NCBI GenBank assembly: GCA_010909165.1
Contig: VJWM01000068.1
Span: forward strand, 434,001-498,000
Reading direction: 5' to 3'
Length of the DNA: 64,000 nucleotides
DNA from: Anthoceros angustus
Taxonomy: Eukaryota > Plantae > Anthocerotophyta
Part shown: positions 1 through 64,000 of the stretch, in pieces
How the letters are laid out: every line of letters starts with the position of its first letter
Numbering within the stretch: position 1 is the stretch's first letter
Translations under genes and position numbers: made by a program
Notes under the pieces: model-generated
Database searches by the model: none
Told to the model about the DNA's origin: nothing
The model's input: the letters and a program-made list of their open reading frames with translations, nothing else

Positions 1-30
1 TGTTAGACTTTCCTTGATAGACACCCTGGG

Positions 31-36
31 AGGAAG
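31..36 (+). repeat. Target-site duplication, left copy (AGGAAG)
   Basis: Immediately abuts the left TIR; the same hexamer abuts the right TIR. Confidence 0.95.
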
Positions 37-63
37 TATGGAATACCGATCTCGTCACACGGG
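37..63 (+). repeat. Left terminal inverted repeat (27 bp)
   Basis: tatggaataccgatctcgtcacacggg is the exact reverse complement of 30080-30106. Confidence 0.97.
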
Positions 64-1149
64 CCCTTTAGGGTTTTTTTCCATTGTGACCAAAGAAGTT
101 TTCCGGCCGCATACGGCGGGAAAACTTCGTACACACTTGACGACATCGGTCGCTCGCTACCGCCTCGTGTCCCGATCTCGCCACTAATGGTGTTTGTGTC
201 GAATCTTTTACGGTTGTGTGTGACACACAATGTTTTCGCTTTTAGGGTCAGTGAGGGCATGGGCCATCGGACATCCTTTCGATGACCCCATCCGCCTGCC
301 GCTTGCCCGCTTGCCATCACGAACCGCCACCGTGGCTTGATGGGAGATAGCGTGAGGAGACAGGCATGCTCGCAAGGCATAGGTGCCCTTCGCCTCGATA
401 GCGCAGCGCCATGTACGCCGCGCTACCGCTATCGCAGCCATCCAGCGTCAGGCGACAAGGGGCCAGCCATACAGCCTCGCGGTAGCGCACACCATCTTCA
501 CAACCAGCCTTTACATTGCACCACAACAAAGCCACCACCGGGCTCAACTCTCAAAACGCCGTAACAAACAAATCCAAATTGTCACCGCCTCCTGTCATGG
601 TGAGCGACAAAATGTCACCGCCTCCTGTGTCATGGTGAGCGACAAATCAATTTTCTCCAGCCTACACCTAGCTCACTCCGGCGGGCTGCAACTGGGCCAC
701 ACGCCTCACACCTCGTGCACCATAGACGCAGCAGGTGATGGCCGCCCACGCCCACGGGTGGCTTCACCTCCGCCCACCGGTGGAGGTATTCGGGCAATCG
801 TCCCTGTGCTCCTGCACTCCCTGCAGTGTTGTTAGTGCCATGTGCACCGATACATGTCCGGAGGAAGTCCATGTCCGCAATCCTTTGCATATGCATTGTC
901 CTCGCCATCTGCGGTTCTGCACAACCCACGCAGCGGCCCATACGATTCGATTCCCCTGCTCGCACAAATGGCGCTGGCGCGCCCTCCCTCCCTCCACAAT
1001 GTCAGAACTCATGACAAAATGAATGGACAGGCGACTGCGATTTGCTCACCGCTCCCGGTCATGGTGAGCGACAAAATGTCACCGAGTGGTGGCATCTCGG
1101 GGCCACGCTTTGTGCATACCGAGGGCCACCCACATCGAACTCCTCGCCA

Positions 1150-1915
1150 TCGCCTCCTCACCATATGCGGGTGGTCGCACCCACCCTTGTAGTCGACCTT
1201 CTTCTTGAATGCGATAGCGAGCACATGGCCGGAATGTCCCCCGCCGGCTGCCCCGATCTTCCGCACCCGTGCCTATTCCATACCGCCTCCAACGCCGAGC
1301 TCCGCCTCATCGTGGCATGAAGGTCACGCAGGAATGGATGTGCTGTGGGTTGGTGATGTCCAGTCACGCTCCTCACCATATCCATCATGTACCCTTGTAG
1401 AGGAATGCCCACTTCTCTCCCAAGGACCGCCAAATGCTCAATCCTCCGCAACCATCCCGCATTCATCGACTTCACCACCGCATAAGGAAAACGACCAACC
1501 TCCTAACTTTTACGGTTGTGCAGAGGGGCGGATGAAGTTGCTTCCATGTGCCCTTGGCCTCGCTCGGTTCATATCTCGCCTCTATTAGGTTGTGCTCGCT
1601 GCGTAGTCCGACCGAATCCGCGGATGCCCAAACTTCCTCACCGCTTCCACATAGGCGTTGAAAATCGTCCCCGCTTGTTATCCTCCAAGACCAACTGTGG
1701 GACGAATGGGTTGCCCCATCTATGGCCCTGCACTCAAGTAGAATTGGTACATCTTGTCATAAGTCGCGACAAGGCAACCATGCAGTGCTGATTGCGCCAC
1801 AACTCCCGCAATCACTTCTTCCTCGCAACGCGAACTGCGAACATCGCATGCCCCCTCTCACGCACTTACAATCCATATGCCACATGTACATGGGTGTCGA
1901 TTGGTATCGGATGCC
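1150..1915 (-). pseudogene. Second (tandem) copy of the transposase catalytic and C-terminal part
   Basis: About 385-1915 repeats about 1915-3420 with many small indels; contains WHMD, FGHPRIRSD, RIEH, GYMMDMVRS and WNRH. Confidence 0.8.
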
Positions 1916-2649
1916 ATGCGCCTCGCGCGCTGGCTATCGCGACCATCCGGCGTCGTGCGCTGAGGGCCAGCCATACGGGCCTCGGCGGTGGCGCACACCA
2001 TCTTCACGAACCGGCCTTTACATTGCACCACAACAAAGCCACCAGGCTCAACTCTCAAAACGCCGTAACAAACAAATCCAAATTGTCACGCTCCCGGGTC
2101 ATGGTGGCGCACAAAATGTCACCGCTCCCGGGTCATGGTGGCGCACAAATCAATTTTCTCCAGCCTACACCTAGCTCACTCCGGAAGCTCGTGGGCCACA
2201 CGCCCCTCACACCTCGTGCACCATAGGGCGTGATGGCCGTCCACGCCCACGGGTGGCTTGACCTCAAATCCAGTGGAGGTATTCGGGCAATCGTCCCTGT
2301 GCTCCTGCACTCCCTGCAGTGTTGTTAGTGCCATGTGCGGCCGATACATGTCGGGAGGAAGTCCATGTCCTGCAATCCCTTTGCATATGCATTGTCCTCG
2401 CCATCTGCGGTTCTGCACACAATGATGGCCCATACGATTCGATTCCCGTGCACACACAAATGGCGATCGCCCTCCTCCCTCCACAATCGTAACCTCTGAC
2501 AAAATGAATGGACAGGCGACTGCGATTTGCTCACCGCTCGGCAATTCTATGCGAGTGGTGGCATCTCGGGGCCACGTTTTGTGCATCTTGAGGGCCACCA
2601 CATCGAACTCCTCGCCATCGTCCTCCTCACCCCCCATATGCGGGTGCAC

Positions 2650-5554
2650 CCACCCTTGTAGTCGACCTTCTTCTTGGAATGCGATGCGAGCACATGGCGG
2701 GAATGTCACAGCCGGCTGCCACGATCTTCCGCACCGGTGCCTATTCCATACACGCCTCCAGCGCTCGAGCTCGCCTCATCGTGGGCATGAAGGTCACGTC
2801 GGGGAATGGATGTGCCGGGGTTGGTGATGTCGATTGCGCTCCTCACCATATCCATCATGTACCCTTGTAGAGGAATGCCCACTTCTCTCCCAAGGACCGA
2901 AATGCTCAATCCTCTGCAACAATCCGCATTCACGACTTCACCATCACTGCAGACAAAGCAGACCAACCTCCTAACTTTTACCTGGTTGTGCACAGAGGGG
3001 CCGCGGATGAAGTTGCTTCCATGTGCCCTTGGCCTCGCTCGGTTCATATCTGCCTCTATTAGGTTGTGCTCTGCTGCGTAGTCCGACCGAATCCGCTGCG
3101 GATGCCCAAACTTCCTCACTGCTTCCACATAGGCGTTGAAAATCGTCGTGCCCGCTTGTTATCCTCCAGCACCAACCAGGGGACGTAATGGGTTGCCCCA
3201 TCTATGGCCCGTGCACTCAAGTAGAATTGGTACATCTTGTCATAAGTCGCGACAAGGCAACCAGGCACCGTCGGTGATTGCGGTCACAACTCCCAATCAC
3301 TTCTTCCTCGCAACGCGAACTGCGAACATCGCATGTGACCCCTCCTCTCACGCACTTACAATCCATATGCCACATGTACATGGGTGTCGCATTGGTGTCT
3401 TGGGCCAGCGGATGCGCCTTGTCGGCCGTCGTGCCATGTGCTCCGGCCGCATCAAACGCAGCCTGGCACCGCCTCCTTGGGATTTCGATTCCATCCACAG
3501 CCTGCACGAATCGTATTCCAGCGTTCACGCTGCCGGTGATGGGTGTGTGCGTGGCAATCACTGCAGACAAGGAAAACGCACTACCTCCTAACTTTTACAG
3601 TTGTGCACGGAGGGGCGGATGAAGTTGCTTCCATGTGCCCTTGGCCTCGCTCGGTTCATATCGCCTCTATTAGGTTGTGCTCTGCGTAGTCCGACCGAAT
3701 CCGCGGATGCCCAAACTTCCTCACCGCTTCCACATAGGCGTTGAAAATCGTCGTTCCCGCTTGTTATCCTCCGGCACCAACGAGGACGTAATGGGTTGCC
3801 CCATCTATGGCCCGTGCACTCAAGTAGAATTGGTACATCTTGTCATAAGTCGCGACAAGGCAACCAGGCACCGTCGGTGATTGCGGTCACAACTCCTGCA
3901 ATCACTTCTTCCACCTGCGCGAACTGCGAACATCGCAGCCCCTCCTCTCACGCACTTACAATCCATATGCCACATGTACATGGGTGTCGCATTGGTGTCT
4001 TGGGCCAGCGGATGCGCCTTGTCGGCCGTCGTGCCATGTGCTCCGGCCGCATCAAACGCAGCCTGGCACCGCCTCCTTGGGATTTCGATTCCATCCACAG
4101 CCTGCACGAATCGTATTCCAGCGTTCACGCTGCCGGTGATGGGTGTGTGCGTGGCAATCACTGCAGACAAGGAAAACGCACTACCTCCTAACTTTTACAG
4201 TTGTGCACGGAGGGGCGGATGAAGTTGCTTCCATGTGCCCTTGGCCTCGCTCGGTTCATATCGCCTCTATTAGGTTGTGCTCTGCGTAGTCCGACCGAAT
4301 CCGCGGATGCCCAAACTTCCTCACTGCTTCCACATAGGCGTTGAAAATCGTCGTTCCCGCTTGTTATCCTCCGGCACCAACGAGGACGTAATGGGTTGCC
4401 CCATCTATGGCCCGTGCACTCAAGTAGAATTGGTACATCTTGTCATAAGTCGCGACAAGGCAACCAGGCACCGTCGGTGATTGCGGTCACAACTCCTGCA
4501 ATCACTTCTTCCACCTGCGCGAACTGCGAACATCGCAGCCCCTCCTCTCACGCACTTACAATCCATATGCCACATGTACATGGGTGTCGCATTGGTGTCT
4601 TGGGCCAGCGGATGCGCCTTGTCGGCCGTCGTGCCATGTGCTCGGCATCAAGCAGCGCCTCGTCACTGCCTCCTTGGGATTTCGATTCCATCCGATTGCA
4701 CACTGCACGAATCGTATTCCAGCGTTCACGCCGTCTTGGGTGATGGGTGTGTGCGTGGCAATCGGCGTGCACACCTCCTCCACGGACAACCTCCCATACA
4801 CCCGCGCCATGCCGCAGCCGCAGGAGCCTCGTCACCGTGCTCAAGCTGCAGCCTAGCTCCGTCGGTAGGCCTTTCAATGGCCTCCCTGCTTGCAAGTGCT
4901 GCACCGCCAAATCGTACACAGTTTGCGGTGTAAGGCGCGCGCTCAGCCCGCCGCGTCTCCTATGCATCCCTTCATCTCCCCCTTCCAGCCCCTCATCCCC
5001 ACCTGGCTGCTCGCACGAGAATTGCCTGAAGTGTTCACCGTCCGCATGATGATGGGCTTCCATGACCTCGATGCGGCCGTCTTTGGCGCCGCCCACCATC
5101 TTCCTCCTTCGGCCCCTGGAAGGCCGCCGGCCCATGGGCACCCTTCACTGCCGTTTTGCCCCACGTGATGGCCAAGGTGGAGACTCGGTGGCCTCAACAC
5201 CTCCAGACCTCGCGCCGCCTACTTGCATGGGAGCGCTTTTCCTGCCCATGCGCCTTCCTCCCGCTCAAACCCCAAATGCACCTCTCTGAGCAGTAGGCGC
5301 GATTTGATCCTCCTAACACTTTCCGCCCGAGTAATGGCATGTCCGCAGCCAAGGGTTTCAGACAAAGGGATCGACCGGCGTATGCCCACTCCGATTTTTT
5401 GTTCCGCTGGGACGGTCCGCCAGTTCAAGCGCTTGCGGGACGGGGGTTTCCACACCGCGGCTGCATCTGCAGAGGTAGACTGCCTGCAGCAAGTTCCTGG
5501 CTGAAAGCGCCCGTAGCTATCACGGTTTACTTTTCGTTTCCGCATTTCATTCAT
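2650..5554 (-). pseudogene. IS3EU-type DDE transposase (HTH + integrase core), intron-containing, frameshifted and internally duplicated as assembled
   Basis: Pieced across frames: MNEMRKRKVNRD start (5554); HTH LAVQHLQAGRPLKGLPTELGCSLSTVTRLL; RLSVEEVCTPIATHTP..NAGIRFVQ; PMYMWHMD (D1); YDKMYQFYL..AIDGATHYV.WLVLEDNKR; FNAYVEAVRKFGHPQRIRSDYAAEH (D2); NFIRGPSVHNQ|RIEH (E); GYMMDMVRS..DITNP..WNRH. This follows the WHxD..IDG..P.R.RSD..S.HNQRIE..WN.H pattern of this family. GT-AG intron 2914-2981 lies between HNQ and RIE; a GTAAGT donor follows WHMD. Confidence 0.88.
2950..4760. repeat. Three tandem ~600-bp copies of the transposase core segment
   Basis: Lines starting at 3361, 3961 and 4561 are identical; period 600 bp. 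Confidence 0.92.
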
Positions 5555-5814
5555 TGTTTGAAGTGCAGCCACAAGTGCACTCCAGCAACACTTCCAAACC
5601 AGCGCACGCACCAAACACCGCTGTCCGTATGTGAACAATCTAGAATGGGCCGCTCGCCGTGCAAACACACTTGCGTCCTGCCCATGCGCCTTGTCGGCCG
5701 TCGTGCCATGCGATTCTTTGGCGCCGCCCACCGAGGCACCTTCACTCTTCAGCCGCTTCGCAAACCCGGCAATGACAACCGCCTTACCTCAATGCGCAGG
5801 GTTCCACGACGGTC

Positions 5815-6950
5815 CTCTGCGAACATCGCAGCCCCTCCTCTCACGCACTTACAATCCATATGCCACATGTACATGGGTGTCGCATTGGTGTCTTGGGCCA
5901 GCGGATGCGCCTTGTCGGCCGTCGTGCCATGTGCTCGGCATCAAGCAGCGCCTCGTCACTGCCTCCTTGGGATTTCGATTCCATCCGATTGCACACTGCA
6001 CGAATCGTATTCCAGCATTCACGCCGTGCCGGGTGATGGGTGTGTGCGTGGCAATCAGCGTGCACACCTCCTGCACGGACAGCCTCCCATACACCCCGCG
6101 CCATGCCGTGTGCCGATGCAGGAGCCTCGTCACCGTGCTCAAGCTGCAGCCTAGCTCCGTCGGTAGGCCTTTCAATGGCCTCCCTGCTTGCAAGTGTTGC
6201 ACCGCCAAATCGTACACAGTTTGCGGTGTAAGGCGCGCATGCAGCCCGCCGCGTCTCCTATGCATCCCTTCATCTCCACCTTCCGGCCCTCATCCCCACG
6301 GCTCCTCGCACGAGAATTGCCTCAAGTTTTCACCGTCGCATGATGATGGGCTTCGCCATGACCTCGATGCGGCCGTCTTTGGCGCCGCCCACCATCTTCC
6401 TCCGCCGTCGCTGGAAGGCCGCGCGCGTCCATGGGCACCCTTCACTGCCGTTTTGCCCCACGTGATGGCCAATGTGGAACGGTGGCCTCAACACCCTCCA
6501 GACCTCGCGCCTTCCCGTCTGATGGGCGCTTTTCCTTGCCCCATGCGCCTTCCTCCCGCTTCAAACCCCAAATGCACCTCTCTGAGCAGTAGGATTTCGA
6601 TCCTCCTCCACTTTCGCCCGAGTAATGGCATGCAGCCAAGGGTTTCGTCGGGGCGCTCGATCATTGTTAGCGTATGCCACTCCGATTTTTGTTCCACGGA
6701 CGGTCCGATTCAAGCGCTTGCGGGCGGGGTTCCACCGCATCTGCAGAGGTAGATCACTGCAGCAAGTTCTGGTGGCGCCCGTAGCTATCACGGTTTAATT
6801 TTCGTTTCCGCATTTCATTCATTGTTTGAAGTGCGACCACAAGTGCACTCCACCAACACTTCCAAACCAACAGACGCACCAAACACCGTCTGTATGTGAA
6901 CAATCTAGAATGGGCGCTTCACGGCGTGCAAACACACTTGCGTCCTGCCC
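5815..6950 (-). pseudogene. Duplicate copy of the transposase N-terminal/HTH part
   Basis: About 5820-6950 repeats about 4530-5680, including the LKGLPTELGCSLSTVTRLL HTH and the MNEMRKRK start. Confidence 0.8.
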
Positions 6951-6969
6951 ATTTTACGGGCCATCGACA

Positions 6970-9450
6970 ATTAGCGATGGCTGCCTCTCCTATCTTCACT
7001 CTTGATGCTTCGCAAACCCGGCAAATGACAGAACCTGCTGTCTTACCTCAATGCGCAGGGGTTCCACGACGGTCCTCGGTGCGAACAAAAAGGCATGGGA
7101 TCTTCTAGCTATCACAGCGTATCCCGTGCGACCCCCCATTGTGTGGCATGCCCTGATAATCAGGTCACATGCTTCCAGCGTTTGGAATACTCCCTCTTCG
7201 TTCGATTCGAAGTCCATGTAACATATGAAATGCTCCCCTGTACACGAACGGCAATGACCGCGCCCACAAAAATTGTGTTGATCCAACTCCTCGGGAGGAT
7301 GCTCAATGTCCCAACCGCCGACAAACGAGCCTCACGCATGTTCCAATGCCGTGGCCCGGTCCACAGCACATGTGACGCCGGTCCCATTCCGCCCAACCGC
7401 CTCACCACTAGCTTCCAACTCCACTTCTCCGATTGCGTAACATCCATCGCTATCATTCCCTCCACTGCGACCATAGGGTGCCATCCAACCCGCTTTTCCT
7501 CCACTTTCGAACGACGGTGATTGCCGAAAAGGCGCCCTTCTCTCGAAAACTCCCACACAGAAGCCTCCATTGACTTCTCACAGAGCATGGTCACAGCTGG
7601 CGTTCCTATCTCGATGGTCAGGCACGCAGATTGCAATCCTGGGTCTTCGCGAATTGCATCCACAACGGCACCAACGTGCCATGCCAGTTCTTTGGCGCGT
7701 TCCAGCATTCCGTGCCCCATGCGTGCATGACAGCCTGCCCACCGAGGCACCTTCAGCTCCACCTCCAACCCAGACCTCAGTGGCTGTGGGCCACAATCTG
7801 TCCTCTCCACAGCAGCGAAAATGAAATCTTTGTGCATTGCGGACAACGCTGGAACCTCCAATACCATGAGTACCCATTTCCCCGGACCAGCATCGTGCCA
7901 CATTTCTCGCCTCCCGGTGCCATGTACGCTCGCATGCGGAGTCGTGGAGTGGATTTGCCGGGACTCTCCCACTCCCACACCGGCTCCACCGCCGCCCGGC
8001 TTCGAGCCACCGCCGCCCACGGCCTCCTCCGCCCGTCCGCGCATGTGCCGATCGTCGTTCGCATTGGCGCCTTCCGGCGAGGAAGGCGTTCGGCGCCGGA
8101 CGGCCACACGGCAAAACCGCCGCCCGATGACCACGCCACCGCAACCTCCGGTCGGCGCGCCGCCCACGCCGCGGCGGCGCATCATCTTGCCCGGCCCCCT
8201 TCCTCCACCGCCGCCGCTTCCACGGCCTCCTCCGCCGCCGCATCATGCCGCCGCCGCCGCCGCCGCATCATGCCGCCGCCCCTTCCTCCACTTCGCCGCC
8301 GCCGCCGCCGCCCGGCGCCCACCATCCACCTCGCCGCCTCGGATCGCCCCGCGCAGCGACGACGCGCCATCGCCCACGCCTCTCCTATCTTCACTCTTCA
8401 GCGCCGCAAACCCGCAAATGATGAACTGCCTTACCTCAATGCGCAGGGTTCCACGACGGTCCTCGGTGCGAACAAAAGGCATGGGATCTTCCAGCTATCG
8501 AGCGTATCCGTCGACCCCCATTGTGTGGCATGCCACGATAATCGGTCACATGCTTCCAGTTTGGAATACTCCTCTTCGCTCGATTCAAGTCCATGTAACA
8601 TATGAAATGCTCCGTCTGTTGTACACGAACGGCAATGACCGCGCCCACAAAAATTGTGTTGATCCAACTCCCTGGGGAGGATGCTCAATGTCCCCACCTG
8701 CCGACAAACGAGCCTCACTGCATGTTCCACTGCCGCCTGTGGCCCGGTCCACAGGCACATGTGACGCCGGTCCCATTCCGGCCCAACCGCCCTCACCACT
8801 AGCTTCCAACTCCACTTCTCCGATTGCAGAACATCCATCGCTATCATTCCCTCCACCTGCGACCATAGGGTGCCATCCAACCTGCTTTCCTCCACTTTCG
8901 AACGACGGTGATTGCCGAAAAAGGCGTCCTTCTCTGTGACCGAAAACTCCCACACAGAAGCCTCCATTGACTTCTCACAGAGCATGGTCACTGCTGGCGT
9001 TCCTATCTCGATGGTCAGGCACGCAGATTGCAATCCTGGGTCTTCGCGAATTGCATCCACAACGGCACCAACGTGCCATGCCAGTTCTTTGGCGCGTTCC
9101 AAAGATTCCGTGCCCAGGCGTGCATGACACCGCCCACCGAGGCACCTTCACCCACCTCCAACCCACCTCAATGGTCAGGGCCACAATCATCCTCTCCACG
9201 GCGAAAATGAAATCTTTGTGCATTGCGGACAATCCTGCAACCTCCAATACCATGAGTACCCATTTCCCCGGACCAGCATCGTGCCACATTTCGCCTCCCG
9301 GTGCCATGTACGCTCGCACATGCGGAGTCGGTGGAGTGGATTTGCCGGGGTCTCTCCCACTCCCACACCGGCTCCACGGTCGCCCGAGCTTCCGCGAGCC
9401 ACCGCCGCTTCCACGGCCTCCTCCGCCGCCGCCGCTGCGCATGTGCCGAT
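6970..9450 (-). pseudogene. Transposon cargo gene B, unknown protein, two tandem degraded copies
   Basis: Globular-looking peptides recur in both copies (~6970-8050 and ~8380-9450): WHDAGPGKWVLMVLEV..ERAKELAWHVGAVVDAIREDPGLQSACLTIEIGTPAVTMLCEKSMEASVWEFS..FAPRTVVEPLRIE, followed by a GTAAG donor. Confidence 0.55.
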
Positions 9451-10579
9451 CGTCGCGATTGAGCGCCTTCCGGCGAGGAAGGCGCGGCGCCTCGGATCGT
9501 CGAGATCCCCACCGCCGCCCGATGACCACTCGCCACCGCAACCTCCGCCGCCGCCGCCGCACCTCGCCACCGCCGCCGCCGCCGCCCACGCCGCCGCCCC
9601 TTCCTCCACTTCGCCGACTGCGCTGTCCTCCGGCCCGGGCGCCCGACCATCCACCTCGCCGCCTCGGATCGCCCCGCGCAGCGACGACGCTGGCCCATCG
9701 CCCACGCCTCCCGGGCCGCAAACTCGAATGGATCATACCCACCGCACACAAGAGTTGTGAGGCTCACGACGCCGACCGCGCAGCTTACATTTCGACCGGA
9801 GGCCACATAGCCCCGCCGCATCATGCCGCCGCCAGGGCGGCGAGTCAGACGCCCTTCGGAAAGCCGCATCAAGCATGGCCGTGGGCAATGGAGAACGCCG
9901 CCTGTGTGCAATCCACCCTGCAATCAACAGCGAGGTTTGAGAATTCATGGCTGACCGACGCAGATGCAGCATCGCGCACACGGGCTGACCACCTCTGTCT
10001 CCACTTCTAGGTGCACCTCCACAGAGATCGACGTCCAAAACGCCCCCTCCCAAGGTGGGTGCGCCAATCGGTTGATCCTGCCACCGCGGCCAGCAGGCTT
10101 CCACTCCACCTTCCGTTCGGACGACTGCTACGGGTTGTCCATGGCCTCTCCCACTCCTCCTCCGCCGCCATGGCTCCTTCGGCGCCGTGCCGCCGCACCT
10201 CCTCCTCCATCGCCTCCCGCTTCAACGCACCATCATGGCGGGCATTGAATGTGCACGGAATCATAGGTATACTTGCACGGCCTCGGGATCGTCGAGATCC
10301 CCACCGACCGCCTTTACGCCGCCGCCCATTCGCATCCGTGATCCGTCTGCAAGCGCCGCATATGCGCATGTTCACCGCACCCTTCCGCCCGCGCGCGGTG
10401 CAATTGCGATGCCATGCGTGCCACATGCATTCTCGCCACACCGCATTTTCAGCAAACATTGAATGTGCAATCGCGCACGATCGCACACCTTACAACGATC
10501 CGCAACTTAGCGGCACCTCCTCCATCGCCTCCCGCCGCCGCCGCTTCCGCGAGCCACCGCCGCCGCCGCCTCGCAACCC

Positions 10580-11290
10580 TTACTTGCCGCTCACCATCGC
10601 CGTGCTCCGCACCATCACGCCATTCCCAACCGCAACCAGATTACAATTTTGTGCCTTCACGGCCGGCACTTGGTTCTCGCTTCCACCGCCGCACTCGCAT
10701 CCTCGCCAAGTACTCAACATGGTTCTCCGTCGCCGGTTGATATCCCGGAACAACGCCTCCGTCTTCTCATTCCATTCCATTTCTCCATACCGCGAAATCA
10801 ACCAATTCATAATACCTCATAGGCCACCTCTCCACGGTCGGTGGCACTCGATGCGTGCACTGGAAAACCAAATCCTAAGGTCGTCAACAGTTTCTGGCAG
10901 CTCTCCTTTCCGGTACCTCTTCCATCCCGACGGCGGCCAACTGTCGAACACTTGGTGCATGAAAATGTGGCACTCCACCGGTAGGCACTCGCAGAATTTG
11001 TCCACCGCCACTCCATCCGGTCTCCCTCGCCGGCAGTCGACAGACGGCAAGTTTCTCTGGATAGCCCTCTATGCGCAGACACGGCTTTGATGGTCCTCCA
11101 CAAATGCCAAGAACTCGGACAGCTCCCGAGTTGATGGGAACCATAGGCCACGCAGAATGTACTCGCGAGCTTTGCATCTCCCATTCCTCCCGCCGCCCCT
11201 TCCACGCGCCGCACAAGGCCGTGCGCCGCCAGACCGCAAACATGCGCATCCGGCACCGTGATTTGCGCGGTCATCTGACATGGCTCCGAC
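10580..11290 (-). pseudogene. Transposon cargo gene C, unknown protein, frameshifted
   Basis: Consecutive ORF pieces read as one protein: REYILRGLWFPSTRELSEFLAFVEDH..DKFCECLPVECHIFMHQVFDSW..ELPETVDDLRIWF..YEVLMNWLISRYGEMEWNEKTEALFRDINRRRR. Confidence 0.45.
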
Positions 11291-11799
11291 TACCTACTCA
11301 CCGCCGCCACCTTCCACTCTTCAAGCGCAACCGCCAGCCGGAACACACCAACCCACCGGCCGCCTCGCTCGCCGCCGCCGCCACGATCTTGTGTTCCTCA
11401 TCCTCCTCCACGGCACGGGCGTCGGGCGCGTTGCCCTTTCCACCCACCGCCACCCGGCCGCGCCTTCCTTGCACGTAAATGTCGCACCCGTTTCCCTTCC
11501 ACCACCCGCTGCAACCGCCCCTTCCACTCCTCCTCCTCCGTCGCGGTTGATCCCGCCAAGTACTCGAACATGGTTCTCGCTTCCACCGCCGGCCGCCCAA
11601 ACCCAACCGCACACGCGTATCGCCACCCACTTCCCTAATTTCACTAACCCCTCCCTTTGGTGGCGTGGTGAGTAGCTCGCACACCACAAACCCCTTTCAC
11701 TTTGAGGCCGCCATACAACCTCCCAATTTTCATTTCCAACCAATCCATCTTCCGCCCAGTGGTGTGGTTTTGATATGCCGGACATACCACCGGAAGAGG

Positions 11800-13500
11800 T
11801 CAAATCTATATACAAAAACCAAAATCATAACCCAAGGAAAAGGTGCACATGGCATGCACATGGTATGTATGCATGATGCATGGTTGCAATCGGATGCACG
11901 TGAACATGTCTACCTAGATCTTGTGTCATAGCGCAATCCATCTATCGCATCGTCATGTCTATACCATCTATGCATCGCATGTCTATGGCATACTATGACA
12001 CATATATAGGTCATCATCTACATAGAAAAACCTAAACACCATAACCCAAGGAAAAGGTCCACATGACATGCACATGGTATGTATGCATGATGCATGGTTG
12101 CATTCGGATGCGTGAACATGTCTACCTAGATCTTTGTCATAGCGCAATCCATCTATCGCATCGTGATGTCTATATGGCAGTACTATGACACATATATAGG
12201 TCATCGCATCTACATAGAAAAACCTAAACACCATAACCCAAGGAAAAGGTCCACATGCATGCATGGTTGCAATGGATGCACGTGAACATGTCTACCTAGA
12301 TGCCGTCATAGCGCAATCCATCTATCCGCATCGTCATGTCTATACCATCTATGCATCGCATGTCTATATGCACGGTACTATGACACATATATAGGTCATC
12401 GATCTACATAGAAAAACCTAAACACCATAACCCAAGGAAAAGGTCCACATGACATGCACATGGTATGTATGCATGATGCATGGTTGCATCGGATGCACGT
12501 GAACATGTCTACCTAGATCTGTGTCATGCGCAATCCATCTATCTCGCATCGATGTCTATATGCACGGTACTATGACACATATATAGGTCATCGCATCTAC
12601 ATAGAAAAACCTAAACACCATAACCCAAGGAAAAGCGCATGTCGTTGTTGTGCATACATATCATTTGTTCAAGGCCAAGGACAAGTATGATAATAAATAA
12701 ACCCAAAGTTTCGACATTCGGTGTGAGGTGGCACGTGATTCAACTGTTCCTTGGTCTTGACATACGGTACCGATAAACATGTCTATATATGTGGCTTCCT
12801 ACCCAATTCATAATTCGATTGTAAGTTTGTTGCATGGAGCAGCATCCATACTGCCCCCGCAGAGGTTCAGGTCAAGTAGACAAGGTCTTGTCTTCTTTCT
12901 CTCTTGTGACCTTTGGGATCCGCATTTTCCGGTAGGAGCCTCGGTCCAAACCCTTGCTATGACGTGTTTCCTTGGTCTTCGACATAAGCGAACATTGTTG
13001 TCATACCACTTGCCATATGCCATGTGATTTGGCTGCAGGGGTGCATGTGATGTGGCTTGTGCATTGAATGTATGGCATGCACATGGTGTGTATGCATGAT
13101 GTATGGTTGGGTTGGCATGTGGTGTATGTCAACATGCCTAGCTAGATGCTGTGTCATGGCACAATGAATCCATGTGCATCGTGATGCATGTGACGCATAC
13201 CATAACGGATATATAGGGTTGCGAACACATATATACGAATACATGAACAACATAACCCAATGAAAAGGGCGAGTACGTGCATCGCATACATATCATTTGT
13301 TCAAGGCCAAGGACAAGTAGGTTTTAAATAGACCTATAGTGCCTACCAAGTGAGAGGTGGCACGTGATTAACCTGTTCCTTGGTCTTCGACACGGTACCG
13401 ATAAACATGTCTATATATGTGGCTTCCTACCCATTCATTATTGTAGAAGTTTGTCCGCATGGAAAGGCATCCATACGCCATGCACTGGCTTCTTTCTCTC
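11800..13500. repeat. Internal non-coding repeat block X (~170-200-bp degenerate units with ACCCAAGGAAAAGG, CATG-rich)
   Basis: ataacccaaggaaaag recurs at about 11827, 12042, 12233, 12427 and 12620; tcatttgttcaaggccaaggacaagt occurs at about 12661 and 13292. Confidence 0.85.
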
Positions 13501-13859
13501 TGACCTTTGGGATCTAGTGGGAGCGTTAGGCAACCAACTTGATCAGGGCCAGCCTCGGTCAAATGCATTGCGCTTGCCTTGGTCTTGGAAGGGACCATTG
13601 TTCATGTGTTCATATAACGAATATGCACCTCCTTCATTATTGTCATTGTCATTCGAGGAGGGAGCTGCGAGGCAGCCCGCAACGTCATCCTCGTTTGAAT
13701 CGCAAGTGCATTGTGTTCTATGGCGGTCGTCGCTGTCCAATTGCACATTCAACCTCGTCCATTGCACATTCAACGCAATTGCCTTTTTCGCATGCTATGC
13801 ATTTGACCAATGTAAGGCATTGTATGCATTTTCGAAATTCTGGCTTTAGGCATTTTGGG

Positions 13860-14100
13860 TTGTGGTCGGCATTTTCAGCTTCTTTGGTTTGTTGGGTGGG
13901 GTGGGTTGGTGCTGGTTGGGGCGGGTTGGGGCTGGTTGGTGTGGGTTGGTGTGGGTTGGGGCGGGTTGGGGCGGTTTGTGGTGGTGGGGCCGGCTGCAGG
14001 GGTGGGGCATCTTGGTGCGGGCTCACGCAGTGGAGCTAACGGTGCCCTCGCGGATGGGCGGATGGGCGGATGGGCGGATGGGCGGATGGGCGGCCGTGGA
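13860..14100. repeat. Low-complexity GGTTG-type tract and (GGATGGGC)n microsatellite
   Basis: Directly visible in the sequence. Confidence 0.85.
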
Positions 14101-14179
14101 GCGGGCCGGGTAAGGGCGGGGAGGACCAGTGCTGGTCGGGATGGGGTCAGGATGTGGGAGTGACCAGGACAAATCTCCG

Positions 14180-17100
14180 AGCCATGAGGCCGCGGGAAGG
14201 GCCAAGGGGCAACCATGCCATCGAAAAATGTGAAGTGACAGATGGCTGCGTTGGCAGGCCAATATGGGCCATGCTCACGGATTTCATGGCAAGCAATATG
14301 GGATGGACTTCATGAGCCGGACTGCAGACCATGGCGCGCACTACGAAATACCTTATAAATGCATAGCCAGGTCGACCTGCGCATGCCTGCAATGCAGCCA
14401 TAGACATCGGATGAGAAGGGCATTTGAATAAGCCAGGGGCACAATGAATTGCTTCCAGAGCGTCAGGTATTGGTGTGCGGTCCGGACACAAATGCTCGGA
14501 GGCGGCGCAGTGATACCGCATCATTTGCCCTATGCGGCCCACTATGTTACTGCGGACCATATCGGACCCAATATGTTAGTGCGACACGCGTACAGATCTT
14601 CGCACATGTGACGCGGAAGGAACCATGGACCCTCCGCCTGCGGCATGTTTGGCGGGCGCCCAGCGGAAGTCAAACGCCGGCGACCCACTACGTCATGTCC
14701 TCTGCAACAACCAGGCGGAAGTGGTGCGGTGAGCGGCAACGCGATGAGGGTGTGGCGTGGCGCGCGCCGCATGGGCGCACTATGGCGGCGCGGCGCAACT
14801 TGTGGAGAGTATTGCAGCCGCATAGCTGCAACGCAGCAATCATGTTTTGCGGGAGCCAAAACTTCGCTGCAATCGCAGCCGGCCCCCTCTCGTAACTCAA
14901 CGATGTACCGCATGCCGGCAGTATGTCGTATGGGATACGGAGGATTATGGACAATGATTTCAGCTTTCCGGCTGCAACCCCACCCTTGAACACCGCCACG
15001 CAATGCTTGCGACATCACCGCCATCGATCTCCTTGCACATGCGCGTCTCGTCCCACAACCGAGGCGCCTCCTGCGGGCGCCTCCTGCGGGCGGCGCGGTG
15101 GACATAAGGTATCGCGGATCTTGCACACAGGCTCCATGGCGTCTAGCGGAAGACACCGTGAGCATTGCACATCACAACCCGCTCGGGCAGCAGACGAAGA
15201 TGAAATTGTGGGCACACAGTTCTTGATGGGCACGCACGAAGGAGAAGACGATCCGCGGATGGAGGCGGATGGAGGCGGCCGTGTCGGCTGCCCTCAGCGG
15301 ATGGAGGCGGCCGTGTCGGCTGCCCGCCTGCCATCGCAGGCCGCGCCGCGAGCCGTTCGCGCCCAGCGGAAGTCAAACGCCGGCGACCCTTGGCGTGACG
15401 CGCCACGCCCAAGATCGCGGACCGCGGACGGCACCTGCCGTCAGCCAAGCTGCCATCGTCGGAGCAGCTCGGAGGTTCAACGTGGTCGTCCCAGGCGGCC
15501 CTTCCACATATGGCGGGAATGGGTGGGAGGATCTCACGCATTCCGCGCCACGCCACATTGGTGGGAGGAGGAGACGGCGCGGAGAGCGAGGCGCCTCCTG
15601 CGGGCGCCGTTGGGACAATCCCATTCACGCAGCGGAATCACGGGTGCGGGTATAGGCCCGCGGAAGAAGCAAAGAGCGGAGGAGGAGACGGCGCGGAGGA
15701 GGCGGGCGCACGAAGTCCCGGATACAAGTACCGACAAGGCTTTCCCAAGGTCGACTTGGGAGATGGAGAAGGCGGCGTTGTCTTCGTGTCCGCGCCGACC
15801 ACGCAGTGGAGCTAACGGTGCCCTCGCATGCCGGGGGCCAGATAACGAACGCCGTCAAGGAACGGCGGTGTGCGCCATTGTTGATGCGTGCGAGGCTCTA
15901 TTCGACAAGCCGTGGCGATGCAGGACGGGCGCTTTGTGGTCCGTGATGCCTTGTCAGCGACACACAAGTCCGGTGTATCCGACATTCTGTCAATTTCCCC
16001 GAAGACACACAGAGGCCGACTGATGCAAATGCTGTACATCCGGGACGTGGACGCGCAATTTACACCTCCGGCGGAGGCGGGAGGCGGCGGCGCCGAGGTG
16101 TACGATTGGGTTCCGGAGGAGGAAGAAGTGGATGTCACCGAGGGATGGGAGGGATAGCGGGCGGCGCGGTGGTCGTGGCGCGCTCGGAGGAAGAGTTCAA
16201 CAACGCTGCCGACCGTCCGCATCCCCGACCTTGAGGCACCGCCAAGATCCCACCCGCCACCGGGACATGTGGGAGGAGGCACAATTTCCTCTCCTCAAGG
16301 CCAACGCAGCGCGGTAGAGCCTGCAGGAGGCGGGCGCACGAAGTCCCGCGCGAGGCGGCGCTGCACGCCTGCTGATGGAGGCGGCGCGGAGGCGGGAGGA
16401 GGCTCGACGCATGGCAACGGACCTTCTTAGTTGTGGAAGAGCTCCGCACACACCACCGCAGTGGGAAGGCGCGCGGCGGCCGTGTCGGCTGCCCGCCGCC
16501 ATCGAGAGGAGCTTCTTTTCTTCAAATTTTGGGTCACTTGCGGAGAAGGCAGAATGGCGATCGCGAACAGATGCGGGCGGCTGCGCTTGCAAGGCTGCAA
16601 CATCTGTGGACACGGCGCAGTACGAACTCGGAAGGGCTCGCATCCGATGGTCCAAGGCATGGACGGCCGGAAATGTTCGACATCGCCACCATCCGGGGTT
16701 CTTCGTGACGCAGCTCCAGCCGGGCTGGTGCGCCTTCTCGAGGACATGGACGACGACCAGACCTTCGATCCATGACGGCGGAAGAGTTGCATAACGCGAA
16801 TAGCACCAACTTGAGGTTCGCGATGGATGAGGAGGAGATGCTCCGATCGACCGCAGCCCACCGCAGTGGGTCGCTTCAGGCGAGGCACCGAGGAAGGCGG
16901 AGAAAGAACGGCGTGACGCGCGCTTGGCATTCCGGCGGAGGAAGCGACGATGCCGCACGCCGCGATGCGGTTTGCGGTGACCGAAGGCTCAGATGCCGTC
17001 CGAACGAGCAGAGCGGCGATTCGAGGACATCCTAACCCTCCGTGAGTGCGAAGATGCCATTATTGCAGGGTGCCTGATGGGGTTCGCAACGCCACGGCTT

Positions 17101-20100
17101 TGGTGATTGCAGGTTGAGGCGGGCATGGAGTGCCAACAACTGTTCGACAATTTCGCGGGCCGGGAGGGACCTTTCCCACCGCTTAGAGTGCGATCGCACT
17201 GCACGGGACATGGTGATGTAGTCCACGAGGTTGGAAGGACGCAGCGGCCTACGAGACGGTGCATCGCCGAGGCTCGGAAGTACTGGAGTCGCCGTCATTT
17301 GTGGACGGCGTGTTCGAACGCAACGCGGGCTCGGCGGTGCTACACATTACCACATCGCCCATGGAGTGCATCCGACCCCTACGGCGCATGGTAAGATATA
17401 TGGCATCAATTGATGCAAAATGTGCAGTGCCGACGACGGCAGATGCCTCCTTGTGCGAGCCATGTTCTTCGCCACCGCTACGTCACCGGCAAATGGCATT
17501 GAGGTGAGTCGTCCCATGACATTTGCCACACTCGACGCACTAGGGAGCCAAAAGGATGGCGTGCACAAGGAGTGGAAGGATGCGGGCACGAGAGGGCGTT
17601 GAAGAGGGCTTTTAAGACGGATATGTTGACAACCACCCACCTCATGGCCATCCTCCAAGAATCAAACGCGGGCTCGGCGAAGAGGAGCAAGAAAGCGATT
17701 TCATCGGCCGCTGGTCCGATGGCGCATGTGCTCCGGATTTTTCAAGCATGTGGCCGACCTGAAGCCCTCGCATGTCCTGGGGCGGCAGGTGGCGCGCATT
17801 CGGAAGAAGGTGCAGGACCGCTTTTATTCACCGGTGCCCGCACGCGTTGGCGGGTGGGTGGGAGAGGGTTCCGGCATGTGGTGCACACTGGACAAGAGGG
17901 CCATGTTGGAGTGTCTAGGGAGTGCACGCTTTGAGAGTGTCACTGTTCTTCACCGCCACGCATGGATGCAGGCGACGCCTCGAGTGAGTGAGATTCGAGG
18001 CGCTTGCCGCAGCTTAGAGAAATGTTCGTGAAATCGCCGAGAGATGTCATTCGGCGATAGAGCTACTGCTCACCTTCATCACCGGCGAGTTTACTTCGCA
18101 GGCCAATGGTGGTCGTGCAAGTTCCTCCGGCATTTGGGCACCGCCTCGAGGACGTGCTCGCACTCTCGCTCCCGCCTATGTCTCAAGCTCGTGATGGCCA
18201 CGCGGGTGAAGCCATCCGCATGAACTCCGTGTATGGGAACGCTTGAAAGGCCGGCCTCGAGTCGGACTGCTTCATTAGAGACCGCAAGTGGTTTTCGAAG
18301 TTGTGTTTGTCTGGCCCCGCACAAGAGGGCACTAATGTGAAGAGACTTTGAGCCGTCCGCACTCGCTTGGTTTGCGATGGCGGATACGAAAACGAGGCAC
18401 CGCACGCATGGATGCAGGCGACGCCTCGACGTGAATTGCTTTCCGTCACCAATTGAGAATGGACAGAAACAAGGTCGGGGCGCAATAATACGGAAAACCG
18501 TAGGGTTGGCGGTGGCATTTGCGCCGGGCCAGGTCGAATGGCGCGGGAACGGAAGTGCAGTCCGCCAGAGGTTCCAATCGGCCGCGGCCTGCCCGACAAT
18601 CACAATGGGCAAATGGAAAGAGGTGCAGGCAGTGAGGTTTTGGAGGCGGAAGGTCTTCCACTGTGGAGCGTGCACCGGGTACGCATGGCGACTGCGAGGG
18701 TGGTGCATCACGAGCAAGGTTGTTGTCATTGCGACAATCCGAGGTGGACAGCTCAAAGTTCTTCTGTACATCGGATGCGAGCTGCTCATAATAGCAATGG
18801 CGCGATTCGGAAGAAGACAACCGCAGAAGTGTGCGACGTGGAAGTGCGGTCGTTCCGAGTGTGCTCACCGATGAGACAGCGAGGTTTGGGCCACCGCATT
18901 CCGCCGGTGAGGTGCCGGGCATGACGCCGAGGAGTTTGACCGCGTGTGGAAGACGGGATGCAGCGCAGGTCGCGGGATGCGGAGGAAGGCGCTTTGGTGC
19001 ATCATCGATGGTGAGCCCACTCGCACGCCGCACACCATCCGCTGTCGCAGCGGTGCCTTATGCGGTGGGAGGAAGGTCCTTCAATGCGCAGTGGAGGGGC
19101 GGCGGTGGCGCGATTCGGAAGAAGGTGCAGGACCGCTTTTATTCACCGGTGCCCGCACGCTTGGGTGGGTGGGAGAGGGTTCCGGCATGTGGTGCACACT
19201 GGACAAGAGGGCCATGTTGGAGTGTCTAGGGAGTGCACGCTTTGAGAGTGTCACTGTTCTTCACCGCCACGCATGGATGCAGGCGACGCTCGAGTGAGTG
19301 AGATTCGAGGCGCTTGCCGCAGCTTAGAGAAATGTTCGTGAAATCGCCGAGAGATGTCATTCGGCGATAGAGCTACTGCTCACCTTCATCACCGGCGAGT
19401 TTACTTCGCAGGCCAATGGTGGTCGCAAGTTCCTCCGGCATTTGGGCACCGCCTCGAGGACGTGCTCGCACTCATCGCCCCGCCTATGTCTCAAGCTCGT
19501 GATGGCCACGCGGGTGAAGCCATCCGCATGAACTCCGTGTATGGGAACGCTTGAAAGGCCGGCCTCGAGTCGGACTGCTTCATTAGAGACCGCAAGTGGT
19601 TTTCGAAGTTGTGTTTGTCTGGCCCCGCACAAGAGGGCACTAATGTGAAGAGACTTTGAGCCGTCCGCACTCGCTTGGTTTGCGATGGCGGATACGAAAA
19701 CGAGGCACCGCACGCATGGATGCAGGCGACGCCTCGACGTGAATTGCTTTCCGTCACCAATTGAGAATGGATGAAACAAGGTCGCAATAATACGGAAACC
19801 GTAGGGTTGGCGGTGGCATTTGCCGGGCCAGTCGAATGGCGCGGAACTAAGTGCGCCCGCCGGAGGTTCCAATCGGCCGCGCCCCGCCCGACAACCACAA
19901 TGGGCAAATGGAAAGAGGTGCAGCGGAGGTTTTGGAGGCGGAAGGTCTTCCAGGTGGAGCGTGCACCGGTACGCATGGCGATCGCGAGGGTGGTGCATCA
20001 CGAGCAAGGTTGTTGTCATTGCGACAATCCGAGGTGGACAGCTCAAAGTTCTTCTGTACATCGGATGCGAGCTGCTCATAATAGCAATGGCGCGATTCGG

Positions 20101-20580
20101 AAGAAGACAACCGCAGAAGTGTGCGACGTGGAAGTGCGGTCGTTCCGAGTGTGCTCACCGATGAGACAGCGAGGTTTGGGCCACCGCATTCCGCCGGTGA
20201 GGTGCCGGGCATGACGCCGAGGAGTTTGACCGCGTGTGGAAGACGGGATGCAGCGCAGGTCGCGGGATGCGGAGGAAGGCGCTTTGGTGCATCATCGATG
20301 GTGAGCCCACTCGCACGCCGCACACCATCCGCTGTCGCAGCGGTGCCTTATGCGGTGGGAGGAAGGTCCTTCAATGCGCAGTGGAGGGGCGGGCGGCGAT
20401 CGGGGCGGGCGAGAGGCGCAGGGAATGGCCTCCAAAGGGAGGTGCATTTCTGATTGCGGCCCTGGCCGCAATCACCGGAGGCATAGCGGTGAACTTGCCT
20501 GGGGTGGCGATGGCAACAGTGCTGCTCATAATAGCAATGGCCGCGATCGCGAGTGGAAGAGTGGTTGTGGAATGGCGGTA
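14180..20580 (+). pseudogene. Transposon cargo gene(s) D, unknown, frameshifted, 3' part tandemly duplicated
   Basis: Protein-like pieces: AIVDACEALFDK..RGRLMQMLYIRDVDAQF; GLVRLLEDMDDDQTFDP; KRAFKTDMLTTTHLMAILQES; RIRKKVQDRFYSPVP..WCTLDKRAMLECLG; HHRRVYFAGQWW. Candidate intron 17042-17112 (GTGAGT...TTGCAG). About 17795-19100 repeats at about 19105-20390. Confidence 0.45.
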
Positions 20581-21299
20581 GCAAAGGGCACTGTTTTATA
20601 CTCCTCCATAAGTTTGGTGTTTCGCAAACGCCGCAGTTGATTTGTAATCGGTCCAAAGCCTAATGACGAATTTGCTCGTAGTGGTCGGTCCAAAGCACAA
20701 CGACTTGGTGTTTCGTTTTCATGTCTTTGTATCATGGCAACTAGTCCTCGGCCTTTGGCCCAATGACGAAAACAACATGACGAAAACAACATCGCTGCCA
20801 TTCGCCTTAGGCCGAGGACTAGTTCATGACATGATTTTTTCTGGTTGACGTCCAAAGGCCAAGGACTAAAATGTACTCCTGGATTGACGAATGGTCCGAA
20901 TGTAAGGTCCGATTCATGTGTAGGTAGAAAATCCATTTCCCAACTACACGGTACTTGCCTATCCTGCCCTGCCTGCCTATATATACGAAGACAAGGCCTT
21001 CCCCTTTGGACCATCCTGACCGTCATGAAAGGGAAAATACTCATTGGCCTTTGGAGCTTTCACATTGGCAATGAAGGGAACAAAACTCCTTGGCCTTTGC
21101 ACCAATATGTCAATCAATGAAGGGAAGGAAGACCTTGGCCTTTGGACCAAACCGAGAATCACCAAATGAAACCAAGTAGCTATGCGACCATTGCGACCGC
21201 TTAGCTGTGACCATTGCGGCTGCATAGGTGCGACCATTGCGACAAAGACACGCGAACGACGGTCCCACTAGACAATGCGGTTCCCAAAGGTGAGAAGAG

Positions 21300-23830
21300 G
21301 GAAAAGAGAAAAGAAGGGACTAAGTATGGCTGCCTATCCTTTATGACAAACATGTACAATCGAAGAATCATAGGTTGGGTAGCCCACATATATAGGCAAA
21401 ACCACCGGGACTCTCGATGAAGCACCACCGCACGATGGTAGGCACTATGATCTATTTAGAGTCCTACTTCTCCTTGGCCTTTGAACAAATGATATTTATG
21501 CGCTTAACAACCTACTAGCCCTTTTCCTTGGTTTATGATTTTGTATTTTCTATATAGGTGCGGTGACCTATATATGTGTCGAGTAATCGTGCCTTACAAA
21601 CATCGCGATGCACATAGGTTGATTGTGCCATGACACAACATCTAGGTAGACATGTTCACATACACCACATGACGTGGTCCAAAGGCCAAGGCCAAGGACG
21701 TTTCTTCCTATATATAGGCGGTAGGGCGGGGATAGGCAAGTAGCGTGTAGTTGGTAGTCCATGGTTGGGTAGCCCACATATAGGCAAAAACCGGAACTTG
21801 ATGGAGTGCCACCTCACGATGGTAGGCGCTTAGGTATATTTGTAATCCCACTTGTCCTTGGCCTTGAACAATTGATATTCATGCAATCAAGAACGACGCC
21901 TTTTCCTTGGGTTATGGTGTTTACGTAGTTTGAATATAGATGCGACCTATATATGTGTCATAGTACCGAACATGCATCACGATGCACATAGATGGAAAAG
22001 GTGCCCATGATGAGCATCTAGGTATACATGTTCACATACTTCACATGTCAACCATCCATCCTGCATGCATGCATACCATGTGCTTTCCATGTGCACATTT
22101 TCCTTGGGTTTTGATTTTTAGGTCTTTTCTATATAGATTCGTTGACGATGTATGTGTCGAGTACCGTCGAACATATATCACGATGCACATGCACATGGTA
22201 TGTATGCATGATGCCCGTTGATGTGATGCATGTGACCATGTCTACGTAGATGCCGTGTCGTGGGCACCTTTTCCTTGGGTTTTGATTTTTATGTCTTCTC
22301 TATATCGCACGTGACCTTTATATGTGTCATGGTACCCTTCCGACATGCATGACGGTGCACATACATGGATTGTGCCATGGCACAAAGATCTAGGTACAAA
22401 TGTTCGATGCATCACATGACAACCAGCCATCATGCATACATACCATGTGGATGCCATCCATAGGCAATGCACATGTGACATTGGTCCAAATGCGAAGGAC
22501 TTTTCTTCCTATTTATAGGCAAGGCGGGGAAAGGCAAGTACGTAGATGCCGTGTCGTGGGCACCTTTTCCTTGGGTTTTGATTTTTATGTCTTCTCTATA
22601 TCGCACGTGACCTTTATATGTGGCATGGTACCCTTCCGACATGCATGACGGTGCACATACATGGATTGTGCCATGGCACAAAGATCTAGGTACAAATGTT
22701 CGATGCATCACATGACAACCAGCCATCATGCATACATACCATGTGGATGCCATCCATAGGCAATGCACATGTGACATTGGTCCAAATCGAAGGACTTTTC
22801 TTCCTATTTATAGGCAAGGCGGGGAAAGGCAATCGTAGATGCCATGGATAGATGGCGTGAACACATCGGAAAAGGCGGAAGTGGTAGGTTGACTAGCGGT
22901 CAACGATCGTCCGGACTCCAAGCAAGCAGAAGCACGCTTAGAAGGTTGGAACCGCATGAATCGAAAGCGGCGGTGGCAACATGCGTGAGCCCTCCGCAGC
23001 CTGTGGCGGTGGTGTTGGAAATCGAATAGTCACAGCAGCTTGGCGCGAAGCGGCCAAACAGTCCTGGTGGCAACGGCGATGCATTGGGGTGCCAAATGCC
23101 ACCGCACGATGGTAGGCGATTAGGTATATTTGTAATCCCACTTGTCCTTGGCCTTGAACAATTGATATTCATGCAATCAAGAACGTACGCCCTTTTCCTT
23201 GGGTTATGGTGTTTACGTAGTTTGAATATAGATGCGACCTATATATGTGTCATAGTACCCTGCCGAACATGCATCACGATGCACATAGATGGAAAAGGTG
23301 CCCATGACACAGCATCTAGGTATACATGTTCACATACTTCACATGTCAACCATCCATCCTGCATGCATGCATACCATGTGCTTTCCATGTGCACATTTTC
23401 CTTGGGTTTTGATTTTTAGGTCTTTTCTATATAGATTCGTTGACGTATGTATGTGTCAGAGTACCGTGCCGAACATATATCACGATGCACATGCACATGG
23501 TATGTATGCATGATGCCTGGTTGACAGGTGATGCATGTGACCATGTCTACGTAGATGCTGTGTCGTGGGCACCTTTTCCTTGGGTTTTGATTTTTATGTC
23601 TTCTCTATATACTGGCACGTGACCTTTATATGTGGCATGGTACCCTTCCGACATGCATGACGGTGCACATACATGGATTGTGCCATGGCACAAAGATCTA
23701 GGTACAAATGTTCATGCATCACATGACAACCAGCCATCATGCATACATACCATGTGGATGCCATCCATAGGCAATGCACATGTGACATTGGTCCAAATCG
23801 AAGGACTTTTCTTCCTATTTATAGGCAAGG
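21300..23830. repeat. Internal non-coding repeat block X' (inverted relative to 11800-13500)
   Basis: Reverse-complement motifs ttttccttgggtt (many copies), acttgtccttggccttgaaca (about 21850 and 23140) and gggtagcccacatata. Confidence 0.85.
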
Positions 23831-23849
23831 CGGGGAAAGGCAATCGTAG

Positions 23850-26800
23850 ATGCCATGGATAGATGGCGGGGAACACATCGGAAAAGGCGGAAGTGGTAGG
23901 TTGACTAGCGGTCAACGATCGTCCGGACTCCAAGCAAGCAGAAGCACGCTTAGAAGGTTGGAACCGCATGAATCGAAAGCGCAGGGCAACATGCGTGAGC
24001 CTGCGCCGCGGTGGTGTTGGAAATCGAATAGTCACAGCAGCTTGGCGCGAAGCGCCAAACAGTCCTGGTGGCAACGGCGATGCATTGGGGTGCCAAATGC
24101 CACCGCATGTATAACAGAGGCTTTCTTCGAAGTTGGGGCAGCTCTTCACCAAGAACTCCAAGTGCCACTTTTCAAAGTGGAAGCTCACGAGCATAGGCGT
24201 TTTGCGATATGGGCGGCGGCGGCAGGTGGAAGACATGGAGCTCGACACACCCATGTGCCGGGGAGAGGAGGGAGGCGACCGGAAGGCATGGCGGCCGGGC
24301 ATCAGGAGCGCACTGGCCGCTGTGGCGGTGGCGACGATGAGGAAATGGCCGGCCGGGCGGCGGCGGCGAGCATGCAGCCGCAGCAGCGGAGGCGGTGGCG
24401 GCGTGAGGGCTGCAGCCCACCGAGGGCTGCAGTAATGCTTGAAGACAGAGGCCCCAGGACGAGCATGCAGAAAGTGAGGGCTCGGTCGCCGGCTGATGCG
24501 AGGCGCGGCATCCCGATGCCGCTTTGGTGGAGCCCTCCGCAGCCTGTGGCGTGCCACCTGGGGCGCCCCAACAAGCGGCGGTGGCGGCGGCGAGGTGCGC
24601 TCTTTTTGCCCTTGCTGGGCCAGCGGATGGCGCGTTCACCCCGCCCAAACCTCGGAGGCGTGCAGAGGGGTCTGCATGCAGCCCGAAGTCCCCGGATCGC
24701 AGATGAGGGGTTTGAAGGCGACACCGAGGGTCGCAGCAGCAGCCGGGTTGCCGCATGCGCCCGGCAGCCGCAGTGGAGGATGACGGCCGGGCGGCGAGCA
24801 TGCAGCCGCCACCGTAGGGAAGGGGTGGATCGGCCGACCGCAGCCAATGGCCGCAGTGAGGGTGGCTCGCCTGCACACGCCAATGGCTGCAGTGCAGGGG
24901 GATGGCTCGGCCGCATGCGCCGAGGGCCGCAGCCTTCGAGCCGCCGGCCGACATTCGCCTGCCCCACCAACGGCTGCAAGGCGAAGCCCAAGGACTGCAA
25001 CCCAGGTGGTTGCAGCCAAGGCGATGGCTGCAACGACAGAGGCGCATGCCGGGACGGAGGACCAGGCTTCCCTTGCGCCTCCTTCTCATGGCGTGCCAGT
25101 GGGGGGCGAGGGCGGAGGAGGTGGGGACGGAGGCAGCGGTGAGGATGGTGGGGCAAGCGGCTCCAGGCCGGGGAAGGAGCCCATGCCGGGGGCGCTTTCC
25201 GGTGGCAGTGGAGGCCAACGAAAGCGAGGAGGGAGAGGAGGCGCCCACAGCGGACGACGATGGAGACGTGGATGGGTGAACGGGCGAGGGAGCGCCAGGA
25301 CAACAATCGGAAGACTCGATGGTAAGTGAACGCACAATCCGTGATCGCAATGTGTTTGACAATGCTGGTGGGTTCGATTGTCATTGTCATGCCTCGTAAT
25401 GCCGGTTGCAAGTGGTGAACTTTGCCATGCCGTACTCATATGTCCGCGAGTTGGGTTTGCGGTGTGGACGGAGTGGACGACCAGCCCTGCTGTGGTCATC
25501 TACGACGAACGGAACTTCGCTCGCATCCGCTATACGGACGTGGAGCGCCAAGATCGAACGAGATCGGCGGCGGGCGGGCGGAGGAGGAGGCAAGAAGGCC
25601 GAGAGAAGAGCTGGCCGAGCTCATCGCTGAGCTCGAGGCGCGCGGCACCGGAAGAGGAAGAGGTGCACCTCCCATGTCCGGTGCGGAGGCGGCGAGACCT
25701 AGCGGGCGGCGGCGGGCGGCAAGGCCAAGATGCAAGGCGAGAGTGCCGAGGGGCGAACCCTGCCGCCGAGAGGCGTGAATGGGGCCAGCACTGGGAGGGG
25801 CCACCGCCCAAGGCCGCAATACAGGTGGGGCATCCACCCAATGGAGCTCGACACACCCATGTCGCGCCGGACGGAGGAGGGAGGCGACGAAGGCATGGCG
25901 GCCGGGCGGCGGAGGCGAACCCTGCCGCCGAGGCGGTGGCGACGATGGCGAGGAAATGGCCGGGCGGCGGCATCGCTCGCCCGGCCCGCAGCGGCCAGAG
26001 CAGCGCGAGGCGGTGGCGGCCGAGGGCCGCAGCCCACCGAGGCTGCAGCAATGCTTGAAGACAGGCCCCCAGGACGAGCATGCGGCGGAGGCTCGGTCCG
26101 ATGCGAGTGGGGCAGCATCCCGATGCCGCTTTGGTGGAGCCCTCCGCAGCCTGTGGCGTGCCACCTGGGGCGCCCCAACAAGCGGCGCGCCGAGGCGGTG
26201 GCGGCATCCCTTGCGCCCCACAAAGGGCCCGGCAGCGGATGGTCGCTGCGGCCCGCCCAACCTCGGAGGCGTGAGGGGCGATTGCATGCAGCCCGCGAAG
26301 TCCCCGGACCGCAGATGAGGGTCGCTGAAGGCGACACCGAGGGTCGCAGCAGCCGGGTTGCGCATGCAGCCGCAGGGCCGCAGTGAGGATGACGGCCGGG
26401 CGGCCGACGCCGCCCAGGGAAGGGGTGGATCGGCCGACGCAGCCACCAATGGCCGCAGTGAGGGTGGCTCGCCCGCATGCGCCGCCAATGGCTGCAGCAG
26501 GTGGGATGGCTGGCCGCATGCGCCGAGGGCCGCAGCAGCGAGTCAGCCTTCGACATCCCTGCAGCCACCAACGGCAGAAGCCAAGGATCGCAACCCATGT
26601 GGTTGCGCCAAGAGCGCAAACAGAGGCGCATGGGACGGAGGACCGGCATCCCTTGCGCCTCCTTCTCGTGACGTGCGTGGCGAGCGGAGGAGGTGGGGCC
26701 GAGGCGGCGAGGATGGTGGGGCAAGCGGCTCCGTGCCGGGAAGGAGCCTGCGGGGCGCGGTGAGAGTGGAGGAGAACGAAACCGAGGAGGGAGAGGAGGC

Positions 26801-29520
26801 GCCCACGGACAAGGAGACGTGGACTGGGTTGCGAACGGGCGAGGGAGCGCCACCGGACAACAATCGGAAGACTCGGTAAGTGAAGACGCACAATCCGCCG
26901 TGGATCGCAATGTGTTTGACAATGCTGGTGGGTTGTCATTGTCATGCCTCGTAATGCCGGTTGCAAGTGGTGAACTTTGCCATGCCCGGTACTCATATGT
27001 CCGCGAGTTGGGTTTGCGGTGTGGACGAGTGCCCTGCTGTGGTCATCTACGACGAACGGAACTTCGCTCGCATCCGCTATACGGACGTGGAGCCGCCAAG
27101 ATCGAACGGAGATCGCGCGGTGAGCGAGGAGGCGCAAGGCGAGAGAAGAGCTGGCCGAGCTCATCGCTGAGCTCGAGGCACCGGGCACCGGAAGAGGAAG
27201 AGGTGCACCAATGGGGGCAGCCCGGCGGGCGCCTGTGGGGCGGCCAAGATGCAAGGCGAGAGTGCCGGAGGGGCGAACCCGGCCGCCGAGGCGTGAATGG
27301 GGCCAGCACTGGGAGGGGGCCACCGCCAAGGCCGCAATAGGTGGGGCATCCACCCAATGGAGCTCCGAGTATGGTAGCAACGCAAGTCCAATGCGCTGTA
27401 ATCGACGCCGCCATGACGGGCGCCATCGGCCTCCTTCTTGAAGTGGTGGAGAAGGTGCGCAACCCGAGGGTCCACCGCACCGACATGGAGGGAGTGATGG
27501 ACAGACTCACGATCGCCGACAACGCAGCCTGGGAAATGCCGCGCGCTTCATGGAATACATGAACGCAAAGAATGGCCGCATCCTCCATGCCATCGGGCCA
27601 ATGTGCAAGTGCGGTTGCCGGTGGTGGATGCCCCTCTCCGCAATCGCCCCCGCCACGCCTTCCGGTTCGGGGTCCCCTTCCCATTGGTGCCGGGATGAAC
27701 CCGCCTCCCCAACCTCACAGGACAGCTGGTGCACTGCCCGCCATGGCACACCGGGTGCACCTCCCATGTCCGGTGCGGAGGGATATTCGCCCTCCACAAG
27801 AAAAGACAGGGGCGAACGGAAGTCCGCAGAGGAGGAGCCAAGTTCGAGCACAAGAGGATGGAGGGGCCGCTCGAGGCTCTTCCGCGATCGACCGTGGGCG
27901 AGGGAGGTGTTTTTTTTAGAGCGCCCCACCATGAGGTGTGAGCGCAGTTATGTTCGGATGTTTTTGGTTGAACGCGCATGCGCCGCCAATGGCTGCAGGT
28001 GGGATGGCTCGGCCGCATGCGCCGAGGGCCGCAGTGCGCCGAGGGCCGCAGCCGATTCGCTTGCAGCCCACCAACGGCCGCAAGGCGGCCAAGGATCAAC
28101 CCATGTGGTTGCAAGGCGGAGGTGCAAACAGAGGCGCATGCCGTGACGGAGGACCGGCATCCCTTGCGCCTTCTCGTGACGTGCCTGTGGGGGCGGGCGG
28201 AGGAGGTGGGGCGAGGCGTGAGGATGGTGCCTGTGCCGGGAAGGAGCCTGCGGGCGCCCGGTGAGAGTGGAGGAGAACGAAACCGAGGAGGGAGAGGAGG
28301 CGCCACGCGAGGCGAGACGGACCGGGTTGCGAACGGCGAGGGAGCGCGCCGGACAACAATCGGAAGACTCATGGTAAGTGAAGACGCACAATCCGCGGAT
28401 CGCAATGTGTTTGACAATGCTGGTGGGTTCGATTGTCATTGTCATGCCTCGTAATCTTGGTTGCAAGTGGTGAACTTTGCCATGCCGTACTCATATGTCC
28501 GCGAGGTGTGGACGGAGTGGAGACCAGCCCTACTGTGGTCATCTACGACGAACGGAACTTCGCTCGCATCCGTATACGGACGTGGAGCCGTAAGATCGAA
28601 CGAGATCGGCGCGCGGGCTGGAGCGGAGGAGGCAAGGCCGAGAGAAGAGCTGGCCGAGCTCATCGCTGAGCTCGAGGCAGGCGTGGCACCGGAAGAGGAA
28701 GAGGTGCACCAATGGGGGCGGCACTAGCAGGGCGGGCGCCTGGCCAAGATGCAAGAGAGTGCCGAGGGGCGAACCCGCAGCCGCCGAGAGGCGTGAATGG
28801 GGCCAGCACCTGGGGAGGGGCCACCGCCCAAGGCAACAAGGTGGGGCATCCACCCAATGGAGCTCCGAGTATGGTAGCAACGCAAGTCCAATGCGTAATC
28901 GACGCCGCCATGACGGGCCACGCACGCCTCCTTCTTGAAGTGGTGGAGAAGGTGCGCAACCCGAGGGTCCACCGCACCGACATGGAGGGAGTGATGGGAC
29001 TGACGACCGGGCCGACAACGCAGCCTGGAATAAAGACGCGTCGGCTCATGGAATACATGAACGCAAAGAATGGCCGCATCCTCCATGCCATCGGGCCAAT
29101 GTGCGCGGTTGCTGGTGGTGGATGCCTCCTCCGAATCGCCCCCGGCCACGCCTTCCAGCTCGGTCCCCTTCCCATTGGTGCCGGGATGAACCCGCCTCCC
29201 CAACCTCACAGGGAGGTGCACCCGGCCATGGCACACCGGGTGCACCTCCCATGTCCGCGGAGGGACATTCGCCCTCCACAAGAAAAGACAGGGGCGAACG
29301 GAAGTCCGCAGAGGAGGAGCCGGAGCACAAGAGGATGGAGGACCGCCGAGGCTCTTCCGCGATCGATCGTGGGCGAGGGAGGTGTTTTTTTTGTGGCGCT
29401 CCCACCATGAGGTGTGAGCGCAGACTATGTTCGGATGTTTTTGGTTGAACGCATGCGCCCGGCAGTGTCCGTAGGACTGGAAGTGGATTTGTAGGACGCA
29501 GTGACATTGCCCTCGCTTTG
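23850..29520 (+). pseudogene. Transposon cargo gene E, unknown intron-containing protein in 2-3 overlapping degraded copies
   Basis: Recurring peptides: NNRKTR|gtaagt intron (25322-~25412, also ~26876 and ~28374); VVNFAMPYSYVRE..VVIYDERNFARIRYTDVE; EELAELIAELEA; LLLEVVEKVRNPRVHRTDMEGVM; MEYMNAKNGRILHAIGPMC. Confidence 0.55.
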
Positions 29521-30079
29521 ATGAGGTTGAGGAGGGATAGTGTGAAGCATGTTCGATCTCGTAATGCCCGCATTGCAATGGTTTCCTTCGCAATGCGTGT
29601 TCGGTTTGAAAGGTGAAGTTACGATCATCTTCGTCCGTCGCCCCATACATCCAACGCAAGCACAACACAAGCATGTTAGTAGGCAAGCACACCAACGTAG
29701 GGATCGCCCCACATCCCGCCCTTCCCGCATATATAGTGAAAGCGATGTGTAAGCGGAGGATTTGCGGTGCGCCGAACGCGGCCATACCGCGAACAAAAGT
29801 TCTGTGTATGTGTTGCCCGCCATGTTTGTGTAGACCCGATGAAAACCCTAACACCGCCATCAAAAACATGTATGACACCACAACACCGCCATGAAAAAAC
29901 ATGTATGACACCATCCAACACCAGCCGAGGAACGTGTGATAGAATGTTTTTCCCCGCCAGACAACCCCGTGAAGTGATGTGGCAATGACATTATACGTGT
30001 ATTATACGTGAGTATCGAAAAGATTCCGTGGCATATCCTCGTAGCGTACACCGAAAAGAAAGAAAGTCACACACAGACT

Positions 30080-30106
30080 CCCGTGTGACGAGATCGGTAT
30101 TCCATA
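30080..30106 (-). repeat. Right terminal inverted repeat (27 bp)
   Basis: cccgtgtgacgagatcggtattccata, 27/27 match to the left TIR. Confidence 0.97.
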
Positions 30107-30112
30107 AGGAAG
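30107..30112 (+). repeat. Target-site duplication, right copy (AGGAAG)
   Basis: Immediately follows the right TIR. Confidence 0.95.
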
Positions 30113-30345
30113 TCCAGCACCCACACTTAAGACTATGTAGATTCTAGGTTAGCCACTCAGCATGGAGAGTTTTATAACCACCCACTTATCATGCGAACAA
30201 TATCAATTACAGTGAATGATGACATTCGATTTAGGGCATTGATGGAAATCGATCCCGGGACCACCTCCCACACAGCCCCGGACATTCCACCTGCATGACT
30301 GTGTCCGAGGCATAAATTGTTGTTGCGCGTCTTATACCTCCGTGA

Positions 30346-30797
<452 letters not shown>

Positions 30798-31714
30798 GGC
30801 TTCACTGTATGGTGTATTTATACACCACCTCTCTGAGGAAAAGCTCTCAGCTCGAACACTAACATTCCTGTTTCTAACAGTTTTGTTATGCAGCTGCCCA
30901 AACTCTGGCCTCGGTTGGTTGGCACTCATATGTCAAGCATTGGTTGGTACTCTCTGGATCCTTGATGTTGCATTCGCCCTTCGTTTTCCCAAGCTTTTCC
31001 TGTCCTGATGCAGCTCTCAAAACTATGGCCTCGGTGATTGACACTCAAATCTGAAGCATTGGTTGGCAATCCCCGGGTCATTGATGTGGGATTTGTTTTT
31101 CTTTTGCCTTTTCAAGTTTGCAAATGTACATCGATATTTCTTAGTGAAACCTGTGCCCCTCTTACTTTAGGCAGTTGTAGGCAGCGAGTACAACTGTGCA
31201 ATGAAGATCGGAGAGAGGAATAGGCTTGTCGACCATATTTGAGTCAGTTGCTGTGGTAGTGTAGCTTTATTGAGCGCCAGGGCTCCATGACCATTGCCAT
31301 GACCATTTTACAGTATTGCCATTCCAGTCACCAAAATGGGAACCATCGATGCTTTCGATTGACTCAACAGCGGCCCTAGCTCCAGAAGATGCCTCTATAT
31401 ACTGGTCAGTCTTCACGCTGACCCTGTCATCTGAAAATATGTGACCATGAATTGCATCCCAAAAATTATCCCAGGGGAAATCATAAACGCAGATTAGTGA
31501 ACCTATTTCAGGCCAACACAATACCCATGACATCTTCATTTGTAACATTCAATGCAGAGAAGGTGATTGTCTGTTAACCTCAAACATCCACTGGCTGTAC
31601 TTGTGTTAATAAGACCGACAGGTCTCTGGATCTTCACCCGGTGGCAGCAAGTACATGTTGCATACATATGTAGGTTGCCTCGGTGGTGAGTGTGTGATCA
31701 GGACACGCGACCTC

Positions 31715-31820
31715 TTTAACGGACTGTGTTAGCGGACTGTTTGCGGAGCTGTCTCAACGGACTGTTTGCTGACCTGTCTTAACCGGCTGTTTGCGAACCT
31801 GTCCTAACTGACTGTTACCA
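31715..31820. repeat. Short tandem repeat, ~25-bp unit (CGGACTGTTTGCGGACCTGTCTTAA-like), 3-4 copies
   Basis: Directly visible in the sequence. Confidence 0.75.
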
Positions 31821-32281
31821 GTCTATTAGGTGATATCAGTTTCGACGTTAAACAAATGAATGGCCGGAGCGAAGGACCTGGAATGGACAGAGACGCGCAA
31901 CGGTAATTTTGAACTGCGAACTCGCGCTGGCTCTGGGACACTGAAGCGTCGAGGCCAGTGAATGCGGTGACCGGAGACTTCTCCTTGGGATTCAACTGCA
32001 CACTAAGATGCAGCTCCAGCCCTGCTTCCTGTGGGATAACCTCATAGCAGTCTCAATTGATTCCCATTCACTTCGTCGTGGTTCCGAGCGTTCAGCTGCA
32101 CTGAACATCGAGAGTTAATATTTACTGTGCGAACATCATCTCGGTACCATGAACCCATTTCGTCCTTTACACCAGGTCGAATTCTCACCCTCTGATTGCA
32201 TCTCCGCATAGAAGGACTTTGCCCACATTGCTGCTGATCACAAGGGCCTAGATAGTTTTGTACACCTCCGTTACCTGATTC

Positions 32282-32869
32282 TTGTTCATTAATGTTTGTG
32301 CACAGGACTTGTTCCACGACACCCCCGACATGTCTCTCCCACCACCTCGGTTTCCGCCCCGGAACGTCGTGGGGAATCCCGACATGCTGCAAACGCAAGC
32401 CATTCCTCAGCCCGACGAGGAGCAGGCCGCTCCGGTACCGGAGGTTCCCGAGCCGGATCAGTTTGAGACAATAGATCTGAATTCGACGCCAGATCGAGCT
32501 GTGCAGCAGCCCCAGGAAGCTGAGAAGCAGGAGCCAGAGCAAGGAGTTCGCCTGTCTCTAGCAGCAGGACGCCTATGGAAGTGGCTGGTCGACGGGATCA
32601 GGGCTCTATTGAATGGGCTGGTGCAGGGCCTCCTGCGCCTCAGGAGCTGGCTGCTGGAAGCTTGCCATGGTGCGTGGGATCGGGTGCGCGATGGTCTCCA
32701 GGCTTTTTGGCGTTGGCTGTGCCAGGGTGCCAGGCATTTGGGTTGGCTCCTGGAAGCTGTCAAGCTTAAGGCTCTCTGGGCTTTGCTGTTCAGGTGCCTG
32801 AGAGCTCTTGCAGGTTTCTGCAATTGGCTGCTCGAAGTTATCCCGCAGCGACTGGGATTTTGGTTCTAG
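32282..32869 (+). CDS. Hypothetical protein with acidic/Pro linker and Trp-rich 11-residue amphipathic repeats (start uncertain)
   Basis: WKWLVDGIRAL/LNGLVQGLLRL/RSWLLEACHGA/WDRVRDGLQAF/WRWLCQGARHL; similar to the ORF at 36200-37627. Confidence 0.5.
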   Translation: MFINVCAQDLFHDTPDMSLPPPRFPPRNVVGNPDMLQTQAIPQPDEEQAAPVPEVPEPDQFETIDLNSTPDRAVQQPQEAEKQEPEQGVRLSLAAGRLWKWLVDGIRALLNGLVQGLLRLRSWLLEACHGAWDRVRDGLQAFWRWLCQGARHLGWLLEAVKLKALWALLFRCLRALAGFCNWLLEVIPQRLGFWF

Positions 32870-33481
32870 CGGAATATCTCGCGGCGACTAGCCCTCATCT
32901 TTCGTGTTCCATATATGGGCAGCATGGTCAATTGTCAACACGTTAATCTGCCAGTCAAAATTACCAGCACATTGATTATTAACACACTCGTCCCCAGACA
33001 CCAATGCCGGATGGAGCTTACACGTTGGACCCACCCAGATCCAGATCCTCCAGGGGTTTTCTATCAGGAAAAACCGAAGTATGCCAAACCGGCTAGTCTG
33101 CGGATTCTTTGAGAACTAGCACACTACAAAAGAGCCTTGATCTTCAATCAGCATTCGAAACTAGAGTTGAAAGTGTTTCGGATAGGTATTACATATTCTA
33201 ATAAAAGATACTGCACAATTGAACGTTTTATCATATATTTATATTACTTATTAACTTTTTAAGTAAAAAGGTAAAAAGTGAAAAATAAGTAACCTTAAAT
33301 CCTAAAATAAAAATAAAAATTAATTTATAACACTGGTTGAAATCTAACAAAAAAAACTATGTTTACCACATTTAAGATAAATTAAATAATTTATTTATTT
33401 TAAAACTATGATTTTCTATGATTGAATTTATCCTGATTAAGATTTTTTAAACTTTTTAAACTTATAGGTATAATTATAAAA

Positions 33482-34080
33482 TTAACTCTGTGGGAAGCGA
33501 GATCTGATAAAACCTACAAACCTAAACCGTAAAGGCCTCCTAAAGCAAGTCCTAACAAAACCCCTGCTCCACGGTGCCGCATGATCACTGTCCTCGATGA
33601 TGTAGAGGTCGTTCATCTCCTCCCACAAGACATGGTTGGCGTGCGTCCAATTCGTAGAAGACGTTGAGATGAAATCCAGGAGGGGTGGCAGGTCGGTGTG
33701 AGTCAAGCCGTCGGAGTGAAACTTGGCAATCCACAGCTTGAAGTCCTCCAGTGACTCCGGGTGCTTGGACCACGAGGCCTCGCAGTGATCGTTAGGACCC
33801 AATGGCCACCCATCAAAATGAGAATGCATGAAATAGTGCGCTTCCAACTTCTGGAAGGCACTCTCGCAGTATGAAGTCCAGGTCCAGTCCAAATACTTGC
33901 GACCACGTTCCCTTAGCTCGAAAAGAACTTCAAAGTCCAAGGGGTAGTTCTCTATGTGGTAGATGAGGTCGTTGTGGTCCTCCGCATGCTGCAACAAGGC
34001 ATCAAGCTCCTCGTATGACAGAGGATGCATTGGCTTGTTCGAGTCATAAGACCTGTAAAACAACTCACTCCACATATTAG
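33482..34080 (-). CDS. Orphan hypothetical protein (globular-looking, acidic/His/Trp-rich)
   Basis: Open frame MWSELFYRSYDSNKPMHPLSYEELDALLQHAEDHNDLIYHIENYPLDFEVLFELRERGRKYLDW... of ~200 aa with protein-like composition; no family recognised. Confidence 0.4.
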
Positions 34081-34394
34081 GATCGGGTGAGCTCGGAGGA
34101 GAGCGTGGAACCCTCCTCCAATGCTGCCCCGCACATGCTGTGGCTGCAGGCTGCGAGGCTTGCGGCATGTGAGGAGGAGAGGGTGGGCCGGTGCCTGCCA
34201 TCCTGCCCACAACCGCAGTATGCCTGCAACACTTCCTGCAGTGGCACCAGGCAGCCGTCTGGATGCCATCCATTTGCAAGAGAAGGAGCATCAAACAATT
34301 CGGCATTACCATGGGCAGGAAGAAATGGGGACGAGGTTAGTTGGTGCTTGGTGCAAGGATGGGAGGAGGCGTCGTGGGTGCCTCCTCCTCGCGG

Positions 34395-34790
34395 CTGCGG
34401 CTCGCCCGCCCGCCCGCCTGCCCGCCTCGTCCCTCGCCCGCCCGCCCGCCCGCCCGCCCGCCTGCCTCGCCCGCCTGCCACAGACCGCCTGCCTCGCCCG
34501 CCTGCCCCGCCCGCCCGCCCGCCCGCCTCCTTCCTTCACCCGCCCGCCCGCCTGCCCCGCCCGCCCGCCCGCCTCGCCCGCCCGCCTCGCCCGCCTGCCC
34601 GCCTCGTCCCTCGCCCGCCCGCCTGCCCGCCTCGTCCCTCGCCCGCCCGCCCGCCCGCCCGCCTGCCTCGCCCGCCCGCCCGCCTGCCCGCCTGCCTCGC
34701 CGTGCCTCGCCTCGCCCGCCCTCGGCCGCCTTGTCCGGGGTAGGGGGCTCACCACCGCCCGCCTGCCTCGCCCAGGCCAGTGAGCACGCT
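34395..34790. repeat. GC-rich (GCCC/GCCT)n microsatellite
   Basis: About 400 bp of cgcc/cgcct tetramer-type repeats. Confidence 0.92.
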
Positions 34791-35759
34791 TGGTGGCGAG
34801 CAGCGCCCGCCCGCCGACGCGCTCGCCTGCACCTCGTCAGCCGTGCCACGCCTCCGACCTCGCCCCTCCCCGAGCAGGTCGGGTCGGTGGCGGCCCGCCA
34901 GGCGGTGTTCTCGCCTAAACCTGCTCCACCCTCTTAGGATATGAACCCTAAAAACGGGCAGGTGGCTTGCCTATGCCACCTAGCGCACCCTAAACTGGAA
35001 CACTCCGCGCGCGGAAAAAAAAATTCTTGATGCGTGCGCGAGAAAAAAACACAGTGAGTGCGAGGAAAAAAAGTAAGTTCCCTTTCTGTCTTCCGGTGAC
35101 CGCGAAGTGGCCGCTTTGGTGCGTTCCCTTTGGGCTACCCCATTTCGGTCGGGTTACCAAACCGGACACCAAAAGTTTTGCGGAAGAAAAAAAATGTCCG
35201 TCCCCTCTGTCCTCTTTGGTATGCCATACATAACCATGGGGCATCGAAAGTCATTCAAGCTTTTTTTTTCTAATTGTATTATACTAATTTTAAATCTTTT
35301 GAATACATTATAATATCTTCTTTAAGTAATAATATTTTTATTCTTTAACTAATAGTATTTTTATTAAAATGTTTTTTTTGATAAAAAGTTGGTAGTTAAC
35401 TAGTTTGAAAGTTTAATTAGCCTAGATGAACTATTACATTCTAATAGTAAAGATTATGAAAATGATTGTTAGAAAATGTTGTTATGAAAATGATTTGTTA
35501 GAAAATGTTGTCGTTTCAATTGGTAATATGCACAACCCAATAACACTCTTTTGGACTCTCGCTAAACTTTTCATTGAGAAATTGCAGAGTATGTTTCCTA
35601 TAAGATGCTGTGTAAGATAGAAGGATAGGTGAAGCTTATTTCCCATAGGATGTTGTTTGAGATTGAAGGATAGGTGAAGCTTACTTTTTTGCATTCTTAA
35701 AACTTATACGTGCAATCTTCACTTTCATAGTTAACTCACACTTTATGCATGGTCTTTAC

Positions 35760-35942
35760 TCCGCCTTTACGTGCTGCTTTTGGCCACCACTTCCAAAAGC
35801 AACATACAAAGGATAACACAACTTTCGCACGCTCTTTTCGCCCACCACTTCTACACACTACTTCTGAATTAGGGTAACACCACTTTCACATGCTACTTTC
35901 GGCCACCACTTCCATATGCTACATCCAAATTAGGGTAACAAA
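35760..35942. repeat. Three degenerate ~58-bp tandem units (..CCACCACTTC..AGGGTAACA)
   Basis: ccaccacttc occurs at about 35785, 35842 and 35902. Confidence 0.65.
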
Positions 35943-36199
35943 TTTCCCTTTTAAGTGCACTCCTCGTACTTAGATAAGGGAGTTATGGAATGATGAATCA
36001 AGATCGGTCTACCATAGGTAGGACATATAATTCCTCTTTTTAAATTATTATTAAACTATATATAAATTAGATTATATGAAATAATTAGATATTCCAACTA
36101 ATAATATTACCCATGCAATTGAGTTAAATTTTTAAGTCTCATTCTGGTTTAATTCACTTTCACCGCCCTGAGATAGCGTTTGAATCTCTCTCAACGTCC

Positions 36200-37627
36200 C
36201 TAGTCCCGACCCTCAAGTTGGGAAATGCTGGTTACTCTCGAAAGTATAGGTACAAGGTATAGGGCTACGTGTGGCTTCACCAAATGTCGTCGTCCTTTGA
36301 ATGACTTCCACAAATCGTTAACAGAGGAGTGGTTTCCGTCGGTAACGTTTTGGTAATTGGCCCTGTACCTTTCTGGAGCAGAGGCATCGTCAAGGCGAGA
36401 CCCAGCACCATTGAGTAGCGTATCCCACAGAGGCCTGGGATCCGACCAACCTATCCCACACAGGCCTGACACCAAAAGGCTCCAGACTTGCGAACAGCCA
36501 ACCCCGCAGGCAGCGGAGACCGTCGACCAGCCGGTGAGGCAAAGCCCGAGGCTATTCACCAGCCAATCCCACAGCGTTTAGCACCTGCGGTGCAGCCAAT
36601 TTCGCACACACAGGGACCCTACGATCAGCCACACCAGCAGGCCAATGACGCCGTCGCGCACCCACCCCAGCACGCCCGCGAGCCCGCGGTGCAGCCAATT
36701 CCACAGATCCCTGGTCCCGCTGATCAGCCACTGCCGTAGCGGCCTGACCCCGGCGCCCAGCCAAACCCACAGGAACCAGAAAACGGCCACTCCCCAGTCC
36801 AGCAGCTCCTTGATCTGGCCGACCAGAGGATGGCGAGCAGAGCCAGGGACGTTCGGTGCTGGCGAGCAGAGCCTAGATCCGCCGAGCCGGAAGTTTCCTA
36901 CCGAATTGACCCGCCGTGTTGGTTGATGCCACACACGCTGGATTCCTCCCGCCGGCTGATGCTCGGCCCTTGCAACTCCGAGAGAATGCTCTTCCGAGTC
37001 TGATTGGACGTCGGGGCGGAGACGGCTCCGCGCTGGGTTCTGCACATCGGCAGCTGGGTCGAAGGTAAACGTATACAGACTCACTAGCGGACGTGAAAAC
37101 CCTTTGCAAAAAGCTGTGATCAGGAGGCTGATATTCCGGTATACAATGACTAATAATCTTAGTAGTAAACCTTCTAGCCACCGCCAACTAGTTAGCAATA
37201 CTTGGAAAGACGCCGAGTATACATGTAAGAATATATTGCGGATTGTCATGGAGAGAAGTGAGAGTATCAGAAAATAAAACAAGATCGTTGTCATACTTGT
37301 CATCCATTGCCACAAAATCATAGCCAGGAGCTTGAACAGACTTACCATACCACTTCCTACCCATTTCCAGAAAGGTACGAAGAAGAGTTCGAGTGGACTT
37401 ACTGACAAATATTGCAAGAAGTCCAGCCATGCTAATGTAACATGAGAATATGCATTTTCTGCTAAACTTGGATACATGTATGAGTTGAGGAAACGTACTA
37501 ATAAATTGTCAGCCCACTCCCAGGAGCTGTACAAATGCTGAGCAATATATGTATGCAAGCGTATTGGTAAGCTTGGTAACATCGTTAATGTGATGAGCCA
37601 TCTTCCTAGCCATGACCATCGGTCCAT
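36200..37627 (-). pseudogene. Membrane-like hypothetical protein with Trp-rich 11-residue repeats and one internal stop
   Basis: ORF 36578-37627 and ORF 36200-36559 share a frame, separated by one TAA (RNWLHRRC*TLWDWLVNS). DNA period is 33 bp (agcca at 36561, 36594, 36627, 36693, 36726, 36759). Confidence 0.55.
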
Positions 37628-37914
37628 TGTTGATGTATTAAGAGCTGAACAAAAACAAGTTATTTATACTGTTAGTCTTTGCATAAGAAGAGTGAAGATA
37701 AGGAAAGTGTAGATCTCAGCCATGGAAGGACATGCATACCTGATCTCACCGAATGCTGTTATTCGGCATCATTTGCAGTCAGAACTAATATAGTCGAAGG
37801 ACCTGCCGAACGTTGGTTTCCAGAATCTGTAACGGCATGTGAGGACCAGAGTATGACTCTGAACTACTGACGTTTCAGTTTCACACACAAACGGATCAGT
37901 ATTCAAGTATTCAT

Positions 37915-40900
37915 CTACTCGCTCAGATTGGGGCCAGTGCACGCGGTCACGTAGCATTCGGCTTTCAACTGCGCGCTTAGATCCTGGAGCACTTGGTACA
38001 GCATCATCCATTGTGGATGCCTGTGGTCTCCTGCGAGGAAGCTGTGCACGTCCTGCTCAATCTGGATCCAGCTCCGGCCAGGCTCTTTCCGGGAAGCCAT
38101 ACTCTTTCTCAGCTTATTGACATCCTCTAGGCACTCCCACATGGCAGCATCAGCGTATATGTTTGCCATGAGCAGGTAGGCAGCTGGATGTTTCGGGTCT
38201 AAGAGCACAGCACTGTTGAACGCCCGCTGCCCTAGTGCCACATTACCATGCTTTCTGCAAGCACTCAGTAGACATAACCACACTGATAGGTCAGGCTGCA
38301 TTGGCATTTGCCCAAGTAGTTCTTCTGCTCTGCTGAAGAGGCTGGCACGACCCACAAGATCAATCACGCACGCGTAGTGTTGCACCTGTGGGGAAATGCC
38401 ATGGCCTGTGCTCATCGTTTGGAAGTACTCCAGACCTTTGTAGACCATCCCGGCATGACAGCAAGCAGAGAGGAGCGCTAGAAAGGTGACTCCATCCGGT
38501 TTCAGGCCTGCCAGACACATGTCCTCATAGCGCTGCAGAGCATGCTCCCAATCCCCTGCTCGGCATACCAGCAATAAGTGCAGTCCATGAGAGCACATTA
38601 TGGCGAGAGGAGCGCTAGAAAGGTGACTCCATCCGGTTTCAGGCCTGCCAGACACATGTCCTCATAGCGCTGCAGAGCATGCTCCCAATCCCCTGCTCGG
38701 GCATACCCAGCAATAAGTGCAGTCCATGAGAGCACATTATGGCGAGGGAGCGATTCAAACACTCGCTGAGCGTCCACCATGCTACCACATTTTCCATAAG
38801 CATGTATGAGGCTGTTCCCCACAGAAAGACTGCACCCAACTCCACTATTCAAGATACGTTGGTGGATATGCAGACAGGTGGGCAAGGCTCCTAAGCTGCT
38901 GCACGCGTGCAGGACAGATAAAAATGTTGCCTCATCTGCCTGGACATCCTCTGCTTGCATCTGAGCAAATAGTTGCAAAGCCTTTTGTCCTTGGTCCTGT
39001 TGGGCATAGGCTGTGATCATTGCAGTCCAGGACACCACATCCCGCGGTGCCAGTCTGCAAAACACCGTTTCTGCTTCCTTTATGCTTCCACACCTTGCAT
39101 ACATTGTTACCAAAGTACTACCCACGAACAAATCTGCAACAAGACCACATTCTATAGCTGCCGAGTGTATTTTGCGCCCCTGCTCAAGTGCGTTCAGTTT
39201 GACAGTCTGGCCATCTACAAATGCAGCTTGCTCCTTTGCAGCAATCAAGCTACATGCTTGCAAGGCCCCAACAAAGGTCCGTGCATCTGGCTCCAAACTT
39301 CCCTCGCCCATATGCTTGTAAATCTGCAGGGCCCTCTCTCCCTGGTCCTGCTGAACATATGCTGCCATCATTGCATTGCATGAGACCACATCCCACTGCG
39401 GTAGTCTGTAAAACACCTGTTCTGCATCTCTGAGACTCCCACACTTTGCATACATACTAACCAAAATGTTCCCAACAAAGCTGTCTGATTCCAAGCCCAT
39501 GAGAGAAGCTTCAGAATGAAATGTTCTCCCCCTTTCAAGGGAGTCCAGCTTTAGATTTTTCCCATCTACAAGTGCCCACTTCTCTTTTTCTGCGATGCTG
39601 CCACACGCCTGGAGTACACTCACAAATGTCCGTGCGTTTGGACTGACCCCTTTCTCTTGCATCTCTCGGTAAATCTGCAATGCCAGTTCTCCGTGGCCTT
39701 GCTGGGCATGCGCTGCAATGATGGCAGTCCAAGACACCACATCAGGTTGCGACAGTCGCTTAAACGCTTGTTCTGCATCCTTGATGCTCCCACATTTTGC
39801 ATACACGGTAACCAAGGTGTTGCCAACATAAATGTCCGACTCAAAACCCAACGCTACAGCTTGAGCGTGCAGGTCCCTGACCTTTTGCAACACCTGCACT
39901 TTCATGTTGTTCTCATCCACGAGACAACTTTCTTCCTTCTCTGCAATGCTGCCATATGCTTGGAGTATGCTGACAAAAGTCCTTGCATTCTGCCTCACCC
40001 CTTCCGCTTGCATCTGCATATAAATCTGCAGGGATTCCTGTCCTCGGTCTTGCTCAGTATATGCTGCAATCATGGAATTCCATAACACCACATCACGCTG
40101 GTGCAGACTGTAAAACACTTGCTCGGCATCCTTGATGCTTCCACATTTGGAATACATTCTGACCAATGTGCTAGCCACAAACAAATCTGATTCAAAACCT
40201 CTTGCTGTAGCTTCAGCATGAAGACTTCTTCCCTTTTGCAGCAACTCGACCTTCAGGTGTTGCCCATTCACAACAGCAGAGTTCTCTTTCTCTGCTACGC
40301 TCCCACATGCTTGGAGTGCACTTACAAAGGTTCGGGCATTGGGTCGGACCCCTTCCTCCAGCATCTGTTCAAAAAGTTGCAAGGCCTCTTCTCCTTCGTT
40401 TTGCTGAGCATATGCTGCTATCATGGCCGTCCATGAGACCACATCACGTTTGGACAACCTGTCAAATACCTGCTGTGCATCCCTGAGGCTCCCGCACTTT
40501 GCATACATGTTGACTAGAATGCTCCCAACAAACCCATCAGACTCAAACCCATGCCTTGAAGCATCAGCATGGACCCGCTTCCCCTCTTCCAGATCTTCTA
40601 ACCTGCTACAAGCTTTCAATAAGCTAACAAATGTGTACTTGTCCGGCTTCACACCTTCCTGCTGCATCTGTTTGTAGCACGAAAGCGCACCCTGATACTG
40701 TCCCATCTTGCTATACCCTGAAATGATGGCTGTCCAGGAAAAGACAGTCCGGTAAGACAATCGTTTGAATAACAGCAGTCCCTCTGCAAAACCCCCGCAG
40801 TTGACAAGAGTAGCGACCAGAAAGTCCCCCAGAAGCCTGTTGGACTCTAAACCATGTTTTGCCAAATGAGCGTGCACATGCTTTGCTTCTGGAAGGGCCT

Positions 40901-41042
40901 TCTTCTTCAAGCACGCTTGCAAGATGCTCTTATAAATATGCACTGAAGGCACAGTTCCCTGCTGGTCCATGCAGACCAAGGCACCTAATGCTTTGTCCAG
41001 CCGTCCTTCCTTGCACAAGGCTTCTAATTCAAGCATGTCCAC
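37915..41042 (-). CDS. PLS-class PPR protein with E/E+ end and no DYW; frame broken by a 137-bp tandem duplication
   Basis: Repeated LVxMYAKCGS..DVVSWTAMIAAYAQ..TFVSALQAC motifs, E domains (HYACVIDLVGRA, VWLCLLSACRKHG) and E+ RKEPGRSWIQIEQDVHSFLAGD. Duplicated segment 38471-38607/38608-38746. Confidence 0.93.
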
Positions 41043-41720
41043 AGACGGAGTGGGAGTCCTGCAAGAGTCACAGTTCTGATATGTTTGTCAACAAGATTGG
41101 GCCAGACACACCATTCAGCTTTCCAACCAAATCCAGAGGGAAAATGCCTTGCCCACCTTGCACTCCCAGCAGCAGCTTGCAGCTGGCCATCCAGCATAGG
41201 TAGATGGGAATCCAGCCAAACAGACTTGTACACCTCCTTCCACCTCATCGGAGTCCCAGTCACAGTGCACTTACAGGTTCTATGACTCAGATCAGAGATG
41301 GTGAACAAAAAACATGCGTTTCACAGTGTGCAGGGTCCCAGTCAGAGAAGGCAGAGATGCCAGAATAGGTGCCAGAGCGGCGTCGACATTGAGAATCTCT
41401 GTAACCGCTGTGGATGACCGAACAACCATGTTAGGAACTCCGCAGGTGCCTTGTTTAGCTCCATATCCCATCCTGCACCTGGACCAGCTCGAAGGCGTCT
41501 GAGGGACACACATCCACCTTCAACCCAACCGGGAAGTGCATGTTCGCCAAACACGGACAGCCGGAAATGGGAGGAGTACGAGTTCCTGTCGGCATCCATC
41601 GAAGCAGTGGAAAAGGAGGGAGGATATTTTCACGATCTCTAGGGACCGGTCGGAGAATTATTTTCCACTATGTCAAAGGACCGGTTGGACGTTTTGGGCC
41701 AACATTTTGTCTCGAGTTCC

Positions 41721-42615
<895 letters not shown>

Positions 42616-42952
42616 ATGAATAAGCGCAAGTTTCTCACGCAAGACGGCCAACAAGATGCCGAAGACACTCCACATCTGATCCGTGGGGATGCACAACACT
42701 ATCTTTGATTCCCTCAACTGTCAAATCTGCTGGAAACCAGTTCTTTGGTTTCAAACATGTTCTCAACAGTTGGATGCTGAACGCTGAAGTCTCCCAAGCA
42801 GTGACTAACGAACAATGCGTCCTTCTTGCACAGTGACTAACGAACAATGCATCCTTCTCCCGCAATGCATATTTCTCGTACAATGCATAGTTCTCGGAAA
42901 GCCACAGGAACGTCTGTCTTCAGGGTTGTATAGTACATGTCAATACTAAGGG

Positions 42953-44537
42953 TCACAACACACCTCGCCATGGAGGTGTGCCACGGCAAGCAAGCTCTTG
43001 GTACAAACACCGGACGCGCCAGTGCATGGCTTGCCAAGCTCCGCACCTGCGCAGCTCTAATTGGAGCTCGGATGCGCCATGCAGGAGGAGCACTAAAACT
43101 TCCGATCCTTGGAGTTGATGAGATCGAAGAAAGACTGGCGAGGCGGTGTGATGACTATGAACGGAGATGAAAGAGTGGAGAGGTAGGGCGTCCCAGGAGA
43201 CGAGGGACTGCTGCCCTTCAACGGTGTCAGAGGAGAAGAGGAGGCGAAAGGAGTAGCAAAGTTGCTTCTCAATGGTCTTAGAGGAGACGAAGAGAGAGGA
43301 GTGGAGATGCTGCTCCTCAGAGGTGTCAGAAGCGATGGAGGAGGAGGCATACGAGGAGGAGGAAGAAGAGGAGGAGGAAGAAGAGGAGGAGGAGGAAGAA
43401 GAGGAGGAAGAAGAAGAGGAGGAGGAAGAAGAGGAGGAGGAAGAAGAGGAGGGGCAGGAGGAAGAAGGAGGGGGAGAAAGAGGAGGGGCAGGAGGAGGAG
43501 AGCTGGGGAGAGGAGCGGCCTTGGAGATCTTCAAGGCTGAGCCAGGGAGCGGAGGCTGAGGCTTGGCGATGGGGGGAGGGCTACCTGGCTGCAGCTGCAG
43601 AGTGTCTTGGGCGGGGGCCGGGAGAGGCTGCCAAGGCGACCTGGGACTGGCAGGCAATCGGTAGGGAGAAAGGGGGGACCTGCGAGGGGAGAAGGCGACG
43701 ACAGAAGACAGGGGATACTCCACAAATGCACGAGGCTTGGCAAGGGAGGAGACCAGGAAGGGACAGTGAAGGGAGGTGGCGGAGAGGAGAGCCGGGCGGG
43801 GCCGGAGGCTGCCAAGGCGACCTGGGACTGGCAGGCAATCGGTAGGGAGAAAGGGGGGACCTGCGAGGGGAGAAGGCGACGACAGAAGACAGGGGATACT
43901 CCACAAATGCACGAGGCTTGGCAAGGGGAGGAGACCAGGAAGGGGACGGTGAAGGGAGGTGGCGGAGAGGAGAGCCGGGCGGGGTCATGGTGGGAGTGAT
44001 GAAGGGCGGGGAAGGAGACGGGGTGTCGTGAGGAGTGTCGTAGGGAGTCTCCTGGCCGGGGTACTCGAGCTCGCTCATGGAGCCGACGCTCCTGGAGTAG
44101 CGGCGGCTCCTAGGATGCTTCGCCTCGCTATGGTTCTTGGCGGCGTCCCCGTCGGAGCCCTCCAATTCCTCCTTCGTCTCCTCCGCGATGGTGAAGAGGA
44201 TCCTGGGCGGCCCCAGCAGCGTGTGCAGCTGCATGTCGTCCCCGTCCAGTGAGAAGATTTTCTCCACCACCTCAGGGTAGAGCGGATTCCTGTCGAACAC
44301 CCCGCGCGGTTGCAGGTAGACGGTGTCCACGGGCACACCGTGCGACAGCACCTCCACGTCCAGCGTGAGCGGGTCATGGCCGATGCTGTTCACCCGAGGA
44401 TTGCCCAGCGCAGTCCTCTTCCAGCACAGCAGGTAGTAGAGCTCCCCAAGCAGCAGCACCACGAAGCAGCCGAACACGATGGCCAAGCCCACTCCCAGCG
44501 TGCTCAGCGAGGCCATGGGCCGGGGCAGGGCAGGCAC
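42953..44537 (-). CDS. Conserved plant single-pass membrane protein of unknown function, Pro/Ser-rich C-terminus; frame broken by a 181-bp duplication
   Basis: N-terminal TM SLSTLGVGLAIVFGCFVVLLLGELYYLLCWKR plus GPPRILFTIAEETKEELE and ETPYDTP..SPPFITP motifs, typical of a land-plant family. 43624-43804 is repeated at 43805-~43983. The C-terminal extent is inferred. Confidence 0.75.
43350..43470. repeat. (GAG/GAA)n trinucleotide microsatellite (poly-Ser on the - strand)
   Basis: Directly visible in the sequence. Confidence 0.92.
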
Positions 44538-46451
44538 CGGAACCGGAACCGGAGCCTACAGCCCGGAAAGGCAGCAGCAGGAGAAGGAGGAGAAACTGGA
44601 AAAACTGGAAAAGAAGGAACAGGGAAGAACACCCGCCATCGCCATCCTGCTGGGACCAGTGCGTGCTTCATTGGGTGCCTGCATTGTGCACTTCTTGGCC
44701 GAGCTGGGTCCGAGACCGAGTGCGAGTGCGCGTCCGAGTCCGAGACTGCCCTTGTCGTCTTTACCCCGCTCTCCATGCAGGAGCCAGGCCTGCTTCCGCC
44801 ATGGAGATGGCCCCCCCGGCAGCGCTGTCTGAAGCAGGAGACGTCTCCGGGCGAGGTGGGTGGTGTGGCCTAGGCAGCGGTGGCCCTGGAGGAGGCGGTG
44901 CCGCTCGGGCAAGGCCGCATTGGCGGGCCCGGCGGACTGAGAGGAGGCCGGCGAAATGCAGGGAGCGGAGGCCGGTGATGGCGGCTGCCTGGCTTTGGTG
45001 GTGCGCGAGCCGGGCTGTGGAGGTGGGGACTCGGGAGGGGAAGGGATGGAGTTCTGGGTCGGACCGTGAGGGCAAGCAACGCTGGGCAAGAGCCTGTCGG
45101 CACGGATGGGCAGGGCCCACTTTGCACTGGCCGCTGCTGGGGAGCAGGGCCCGGCCCCACACTCTGCGCCCTGCATCAGCATCTGCAGCTGCGGCAGTCT
45201 GGGGGCCCTGTCCTCTTGCGCCATGCATGTGTTGTACGTACGCACACGGCGCACACTTGAACTGGTCTTGTAAGTACTGTTTATACAAGGGCCCAGCTTT
45301 CAAGGCGCGCCTCTCCTGACCGGGCCCCGGGATTGGGGGATTCCGAATTTCCCAGGATTCCTCTCCCTCTCGTGAATATGGCACCGCCACCCAATCCACG
45401 GCTATCTTGTATGTGCGGCTTTCCAGGTAATACTCTCCTTCCCACTTGGGGGGCTCGTTTATGAGGAGGCTGCCATGCCAGCATGGTGGTACCAACTTCC
45501 GGGTGCTGGGTCTTCGTCCTGGAGACCCACTAATGCGTGCATGCTGCAGCAGCTGCTTCTTGGGACCACGCTACAGGGAGTGGAGGACTGTGGGGGCTTG
45601 TGGTTTTAGTCCGTATGGTGGTGGGGCATGAGGGGCTGACGTGAGGAGAATGGTTCTCCCCGCCCACCGAAGCTGCGGGTGGGATGCAGGAGCGGAAGGG
45701 TGACTTGGGAGCGGAAGATGTGGAAGGGTGATGGCATTGCCCCTCTCCTCTCAGGAACCCCTCCTCCCAGGACGGCTGGGGGGTGGGATTCTGGGTTGGG
45801 ATGCTGGGGATTTGGGTGCAGGATTGTTGCCGGATGAGAGGGGCGCGTGCGTCTGCATCGAGCTGGACTGTGTTTTAATGCTGGGTGGGTGGTCGGGGTC
45901 GGGGTCGGGGTCGGGCGGGGTTCCTGCAGGCTTGTTTCTGCATGGATGTGACATGGGGGTGCCGTGTGAGATTAGGGGTGATTGTGGTGGGAATCCTTGC
46001 ATGCCACAGGGTACGAGGCTCCGGGCTGGAGAGGGTTGTGAGGGTGTGAACAGTGTGGATGCATGCGGTGCGTTGGAGGGGGTTCAGGTTGGAACATGTT
46101 GAAAACGTTTTGCTTGCTGCGGGACCACTCGCAGGGAACAGTGGCAGCCAAGGTGTTACGTTGAAATGTCGATGGCTGTGCGGTGGCGCATCCTTGTGTG
46201 GAGAAATTGGGAGTGGTGGGGCGGGTGGATGGGTTTGGCATCCCTAGAGGCGGGAGTTTGGGCACTTTGTTGCGCAATGTGTTGAGCCCATGTCTCAGAT
46301 TTTACTCAGACGGTGAGCCGCCAATTGAGGCCGATTTGCAAGAAGCAGCACAGCTGTTTCTTGGTTAAGCTGACAATGTGCCTTTACTCGGGTTTGCAGA
46401 AGGTCTCTGGCACCCCGACTTCAGGCCCGCAAGGAGGACCTGTTACTAGAA

Positions 46452-49400
46452 ATGTACAGGGCTGCTTGGGTTGGAGACCAGCTTGCCATGCTGGATCCAC
46501 GGATTGGGATGAGTGTGATTTCTGGTGCTGGACATGGAAGGTGTTCGTTTGCAGCAAGACTGTATAGTAGATTCAGTTGTGGATGCTGCGGTATGACTGC
46601 TATGGTTGGGCCACGTTTGATTCTGCTCAGTAGACATGGGCCTTGTTGCAGTACTCCCGCTGCCACTGCGCATGCGACAAGTGTGGAGACTGTCTGCTTG
46701 GAGGAACAGCCGAATGGGGTGCAGGCTGCCCTAATGTGCATGGACCAGCAGGGGGTTGTGCCTTCGGTTCAGACGTATGAGAAGCTACTGCAGACATGCA
46801 TGAAGAAGCAGGCTCTTGCCGATGCCAAGTGGATACATGCTCACTTGGCAAAGCATGGGCTGGAATGTAACAAGTTTTTGGGAGAGCTTCTGGTAAGGAC
46901 GCTGGTCAACTGTGGAGGCATTGTGGAGGGACTAGATGTTTTCCAAAGATTGCCCAGCAGAACCGTTTTCTCCTGGACTGCTATCATTTCAGGGTGCAGC
47001 AATGCTGGACATAGTCAGCAGGCTCTCATGTGGTACCAGCAGATGCAGCGTGAAGGTGTAAGGCCAAACAACTATACATTTGTTGCCTTGCTGAAAGCGT
47101 GCAGCAGGTTACAAGACCTGCAAAAGGGCCAGCAGATTCATGTCGATGCAGTGAGTCATGGGTACGGGTCAGACGTCTTTGTCGGCAATGCGTTGGTTAG
47201 CATGTATGCACAGTGCAGGAGTATGAACGATGCTCGGCTGGTGTTTGACAGGTTGTTGTCCCAGCGTGACCTTGTGTCATGGAATGCAATGCTTGCAGCC
47301 TATGCACAGCAAGAGCAAGGACAACAGGCCCTGAAAATTTATCAGCAGATGCAAGAGGAAGGAGTACAAATAGATGCTCGTACCTTCGTCAGTGCTCTCC
47401 AGGCTTGTGGCAGCGTTGCAGAACAAGAGGAGAGTGTCTTTGTGGACGGTGAAATGGTGAAAGTGGAATCCCTGCAAATTGGGACAAAGTTACATGCAGA
47501 AGCTAGAGGGAGTGGGTTCTTGTCAAACATCTTTGTTGGTAATGCTTTGGTCAGTATGTATTCAAAATGTGGGAGCATCACAAACGCCCAGCAGGTGTTT
47601 GAGGGATTGCACCAGCGCAATGTAGTCTCCTGGAATGCGATGCTTGCTGCTTATGCTCAGCAGGGCGAAGGAGCAAAAGCTTTGCATATTTTTTGGCAAA
47701 TGTGTGATGAAGGGTTCCAGCCAAATGTTAGGACCTTTGTCAGTGCCCTCCAAGCCTGTGGCAGCCTTGCCGAAAAGGAGGCAAGCACTTGTGTGGACGG
47801 ACAAAATGTGAAAGCAGAGTCACTGCGAATGGGCAGGAAAATTCATGTTCAGACCAGGGAAAGGGGTTTCCAGTCAGATGTCTTTGTTGGTAGCACTTTG
47901 GTCAGCATGTATGCCAAGTGTGGAAGCATTAAAGATGCGCAGGAAGTCTTTGATGGTCTGTCACAGCACAATGTAGTATCATGGACTGCCTTGATCACAG
48001 CATATGCTCAGCAAGAGCAAGGAGATCGGGCCTTGCAGATGTACGAGCAGATGCAGGAAGAAGGGGTCGAATCAAACTCATGGACCTTTGTGAGTGCACT
48101 TCAAGCATGCAGCTGCATGAGTGAAAAGGAAGACAGTGGTTTTGTACATGGGCAGAAACTCAAGATCCAGTCTCTTGAAAGAGGAAGGAAAGTCCATGCT
48201 GCAGCGATCAGGAAGGGTTGCGATTCAGACGCATTTGTTGGTAGTGCATTGGTCAGTATGTATGCAAAGTGCGGAAGCACGAAGGATGCTGAAGAGGTGT
48301 TTGATGGATTGGCCGAGCGCGATCTGGCAGCATGGAATTCCATGGTTGCAGCATATGCTGAGCAGGATGATGGGGAAAAAGCTCTGCAGGTCTTTTGGCA
48401 AATGCAAAAGCATGGTCTGAGACCTGATGCTCGGACTTTTGTCAGTGCTCTCCAAGCATGTGGCAGGATTGCTGAAAAGCACACAGAACTTGTGGACGGG
48501 CAAGTTGTTAGGGTGGACTCGCTTAAGCAGGGAAAGGAAGTTCATGCTGATGCTGTCAGCATGGGTTTCGGGTCGGACATCTTTGTCGGTAACACTCTCG
48601 TAACCATGTATGCCAAATGTGGAAGCATGACGGACGCAGAACAGGTGTTCAAGACCTTGTCTAACCGGGACGCAGTGTCCTGGACCGCCATGATCGCTGC
48701 TTATGCTCAGCAGGAGCGAGGAGACAGGGCTTTGCAACTGTATGTCGAGATGCAAGCAGCAGGTGTGAAGTCACATGAAGCGACATTCCTGTGTGTCCTG
48801 GAGGCATGCAGCCATACAGGCGCTTTGGACATCTGTGTGCGCACGCATCAGAGCATTGTGGAGAACGGACTGGAAACCAGTCCTTCTGTGACAACAAGGC
48901 TGATTCACGCGTACAGCAAATGTGGCAGCATTGTGGAGGCGCAGAAGGTTTTCGACTCCTTACCTCGCCCTGGCGTCATGGCATGGAATGCCCTAATCAC
49001 TGGCCACGCTCGACTAGGCGGATACTCTGCCACCATCCCATGCTACGAGCGGATGTGTGCGGCAGGCGTGAAACCAGATGGCGTCACGTTTCTGGCACTC
49101 TTATCCGCATGCAGTCATGCGGGCATGGTCGATCAAGGACTGCGCTTCTTCGACAGCATGACCTCAGACCATGGCATCTCGGCAGAGCTAGAGCACTATG
49201 CTTGTGCGATGGACCTGGTGGGCCGTGCCGGCAATTTCAGCAAGGCAGAGGAGCTGCTCTCCCAGATGCCAATGCAGCCTGACCTGCCCATCTGGTTGTC
49301 TCTGCTCGGTGCCTGCCAGAAACATGGCAACGTGCAGCTTGCAAGGCGAGCCTTCCATGGGGCAGTCTCTGTCGAACCCAAACATGCGGCAGCTTACGTT

Positions 49401-49652
49401 CTCATGTCAAACATCTACTCCGACGTCGCCATGTGGGAGTGTGCATCCGAGATACATGAGTTGAGGCAGCATGCTTCCGCCTGGAAGAAGCCCGGCCTGA
49501 GTTGGATCCAGCATGAAGATGAGGTGCATACGTTTCTTGTTAATGATGACAGACACGGGCAGACGCCAGCCTTGTATGGCTTGCTCAAAGACCTTCGCAT
49601 AGAACTGCAGGAGGCGGGTTACGTTCCGAAGACACCCGGGAGATCACTCTGA
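46452..49652 (+). CDS. PLS-class PPR protein with E/E+ end and no DYW; intact 1066-aa ORF with probable organellar transit peptide
   Basis: Uninterrupted ORF of P-L-S triplets, E domain, E+ KKPGLSWIQHEDEVHTFLVNDDRHGQ..LQEAGYVPKT; paralogous to 37915-41042. Confidence 0.96.
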   Translation: MYRAAWVGDQLAMLDPRIGMSVISGAGHGRCSFAARLYSRFSCGCCGMTAMVGPRLILLSRHGPCCSTPAATAHATSVETVCLEEQPNGVQAALMCMDQQGVVPSVQTYEKLLQTCMKKQALADAKWIHAHLAKHGLECNKFLGELLVRTLVNCGGIVEGLDVFQRLPSRTVFSWTAIISGCSNAGHSQQALMWYQQMQREGVRPNNYTFVALLKACSRLQDLQKGQQIHVDAVSHGYGSDVFVGNALVSMYAQCRSMNDARLVFDRLLSQRDLVSWNAMLAAYAQQEQGQQALKIYQQMQEEGVQIDARTFVSALQACGSVAEQEESVFVDGEMVKVESLQIGTKLHAEARGSGFLSNIFVGNALVSMYSKCGSITNAQQVFEGLHQRNVVSWNAMLAAYAQQGEGAKALHIFWQMCDEGFQPNVRTFVSALQACGSLAEKEASTCVDGQNVKAESLRMGRKIHVQTRERGFQSDVFVGSTLVSMYAKCGSIKDAQEVFDGLSQHNVVSWTALITAYAQQEQGDRALQMYEQMQEEGVESNSWTFVSALQACSCMSEKEDSGFVHGQKLKIQSLERGRKVHAAAIRKGCDSDAFVGSALVSMYAKCGSTKDAEEVFDGLAERDLAAWNSMVAAYAEQDDGEKALQVFWQMQKHGLRPDARTFVSALQACGRIAEKHTELVDGQVVRVDSLKQGKEVHADAVSMGFGSDIFVGNTLVTMYAKCGSMTDAEQVFKTLSNRDAVSWTAMIAAYAQQERGDRALQLYVEMQAAGVKSHEATFLCVLEACSHTGALDICVRTHQSIVENGLETSPSVTTRLIHAYSKCGSIVEAQKVFDSLPRPGVMAWNALITGHARLGGYSATIPCYERMCAAGVKPDGVTFLALLSACSHAGMVDQGLRFFDSMTSDHGISAELEHYACAMDLVGRAGNFSKAEELLSQMPMQPDLPIWLSLLGACQKHGNVQLARRAFHGAVSVEPKHAAAYVLMSNIYSDVAMWECASEIHELRQHASAWKKPGLSWIQHEDEVHTFLVNDDRHGQTPALYGLLKDLRIELQEAGYVPKTPGRSL

Positions 49653-49837
49653 CATGCCCAAATGTAAAATCCGAATTATCATCCCCGCATATCGACATCC
49701 TTCCCCTCCAGGTTGGTTGCTTGTCCATTGTCGAAACAAACGGACATGAATTCAAGCCTGTCCGCAATCTGGGGGCTGTCACACGTTCGTGGTTCAAAGG
49801 ATTTACTTAGACATGGCAAGCATGGTCTGAAAGATAA

Positions 49838-51150
49838 CTAACGATATTGGCCGTCAAACAGGCCGCTAAACGGCTCTAATACGAGGTTGTCCTCTGCCTC
49901 CTCAGGCTGGTCCTGTTGGACTGTCCATGACGATGTATCCCTCAAGCTGGATCTGGATGTCGGGGCTTCAACAGCCTGCCAGTGCTGTGGCTGGAGACTA
50001 AGAGTCTTAATAAAGTGTTCTATGGTTGGTCCCCAGACCGTATCTGCTAATTTCGAAGCACTGAAATCACTCGCATCCGTTATCTCTCTGACAGCCTTTA
50101 TCATCTCGTCGGCAGCATTCCACGAGCACTGATTCCATAGTCTTCCAATAGAAGTGACAGTCAGGGGCTCCGGCAAAGTCCGCAGCATCGCATTGAACTT
50201 ATTGCGAGCAGAAATGTCGAGAGGATGGCTGCCACAAGCAAAGCTTAGGCTCCATCAGCTTCACAACATTTGTCAAGGACTTTCAAAAGCATATTTGGGA
50301 CAGCAATCATCACCTGGAATCTGGAATGCTCTCTGGCCAAAGAGAAGGAGGCTTCTCCGGGTAGTTTGGGGGAACATGGATTCCAAGAGGAATTCGCTTT
50401 GTCTGCATGGCAAACAACCAAGAGCAATATAAGCCACAGAAATTGAAGTCAGGCAAAGAACAAAACATTCTCAAGAATGCTCACAACTTCCTGCACAATC
50501 CATTGCTCAACAGACTGGCAACTGACCGATTCGAACCAAGGGCGCCATTGTTCTGTCACAGCAATCCCTCGGTATAAGCAGGTAACAACAATCCCATCCT
50601 TCGCTTCAGCTGCAGCGTCCTCTGTTGCCTCTTCACTAACCCTGACGACGGTGTCTATCATCCGATCATTCACCTCCTGAATTTCTGACTCGAGCTTTTC
50701 ATACTTACCCATCTGTTCAAAATATTATAGCCAGCCTCTTGATCAGAATTGCTTCTGCTCAGCAAAACAAGCTTCCCAGTACTACAATTTGCGCGGGGCG
50801 CACAAGACAAGCGGAGCATCCTTGATCAACCACACGCACCTCCATTCTCGACCTCATCTTCCTTGCAATAATTTCCTCTGGAGATACCGATTGGTGAACA
50901 CGGCTCATTGAATTTCGTTTTCCTATCGTCCCATCATTCCATACCCCCAAAAGGTTTTCCGGAGCCTTAAGAGATACCCATTGGGGAACACGGCTCATTG
51001 TATTTCGTTCTCCTATCGTCCCATCATTCGAAACTCCCAAAGGGTCATCGAATTCAGCTCGAACTACCTCTGGATACACCGATGCGAGCTGCACAGCAGT
51101 TAACCGATCCAATGTGTAATGGATGATAACACGGACGGAGCATTTCACAG
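49838..51150 (-). pseudogene. Mediator subunit 15 (MED15a)-like C-terminal fragment
   Basis: LESEIQEVNDRMIDTVVRVSEE..GIVVTCLYRGIAV and KFNAMLRTLPEPLTVTSIGRLWNQC resemble the plant MED15a C-terminus (LLEEIKEINQRLIDTVVEIS..RFNILLRSLSQPMSLKDIAKTWDAC, recalled from memory). Confidence 0.7.
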
Positions 51151-52189
51151 GACCACTTTCCCTAGATCCTACGATGTCTCAAGCCCCTGACTCAAAGGAT
51201 TCCTGATCGGAAATGGATACATACTGCGGTGGCAATCAGCCCATTCGGTTCCAATCTTGCATACAGAACAAGTCACACGACCTTAATCAGAGGAACCATG
51301 CCACTAAGACTCGGACTACTTGATTTAGTTTGATTATGCGGACCTTCCTTTTCTCTCGCAGAGTAACCTCCCGTATACGGGTAATTCCATCAGTCTCCTC
51401 CCCAGCCGCATCTGCATGGAGTCCATGCGCTTCTTGTGTCCCTGGTGGGAAGTTCGCGTGCACAGACGAGGTGCCCGAAGTATCTTGGTCGGCCATTGAT
51501 AGACCGCTAATGCAAAAAACACTGATGACTCTCTTTGAGAGAAAAGCTAATAAATATGAGCTTCATAGTATCACACATGGTTCATGTATTTCCGGAATCA
51601 CACCACGCATGAGATCGCTATATTAGAGTATTTTTATTATTATATTATATTATATTATATAACTCTGAGTATCTACAAATATATATCTTTTAGTTAATAT
51701 AATTTATACGGGTCTTGCCCCAGGGTTCATCCTTCTACCAAATCGAATAGTCTAGATATCTACACTGATACCATTTGTGTCCAATGAAAAGCACCGTGTT
51801 CGAAGATGATGTTAGTCTAGATCATGAACAGCCACAACAAGCCATAATCGTAGACCACCAAGTACCCAGCTTCGAACTTCAGGTATCCGTTGCTGCTCTT
51901 CACTTGGGTACAATCGTGATGAAACTGGAATGTTAGGAATGCAGGATCCTAGGAGGATAAGATCCAAAATAGTGTTATATTACACAGTCCCTACCCTGTC
52001 GAGATTGCTGAAAAGTTCGGTGGTTTGCTTTGGAAGCAAAACCAGATGTCATGTCAAATAAACCTACGGATGGTTCCCAGACTGTAGCTGCTGATTCGAA
52101 TGCATTGGATTTCTCGGACTCATCGCCGCTCGTCTCATCAGAATCATCTCGTGGGCAGCATCTCAAGAGCACCGGTTCCGTAGTCTTTC

Positions 52190-54791
52190 GATATAGCTGA
52201 CAGTCAGAGGCTCCGACAGAGTCCGCGGCATTGCATTCAACTTGTCGCGAGCAGAAATGTGAAAAGGATTGCTGCCAAAAGGAAAGCTAGAGCTTCATCA
52301 GCTTCACACATTTGTCAAGGACTTTGAAAAGCAAAGTTTGGAAAGCAATCAACACCTGACTGTGTAATCTGGAGTCCTCTCAGGCCAAAGAGTAGGAGGC
52401 TTCTCCGGGTAGTTTCCGGGAACAAGGATCTCTAGAGGAACAGTCTCTTTGTCTGCATGGCAAACAACCAAGAGGAACAAGACACAGAGATTGCATTCAG
52501 GCACAGAAGCCAAAGATTCTCAAGAACGCTCACAATCTCCTGCAAAAATGATTTCATTTCAATAGTTGCGCAACGGACCAATTCGAACCAAGGGTGCCAT
52601 TTGTCTACCCCAGCAATCCCTCGGTATATACAGGTAACAACAATCCCATGGAATTCGCTTCAGCTGCAGCGTCCTCCGTTGCCTCTTCACTTATTTTGAG
52701 GTCTGTGTCAATCATATATCTTGTTGTCTGTCTATGCAAGATTGTACTCATACTTGCCAGTTCTCACAAGATGAGGCTGTAAATGGTGGCCTCAGCTCAG
52801 CAGGCATCCTTGTCCCCTTCTCAATTAGATAAGTTCAAGGGATTGCATGAGCTTCAGCAGTGCAGACAGTGCCAAGCTTTTCGAATGTCGGAAATTCGTT
52901 AACCTCTAACATCAGTCACTGTTCAAAGCTCCTCACAAAAGACGGCATCAAGAGTCGCTTCTCTGGATGCAAAGCCTGTACAGCCATGCCAAACTGCTAC
53001 CCACGGCTGCACAGACGAGGGGCCTCATGCTCCCAGAATGGGGCACTGCCATACCACCACCTTCCATAGCACTGCAGAGCTTACAGCCTCATACCCGGCA
53101 GGGAATGCCCTGCTACGACCCTGGCATTCCATGTCACCACATTCTGTTGACCTAGTCTGTCACACACCCTCTGATCATGAGCGTCCTTCAAGCTGCCACA
53201 TTTTGCACCCGTGTTTATCAAGCTGGTGGCTACAAAACCCATCCGCGTCATCTCCTTGTGCCCTCATCTGTGCATGACGCTGCTGCACCTTCACCACAGC
53301 CAGGGTACCGACGAATGTATGAGAATTGGGTGCAGCCATGCCCTCATCATGCATAGCACCGTAGACACGAAGGGCTCATGTTCGGGCTCATTCATCTGCG
53401 GGCAGGACACAGTTGTTTACGCAGCTTTCTCTGTCTGTGACTGCCACCTGCGAAGTCGTCCAACAGCGAGCGGTTCCGACAGGCTTTCACAATCTTCCGA
53501 CAGAGCGATGGCCACAGTGACCGGACTGCAACTCCGCTGTCTCGCTGTTTTACCCTGGCCAGGGACGCACGTCCTGGTAACCGGGCGACCGGCGGCTCCC
53601 GGTATCGGTAACCCGCTGCAAAACAGATGAGGGAGCTGCGAGGAATGTTGGTCAAACACGAGCTGCACCGATCCGCAAGGCGCCATTCGATCTGGGCCGT
53701 TACCGTTCACAAAGATGTCACAGTGGATCTTTGGAGACCAGGTTTATCCAAGCCCTCGGTTCAACAGAACGAGAACGAATCTCTCAGATCAGCATGCCCT
53801 GAAGTTCAAAACATTTTGCCATTGAGCTAGTTGGGACACAATTGATCCACGACCGGCTGCTGCTGCCAAGTATGTGGATCTGGATGTTGCTTTGCTGCTT
53901 TAGCAATGGCTGCCGCGGGTGCTGGAGCAGCATCTGCTGCTCCTGCTGTTGCTATTGCTGTTACTGTTGACGCTGCTGCTGTTGCTATTGCTGTTACTGT
54001 TGACGCTGCTGCTGTTGCTGTTGCTGTTACTGTTGACGCTGCTGCAAGGGCTGAGGCGGCTGCCGCTGCCACTGCCGTACATGCGCTGTTGTAGCAGCAG
54101 TGACTGCTGATGCTGCTGCTCCAGCTGCCGCTGCTGTTCCTGACGCTGAAGACGCAGGTGCGCCAGATCAAGTGAAGTACTCTGCGCAAGATGTGGGACA
54201 GACGTGGTCGCCAGGGTGCTCTGTGCAGCCTGAGACCTGCCTGCTGACGGATGAGTTTGGTTCCTCAGTATACCCATCCAACCTGTTCAACACAGCGCAA
54301 TTGAACCAGAAATAAGGCAACGAGAGATGGACAGTAAGCTACTTGAACCACACCACTCCATGCGCCCTCCCCAATAGCCTCCCCCCTTACCTGGGTCACC
54401 ACCTTGGGAAATTGCTCCTGCCATTCCTCCGTCAGCAGGAGGCTGACCTCGGCACCTGGGAGCAGAATTAAGCAATTCGCTCGTCCTCTCCTGACCTTCC
54501 GCGAGCGTGTGCCTCTGCAGAGTTTCCGTTCTGCAACCAACAACTAACCCCATTCAGAAGAATTCCTCCAGACTCCTCCGATTCACTGGTGGAAACCAAT
54601 TCTATTTCAGCGGAAACCCCTAACGGACAACATAGTACGAAGCTCCCTCGTGTTCTGCTCCCCCGCCCTGATGAAGAATCGCACCACCTGCACCAAATCA
54701 GACTATGGCACAACCTAGAGGGGGCGAGCCAAACTCACAGCCTCTTGGCGTGACTCCCTGGCCAGTCGTTTCCATCGCCGCCTGCATCCAT
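52190..54791 (-). pseudogene. Degraded MED15a-like gene (partly deleted KIX start, Q-rich middle, C-terminal domain)
   Basis: ATG at 54791 MDAGGDGNDW..|gtgagt; exon ETLQRHT..; Q-rich tract at 53900-54200; 52200-52720 is a diverged direct copy of 50170-50670. Confidence 0.65.
53930..54125. repeat. GCT/GTT-rich trinucleotide tract with three 33-bp units
   Basis: gctgttgctattgctgttactgttgacgctgct occurs three times. Confidence 0.85.
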
Positions 54792-55093
54792 GGCGGCCAA
54801 CTTTGAGCTCAAGCCTTCGCCGGCCACACTACCAATCCTTGGCAGCACCACCTCTTCTGCTTCGCTCAAAGAGCCCGGAAGTGGCACATCTGTATTTAAA
54901 GAAACCACGGCCAAAAGACAAGCCATGTATTTAGTGTAAATCATATGTTTAGGGTAATTTATGTTATCTAGTAAGAAATGATTTTTTAGAAAATTAAGAG
55001 ATTTCGCTTAGAGCGAAGCAGCAGAGTTGGTGCTGCGAAGGATTTGCAGTGTGACTGGCGACGAGTTTGCCTGCGAGGCCGAGTTTGCCCGCC

Positions 55094-55715
55094 ATGGATG
55101 CAGGCGGCGATGGAAACGGAAGCGCGGACTGGAGGTCGCACCAGAATTGTGAAGAGAATGTGAGTTTGGCTTGCCCCCTCTAGCTTGTGGCATCGTCTAA
55201 TTTGGTGCAAGTGGTACGATTCTTCATCAGGGCCGGGGAGCAGAACACGAGGGAGCTTCTTCTTCATACTCGGGGCTTTCCTCAGATTTCACGGACTTTC
55301 TATGTTGCCATTCAGGGGTTTCCGCTGAAATAGAATTGGTGTCCACCAGTGAATCGGAGGAGTCTGGAGGAATTCTTCTGAATCGAGTTAGTTTTTGGTT
55401 GCAGAATGGAAACTCTGCAGAGGCACACGAACGTGGAAGGTTAGGAGGGGATGAGCGCATTTTTTGATCTAGCTGACAGGTTTGAGCGAAAGACCTTCGC
55501 CGCTGCTACCAATCAGATAAGTTGGGTGGGAGTGTAGACGGGGCGGCTCTTTTCTGGCTGTGCTGTTTCTCATGCTGGCTCGCCATGTGCTGTGTCTGTT
55601 CCAGCAAGATTATCTGCGAAAGATATCGTCGAAGATGCTTTTGCTGGAAACCCGGGCGCAGTCACCTCCTGACGGAGGAATGGCAGGAAGAATTCCCCAG
55701 GGTGGTGACCTAGGT
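55094..55715 (+). pseudogene. MED15a-like KIX-domain pseudogene (may extend further 3')
   Basis: MDAGGDGNGSADWR..RIVKR|intron|METLQRHTNVEG*EGMSAFFDLADRFERKTFAAATNQ|intron with mutated ATAAGT donor|QDYLRKISSKMLLLETRAQS, matching plant MED15a KIX (METLKKH..RFEEKIF..NQTDYLRKISMKMLTME). Confidence 0.85.
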
Positions 55716-57764
55716 GAGACGGGGAGGCTCTGGCGAAGGGCGCATGAGTGGTGTGGTTAAAATAGCTTACTTTCCATCTCTCTCGTTTGTAACCACCTGC
55801 TCCATTTGGCCATAAAAAACAAGCGCCTCATGTCCTAGCCCTTGCTGGGCGTACCCAGCTATCAGGGCAGTCCATGTCACCACATTACATTTTCTGTGTT
55901 CATGCTGTCAAAAACCTGGCGTGAATCTTCAGTTCACCACATTTTGCATGCATGTCCAAGGGGCAGTTGCCATTCTGGCCTGCGCAGATCGCGAGGGCAA
56001 ATCCGGACCCCGTTTTGGGACTCTGGTCCGAAGGTGGCTGGGATTAATATTCCATGCCCCCTTCCCTCGAAGCTGCCCGCTGCAGGTGTCCCCGGGTCCT
56101 CACGGATCGGAGGGGGCCGGACCGCACTCGTACCTTCCCCCAATGGATGCTGCGCATGCACTCGTCCTAAAAAACATAACATATATTGAAGACGAGGATG
56201 CTTCCTGTGCAAGAGCTACAGGAGGAGCACTCTCTTCCGCAGTCCGCCGGGGTGACAAATGATTTTCCTTGGGTGTTGGGAGTGGGACTGGCCAGAATCA
56301 GGCCTAGGTCCCGCCCGGCCCCCAGTACATTGTCACGACCACGGGCGCTCCCTGCCACAGCTACAACCTGTCATCAATCCGGCCGGCCCGGCAGAAATGC
56401 CTCGCATCACTTGTGTCTGCTGACCGGGATTGCCAGTCCAACATACTCGACCCCTCTTCTCTGGAGTCATGGTATTGTTTTGCGGCTGTGTGCTCGACTA
56501 TTATGCTGCTATGTAGACGGAAGCCTGGAAAGCCAGGGGGATCCGGAGCACACTGGTGGAACGTCCTCATCGAAGGATTGGTGCTCAAACCAGGAGATGC
56601 AGCTGTGGCCCACAGCTGCATTAGGCTGTTTCACTCAGAATTTGTGAATAAACATCCCTAGCTATTCGGAGGAGGAGGTCCCCGCTGTCTAGGCTGCACC
56701 AATGATGCAGCTGCTGAGGCTGGCGCAACCTCGAGAACCTCAGCTCAAGCTTGCCTGCTACTGTACAGCCGGCAAGGGCTGCCAGCTTTTCCAAAATGGT
56801 TATTGCGCCCTTAAGGCTTCTTACCCTCCACACCTTCTGCTTCAATGCAACTTTCTCCACGGTTCACCACCATCACGATACGGCCCCCCGGGCCTTAGCT
56901 TTTTGTTCAACCCTAACCAAGCGCTCATGGTGAGCAGACTACCTTACACTTTGCGTCTTCCTGGTTCTGAGAAGCTGGAAGTTCAAACGTATCCTTATCT
57001 AAGATAATACCTACTTTGATTCCGGGAAGTGGAGTTTAAATTAGATAAAATGGTATTTTTAGATAGGTAGTTGATAAAAATAGTTTAGTAAGATATGTGG
57101 TTAGTGGTAGTGAGGGGTTTACTTAGTGCTCAAATGACTAGTCTGATTTAGGCAGTTTACAAGCTTCGTGGTGAAGGAAGCCAGCCTATTTAAGAGGCTA
57201 GCTCTGAGCATTTAGTTCTAGCACTCTTGTGGGGGATAGGCTGGGTGGCATCCGGCCAAGCCTGCTTGTTTCTCATGGCATTTTTATATGGGTACTAACT
57301 TGTAGTTTATTTGACGCATCTAAGGGGCACTAGTGATGGAGTTTGAGGAGGATCATACCGCGATGGGATATAGATGAGAATTGGGAGGAAGGGGAGCCCT
57401 CCTTCCAATTCTCATCAATGTCCATCGCGCTTTGATCGAGCCTTATACGAAGGAGGTTCCTCATGAGGAGGAGGTGTACACGCTAAACAACGGTGAAGGG
57501 TCATTACATCTACACGACATGGAAAAGGTACATGCTCAAGCTTGCGTGCATGAAGATATGCATGTACCTTTTAATCAAGCTTAAGCCTCAATGTCCTTAG
57601 TAGCATAGTTATCGTCCTAGAACGACCCTTCACTGCTCTCAAGCATGACTAAGACGGCATCGGCACATATGCAACAGGCCAGCTCGTCAATGTTAGGATG
57701 GGAACCATCCTTTCATTAATTTTCAACCCGGTTGGGAAGGATGGGAACCATCCTTATAGAATTT

Positions 57765-58842
57765 TTCAACCCAGTTGGGAAAAAATAACAATGATGTAGC
57801 CCGGTTGCGCAAAAATAACAGTCTTGCAGCCCGGTTGCGCAAAGATATCAATCTTGCAGCCCGGTTGGACAAATATAACAATCTTGCAGCCTGGTTGGGC
57901 AAAGAAAACAATCTTGCAACCCGGTTGCGCAAATATAACAATCTTGCAGCCCGGTTGGGCAAAGAAAACAATCTTGCAGCCCGGTTGGGCAAAAGAAAAA
58001 CAATCTTGCAGCCCGGTTGGGCAAAGAAAAACAATCTTCCAGCCCGGTTCGACGAAAAAAAAAACAATCTTGCAGCCCGGTTGGGCAAAGAAAACAATCT
58101 TGCAGCTCGGTTGGGCAAAGAAAACAATCTTGCAACCCGGTTGGGTAAAAATAATAATCTTGCAACCTGATTGGGTAAAAATAACAATCTTCCAGCCCTG
58201 TGGACAAAAATAACAATCTTTCAGCCCGGTTGGGCAAAAATAACAATCTTGCAGCCCAATTGGGCAAAAATAACAATCTTGCAGCCCGGTTGGGCAAACA
58301 TAACAATCTTGCAGCCCGATTTGGCAAAAAAAATAATCTTGTAGCTCGGTTGGGCAAAAATAACAATTTTGCAACCTTGTTGAGTAAAAATAATAATCTT
58401 TCAGCTGGGTGGGAAAAAATAACAAACTTGCAGCCCGGTTGGGAAAAAGTAGCAATCTTGCAGCCCGGTTTGGCAAAAATAACAATCTTGCAGCCCGGTT
58501 GAGAAAACATAACAATCTTGTAGCCCGATTTGGCAAAAATAACAATCTTGTAGCTCGGTTGGACGAAAATAACAATTTTGCAACCCTGTTGGGTAAAAAT
58601 AATAATCTTTCAGCCCGGTGGACAAAAATAACAATCTTGCAGCCCGGTTAGGCAAAAATAACAAACTTGCAACCCGGTTGGGAAAAAATAACAAACTTGC
58701 AGCCCCGTTGGCAAAAAATAACAACCTTGCAGCCCGGTTTGGCAAAAATAACAACCTTGCAGCCCGGTTTGGCAAAAATAAAATCTTTCAGCCCGGTTGG
58801 GCAAAAATCCCAATAACAAATAACAATCTTCAACCTAGTTGG
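57765..58842. repeat. Minisatellite, 30-bp unit AATCTTGCAGCCCGGTTGGGCAAAAATAAC, about 35 copies
   Basis: Contiguous head-to-tail units with no unique spacers. Confidence 0.96.
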
Positions 58843-59338
58843 TCAAATTTGTTCTTAGAGGAGACTGGAGAGTAGGTTCACCCGGGCGCGCTGGCCTCCC
58901 TCGTGTTCTGCGCCACATTACTCCCTTCTGTATCCGAGCCCCGAGGCCAGCACACGTAGTGCACGCCCATCGCCTTCATCTTCCTCTCGCGTACGTCTCG
59001 GGGACTGTCAGGCCGGGCTGAAGGTAAAGATCACCATCTCGCCCTCCTCCTCTAACTACGACGGTGCCAGACTCCCCTGCCTAGCGGCAGCAGTAACTTG
59101 TTCTACGTTGGAGGAAAGAGCATGGGATGGACCACCCCTTCCTTCGACACTAGGGGAGACATTCTCGGCTTCAGGTCCGGTGTCTGATACTTCAGCAGCA
59201 CCAAGGTCGGTGACTGCAATGCCGGAAAGCGCTTCAACATCCAGTCTTGGCACGACTATCCAAACTGGCCCTGGGTAGCAATAATCTGTCGGGTACGATT
59301 TCCTCCTGAAGGTCTGGGAGGATTGCCACTGACATACT

Positions 59339-61480
59339 TGTTAGAGTAGATTACGCACTCAGCATATTTAGGATGCACTTATTTGAGATGCATTAATTTA
59401 CGTTTATTTAATTGGTTAGGTTTCGCACCTCATCAGTCACGACGGTTCGTCTTGCACCATCATGCGACTCTTAATAATTTGTACTTGCTTGTTTAATCGA
59501 TCGGTTACTTTGCATAAACTCGTGATGGTATCGAGCATCGAGCGTAACCGAGAATGAATAGCGGATGCCGCTGCGAGGCACATCCCGTACTGTGGCAGGA
59601 TGGTGTGCATCGCCGGGACACCATGATGGCCGAGAAGGTCATCAAACTTACTTCGTACAAAATCTTTGTTGTATCTTCTGCCCGCGATGGCCCGTAGGAG
59701 GGGCCATCGCTCTATCAATGCCTTAATTGCGGGTGGCCGTCTACCACGGCCAGCCGAAAGGATTACCCACAATCCAAACAATTCCAGACCCATTTGGCAG
59801 CATACAGCCACACACTTCACCGCACGTCCGACAAACTCCACTAATTCCCTTTGCGATTTGCAAGCCACTCTTGATGAATTGGCAAACAAACAAGATCGCA
59901 TTTTCACTATCTTGGATCGCAGAACTCGAAACCTCGAGAGGATCATTGAACTTTTTCTTCAAATTGTGACCCACCTTGACAGGCCACGAGAGGAAATTCA
60001 GGTTCTTCGTTACTTGGATCATCCTCCCATGGATTTGTGACCCAAGAATTTGGAAACGTTGCGTCGGTTGGTGGAGGATGCCATACACCTCTTCTCCTAT
60101 CCGATGACAATTGCCACAGCAATCTTCTCTACAGTTGGTAGCACTCTGCAGCAACAATAGCAAATTACCTGAGGAATCTGGCCAACTGAACAATGGGAAC
60201 TGTGGTGCATAATTACAATGTGGAAATCAAGGATCGAGACCGTTTTAATGGGCAGGACTACGACACTTGGGTTGTCCGAATGACTTCCATCCTCGACGAG
60301 GCTGACCTTATGGGTGTGGTGGATGGCACTGATCCAAAAGTGGTGTTAGATGCTACGGCCTCAAATCAAGCGGCCGTTGATGCATGGAAGAAGAAAGATA
60401 AAAAGGCAAGGAAGCCGATCCTTGCTGGCCTTGAACGGCCCATGCTACACCAAGTAGATGGGACTACCACCTCAAAACAAGCCTGGACTCAACTTGCTAA
60501 TCTCTACCAAGCTGAGGACTTGGGCACCATGGTGGCAGCAGTTAAAAATCTCTTTTCTCTACAAATGAGAGAGTCAAACACGGTTCAAGGCCACATCACA
60601 CAGTTTTAAACAGCACGCTCCAAGATGGCAAGTGTAGGCTGGAGGCTTACCAAAGTTGAAGCAACGGCAATGTTTCCGACAACACTCCCTTCCACCTACA
60701 ATGATTTGATCACATCTCAAAACCCTAGAATTCGTGATGCCCGATGTCTATTAAAGATAGGACATCAGGAGCCAAGGCACAGGCTGAGGGAGTGCTAACA
60801 GAGGTTCTCTAAGCATTCATCCAAGACAGCACAACAAGGGGAACGGCCAGCACCTCAAGATCCAACAGGATCATGTCCGTTGGCCGTGGTCGAGGTCGAG
60901 GATGCCCTTTCTGTCCTCAACAACGGGATAGTTCACACAGCCGTGGTGCACAATCTCCTCGACCTGAACACAACAACGAAAAACAGGTAATTGTAACTGG
61001 TGTGGCATCCCAGGCCACTGCGAGAACGAATGCAAGAAAAAGGTATCTAACATGCCTCAGAGGACTAACTCCTCTGCAAACACTATAACCACTGCTAGAC
61101 GAGCACCTATGACTGCCTCACCTGGCATCATGGCTGTCTACCTTACCCGGAATCCTGTCGACTATCATGGCTGGTACTTGGATTCTTGTGCCTCTGTGCA
61201 CATATGCCACACTAAATCCTTCTTTGCTACTTATGAAGCAATATCTTCAGACACTTTCGTGCTCTTGGGAGACAACTCTGGCCTAAGAGTCGCTGGGAGA
61301 GGCACAGTTCCTCTAAGTAAATCACAAGTCACCTTACTTAACGTGTTTCATGTCCCTGTCATGGTGAAGAATCTGATCTCCGTTGCCTTGTTGATGAAGA
61401 TGCAGATATTTACCCTTGTTTTTGACCAAAACTGCTGTACGATGAAAAGACGTGGTCATGATCAAATTTCTAGCGTGGAC
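59339..61480 (+). mobile_element. Truncated, degraded Ty1/Copia LTR retrotransposon (gag, zinc knuckle, protease)
   Basis: Gag RFNGQDYDTWVVRMTSILDEADLMGVVDG..WKKKDKKAR..SKQAWTQLANLY (from 60193, stop at 60607); CNWCGIPGHCENEC knuckle (~60990-61035); protease WYLDSCASVHIC..TLLNVFHVPVMVKNLISV; no INT/RT after ~61480. Possible short 5' LTR from TGTTAG (59339) and PBS-like TGGTATCGAGC at ~59526. Confidence 0.85.
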
Positions 61481-63099
61481 ACAACTGCATTCCAGTTGAG
61501 GCAGATTTGAGATGTGCAGGGTACATTCCTCAACGAATACATGGTTATGAGGTCCTTCCGGATGCAGAGGAAGAGCTTACATTTCAACCGCATCGCCGAG
61601 GACCATCACAATTCTGGGCAAAGGAGGTATGTATCAGCGAAAAAGATAGTCTGAAGGCACAAGTTGTTTCTTTGAGTGCCAGAAGGTTGCAGACGACAAC
61701 AAGTGAACTTTTGGAAGATGGGCAGCAAACGTTGGATGATGTATGGCAGCCTGCCTGCACAGTTGACGACCCCAAGTGTGATGTGAACGAAGACGAGAAG
61801 GCCTTGGAAGAAAACGACGAATTTGAAGACGAAGAAGATGAGCGCATTAGAAACCTGGCTGTTGTCTTAGACTCTGTGACAGGAGAGGCAGTAGACGAGT
61901 CGCAGTTGAGCCCTCCCAATGATCCATTGTAGACGTCCTGTATTTGGTCTGACGGTATTAAACGATAAGTTTTGTGGTCGGATAGAGGTATACAGTTCAA
62001 GGTTGGCCACTCCCATAGTTTGCAGTTAAAAAACCTTCTTCAAGTGGCAGAATTTTAATTTTCTTTCCTCCGCTTTGGAGCATTGCTTTAGGGTTCAACT
62101 ATCGCCGCCACCGCGATAGTTTATTACACGCACATGGAACCGCGTGAAACCGTTGTTTCGAAAATGGGATCTATCGGACAAGGGTGGACATACGTCACTA
62201 ACGTGAAAAAATCATAGTTTCCAGAAAGGTGCGATGTGTGTCAAGAGGGTCCACCAACAACTGAAGAGGGTTTGTATATTCCCCCTCTTGAAGGTTTAGG
62301 GTGTTATCGGCAAGTGCGTGCAAAACACGCCAACTTGGTTGAACCTCCACCACAGCCCAAACCTCCTAAATGCAAAAGGACAGAAGTCAATGTCGAGGCA
62401 CGAGCTTCCGGGAAACGGAGGATTCCAGCAGGAGGAGGTGCGGGTGGTGGTCATGACCAACCAACATCCAGACCCACAGCTGCAGTAAAGTTGACTCTGC
62501 TTCCACAAGGAGCATCAGATGGGAAGAGTGGGCCTTCCCAAGGGCCATCACAGTGGCGGCCTAGGCAAAGCAAGGGAGCATCAGGGCTGCTTGATGACAA
62601 CGCATCAACATTGTTCGATGATTTCGGGATTGTGCCAGGGACCACTTTGGAGAATCCTTTCACTACGGCTAAGAAGAATGTCTTGACTGAAATTTGTACT
62701 GATCTATCAGAACAGGGGCTACTGGACAAGGAATGGTTAATCCATGAAGAAGGAACGGACTCCACCCAACAGAATTTTGATCCCATTCCGGCGCTCTGGG
62801 TGAACGGGTATATGGATGCGTTGAGGACGAAGATTGTAGTTGGGTACATTCTATGGGCTTGAAGTATGAAGTCCGCAATTCGTAATGAAGCTTCTAATAT
62901 GCACAATGAAGGAGAAGTTCTTTGTGAAGAATTTAATCACCGCTCGGGTCTTGAGTGCGACAAGCCGATTCCAAGGCGATGCAATACTCAAGACCGCGTA
63001 GGGATCGGACGCAATGGCGACAACAAGGTATGTGGACCGTGATGATTATAGCTTCCAAGTTTTTTCTCGATGGCACCATGTCGTATCGTGGAGATGCAC

Positions 63100-63780
63100 T
63101 GTGGCACGACTTGGGCGCATTAGAGTCACATAGCACCCAGGCGGGCCCTTGTGCGCATCAGGCGTGGCAGCGCGACTCGCTAGGTCACATGGTACCTCAA
63201 GACGCGCACTTGGGCGCACCTGGCGGCCATGTGATGCGCGCGCGCCGCACGAGGCCCATTGAGACCTCGGCGCGCCGGGCGCCGCACTAGGGCCCATTGA
63301 GACTGCGCGCCGCACAGATCAACCCCAGCAGGCACTTGCCACGGGCAACATGGCACCTCTATGCGCGCGCGACCGGGTCACATGGCCTCCAGGGCGACTT
63401 GGGCGCAGACCGGGCAACATGGCACCTCTATGCGCGCGCGCCGTGACCGGGTCACATGGCCTCCGCCTCATGCAGACCGCGAGAGGTCTCATGGGCCCCG
63501 CCGATTCGCCGCAATGGGCACCATGAGACGCTTGCGCCGCACTGCGGCACCCCGGTCATGGTGCCCCATTGTCGCGGCTGCGCGCGCGACGCGACACGTG
63601 CGCCGCGCGCCGCGCGCGCACGCGTGAAGACAGTGCGCGCACTTGTGCAAATCGCGGCAATGCGCGTGCACTTGGGCGCACACCAGGCTTGCTCGAGTCC
63701 TGACAAGAGGCGCCGCACCGGGCATGAGGTGCCCGCGCGCGCCGCACTTGCGCGCACTTGTGCGCCTTGGCGCCTTAAGC
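63100..63780. repeat. GC-rich degenerate repeat tract (gcgcgc / gggtcacatggc motifs), probably part of another mobile element
   Basis: gggcaacatggcacctctatgcgcgcgc is repeated at about 63342 and 63412; many gcgcacttg motifs. Confidence 0.55.
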
Positions 63781-64000
63781 CCAACCGAGGATGTCTCGTT
63801 AATGTATCCGGTTGATGTATCCGTTAATGGAGTAATGGTTGTCTTTTATTGCGTACATTCGGACTATGCCGGGCGCTTTCTCCAAAAGGAAATAGTTCTA
63901 GGGTTGATGATGACGAAGATGGCCGACCAAGCATGTGAAAGCGATCCTCCGGAGAGCGATGGAGAGGCAAGGAAAAGGCGTCGCAACCACCAAAGCACCG

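Follow-up and report, generated by a model that had tools for sequence, protein, structure and literature searches.

A probably young GingerRoot/IS3EU transposon whose assembled length of 30 kb is probably inflated by internal copies

In a 64-kb stretch of land-plant DNA (the window), two short inverted repeats lie 30 kb apart, which raises the question whether they bound a single mobile element, to which family it would belong and how much of its length and of its broken reading frames is real. A 27-bp terminal inverted repeat (TIR) starting with TATGG (37–63, plus strand) recurs without a mismatch at 30080–30106 (minus strand), where the element ends in CCATA, and both TIRs are flanked by the target-site duplication (TSD) AGGAAG (31–36 and 30107–30112). 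Similarity between left and right TIR stops at base 27, no further TIR-like copies with up to 8 mismatches were found in the window, and the chance of a 27-mer inverted pair in 64 kb is about 2e-7, the TSD not yet counted. A DDE transposase binds two TIRs, excises the element and inserts it via a staggered cut, whose repair gives a TSD; here, AGGAAG would stem from the repair of a 6-bp staggered cut. Judged by its ends and TSD, the element is a real single insertion of a cut-and-paste DNA transposon, and the insertion is probably young. The perfect TIRs, the 6-bp TSD and the TAT..ATA ends reported in a preliminary description of the locus are thus all confirmed, and its proposal of a recent insertion that moved as one unit agrees with the single insertion and the intact ends.

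As read from the sequence, the transposase is a spliced HTH-DDE enzyme with the D-D-E triad residues in the motifs WHMD, RSD and RIE. Its first exon (4558–5554, minus strand) comprises the HTH region and, in PMYMWHMD, the first D; the part at 4558–4934 was placed by homology, and the start probably lies near 5554. This exon aligns to a relative (L014), and the GT donor following it is kept in L003, L004, L008, L010 and L014. The best copy of the second exon (2982–3247, minus strand) runs from YDK via RSD, with the second D, to SVHNQ, includes PF24764 sequence and carries one frame break. Immediately 3' of SVHNQ lies a GT..AG intron (2914–2981, minus strand), whose GT recurs at this place in L003 and L008, and from the third exon onward (2176–2913, minus strand) follow RIEH with the catalytic E, a WNxH motif and the C-terminal region, frame-broken as assembled. 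Comparison with Pfam integrase-core profiles gave a PF24764 match within 2709–3158 (minus strand, E=6.4e-9), and HTH_23 was matched within 5852–6289 (minus strand, E=9.5e-4, under the curated cut-off), so that the IS3EU-type DDE transposase proposed earlier is well founded. An integrase zinc-binding (HHCC) domain gave no match, and the N-terminus is HTH-like, as in IS3EU/GingerRoot. One candidate, P0009, was rejected as a false match (bacterial chemoreceptor).

The transposase also points to the family. About 51 of 97 core columns (counted by eye) are identical to SL_GR-020 of Selaginella, and in a tree of 13 rows and 89 columns, whose rows are fetched relatives and no named IS3EU or GingerRoot sequences, the core groups (100/100) with relatives of the WHMD-intron-AYDK type, apart from fungal and animal rows. 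The fetched relatives (L002–L021) match the transposase only, the sole exception being one weak 29-aa match (E=8e-4), which was disregarded, and no TIR pair with TSD was seen in them. Because of its ends, the triad, PF24764 and the likeness to the SL_GR-020 core, we regard the element as a member of a known group: on these sequence features, it belongs to IS3EU/GingerRoot, namely the plant GingerRoot branch of IS3EU. An undescribed plant lineage, as first suggested, is not borne out, since GingerRoot, described in 2019 from lycophytes (clubmosses) and mosses, is the same group (PMC6839031). Regarding the host, which had been thought probably a fern, intact PLS-class PPR genes in the flank (unbroken ORFs of 814 and 1066 aa) show a land plant; a fern was not confirmed, and the best match of a flanking gene is Diphasiastrum (43%).

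The assembled length requires more caution. Within the 30.07 kb, 10,902 bases are second copies of internal segments of 0.3–1.6 kb, and collapsing them leaves 19,168 bases, which is still above the published maximum of 12.9 kb. The ends of the complete element described before stand, whereas "giant 30 kb" is overstated and the true length is probably nearer 19 kb. In the transposase region, the 3' half has an extra copy (428–1905, minus strand, paired with 1933–3396; 88% identical, 74 indel events), the first exon another (5817–7087) and the second exon several (1519–1764, 3600–3850 and 4200–4450); a segment of about 600 bp (first copy 2943–3559, second and third copies 3557–4763) is triplicated with a chimeric middle copy, and some frame breaks are common to two copies, which counts against the artefact reading given below. 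Further inward, the duplications run from 6983–8382 to 8378–9710, from 17779–19105 to 19096–20396 and, by local scripts, from 24235–25849 to 25841–27365 and from 26474–27984 to 27975–29459; seven of the large offsets lie within 1290–1606 bp. Two repeat blocks separate the candidate genes discussed below: an AT-richer block of ~200-bp repeats (11797–13526), enriched in CATGCA (18 seen, 5.4 expected), and its internally duplicated inverted copy (21259–23780; 79% identity over 1336 columns). In addition, eight isolated exact repeats of at least 18 nt occur in 5.1 kb of the interior, compared with none in 20 nulls and none in 9 kb of flank.

The differences between the copies follow a distinct pattern. 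All ten internal pairs are rich in indels (13–69 events per kb), with transitions about as frequent as transversions. Copy differences overlap CWG 174 times vs 69 expected (z=13.7) and CG 224 times vs 140 expected (z=9.6), while TA is unaffected; the indels are patchy and concentrate on CAG/CTG and CG sites, and C-to-T changes are almost absent. Among 442 CWG sites, a gap stands opposite 98, another substitution (mostly CTG>CCG and CAG>CGG) is seen at 72 and a deamination-type change at only 12. Clean and noisy runs alternate between copies (169 vs 116, a value reached by none of 5000 shuffles), and CWG observed/expected is 0.62 inside the element vs 1.48 in the flank, where the two long PPR frames stay open. 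Methylated CCWGG is known to cause errors in nanopore consensus sequences (PMC6591954), and the copy differences look like the outcome of nanopore sequencing of methylated DNA rather than of ageing; the broken frames consequently say little on whether the element is dead. The element would then be multi-copy and densely methylated at CG and CHG, the nanopore consensus would have miscalled methylated sites, and short-read polishing may have mended only patches. An Anthoceros assembly recipe of nanopore, racon and six-round Pilon serves as a fitting example only and is not tied to this sequence. Most of the 1.3–1.6-kb tandem copies and the short junction repeats were probably introduced during polishing or local reassembly as well; this step is our inference, as a search for papers in which Pilon produces such duplications gave none. 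We lean towards the view that the internal duplications themselves are assembly artefacts.

What the interior encodes is less clear than the transposase. A protein-like region at 6983–11700 (minus strand; candidate gene 2) has no family match, and neither the homologue search nor Atlas, PDB and viral contigs gave a homologue. Candidate gene 3 (14000–18243, plus strand) is protein-like when read across frame breaks, and is followed by candidate gene 4 or its own continuation (18260–20580, plus strand) with a Cys/His-rich end and by a GC-rich candidate gene 5 (23850–29500, plus strand), analysed from 24235 on by local scripts only. Pfam gave no match for 108 interior ORF pieces (up to 24200), nor did NCBIfam and PHROGs for 88 of these; Atlas yielded only weak unnamed matches with 17217–17504. 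Period-3 and amino-acid-composition tests have low power, as the transposase control itself reached only z ~1–2. A SET domain was considered for the interior and dropped, no match supporting it. The several unrelated internal genes reported at first are hence not confirmed.

The clearest hint comes from the end of candidate gene 3. At 18066–18243 (plus strand), with a second copy near 19375–19551, lies a chain of LLxFITG, ASRTC with a putative catalytic Cys, LxLP and a stop about 33 codons after; the HECT (PF00632) C-lobe is defined by FxTG, a catalytic TC, LxLP and a distance of about 35 aa from the Cys to the C-terminus, so that the spacing is family-like. None of 400 nulls matches the chain, the pattern having been set post hoc. 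The candidate gave no significant match to Pfam, PDB or a local profile, and a frameshift-tolerant coral HECT profile scored 13.8 bits vs null maxima of 17–22, which is not significant. PF00632 adjoins the transposase in L021, an animal-type IS3EU locus. Together, this is suggestive of a putative HECT-like domain at the end of candidate gene 3, and a few accessory genes encoded by the element are probably present in the interior, one of them with a HECT ubiquitin-ligase-like end. Of the cargo proposed before, only this tail has any support; no other cargo gene was identified, and the proposal stays plausible but unproven.

Could the duplications nevertheless be real? Template switching in gap repair could have enlarged the element from about 19 to 30 kb and scrambled the transposase, leaving a dead copy, non-autonomous and mobilised in trans, with only the base-level noise as artefact. 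Filler DNA is known from Ds-type elements, and the isolated exact repeats of 15–37 nt look like it; the chimeric middle copy of the 600-bp triplication is as expected of unequal crossing-over, and genuine duplications of recent origin would be hard to polish too and give the same error pattern. However, independent events would have to cluster at 1.29–1.61 kb, about ten large events despite perfect TIRs and TSD demand a very high rate, and clean and noisy patches alternate inside each copy, which makes this account possible but rather unlikely. That the interior consists of old, decayed nested repeats devoid of own genes, with real mutations as indels, would suit the 108 ORF pieces and candidate gene 2 with their missing matches; yet the spectrum is opposite to methylation-driven decay (12 deamination-type changes vs 98 gaps at CWG), CpG observed/expected is 0.97, the TIRs are identical and the HECT motif chain keeps a family-like spacing, so that we consider it very unlikely. 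Least credible of all, and hardly to be expected, are two ends that stem from different copies, or from an element of another superfamily (CACTA, Mutator or Polinton), and were brought together by misassembly or chance: the interior is indeed poorly assembled, but the 6-bp TSD agrees on both sides of the single TIR pair in the window, TA..TA ends accompany a GingerRoot-type transposase and none of 88 pieces has a PHROGs match.

As a whole, a young GingerRoot/IS3EU insertion of about 19 kb with methylation-linked nanopore errors, artefact copies and accessory genes is the explanation we find reasonably probable. A stronger version, put forward tentatively and with less than even confidence, is a recently active, heavily methylated, intact ~19-kb GingerRoot subfamily with three to four own accessory proteins, including a HECT ligase that also neighbours IS3EU transposases in animals. 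If true, an old, undescribed pairing of transposase and E3 ligase would have been hidden by nanopore methylation errors; and should the HECT-like tail prove genuine and common to animal IS3EU elements as well, a ubiquitin ligase could be standard equipment, possibly directed against host silencing. No paper on HECT ligases as IS3EU/GingerRoot equipment was found. In this assembly, neither the length of such elements nor a verdict that a copy is dead can be relied upon, since nanopore errors linked to methylation, together with stuttered segments, look like decay and make elements too long.

The family assignment itself is ordinary; it widens the size range of the group described in 2019 upwards and, if the host is a hornwort, adds hornworts to it. 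No literature linking GingerRoot/IS3EU to hornworts was found, and the GingerRoot paper mentions neither hornworts nor HECT (PMC6839031). GingerRoot of Selaginella lepidophylla (Cerbin et al., 2019) has a 6-bp TSD, TA..TA ends, TIRs of 100–150 bp, a length of 3.9–12.9 kb and captured host gene fragments of 84–1654 bp as passengers (PMC6839031). Our element shares the TSD, the ends, a non-seed plant host, extra internal sequence and, with SL_GR-020, the core motifs PMxxWHMD-YDK, IDGAT, GHP-R-R-D, EHNLIE and GPSxHNQRIEH. It differs by its 27-bp TIRs, by its length (~19 kb collapsed, 30 kb assembled), these TIR and length ranges describing the families of one species and not the whole superfamily, and by the suspected several kb of protein-like sequence with a HECT-like tail in place of gene fragments. 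IS3EU and GingerRoot form one clade (99% bootstrap; PMC10045372), and IS3EU of animals and fungi, as in Repbase, is similar in its 6-bp TSD and TAYGG..CCRTA ends, described for rust-fungus families, with TET/JBP and alpha-kinase as known accessory genes (PMC10045372; PMC12730594). Unlike in these, the core here stands apart from fungal and animal rows, and the gene order is different, with a terminal transposase gene that points outwards. Polinton/Maverick elements share a 6-bp TSD, the 15–30-kb size class and an integrase-like DDE enzyme; their hallmark polymerase, packaging ATPase and capsid gave no match in the searched pieces, which reach up to 24200, and TA..TA ends, short TIRs and a GingerRoot-type core set the present element apart from them.

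The element is bounded by perfect, inverted 27-bp TIRs (37-63 and 30080-30106), starting with TATGG and ending with CCATA, which lie immediately inside a 6-bp TSD, AGGAAG (31-36 and 30107-30112), as the preliminary description had stated. The likeness of the TIRs ends at base 27, the window contains no further TIR-like sequence at up to 8 mismatches, and a chance origin of the TIR/TSD pair is negligible. Since both TIRs and TSD are perfect, the element probably represents a single young insertion that moved as a unit, in line with the initial proposal. DDE transposases pair the TIRs, excise the element and join it into a staggered cut; here, such an enzyme would have joined it into a 6-bp staggered cut at the target.

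A protein with an HTH and a PF24764 domain is encoded on the minus strand (~2176-5554). When it was aligned to the clean relative L014 with frameshifts allowed, the triad could be located: PMYMWHMD holds the first D, RIRSD the second and RIEH the E. The Selaginella GingerRoot transposase SL_GR-020 has the same series of motifs and is identical, by eye, in about 51 of 97 columns (alignment in the supplement of PMC10045372). Domain, triad and motif match thus bear out the claimed IS3EU-type DDE transposase. The relatives L003, L004, L008, L010 and L014 share with the element a GT donor one base past WHMD; L003 and L008 also share the GT that follows SVHNQ. In a 13-row tree of the transposase core over 89 columns, with most inner branches unresolved, the single-exon core joined these metagenome relatives at 100/100, apart from the fungal and animal rows. 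As assembled, every copy of every transposase exon contains frame breaks. In the GingerRoot relative L004 (8060-8671), and also in L005 and L006, a ceramidase-like ORF (PF05875) sits between transposase exons 1 and 2, apparently a gene piece captured by or inserted into the intron.

Self-comparison revealed about ten tandem duplications within the element, with copies 82-99% identical and offsets of 1290-1606 bp in seven cases. Second copies account for 10,902 of the 30,070 bases and leave 19,168, so that the "giant" size of 30 kb is overstated or at best doubtful; about 19 kb of non-redundant content remain whether the duplications are artefact or real. Between copies, indel events about equal or exceed substitutions, transitions about equal transversions, and difference events are enriched on CAG/CTG (CWG; 174 vs. 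69 expected, z=13.7) and on CG (224 vs. 140, z=9.6) but not on TA; the controls, GC and GWC, are raised less (z=4.2), probably due to overlap with these motifs. Among 442 CWG sites, the partner copy shows a gap at 98, a C-to-T-type change at 12 and another substitution at 72, chiefly CTG>CCG and CAG>CGG, and the copy retaining its CWG sites alternates in long runs. CWG observed/expected is 1.48 outside but 0.62 within the element, with a sharp step at the right TIR. These are not the differences of ageing plant DNA. Methylated CCWGG sites have been documented as a main cause of nanopore consensus errors (PMC6591954), and transposons of the hornwort Anthoceros agrestis are marked by CG/CHG methylation (PMC10952607). 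We infer that the assembly is based on nanopore data and that polishing reached this methylated, multi-copy element, presumably silenced by CG/CHG methylation, only in patches; broken frames are consequently weak evidence for a dead element.

Such patchwork polishing, the narrow offset range and isolated exact repeats of 15-37 nt (8 in 5.1 kb, against 0 in both the nulls and the flank) agree with extra segments having been introduced during polishing or local reassembly, and Anthoceros assemblies have, for example, undergone racon and six Pilon rounds. We lean towards the duplications being mostly an assembly artefact. Real template switching during gap repair likewise gives duplications with filler repeats, and if the copies were real and recent, they too would be poorly polished; real duplications are the less likely reading. 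A ~540-bp direct repeat outside the element (50100-50637 and 52143-52691; 82%) differs mostly by substitutions, unlike the duplications within it, and is a useful control for a real old duplication.

Several internal genes had also been proposed. By GC skew, the coding strand appears to be minus up to ~11.7 kb and plus from ~14 kb onwards, and long protein-like text appears when read across frames, but ORF pieces between 6.3 and 24.2 kb matched nothing in Pfam, NCBIfam or PHROGs, although the transposase was detected despite the same noise. Two statistical tests did not separate coding from non-coding sequence, even for the transposase. Two AT-richer repeat blocks (11797-13526 and 21259-23780) are mutual inverted copies (79%) rich in RY-like CATGCA (18 vs. 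5.4 and 28 vs. 7.1 expected, respectively). The same block end faces the start of a protein-like candidate gene at 6983-11700 (-) and of a GC-rich one at 23850-29500 (+), as would be the case for duplicated promoter modules; alternatively, the blocks could form the long termini of a nested element.

A motif chain at 18066-18243 (+) consists of LLxFITG, then ASRTC after 26 codons, LxLP after another 7 and a stop ~33 codons past ASRTC; fetched HECT C-lobes show the same order at nearly the same spacings (30, 7 and 36-39). The chain occurred in 0 of 400 simulated 30-kb sequences, with a pattern written post hoc, after the sequence was seen, and the candidate went undetected with a coral HECT profile. 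A HECT-like tail is more likely than not, but the chain is suggestive only. In the animal-type IS3EU locus L021, a PF00632 ORF faces the transposase, belonging to a CUE plus divergent HECT gene (4211-6518; PF00632, PF02845). By eye, a similar gene lies in L017 (4569-5000), and L022 (3882-6465) carries the same type with no transposase called nearby. In the literature, we found no paper tying IS3EU or GingerRoot to HECT. Accessory genes, possibly including an E3 ligase, may travel with the element. A tentative possibility is that this is an intact, multi-gene GingerRoot of 19 kb whose HECT ligase also occurs in animal IS3EU.

In the flank, two long unbroken PLS-class PPR ORFs (37915-41042, minus; 46452-49652, plus; related and divergently oriented, 70% DNA identity) identify the host as a land plant, which bears out that part of the suggested land-plant, "probably fern" origin. 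The top match of a flanking gene, a lycophyte protein at 43%, does not settle the species. This gene (43581-44537, minus) has homologues in Diphasiastrum (43%) and Cryptomeria, and a 181-bp tandem copy (43624-43984; 98%) alters its frame. In the minus-strand PPR gene, a ~140-bp near-exact tandem copy (38468-38752), with the frame shifted before the last part, may reflect the kind of assembly stutter suspected within the element. A broken histone H3-like gene with frameshifts and stops (30392-30800, plus) starts ~280 bp beyond the right end of the element, followed by two Trp/Leu-rich ORFs that resemble each other in an amphipathic C-terminal stretch (32282-32869, plus; 36578-37627, minus), nested inverted repeats with a short centre resembling a foldback or MITE-type element (54322-55782; 76-91%), a minisatellite (57695-58808; 30-bp unit, ~35 copies) and, by eye, Copia-like gag and protease-region ORFs with a CASxHIC-type motif (60193-61510, plus).

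The notion of an undescribed plant lineage does not hold, because GingerRoot has been known since 2019 from 77 intact elements of Selaginella lepidophylla, with relatives in mosses and lycophytes (PMC6839031), and forms one clade with IS3EU (99% bootstrap; PMC10045372). The element is instead a large new addition to this known group. The S. lepidophylla elements share the 6-bp TSD, have mostly TA..TA ends and carry host gene fragments in 22 of 77 cases; their TIRs measure 100-150 bp compared to 27 bp here, and their lengths of 3.9-12.9 kb stay below our non-redundant ~19 kb (PMC6839031). Fungal IS3EU families, with TET/JBP and alpha-kinase genes on board, end in TAYGG..CCRTA (PMC12730594), a pattern that the TATGG..CCATA ends of the element described here fit.

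Follow-up and report, generated by a model that had tools for sequence, protein, structure and literature searches.

A rearranged transposase locus in the hornwort Anthoceros angustus, probably a dead remnant of an IS3EU/GingerRoot-type DNA transposon

The transposase locus around positions 2650-5554 of a 64,000-nucleotide stretch of Anthoceros angustus DNA (contig VJWM01000068.1; hereafter the window) is most probably the dead, rearranged transposase remnant of a cut-and-paste DNA transposon of the IS3EU/GingerRoot type in a non-seed land plant, a reading to which we assign a probability of roughly 80% from comparison with related sequences. The first-pass annotation had described an intron-containing transposase of a type not familiar from plants; its observation was partly confirmed and its interpretation partly supported. 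Taken alone the locus matters little, as it would be one more decayed copy from a superfamily known already from non-seed plants. Its conserved introns are nevertheless useful for annotation, because most automatic database calls run into the intron after HNQ or begin late at WHMD.

Catalytic motifs and homology

A motif scan recovered WHMD, RIRSD and the split HNQ/RIE on the minus strand (a slash marks an exon boundary throughout), and the earlier claim that these residues can be reconstructed thus held, with an exact location for all three (Table 1). SVHNQ occupies positions 2982-2996 and is followed by GTAAAAG, while TTGTTGCAG stands directly before RIEHF; the 68-bp GT-AG intron proposed between HNQ and RIE was borne out with its exact coordinates. 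In total, the window contains five occurrences of WHMD (at 1871, 3361, 3961, 4561 and 5854). The copy at 3361-3372 continues as T/GTAAGT with the donor GT at 3358-3359, in agreement with the second donor that had been proposed after this motif.

The minus-strand ORF at 2706-3128 matched the Pfam family PF24764 rva_4 (integrase core domain) with E=1.8e-6 and 28.3 bits, membership in this family being defined by a whole-protein score of at least the gathering cut-off of 26 bits. When relatives were compared to the window by tblastn, matches had E-values of 1e-18 to 2e-16 and 61% identity. As judged by the rva_4 score and the tblastn matches of the relatives, the motif set and the homology are beyond chance. 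With WHMD, RIRSD and RIE the window contains the residues of an integrase/IS3-like DDE core. All searches were run with single exons or single ORFs; the D-D-E spacing used here is that of two contiguous relatives, D-57-D-35-E in P0028 and D-57-D-34-E in P0039.

The relatives themselves matched rva_4 with E-values of 2e-33 to 3e-45, scores of relatives ranging over 53-155 bits, and one of them also matched rve weakly (E=0.002). Exon 1 of the relative L003 aligned to the NCBIfam model NF033577 (IS481 transposase) over positions 5-138, a stretch that covers the HTH and the first Asp, with E=3.7e-5 and 23.4 bits vs a cut-off of 224. Residues 1-150 of P0028 contain a single Cys and no H2C2 pattern. 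An HTH-type N-terminus free of HHCC and GPY motifs is therefore seen chiefly in P0028 and L003; in the window the match to HTH_23 (Pfam) was weak (E=0.007) and below the cut-off. The AF2 model of P0028, based on 8 aligned rows, was of low quality (pLDDT 52, core under 50) with confident helices at residues 34-137. A wide fold search with this model returned generic helical matches alone (Z below 7), and a PDB sequence search gave nothing relevant. Alignment A3 (25 rows) put N-terminal exons in the wrong place and was excluded for this reason; one row of alignment A1 is misaligned.

Searching 1.84 billion representatives with the exon-2 ORF (HMMER) yielded 8 matches, all of them fragments of about 100-160 aa, and word searches yielded 18 matches for exon 2 of L014 and 7 for P0028. 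Just two word-search matches carried a name, in both cases "unnamed protein product [Calypogeia fissa]". The nearest Atlas clusters were eukaryotic, belonged to rva_4 and occurred most often in Mollusca and Chordata. These two groups include fish and oyster, from which GingerRoot relatives have been published; the clusters serve here as the sole proxy for a tree with reference sequences.

Conservation of the introns

A donor of the form T/GT(A/G)AG follows WHMD in the window (n=5) as well as in L001, L003, L006, L014 and L017. The HNQ/GT...AG/RIE intron is found in the window, in L001 (142 nt), L006 (95 nt), L014 (97 nt) and the Calypogeia locus L017 (121 nt). It is missing from L003 and L015, where HNQRIEHFW is continuous, and L015 is continuous across the WHMD-S-YDK junction too. 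The annotated NCBI gene of the liverwort Calypogeia fissa has both introns in its model. The intron positions are thus common to other eukaryotic loci including an annotated gene, and the nearest protein clusters are eukaryotic, which supports the view of the first-pass annotation that this is a eukaryote-adapted gene as opposed to a contaminating bacterial IS. The window appears to hold a transposase gene of a lineage with two positionally conserved spliceosomal introns, which would be old and would lie in phase 1 just after WHMD and in phase 0 between HNQ and RIE. Loci L006-L013 represent a single locus seen in several samples and were of no use for defining element ends.

Duplication, damage and surroundings

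The region 2650-5554 had been treated as one gene. We found instead a threefold 600-bp tandem repeat, a broken frame and, in the window as a whole, five WHMD copies, the locus sitting in a chain of staggered duplications from 428 to 9710 in which parts of the same gene reach about 428 and about 7087. Three-frame reading and tblastn revealed repeated frameshifts and stops, with in-frame stops in every copy. The conserved intron-1 acceptor GCAG/CATATGAC reads GCGACTTATGAC in four of four window copies, the AG being absent. Differences between copies are mostly indels of 1-4 bp (35 gap events vs 24 mismatches in 766 bp). This indel-dominated pattern resembles unpolished long-read error, and some of the apparent damage may be artefactual; since frame breaks in repeats of this assembly are mostly due to indels, they are no proof of pseudogenes without reads.

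Table 1. Parts of the transposase locus in the window
Feature	Position	Strand	Evidence	Details
Tandem copy A1 (middle and 3' parts)	428..1908	-	self-blast, tblastn, motifs	more damaged copy; WHMD 1871-1882; exon-2 remnant 1525-1760; RIEHL 1431-1445; 1181-1908 vs 2650-3399 = 90%, 428-1229 vs 1933-2698 = 85% (self-blast)
Exon 3 remnant	2620..2913	-	collinear order with relatives	RIEHF (catalytic Glu) 2899-2913; past RIEHF only short collinear pieces over three frames, e.g. WNRHR at about 2734-2748, singly weak (E 0.03-0.3), order alone agreeing with relatives
Intron 2, HNQ/RIE junction	2914..2981	-	motif positions	68 nt, GTAAAA...TTGCAG, phase 0
Exon 2, best copy (TYDKMYQF ... RIRSD ... SVHNQ)	2982..3247	-	Pfam rva_4 E=1.8e-6, tblastn, alignment A1	RIRSD at 3081-3095 with the second catalytic Asp; a single frameshift near 3149; tblastn: L003 exon 2 E=1e-18, 61% identity, P0028 E=2e-16
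Three tandem units of about 600 bp (2943-3559, 3557-4159, 4157-4763)	2943..4763	-	self-comparison	each extends from within the HNQ intron back to the middle of exon 1, giving one WHMD donor and one copy of exon 2 apiece; junction GGCAATC-ACTGCAG at about 3557 and 4157, identical in two units, 3-bp microhomology (ATC); over 615-622 aligned columns, copies show 5-12 mismatches and 8-12 small gaps
Copy C1 (5' region and exon 1; N-terminal part of the first-pass gene)	4524..5825	-	Pfam, tblastn, three-frame reading	HTH-like stretch within ORF 4548-5141; WHMD 4561-4572; frameshift inside exon; matched in tblastn by L003 exon 1 and by P0028
Upstream tandem copy C2 (5' region and exon 1)	5817..7087	-	self-blast, tblastn, motif scan	HTH-region homology 5996-6241 (P0028 residues 33-113, tblastn E=8.7e-7); WHMD 5854-5865, then T/GTAAGT; 4524-5554 vs 5817-6822 = 89%, 5507-5825 also matches 6775-7087 (self-blast)
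Next link of the duplication chain	6983..9710	.	6983-8382 vs 8378-9710 = 84.5%	may be the 5' non-coding part of the element; ORFs within it match no Pfam family

Comparing the last exons of the relatives with positions 1-2700 of the window by tblastn gave zero matches at E<=5, so the 3' part of the gene is mapped as far as about 2620. An inverted-repeat search across positions 1-20000 detected none above shuffled controls, and hence no TIR of the window copy, one end of which may fall outside the window. Plant genes had been reported on the flanks. The immediate flanks are without recognisable genes, as the tested ORFs between 7 and 37 kb matched no Pfam family; within the window, the first plant genes that can be recognised are those for PPR proteins at 38598-41042 and 46452-49652. 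ORFs of 814 and 1066 aa are retained by unique genes of this window.

Inverted arms were seen in two relatives. The Calypogeia homologue is flanked by arms of 112 bp with a 94% match, located 12.5 kb apart, with no TA start and no matching flank of 4-8 bp. The arms of L001 are about 100 bp long (74%) and start with TA-CCTAC and TG-CCTAC, and their flanking 6-mers differ. In neither of these arm-bearing relatives could clean TA ends or a target site duplication (TSD) be recognised, and a hunt for inverted repeats and TSDs in L002 and L003 found none.

Assignment to IS3EU/GingerRoot and alternative explanations

Repbase has listed IS3EU/GingerRoot since 2013, and a description from mosses and the clubmoss Selaginella lepidophylla followed in 2019 (PMC6839031, PMC10045372), GingerRoot being the name of 2019 (PMC6839031) that was later merged with IS3EU (PMC10045372). 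The earlier description as a type not familiar from plants is therefore not supported, since clubmosses and mosses are among the published hosts. The 2019 paper already weighs horizontal transfer against descent from an aquatic ancestor followed by loss in seed plants, and relatives from fish, oyster and corals have been published (PMC6839031). The hallmarks are TIRs of more than 30 bp, TA..TA termini (TAYGG..CCRTA) and a 6-bp target site duplication; published GingerRoot elements measure 3.9-12.9 kb, have TIRs of 100-150 bp and come, among plants, from bryophytes and lycophytes (PMC6839031, PMC10045372). The architecture, the rva_4 match and the bryophyte relatives fit IS3EU/GingerRoot. Homology, motifs, intron conservation and damage were observed directly, and from these we infer membership in a superfamily that is defined by its element ends.

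It is unlikely that the gene is really intact and possibly active, with its frameshifts and perhaps its duplications introduced by insufficient polishing of a long-read assembly in a repeat. Indels do outnumber substitutions between the copies, every catalytic motif is readable, and the long ORFs of the unique window genes are what would be expected if the repeats alone had escaped polishing. The loss of the intron-1 acceptor, however, is a substitution-type change common to all four copies, each copy has in-frame stops, and TIRs were not detected. Moreover, the junction of the 600-bp repeat joins non-homologous points at a 3-bp microhomology and recurs identically, and an identical novel junction is not something that an assembler would invent. 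A domesticated host gene was rejected on account of the missing open frame and the multi-copy locus.

A fragment of an integrase from some other element class (LTR retrotransposon, Ginger1/Ginger2/TDD or Polinton) would share the integrase-like DDE core, which is common to all those enzymes, and could account for the weak rve match of one relative. We consider this origin very improbable, because rva_4 and not rve is the best and sole significant Pfam family, the N-terminus is an HTH region aligning to the IS481 model with no HHCC zinc finger, P0028 has a single Cys ahead of the core, and neither a reverse transcriptase nor a protease, capsid or polymerase family was found among the neighbouring ORFs. 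The chance that the locus represents an insertion sequence of the bacterial IS481/IS3 type, present as a contaminant or through recent transfer, is close to negligible: the two GT-AG introns keep their positions across eukaryotic loci, relatives reside on a liverwort chromosome of 41.7 Mb, every close cluster is eukaryotic and plant PPR genes lie within the window, and these points stand against an agreeing HTH-DDE layout and an IS481-model match of a relative's exon 1 that reaches 23 bits where 224 are needed. Membership in the bacterial IS481 family (NF033577, at least 224 bits in an uninterrupted bacterial gene) was rejected on the score of 23.4 bits and the two conserved GT-AG introns.

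Proposed mechanism and fate

In an intact enzyme of the family, the N-terminal helix-turn-helix region would bind the terminal inverted repeats of the element, and an integrase-like core of RNase-H fold would cut and rejoin the DNA. The metal-binding triad, in DD35E spacing, would consist of the Asp residues of WHMD and RIRSD together with the Glu of RIE. The window copy, having staggered duplications, many frame breaks, no intron-1 acceptor and no detectable element ends, is predicted to be unable to make a transposase.

Two further readings may be put forward together, although we regard their combination as doubtful. The introns could be ancient in a vertically inherited bryophyte lineage of IS3EU/GingerRoot, and the staircase of duplications could be real. 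Such a lineage may span liverworts and hornworts, both unlisted as hosts in the 2019 description, and may retain apparently intact, TIR-flanked copies in Calypogeia fissa. A real staircase, as opposed to an assembly error, may be what template-switching repair left behind when excision was attempted. The Calypogeia copy at 34.29 Mb of CBCUJL010000003.1, with an apparently open four-exon gene between its 112-bp inverted arms, is a possible test case for activity.

Comparison with known systems

IS481/IS3 elements resemble the locus in having an HTH region ahead of a DD35E core. They differ in that the score obtained here is far under the family cut-off and in the spliceosomal introns and eukaryotic hosts found here; a programmed frameshift arrangement was not seen. 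With Ginger1, Ginger2/TDD and the integrase enzymes that LTR retrotransposons or retroviruses encode the locus has in common the DDE core of RNase-H fold, together with the weak rve match of one relative; unlike these enzymes, it shows no HHCC zinc finger, GPY/F or chromodomain, and unlike LTR retrotransposons and retroviruses it has no RT or gag genes nearby.

In comparison to IS3EU/GingerRoot itself, the window copy is internally duplicated and without detectable TIR or TSD, and even in the relatives TA..TA ends and a 6-bp TSD were not found. The plants published as hosts belong to the mosses and lycophytes, whereas a liverwort is among the relatives here, and introns in the transposase gene are absent from the 2019 description of GingerRoot (PMC6839031). 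The likenesses are an integrase-like DDE core without HHCC, YPYY or GPY motifs, an HTH-type N-terminus, and hosts among bryophyte-grade plants and aquatic animals. In addition, the inverted arms of the relatives (about 100-112 bp, one pair 12.5 kb apart) fall inside the ranges published for this superfamily.

Catalytic motifs and protein family

By reading the minus strand from 5600 to 2600 in three frames and scanning for motifs we recovered the catalytic motifs, the intron and the additional splice donor described in the first-pass annotation. The ORF window:2706-3128:-, which holds about 55 residues of exon 2, matched the Pfam family PF24764 (rva_4, "integrase core domain") with E=1.8e-6; its score of 28.3 bits exceeds the curated cut-off, which is 26 bits. 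The HTH_23 match of the N-terminal ORF 4548-5141 was weak (E=0.007).

Features of the window (positions in nt; duplications from self-comparison)
Feature	Position	Strand	Remark
WHMD	3361-3372	-	one T, then GTAAGT; phase-1 donor, GT at 3358-3359
RIRSD	3081-3095	-	motif scan
SVHNQ	2982-2996	-	GTAAAAG directly after
Intron 2	2914-2981	-	GT-AG, 68 nt, phase 0, between HNQ and RIE
RIEHF	2899-2913	-	TTGTTGCAG directly before
Duplication	428-1908 vs 1933-3399
Three units	2943-3559, 3557-4159, 4157-4763		about 600 bp each
Duplication	4524-5825 vs 5817-7087
Duplication	6983-8382 vs 8378-9710
PPR gene	38598-41042	-	814 aa, long, intron-less, intact frame
PPR gene	46452-49652	+	1066 aa, long, intron-less, E motif, intact frame

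Contiguous relatives matched rva_4 strongly (protein P0028 E=3e-45, protein P0039 E=2e-37, exon 2 of locus L003 E=2e-33). They show the classical spacing D-57-D-35/34-E, which supports the predicted triad of the first-pass annotation: one Asp each in WHMD and RIRSD, and the Glu of RIE. In the NCBIfam model of IS481 transposases, positions 5-138, which run from the HTH through the first Asp, aligned with exon 1 of L003 (E=3.7e-5), with a score far under the family cut-off. The Atlas groups the protein with rva_4 clusters that are eukaryotic and most frequent in Mollusca and Chordata. The fold assignment rests on these sequence families, since an AlphaFold model built from a shallow alignment had a poor core and a fold search with it returned nothing usable.

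Relatives and conserved introns

The spliced model was queried one exon at a time. A HMMER search of 1.84 billion representatives gave eight matches only, all short fragments (best E=2.4e-10). Six of them terminate in "...HNQV...", the product of a prokaryote-style gene caller running into an intron at exactly the annotated position. Loci of relatives, reached through these matches and a word search, were compared for both introns.

Intron lengths at the loci of relatives
Locus	Source	Intron 1 (after WHMD+T)	Intron 2 (HNQ-RIE)
Window		donor kept, acceptor lost	68 nt
L001	ENA, 415-kb contig	128 nt	142 nt
L003 (L002-L005, single locus)	ENA	93 nt	0 (absent)
L006 (L006-L013, single locus)	JGI	143 nt	95 nt
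L014	Logan	96 nt	97 nt
L015 (with L016)	Logan contigs encoding the 370-aa P0028; word search	0 (absent)	0 (absent)
L017 (with L018)	Calypogeia fissa, 41.7-Mb chromosome, locus of NCBI "unnamed protein product [Calypogeia fissa]"; word search	231 nt	121 nt

The intron at 2914-2981 has a counterpart at the same position in four relatives (L001, L006, L014 and L017), and the donor after WHMD in these four and L003. The intron 1 donor is GT(A/G)AG following a T, and the acceptor AG (usually CAG) precedes C[AGC]TA[TC]G, so that splicing would yield WHMD-S-YDK. Both introns are used in the NCBI gene model of Calypogeia. Comparison with the relatives, which carry introns at the same positions, thus gives good evidence for a real and old intron and, as proposed, for a eukaryote-adapted gene. 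In the two intron-less Logan contigs WHMD-S-YDK and HNQ-RIEHFW are contiguous, which is how a spliced transcript would look. L003 reads HNQRIEHFW without interruption; it belongs to cluster P0004, which has 17 members drawn from ENA, Logan and NCBI. In this one lineage the HNQ/RIE intron was lost precisely and the WHMD intron retained (L003 2331-2360 compared with L001, L006, L014 and L017).

The JGI metagenome locus L006 also has a protein-kinase gene (6617-7387, 256 aa), at a distance of 2.6 kb downstream from the exons of the transposase. Part of the kinase gene recurs inverted 6 kb further on with 91% identity (6922-7508 and 13415-13984); the gene may be cargo or a neighbour.

In Calypogeia 138 open codons precede the annotated start; they encode the HTH region, which continues without a break into WHMD. 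If they are added to the three exons of the annotation, the gene has four exons, looks undamaged and lies in a TIR-flanked element. Calypogeia has a second cluster of such proteins, with eight members. Intact-looking copies therefore exist in a bryophyte, and not in this window. The annotated transposase model begins too late, at MHVWHMD, and leaves out the open HTH exon (9608-10021). The putative 12.5-kb element (L017 -359..12136; CBCUJL010000003.1, ~34.281-34.294 Mb) is bounded by 112-bp inverted arms, has the left arm motif three times over, and contains two further annotated genes of 205 aa and 524 aa without a Pfam match, which may be cargo.

Tandem duplications and damage in the window

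With the relatives' proteins (tblastn), exon 2 mapped to window 3247-2982 (E=1e-18 to 2e-16, 61% identity), with the frame shifting near 3149. The same searches located the last part of exon 1 and placed the HTH region at 5996-6241 and again at ~4694-4813. Past RIEHF the window keeps only short collinear pieces with shifting frames. Self-comparison resolved 428-9710 into tandem duplications that overlap one another in a staggered chain, which refutes the reading of 2650-5554 as one gene and explains why WHMD with its donor occurs five times. The units of this staircase measure about 1.5, 0.6 (present three times), 1.3 and 1.4 kb, and every unit begins within the preceding one.

The staircase could be genuine, left by template-switch repair or by slippage, or could in part be an artefact of assembly or polishing. 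In the 600-bp unit the middle of exon 1 is fused to a point inside the HNQ intron; this junction, with 3-bp microhomology, is the same in two units, which argues that the duplication is genuine and was not invented by an assembler. Identity between the copies is 85-95%, and most differences are small indels of 1-4 bp; one pair has 35 gap events vs 24 mismatches over 766 aligned bases. Insufficiently polished long reads typically leave such indel-dominated differences in repeats, so part of the numerous frameshifts and stops across the window gene may be sequence errors. The window's unique genes are well polished, as both PPR genes keep intact frames. The conserved intron 1 acceptor, GCAG followed by CATATGAC, reads GCGACTTATGAC in all four window copies retaining that region, and the frame leading into TYDK is interrupted by a stop that no AG follows; the conserved splice is therefore impossible in the sequence as it stands. 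Within window 1-20000 no inverted repeat exceeded shuffled controls, leaving the window copy without transposon ends inside the window. The locus is rearranged and almost certainly dead, most likely a relic of a known superfamily.

Between 7160 and 37627 both strands of the window hold numerous ORFs (200-600 aa) without a Pfam family, some of which overlap; instead of genes these may represent GC-rich repeat or element DNA that has no annotation.

Comparison with IS3EU/GingerRoot

GingerRoot elements have 6-bp TSDs, TIRs of 100-150 bp, mostly TA..TA ends and lengths of 3.9-12.9 kb; their plant hosts are mosses and lycophytes, and they also occur in fish, corals, oysters and others (PMC6839031). 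GingerRoot is listed as one of eight superfamilies of plant DNA transposons and as missing from the angiosperms that were analysed. The 2019 paper is silent on introns in the transposase gene; it weighs horizontal transfer against retention since an aquatic ancestor, accompanied by loss in ferns and in seed plants (PMC6839031). Kojima and Bao united GingerRoot and Repbase IS3EU, listed since 2013, in one lineage without an HHCC motif and akin to IS3/IS481 (PMC10045372). Fungal IS3EU elements have TAYGG..CCRTA termini and 6-bp TSDs. The first-pass annotation had considered this type of transposase unfamiliar from plants, which these records do not support (PMC6839031, PMC10045372); our literature search found no paper treating IS3EU together with hornworts. 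The original observation is real and its intron claim strengthened by the relatives, yet the superfamily was already known.

No HHCC pattern precedes the core in P0028. Inverted arms of GingerRoot size flank two relatives, Calypogeia (112 bp, 94%, 12.5 kb apart) and L001 (~100 bp); TA ends or a 6-bp TSD were not demonstrable, and the defining end features are thus no proof of membership. The window gene agrees with IS3EU/GingerRoot in the architecture of the enzyme, in its family and in the range of hosts, and on these grounds we consider it likely, with a probability of about 0.85, that it belongs to this superfamily.
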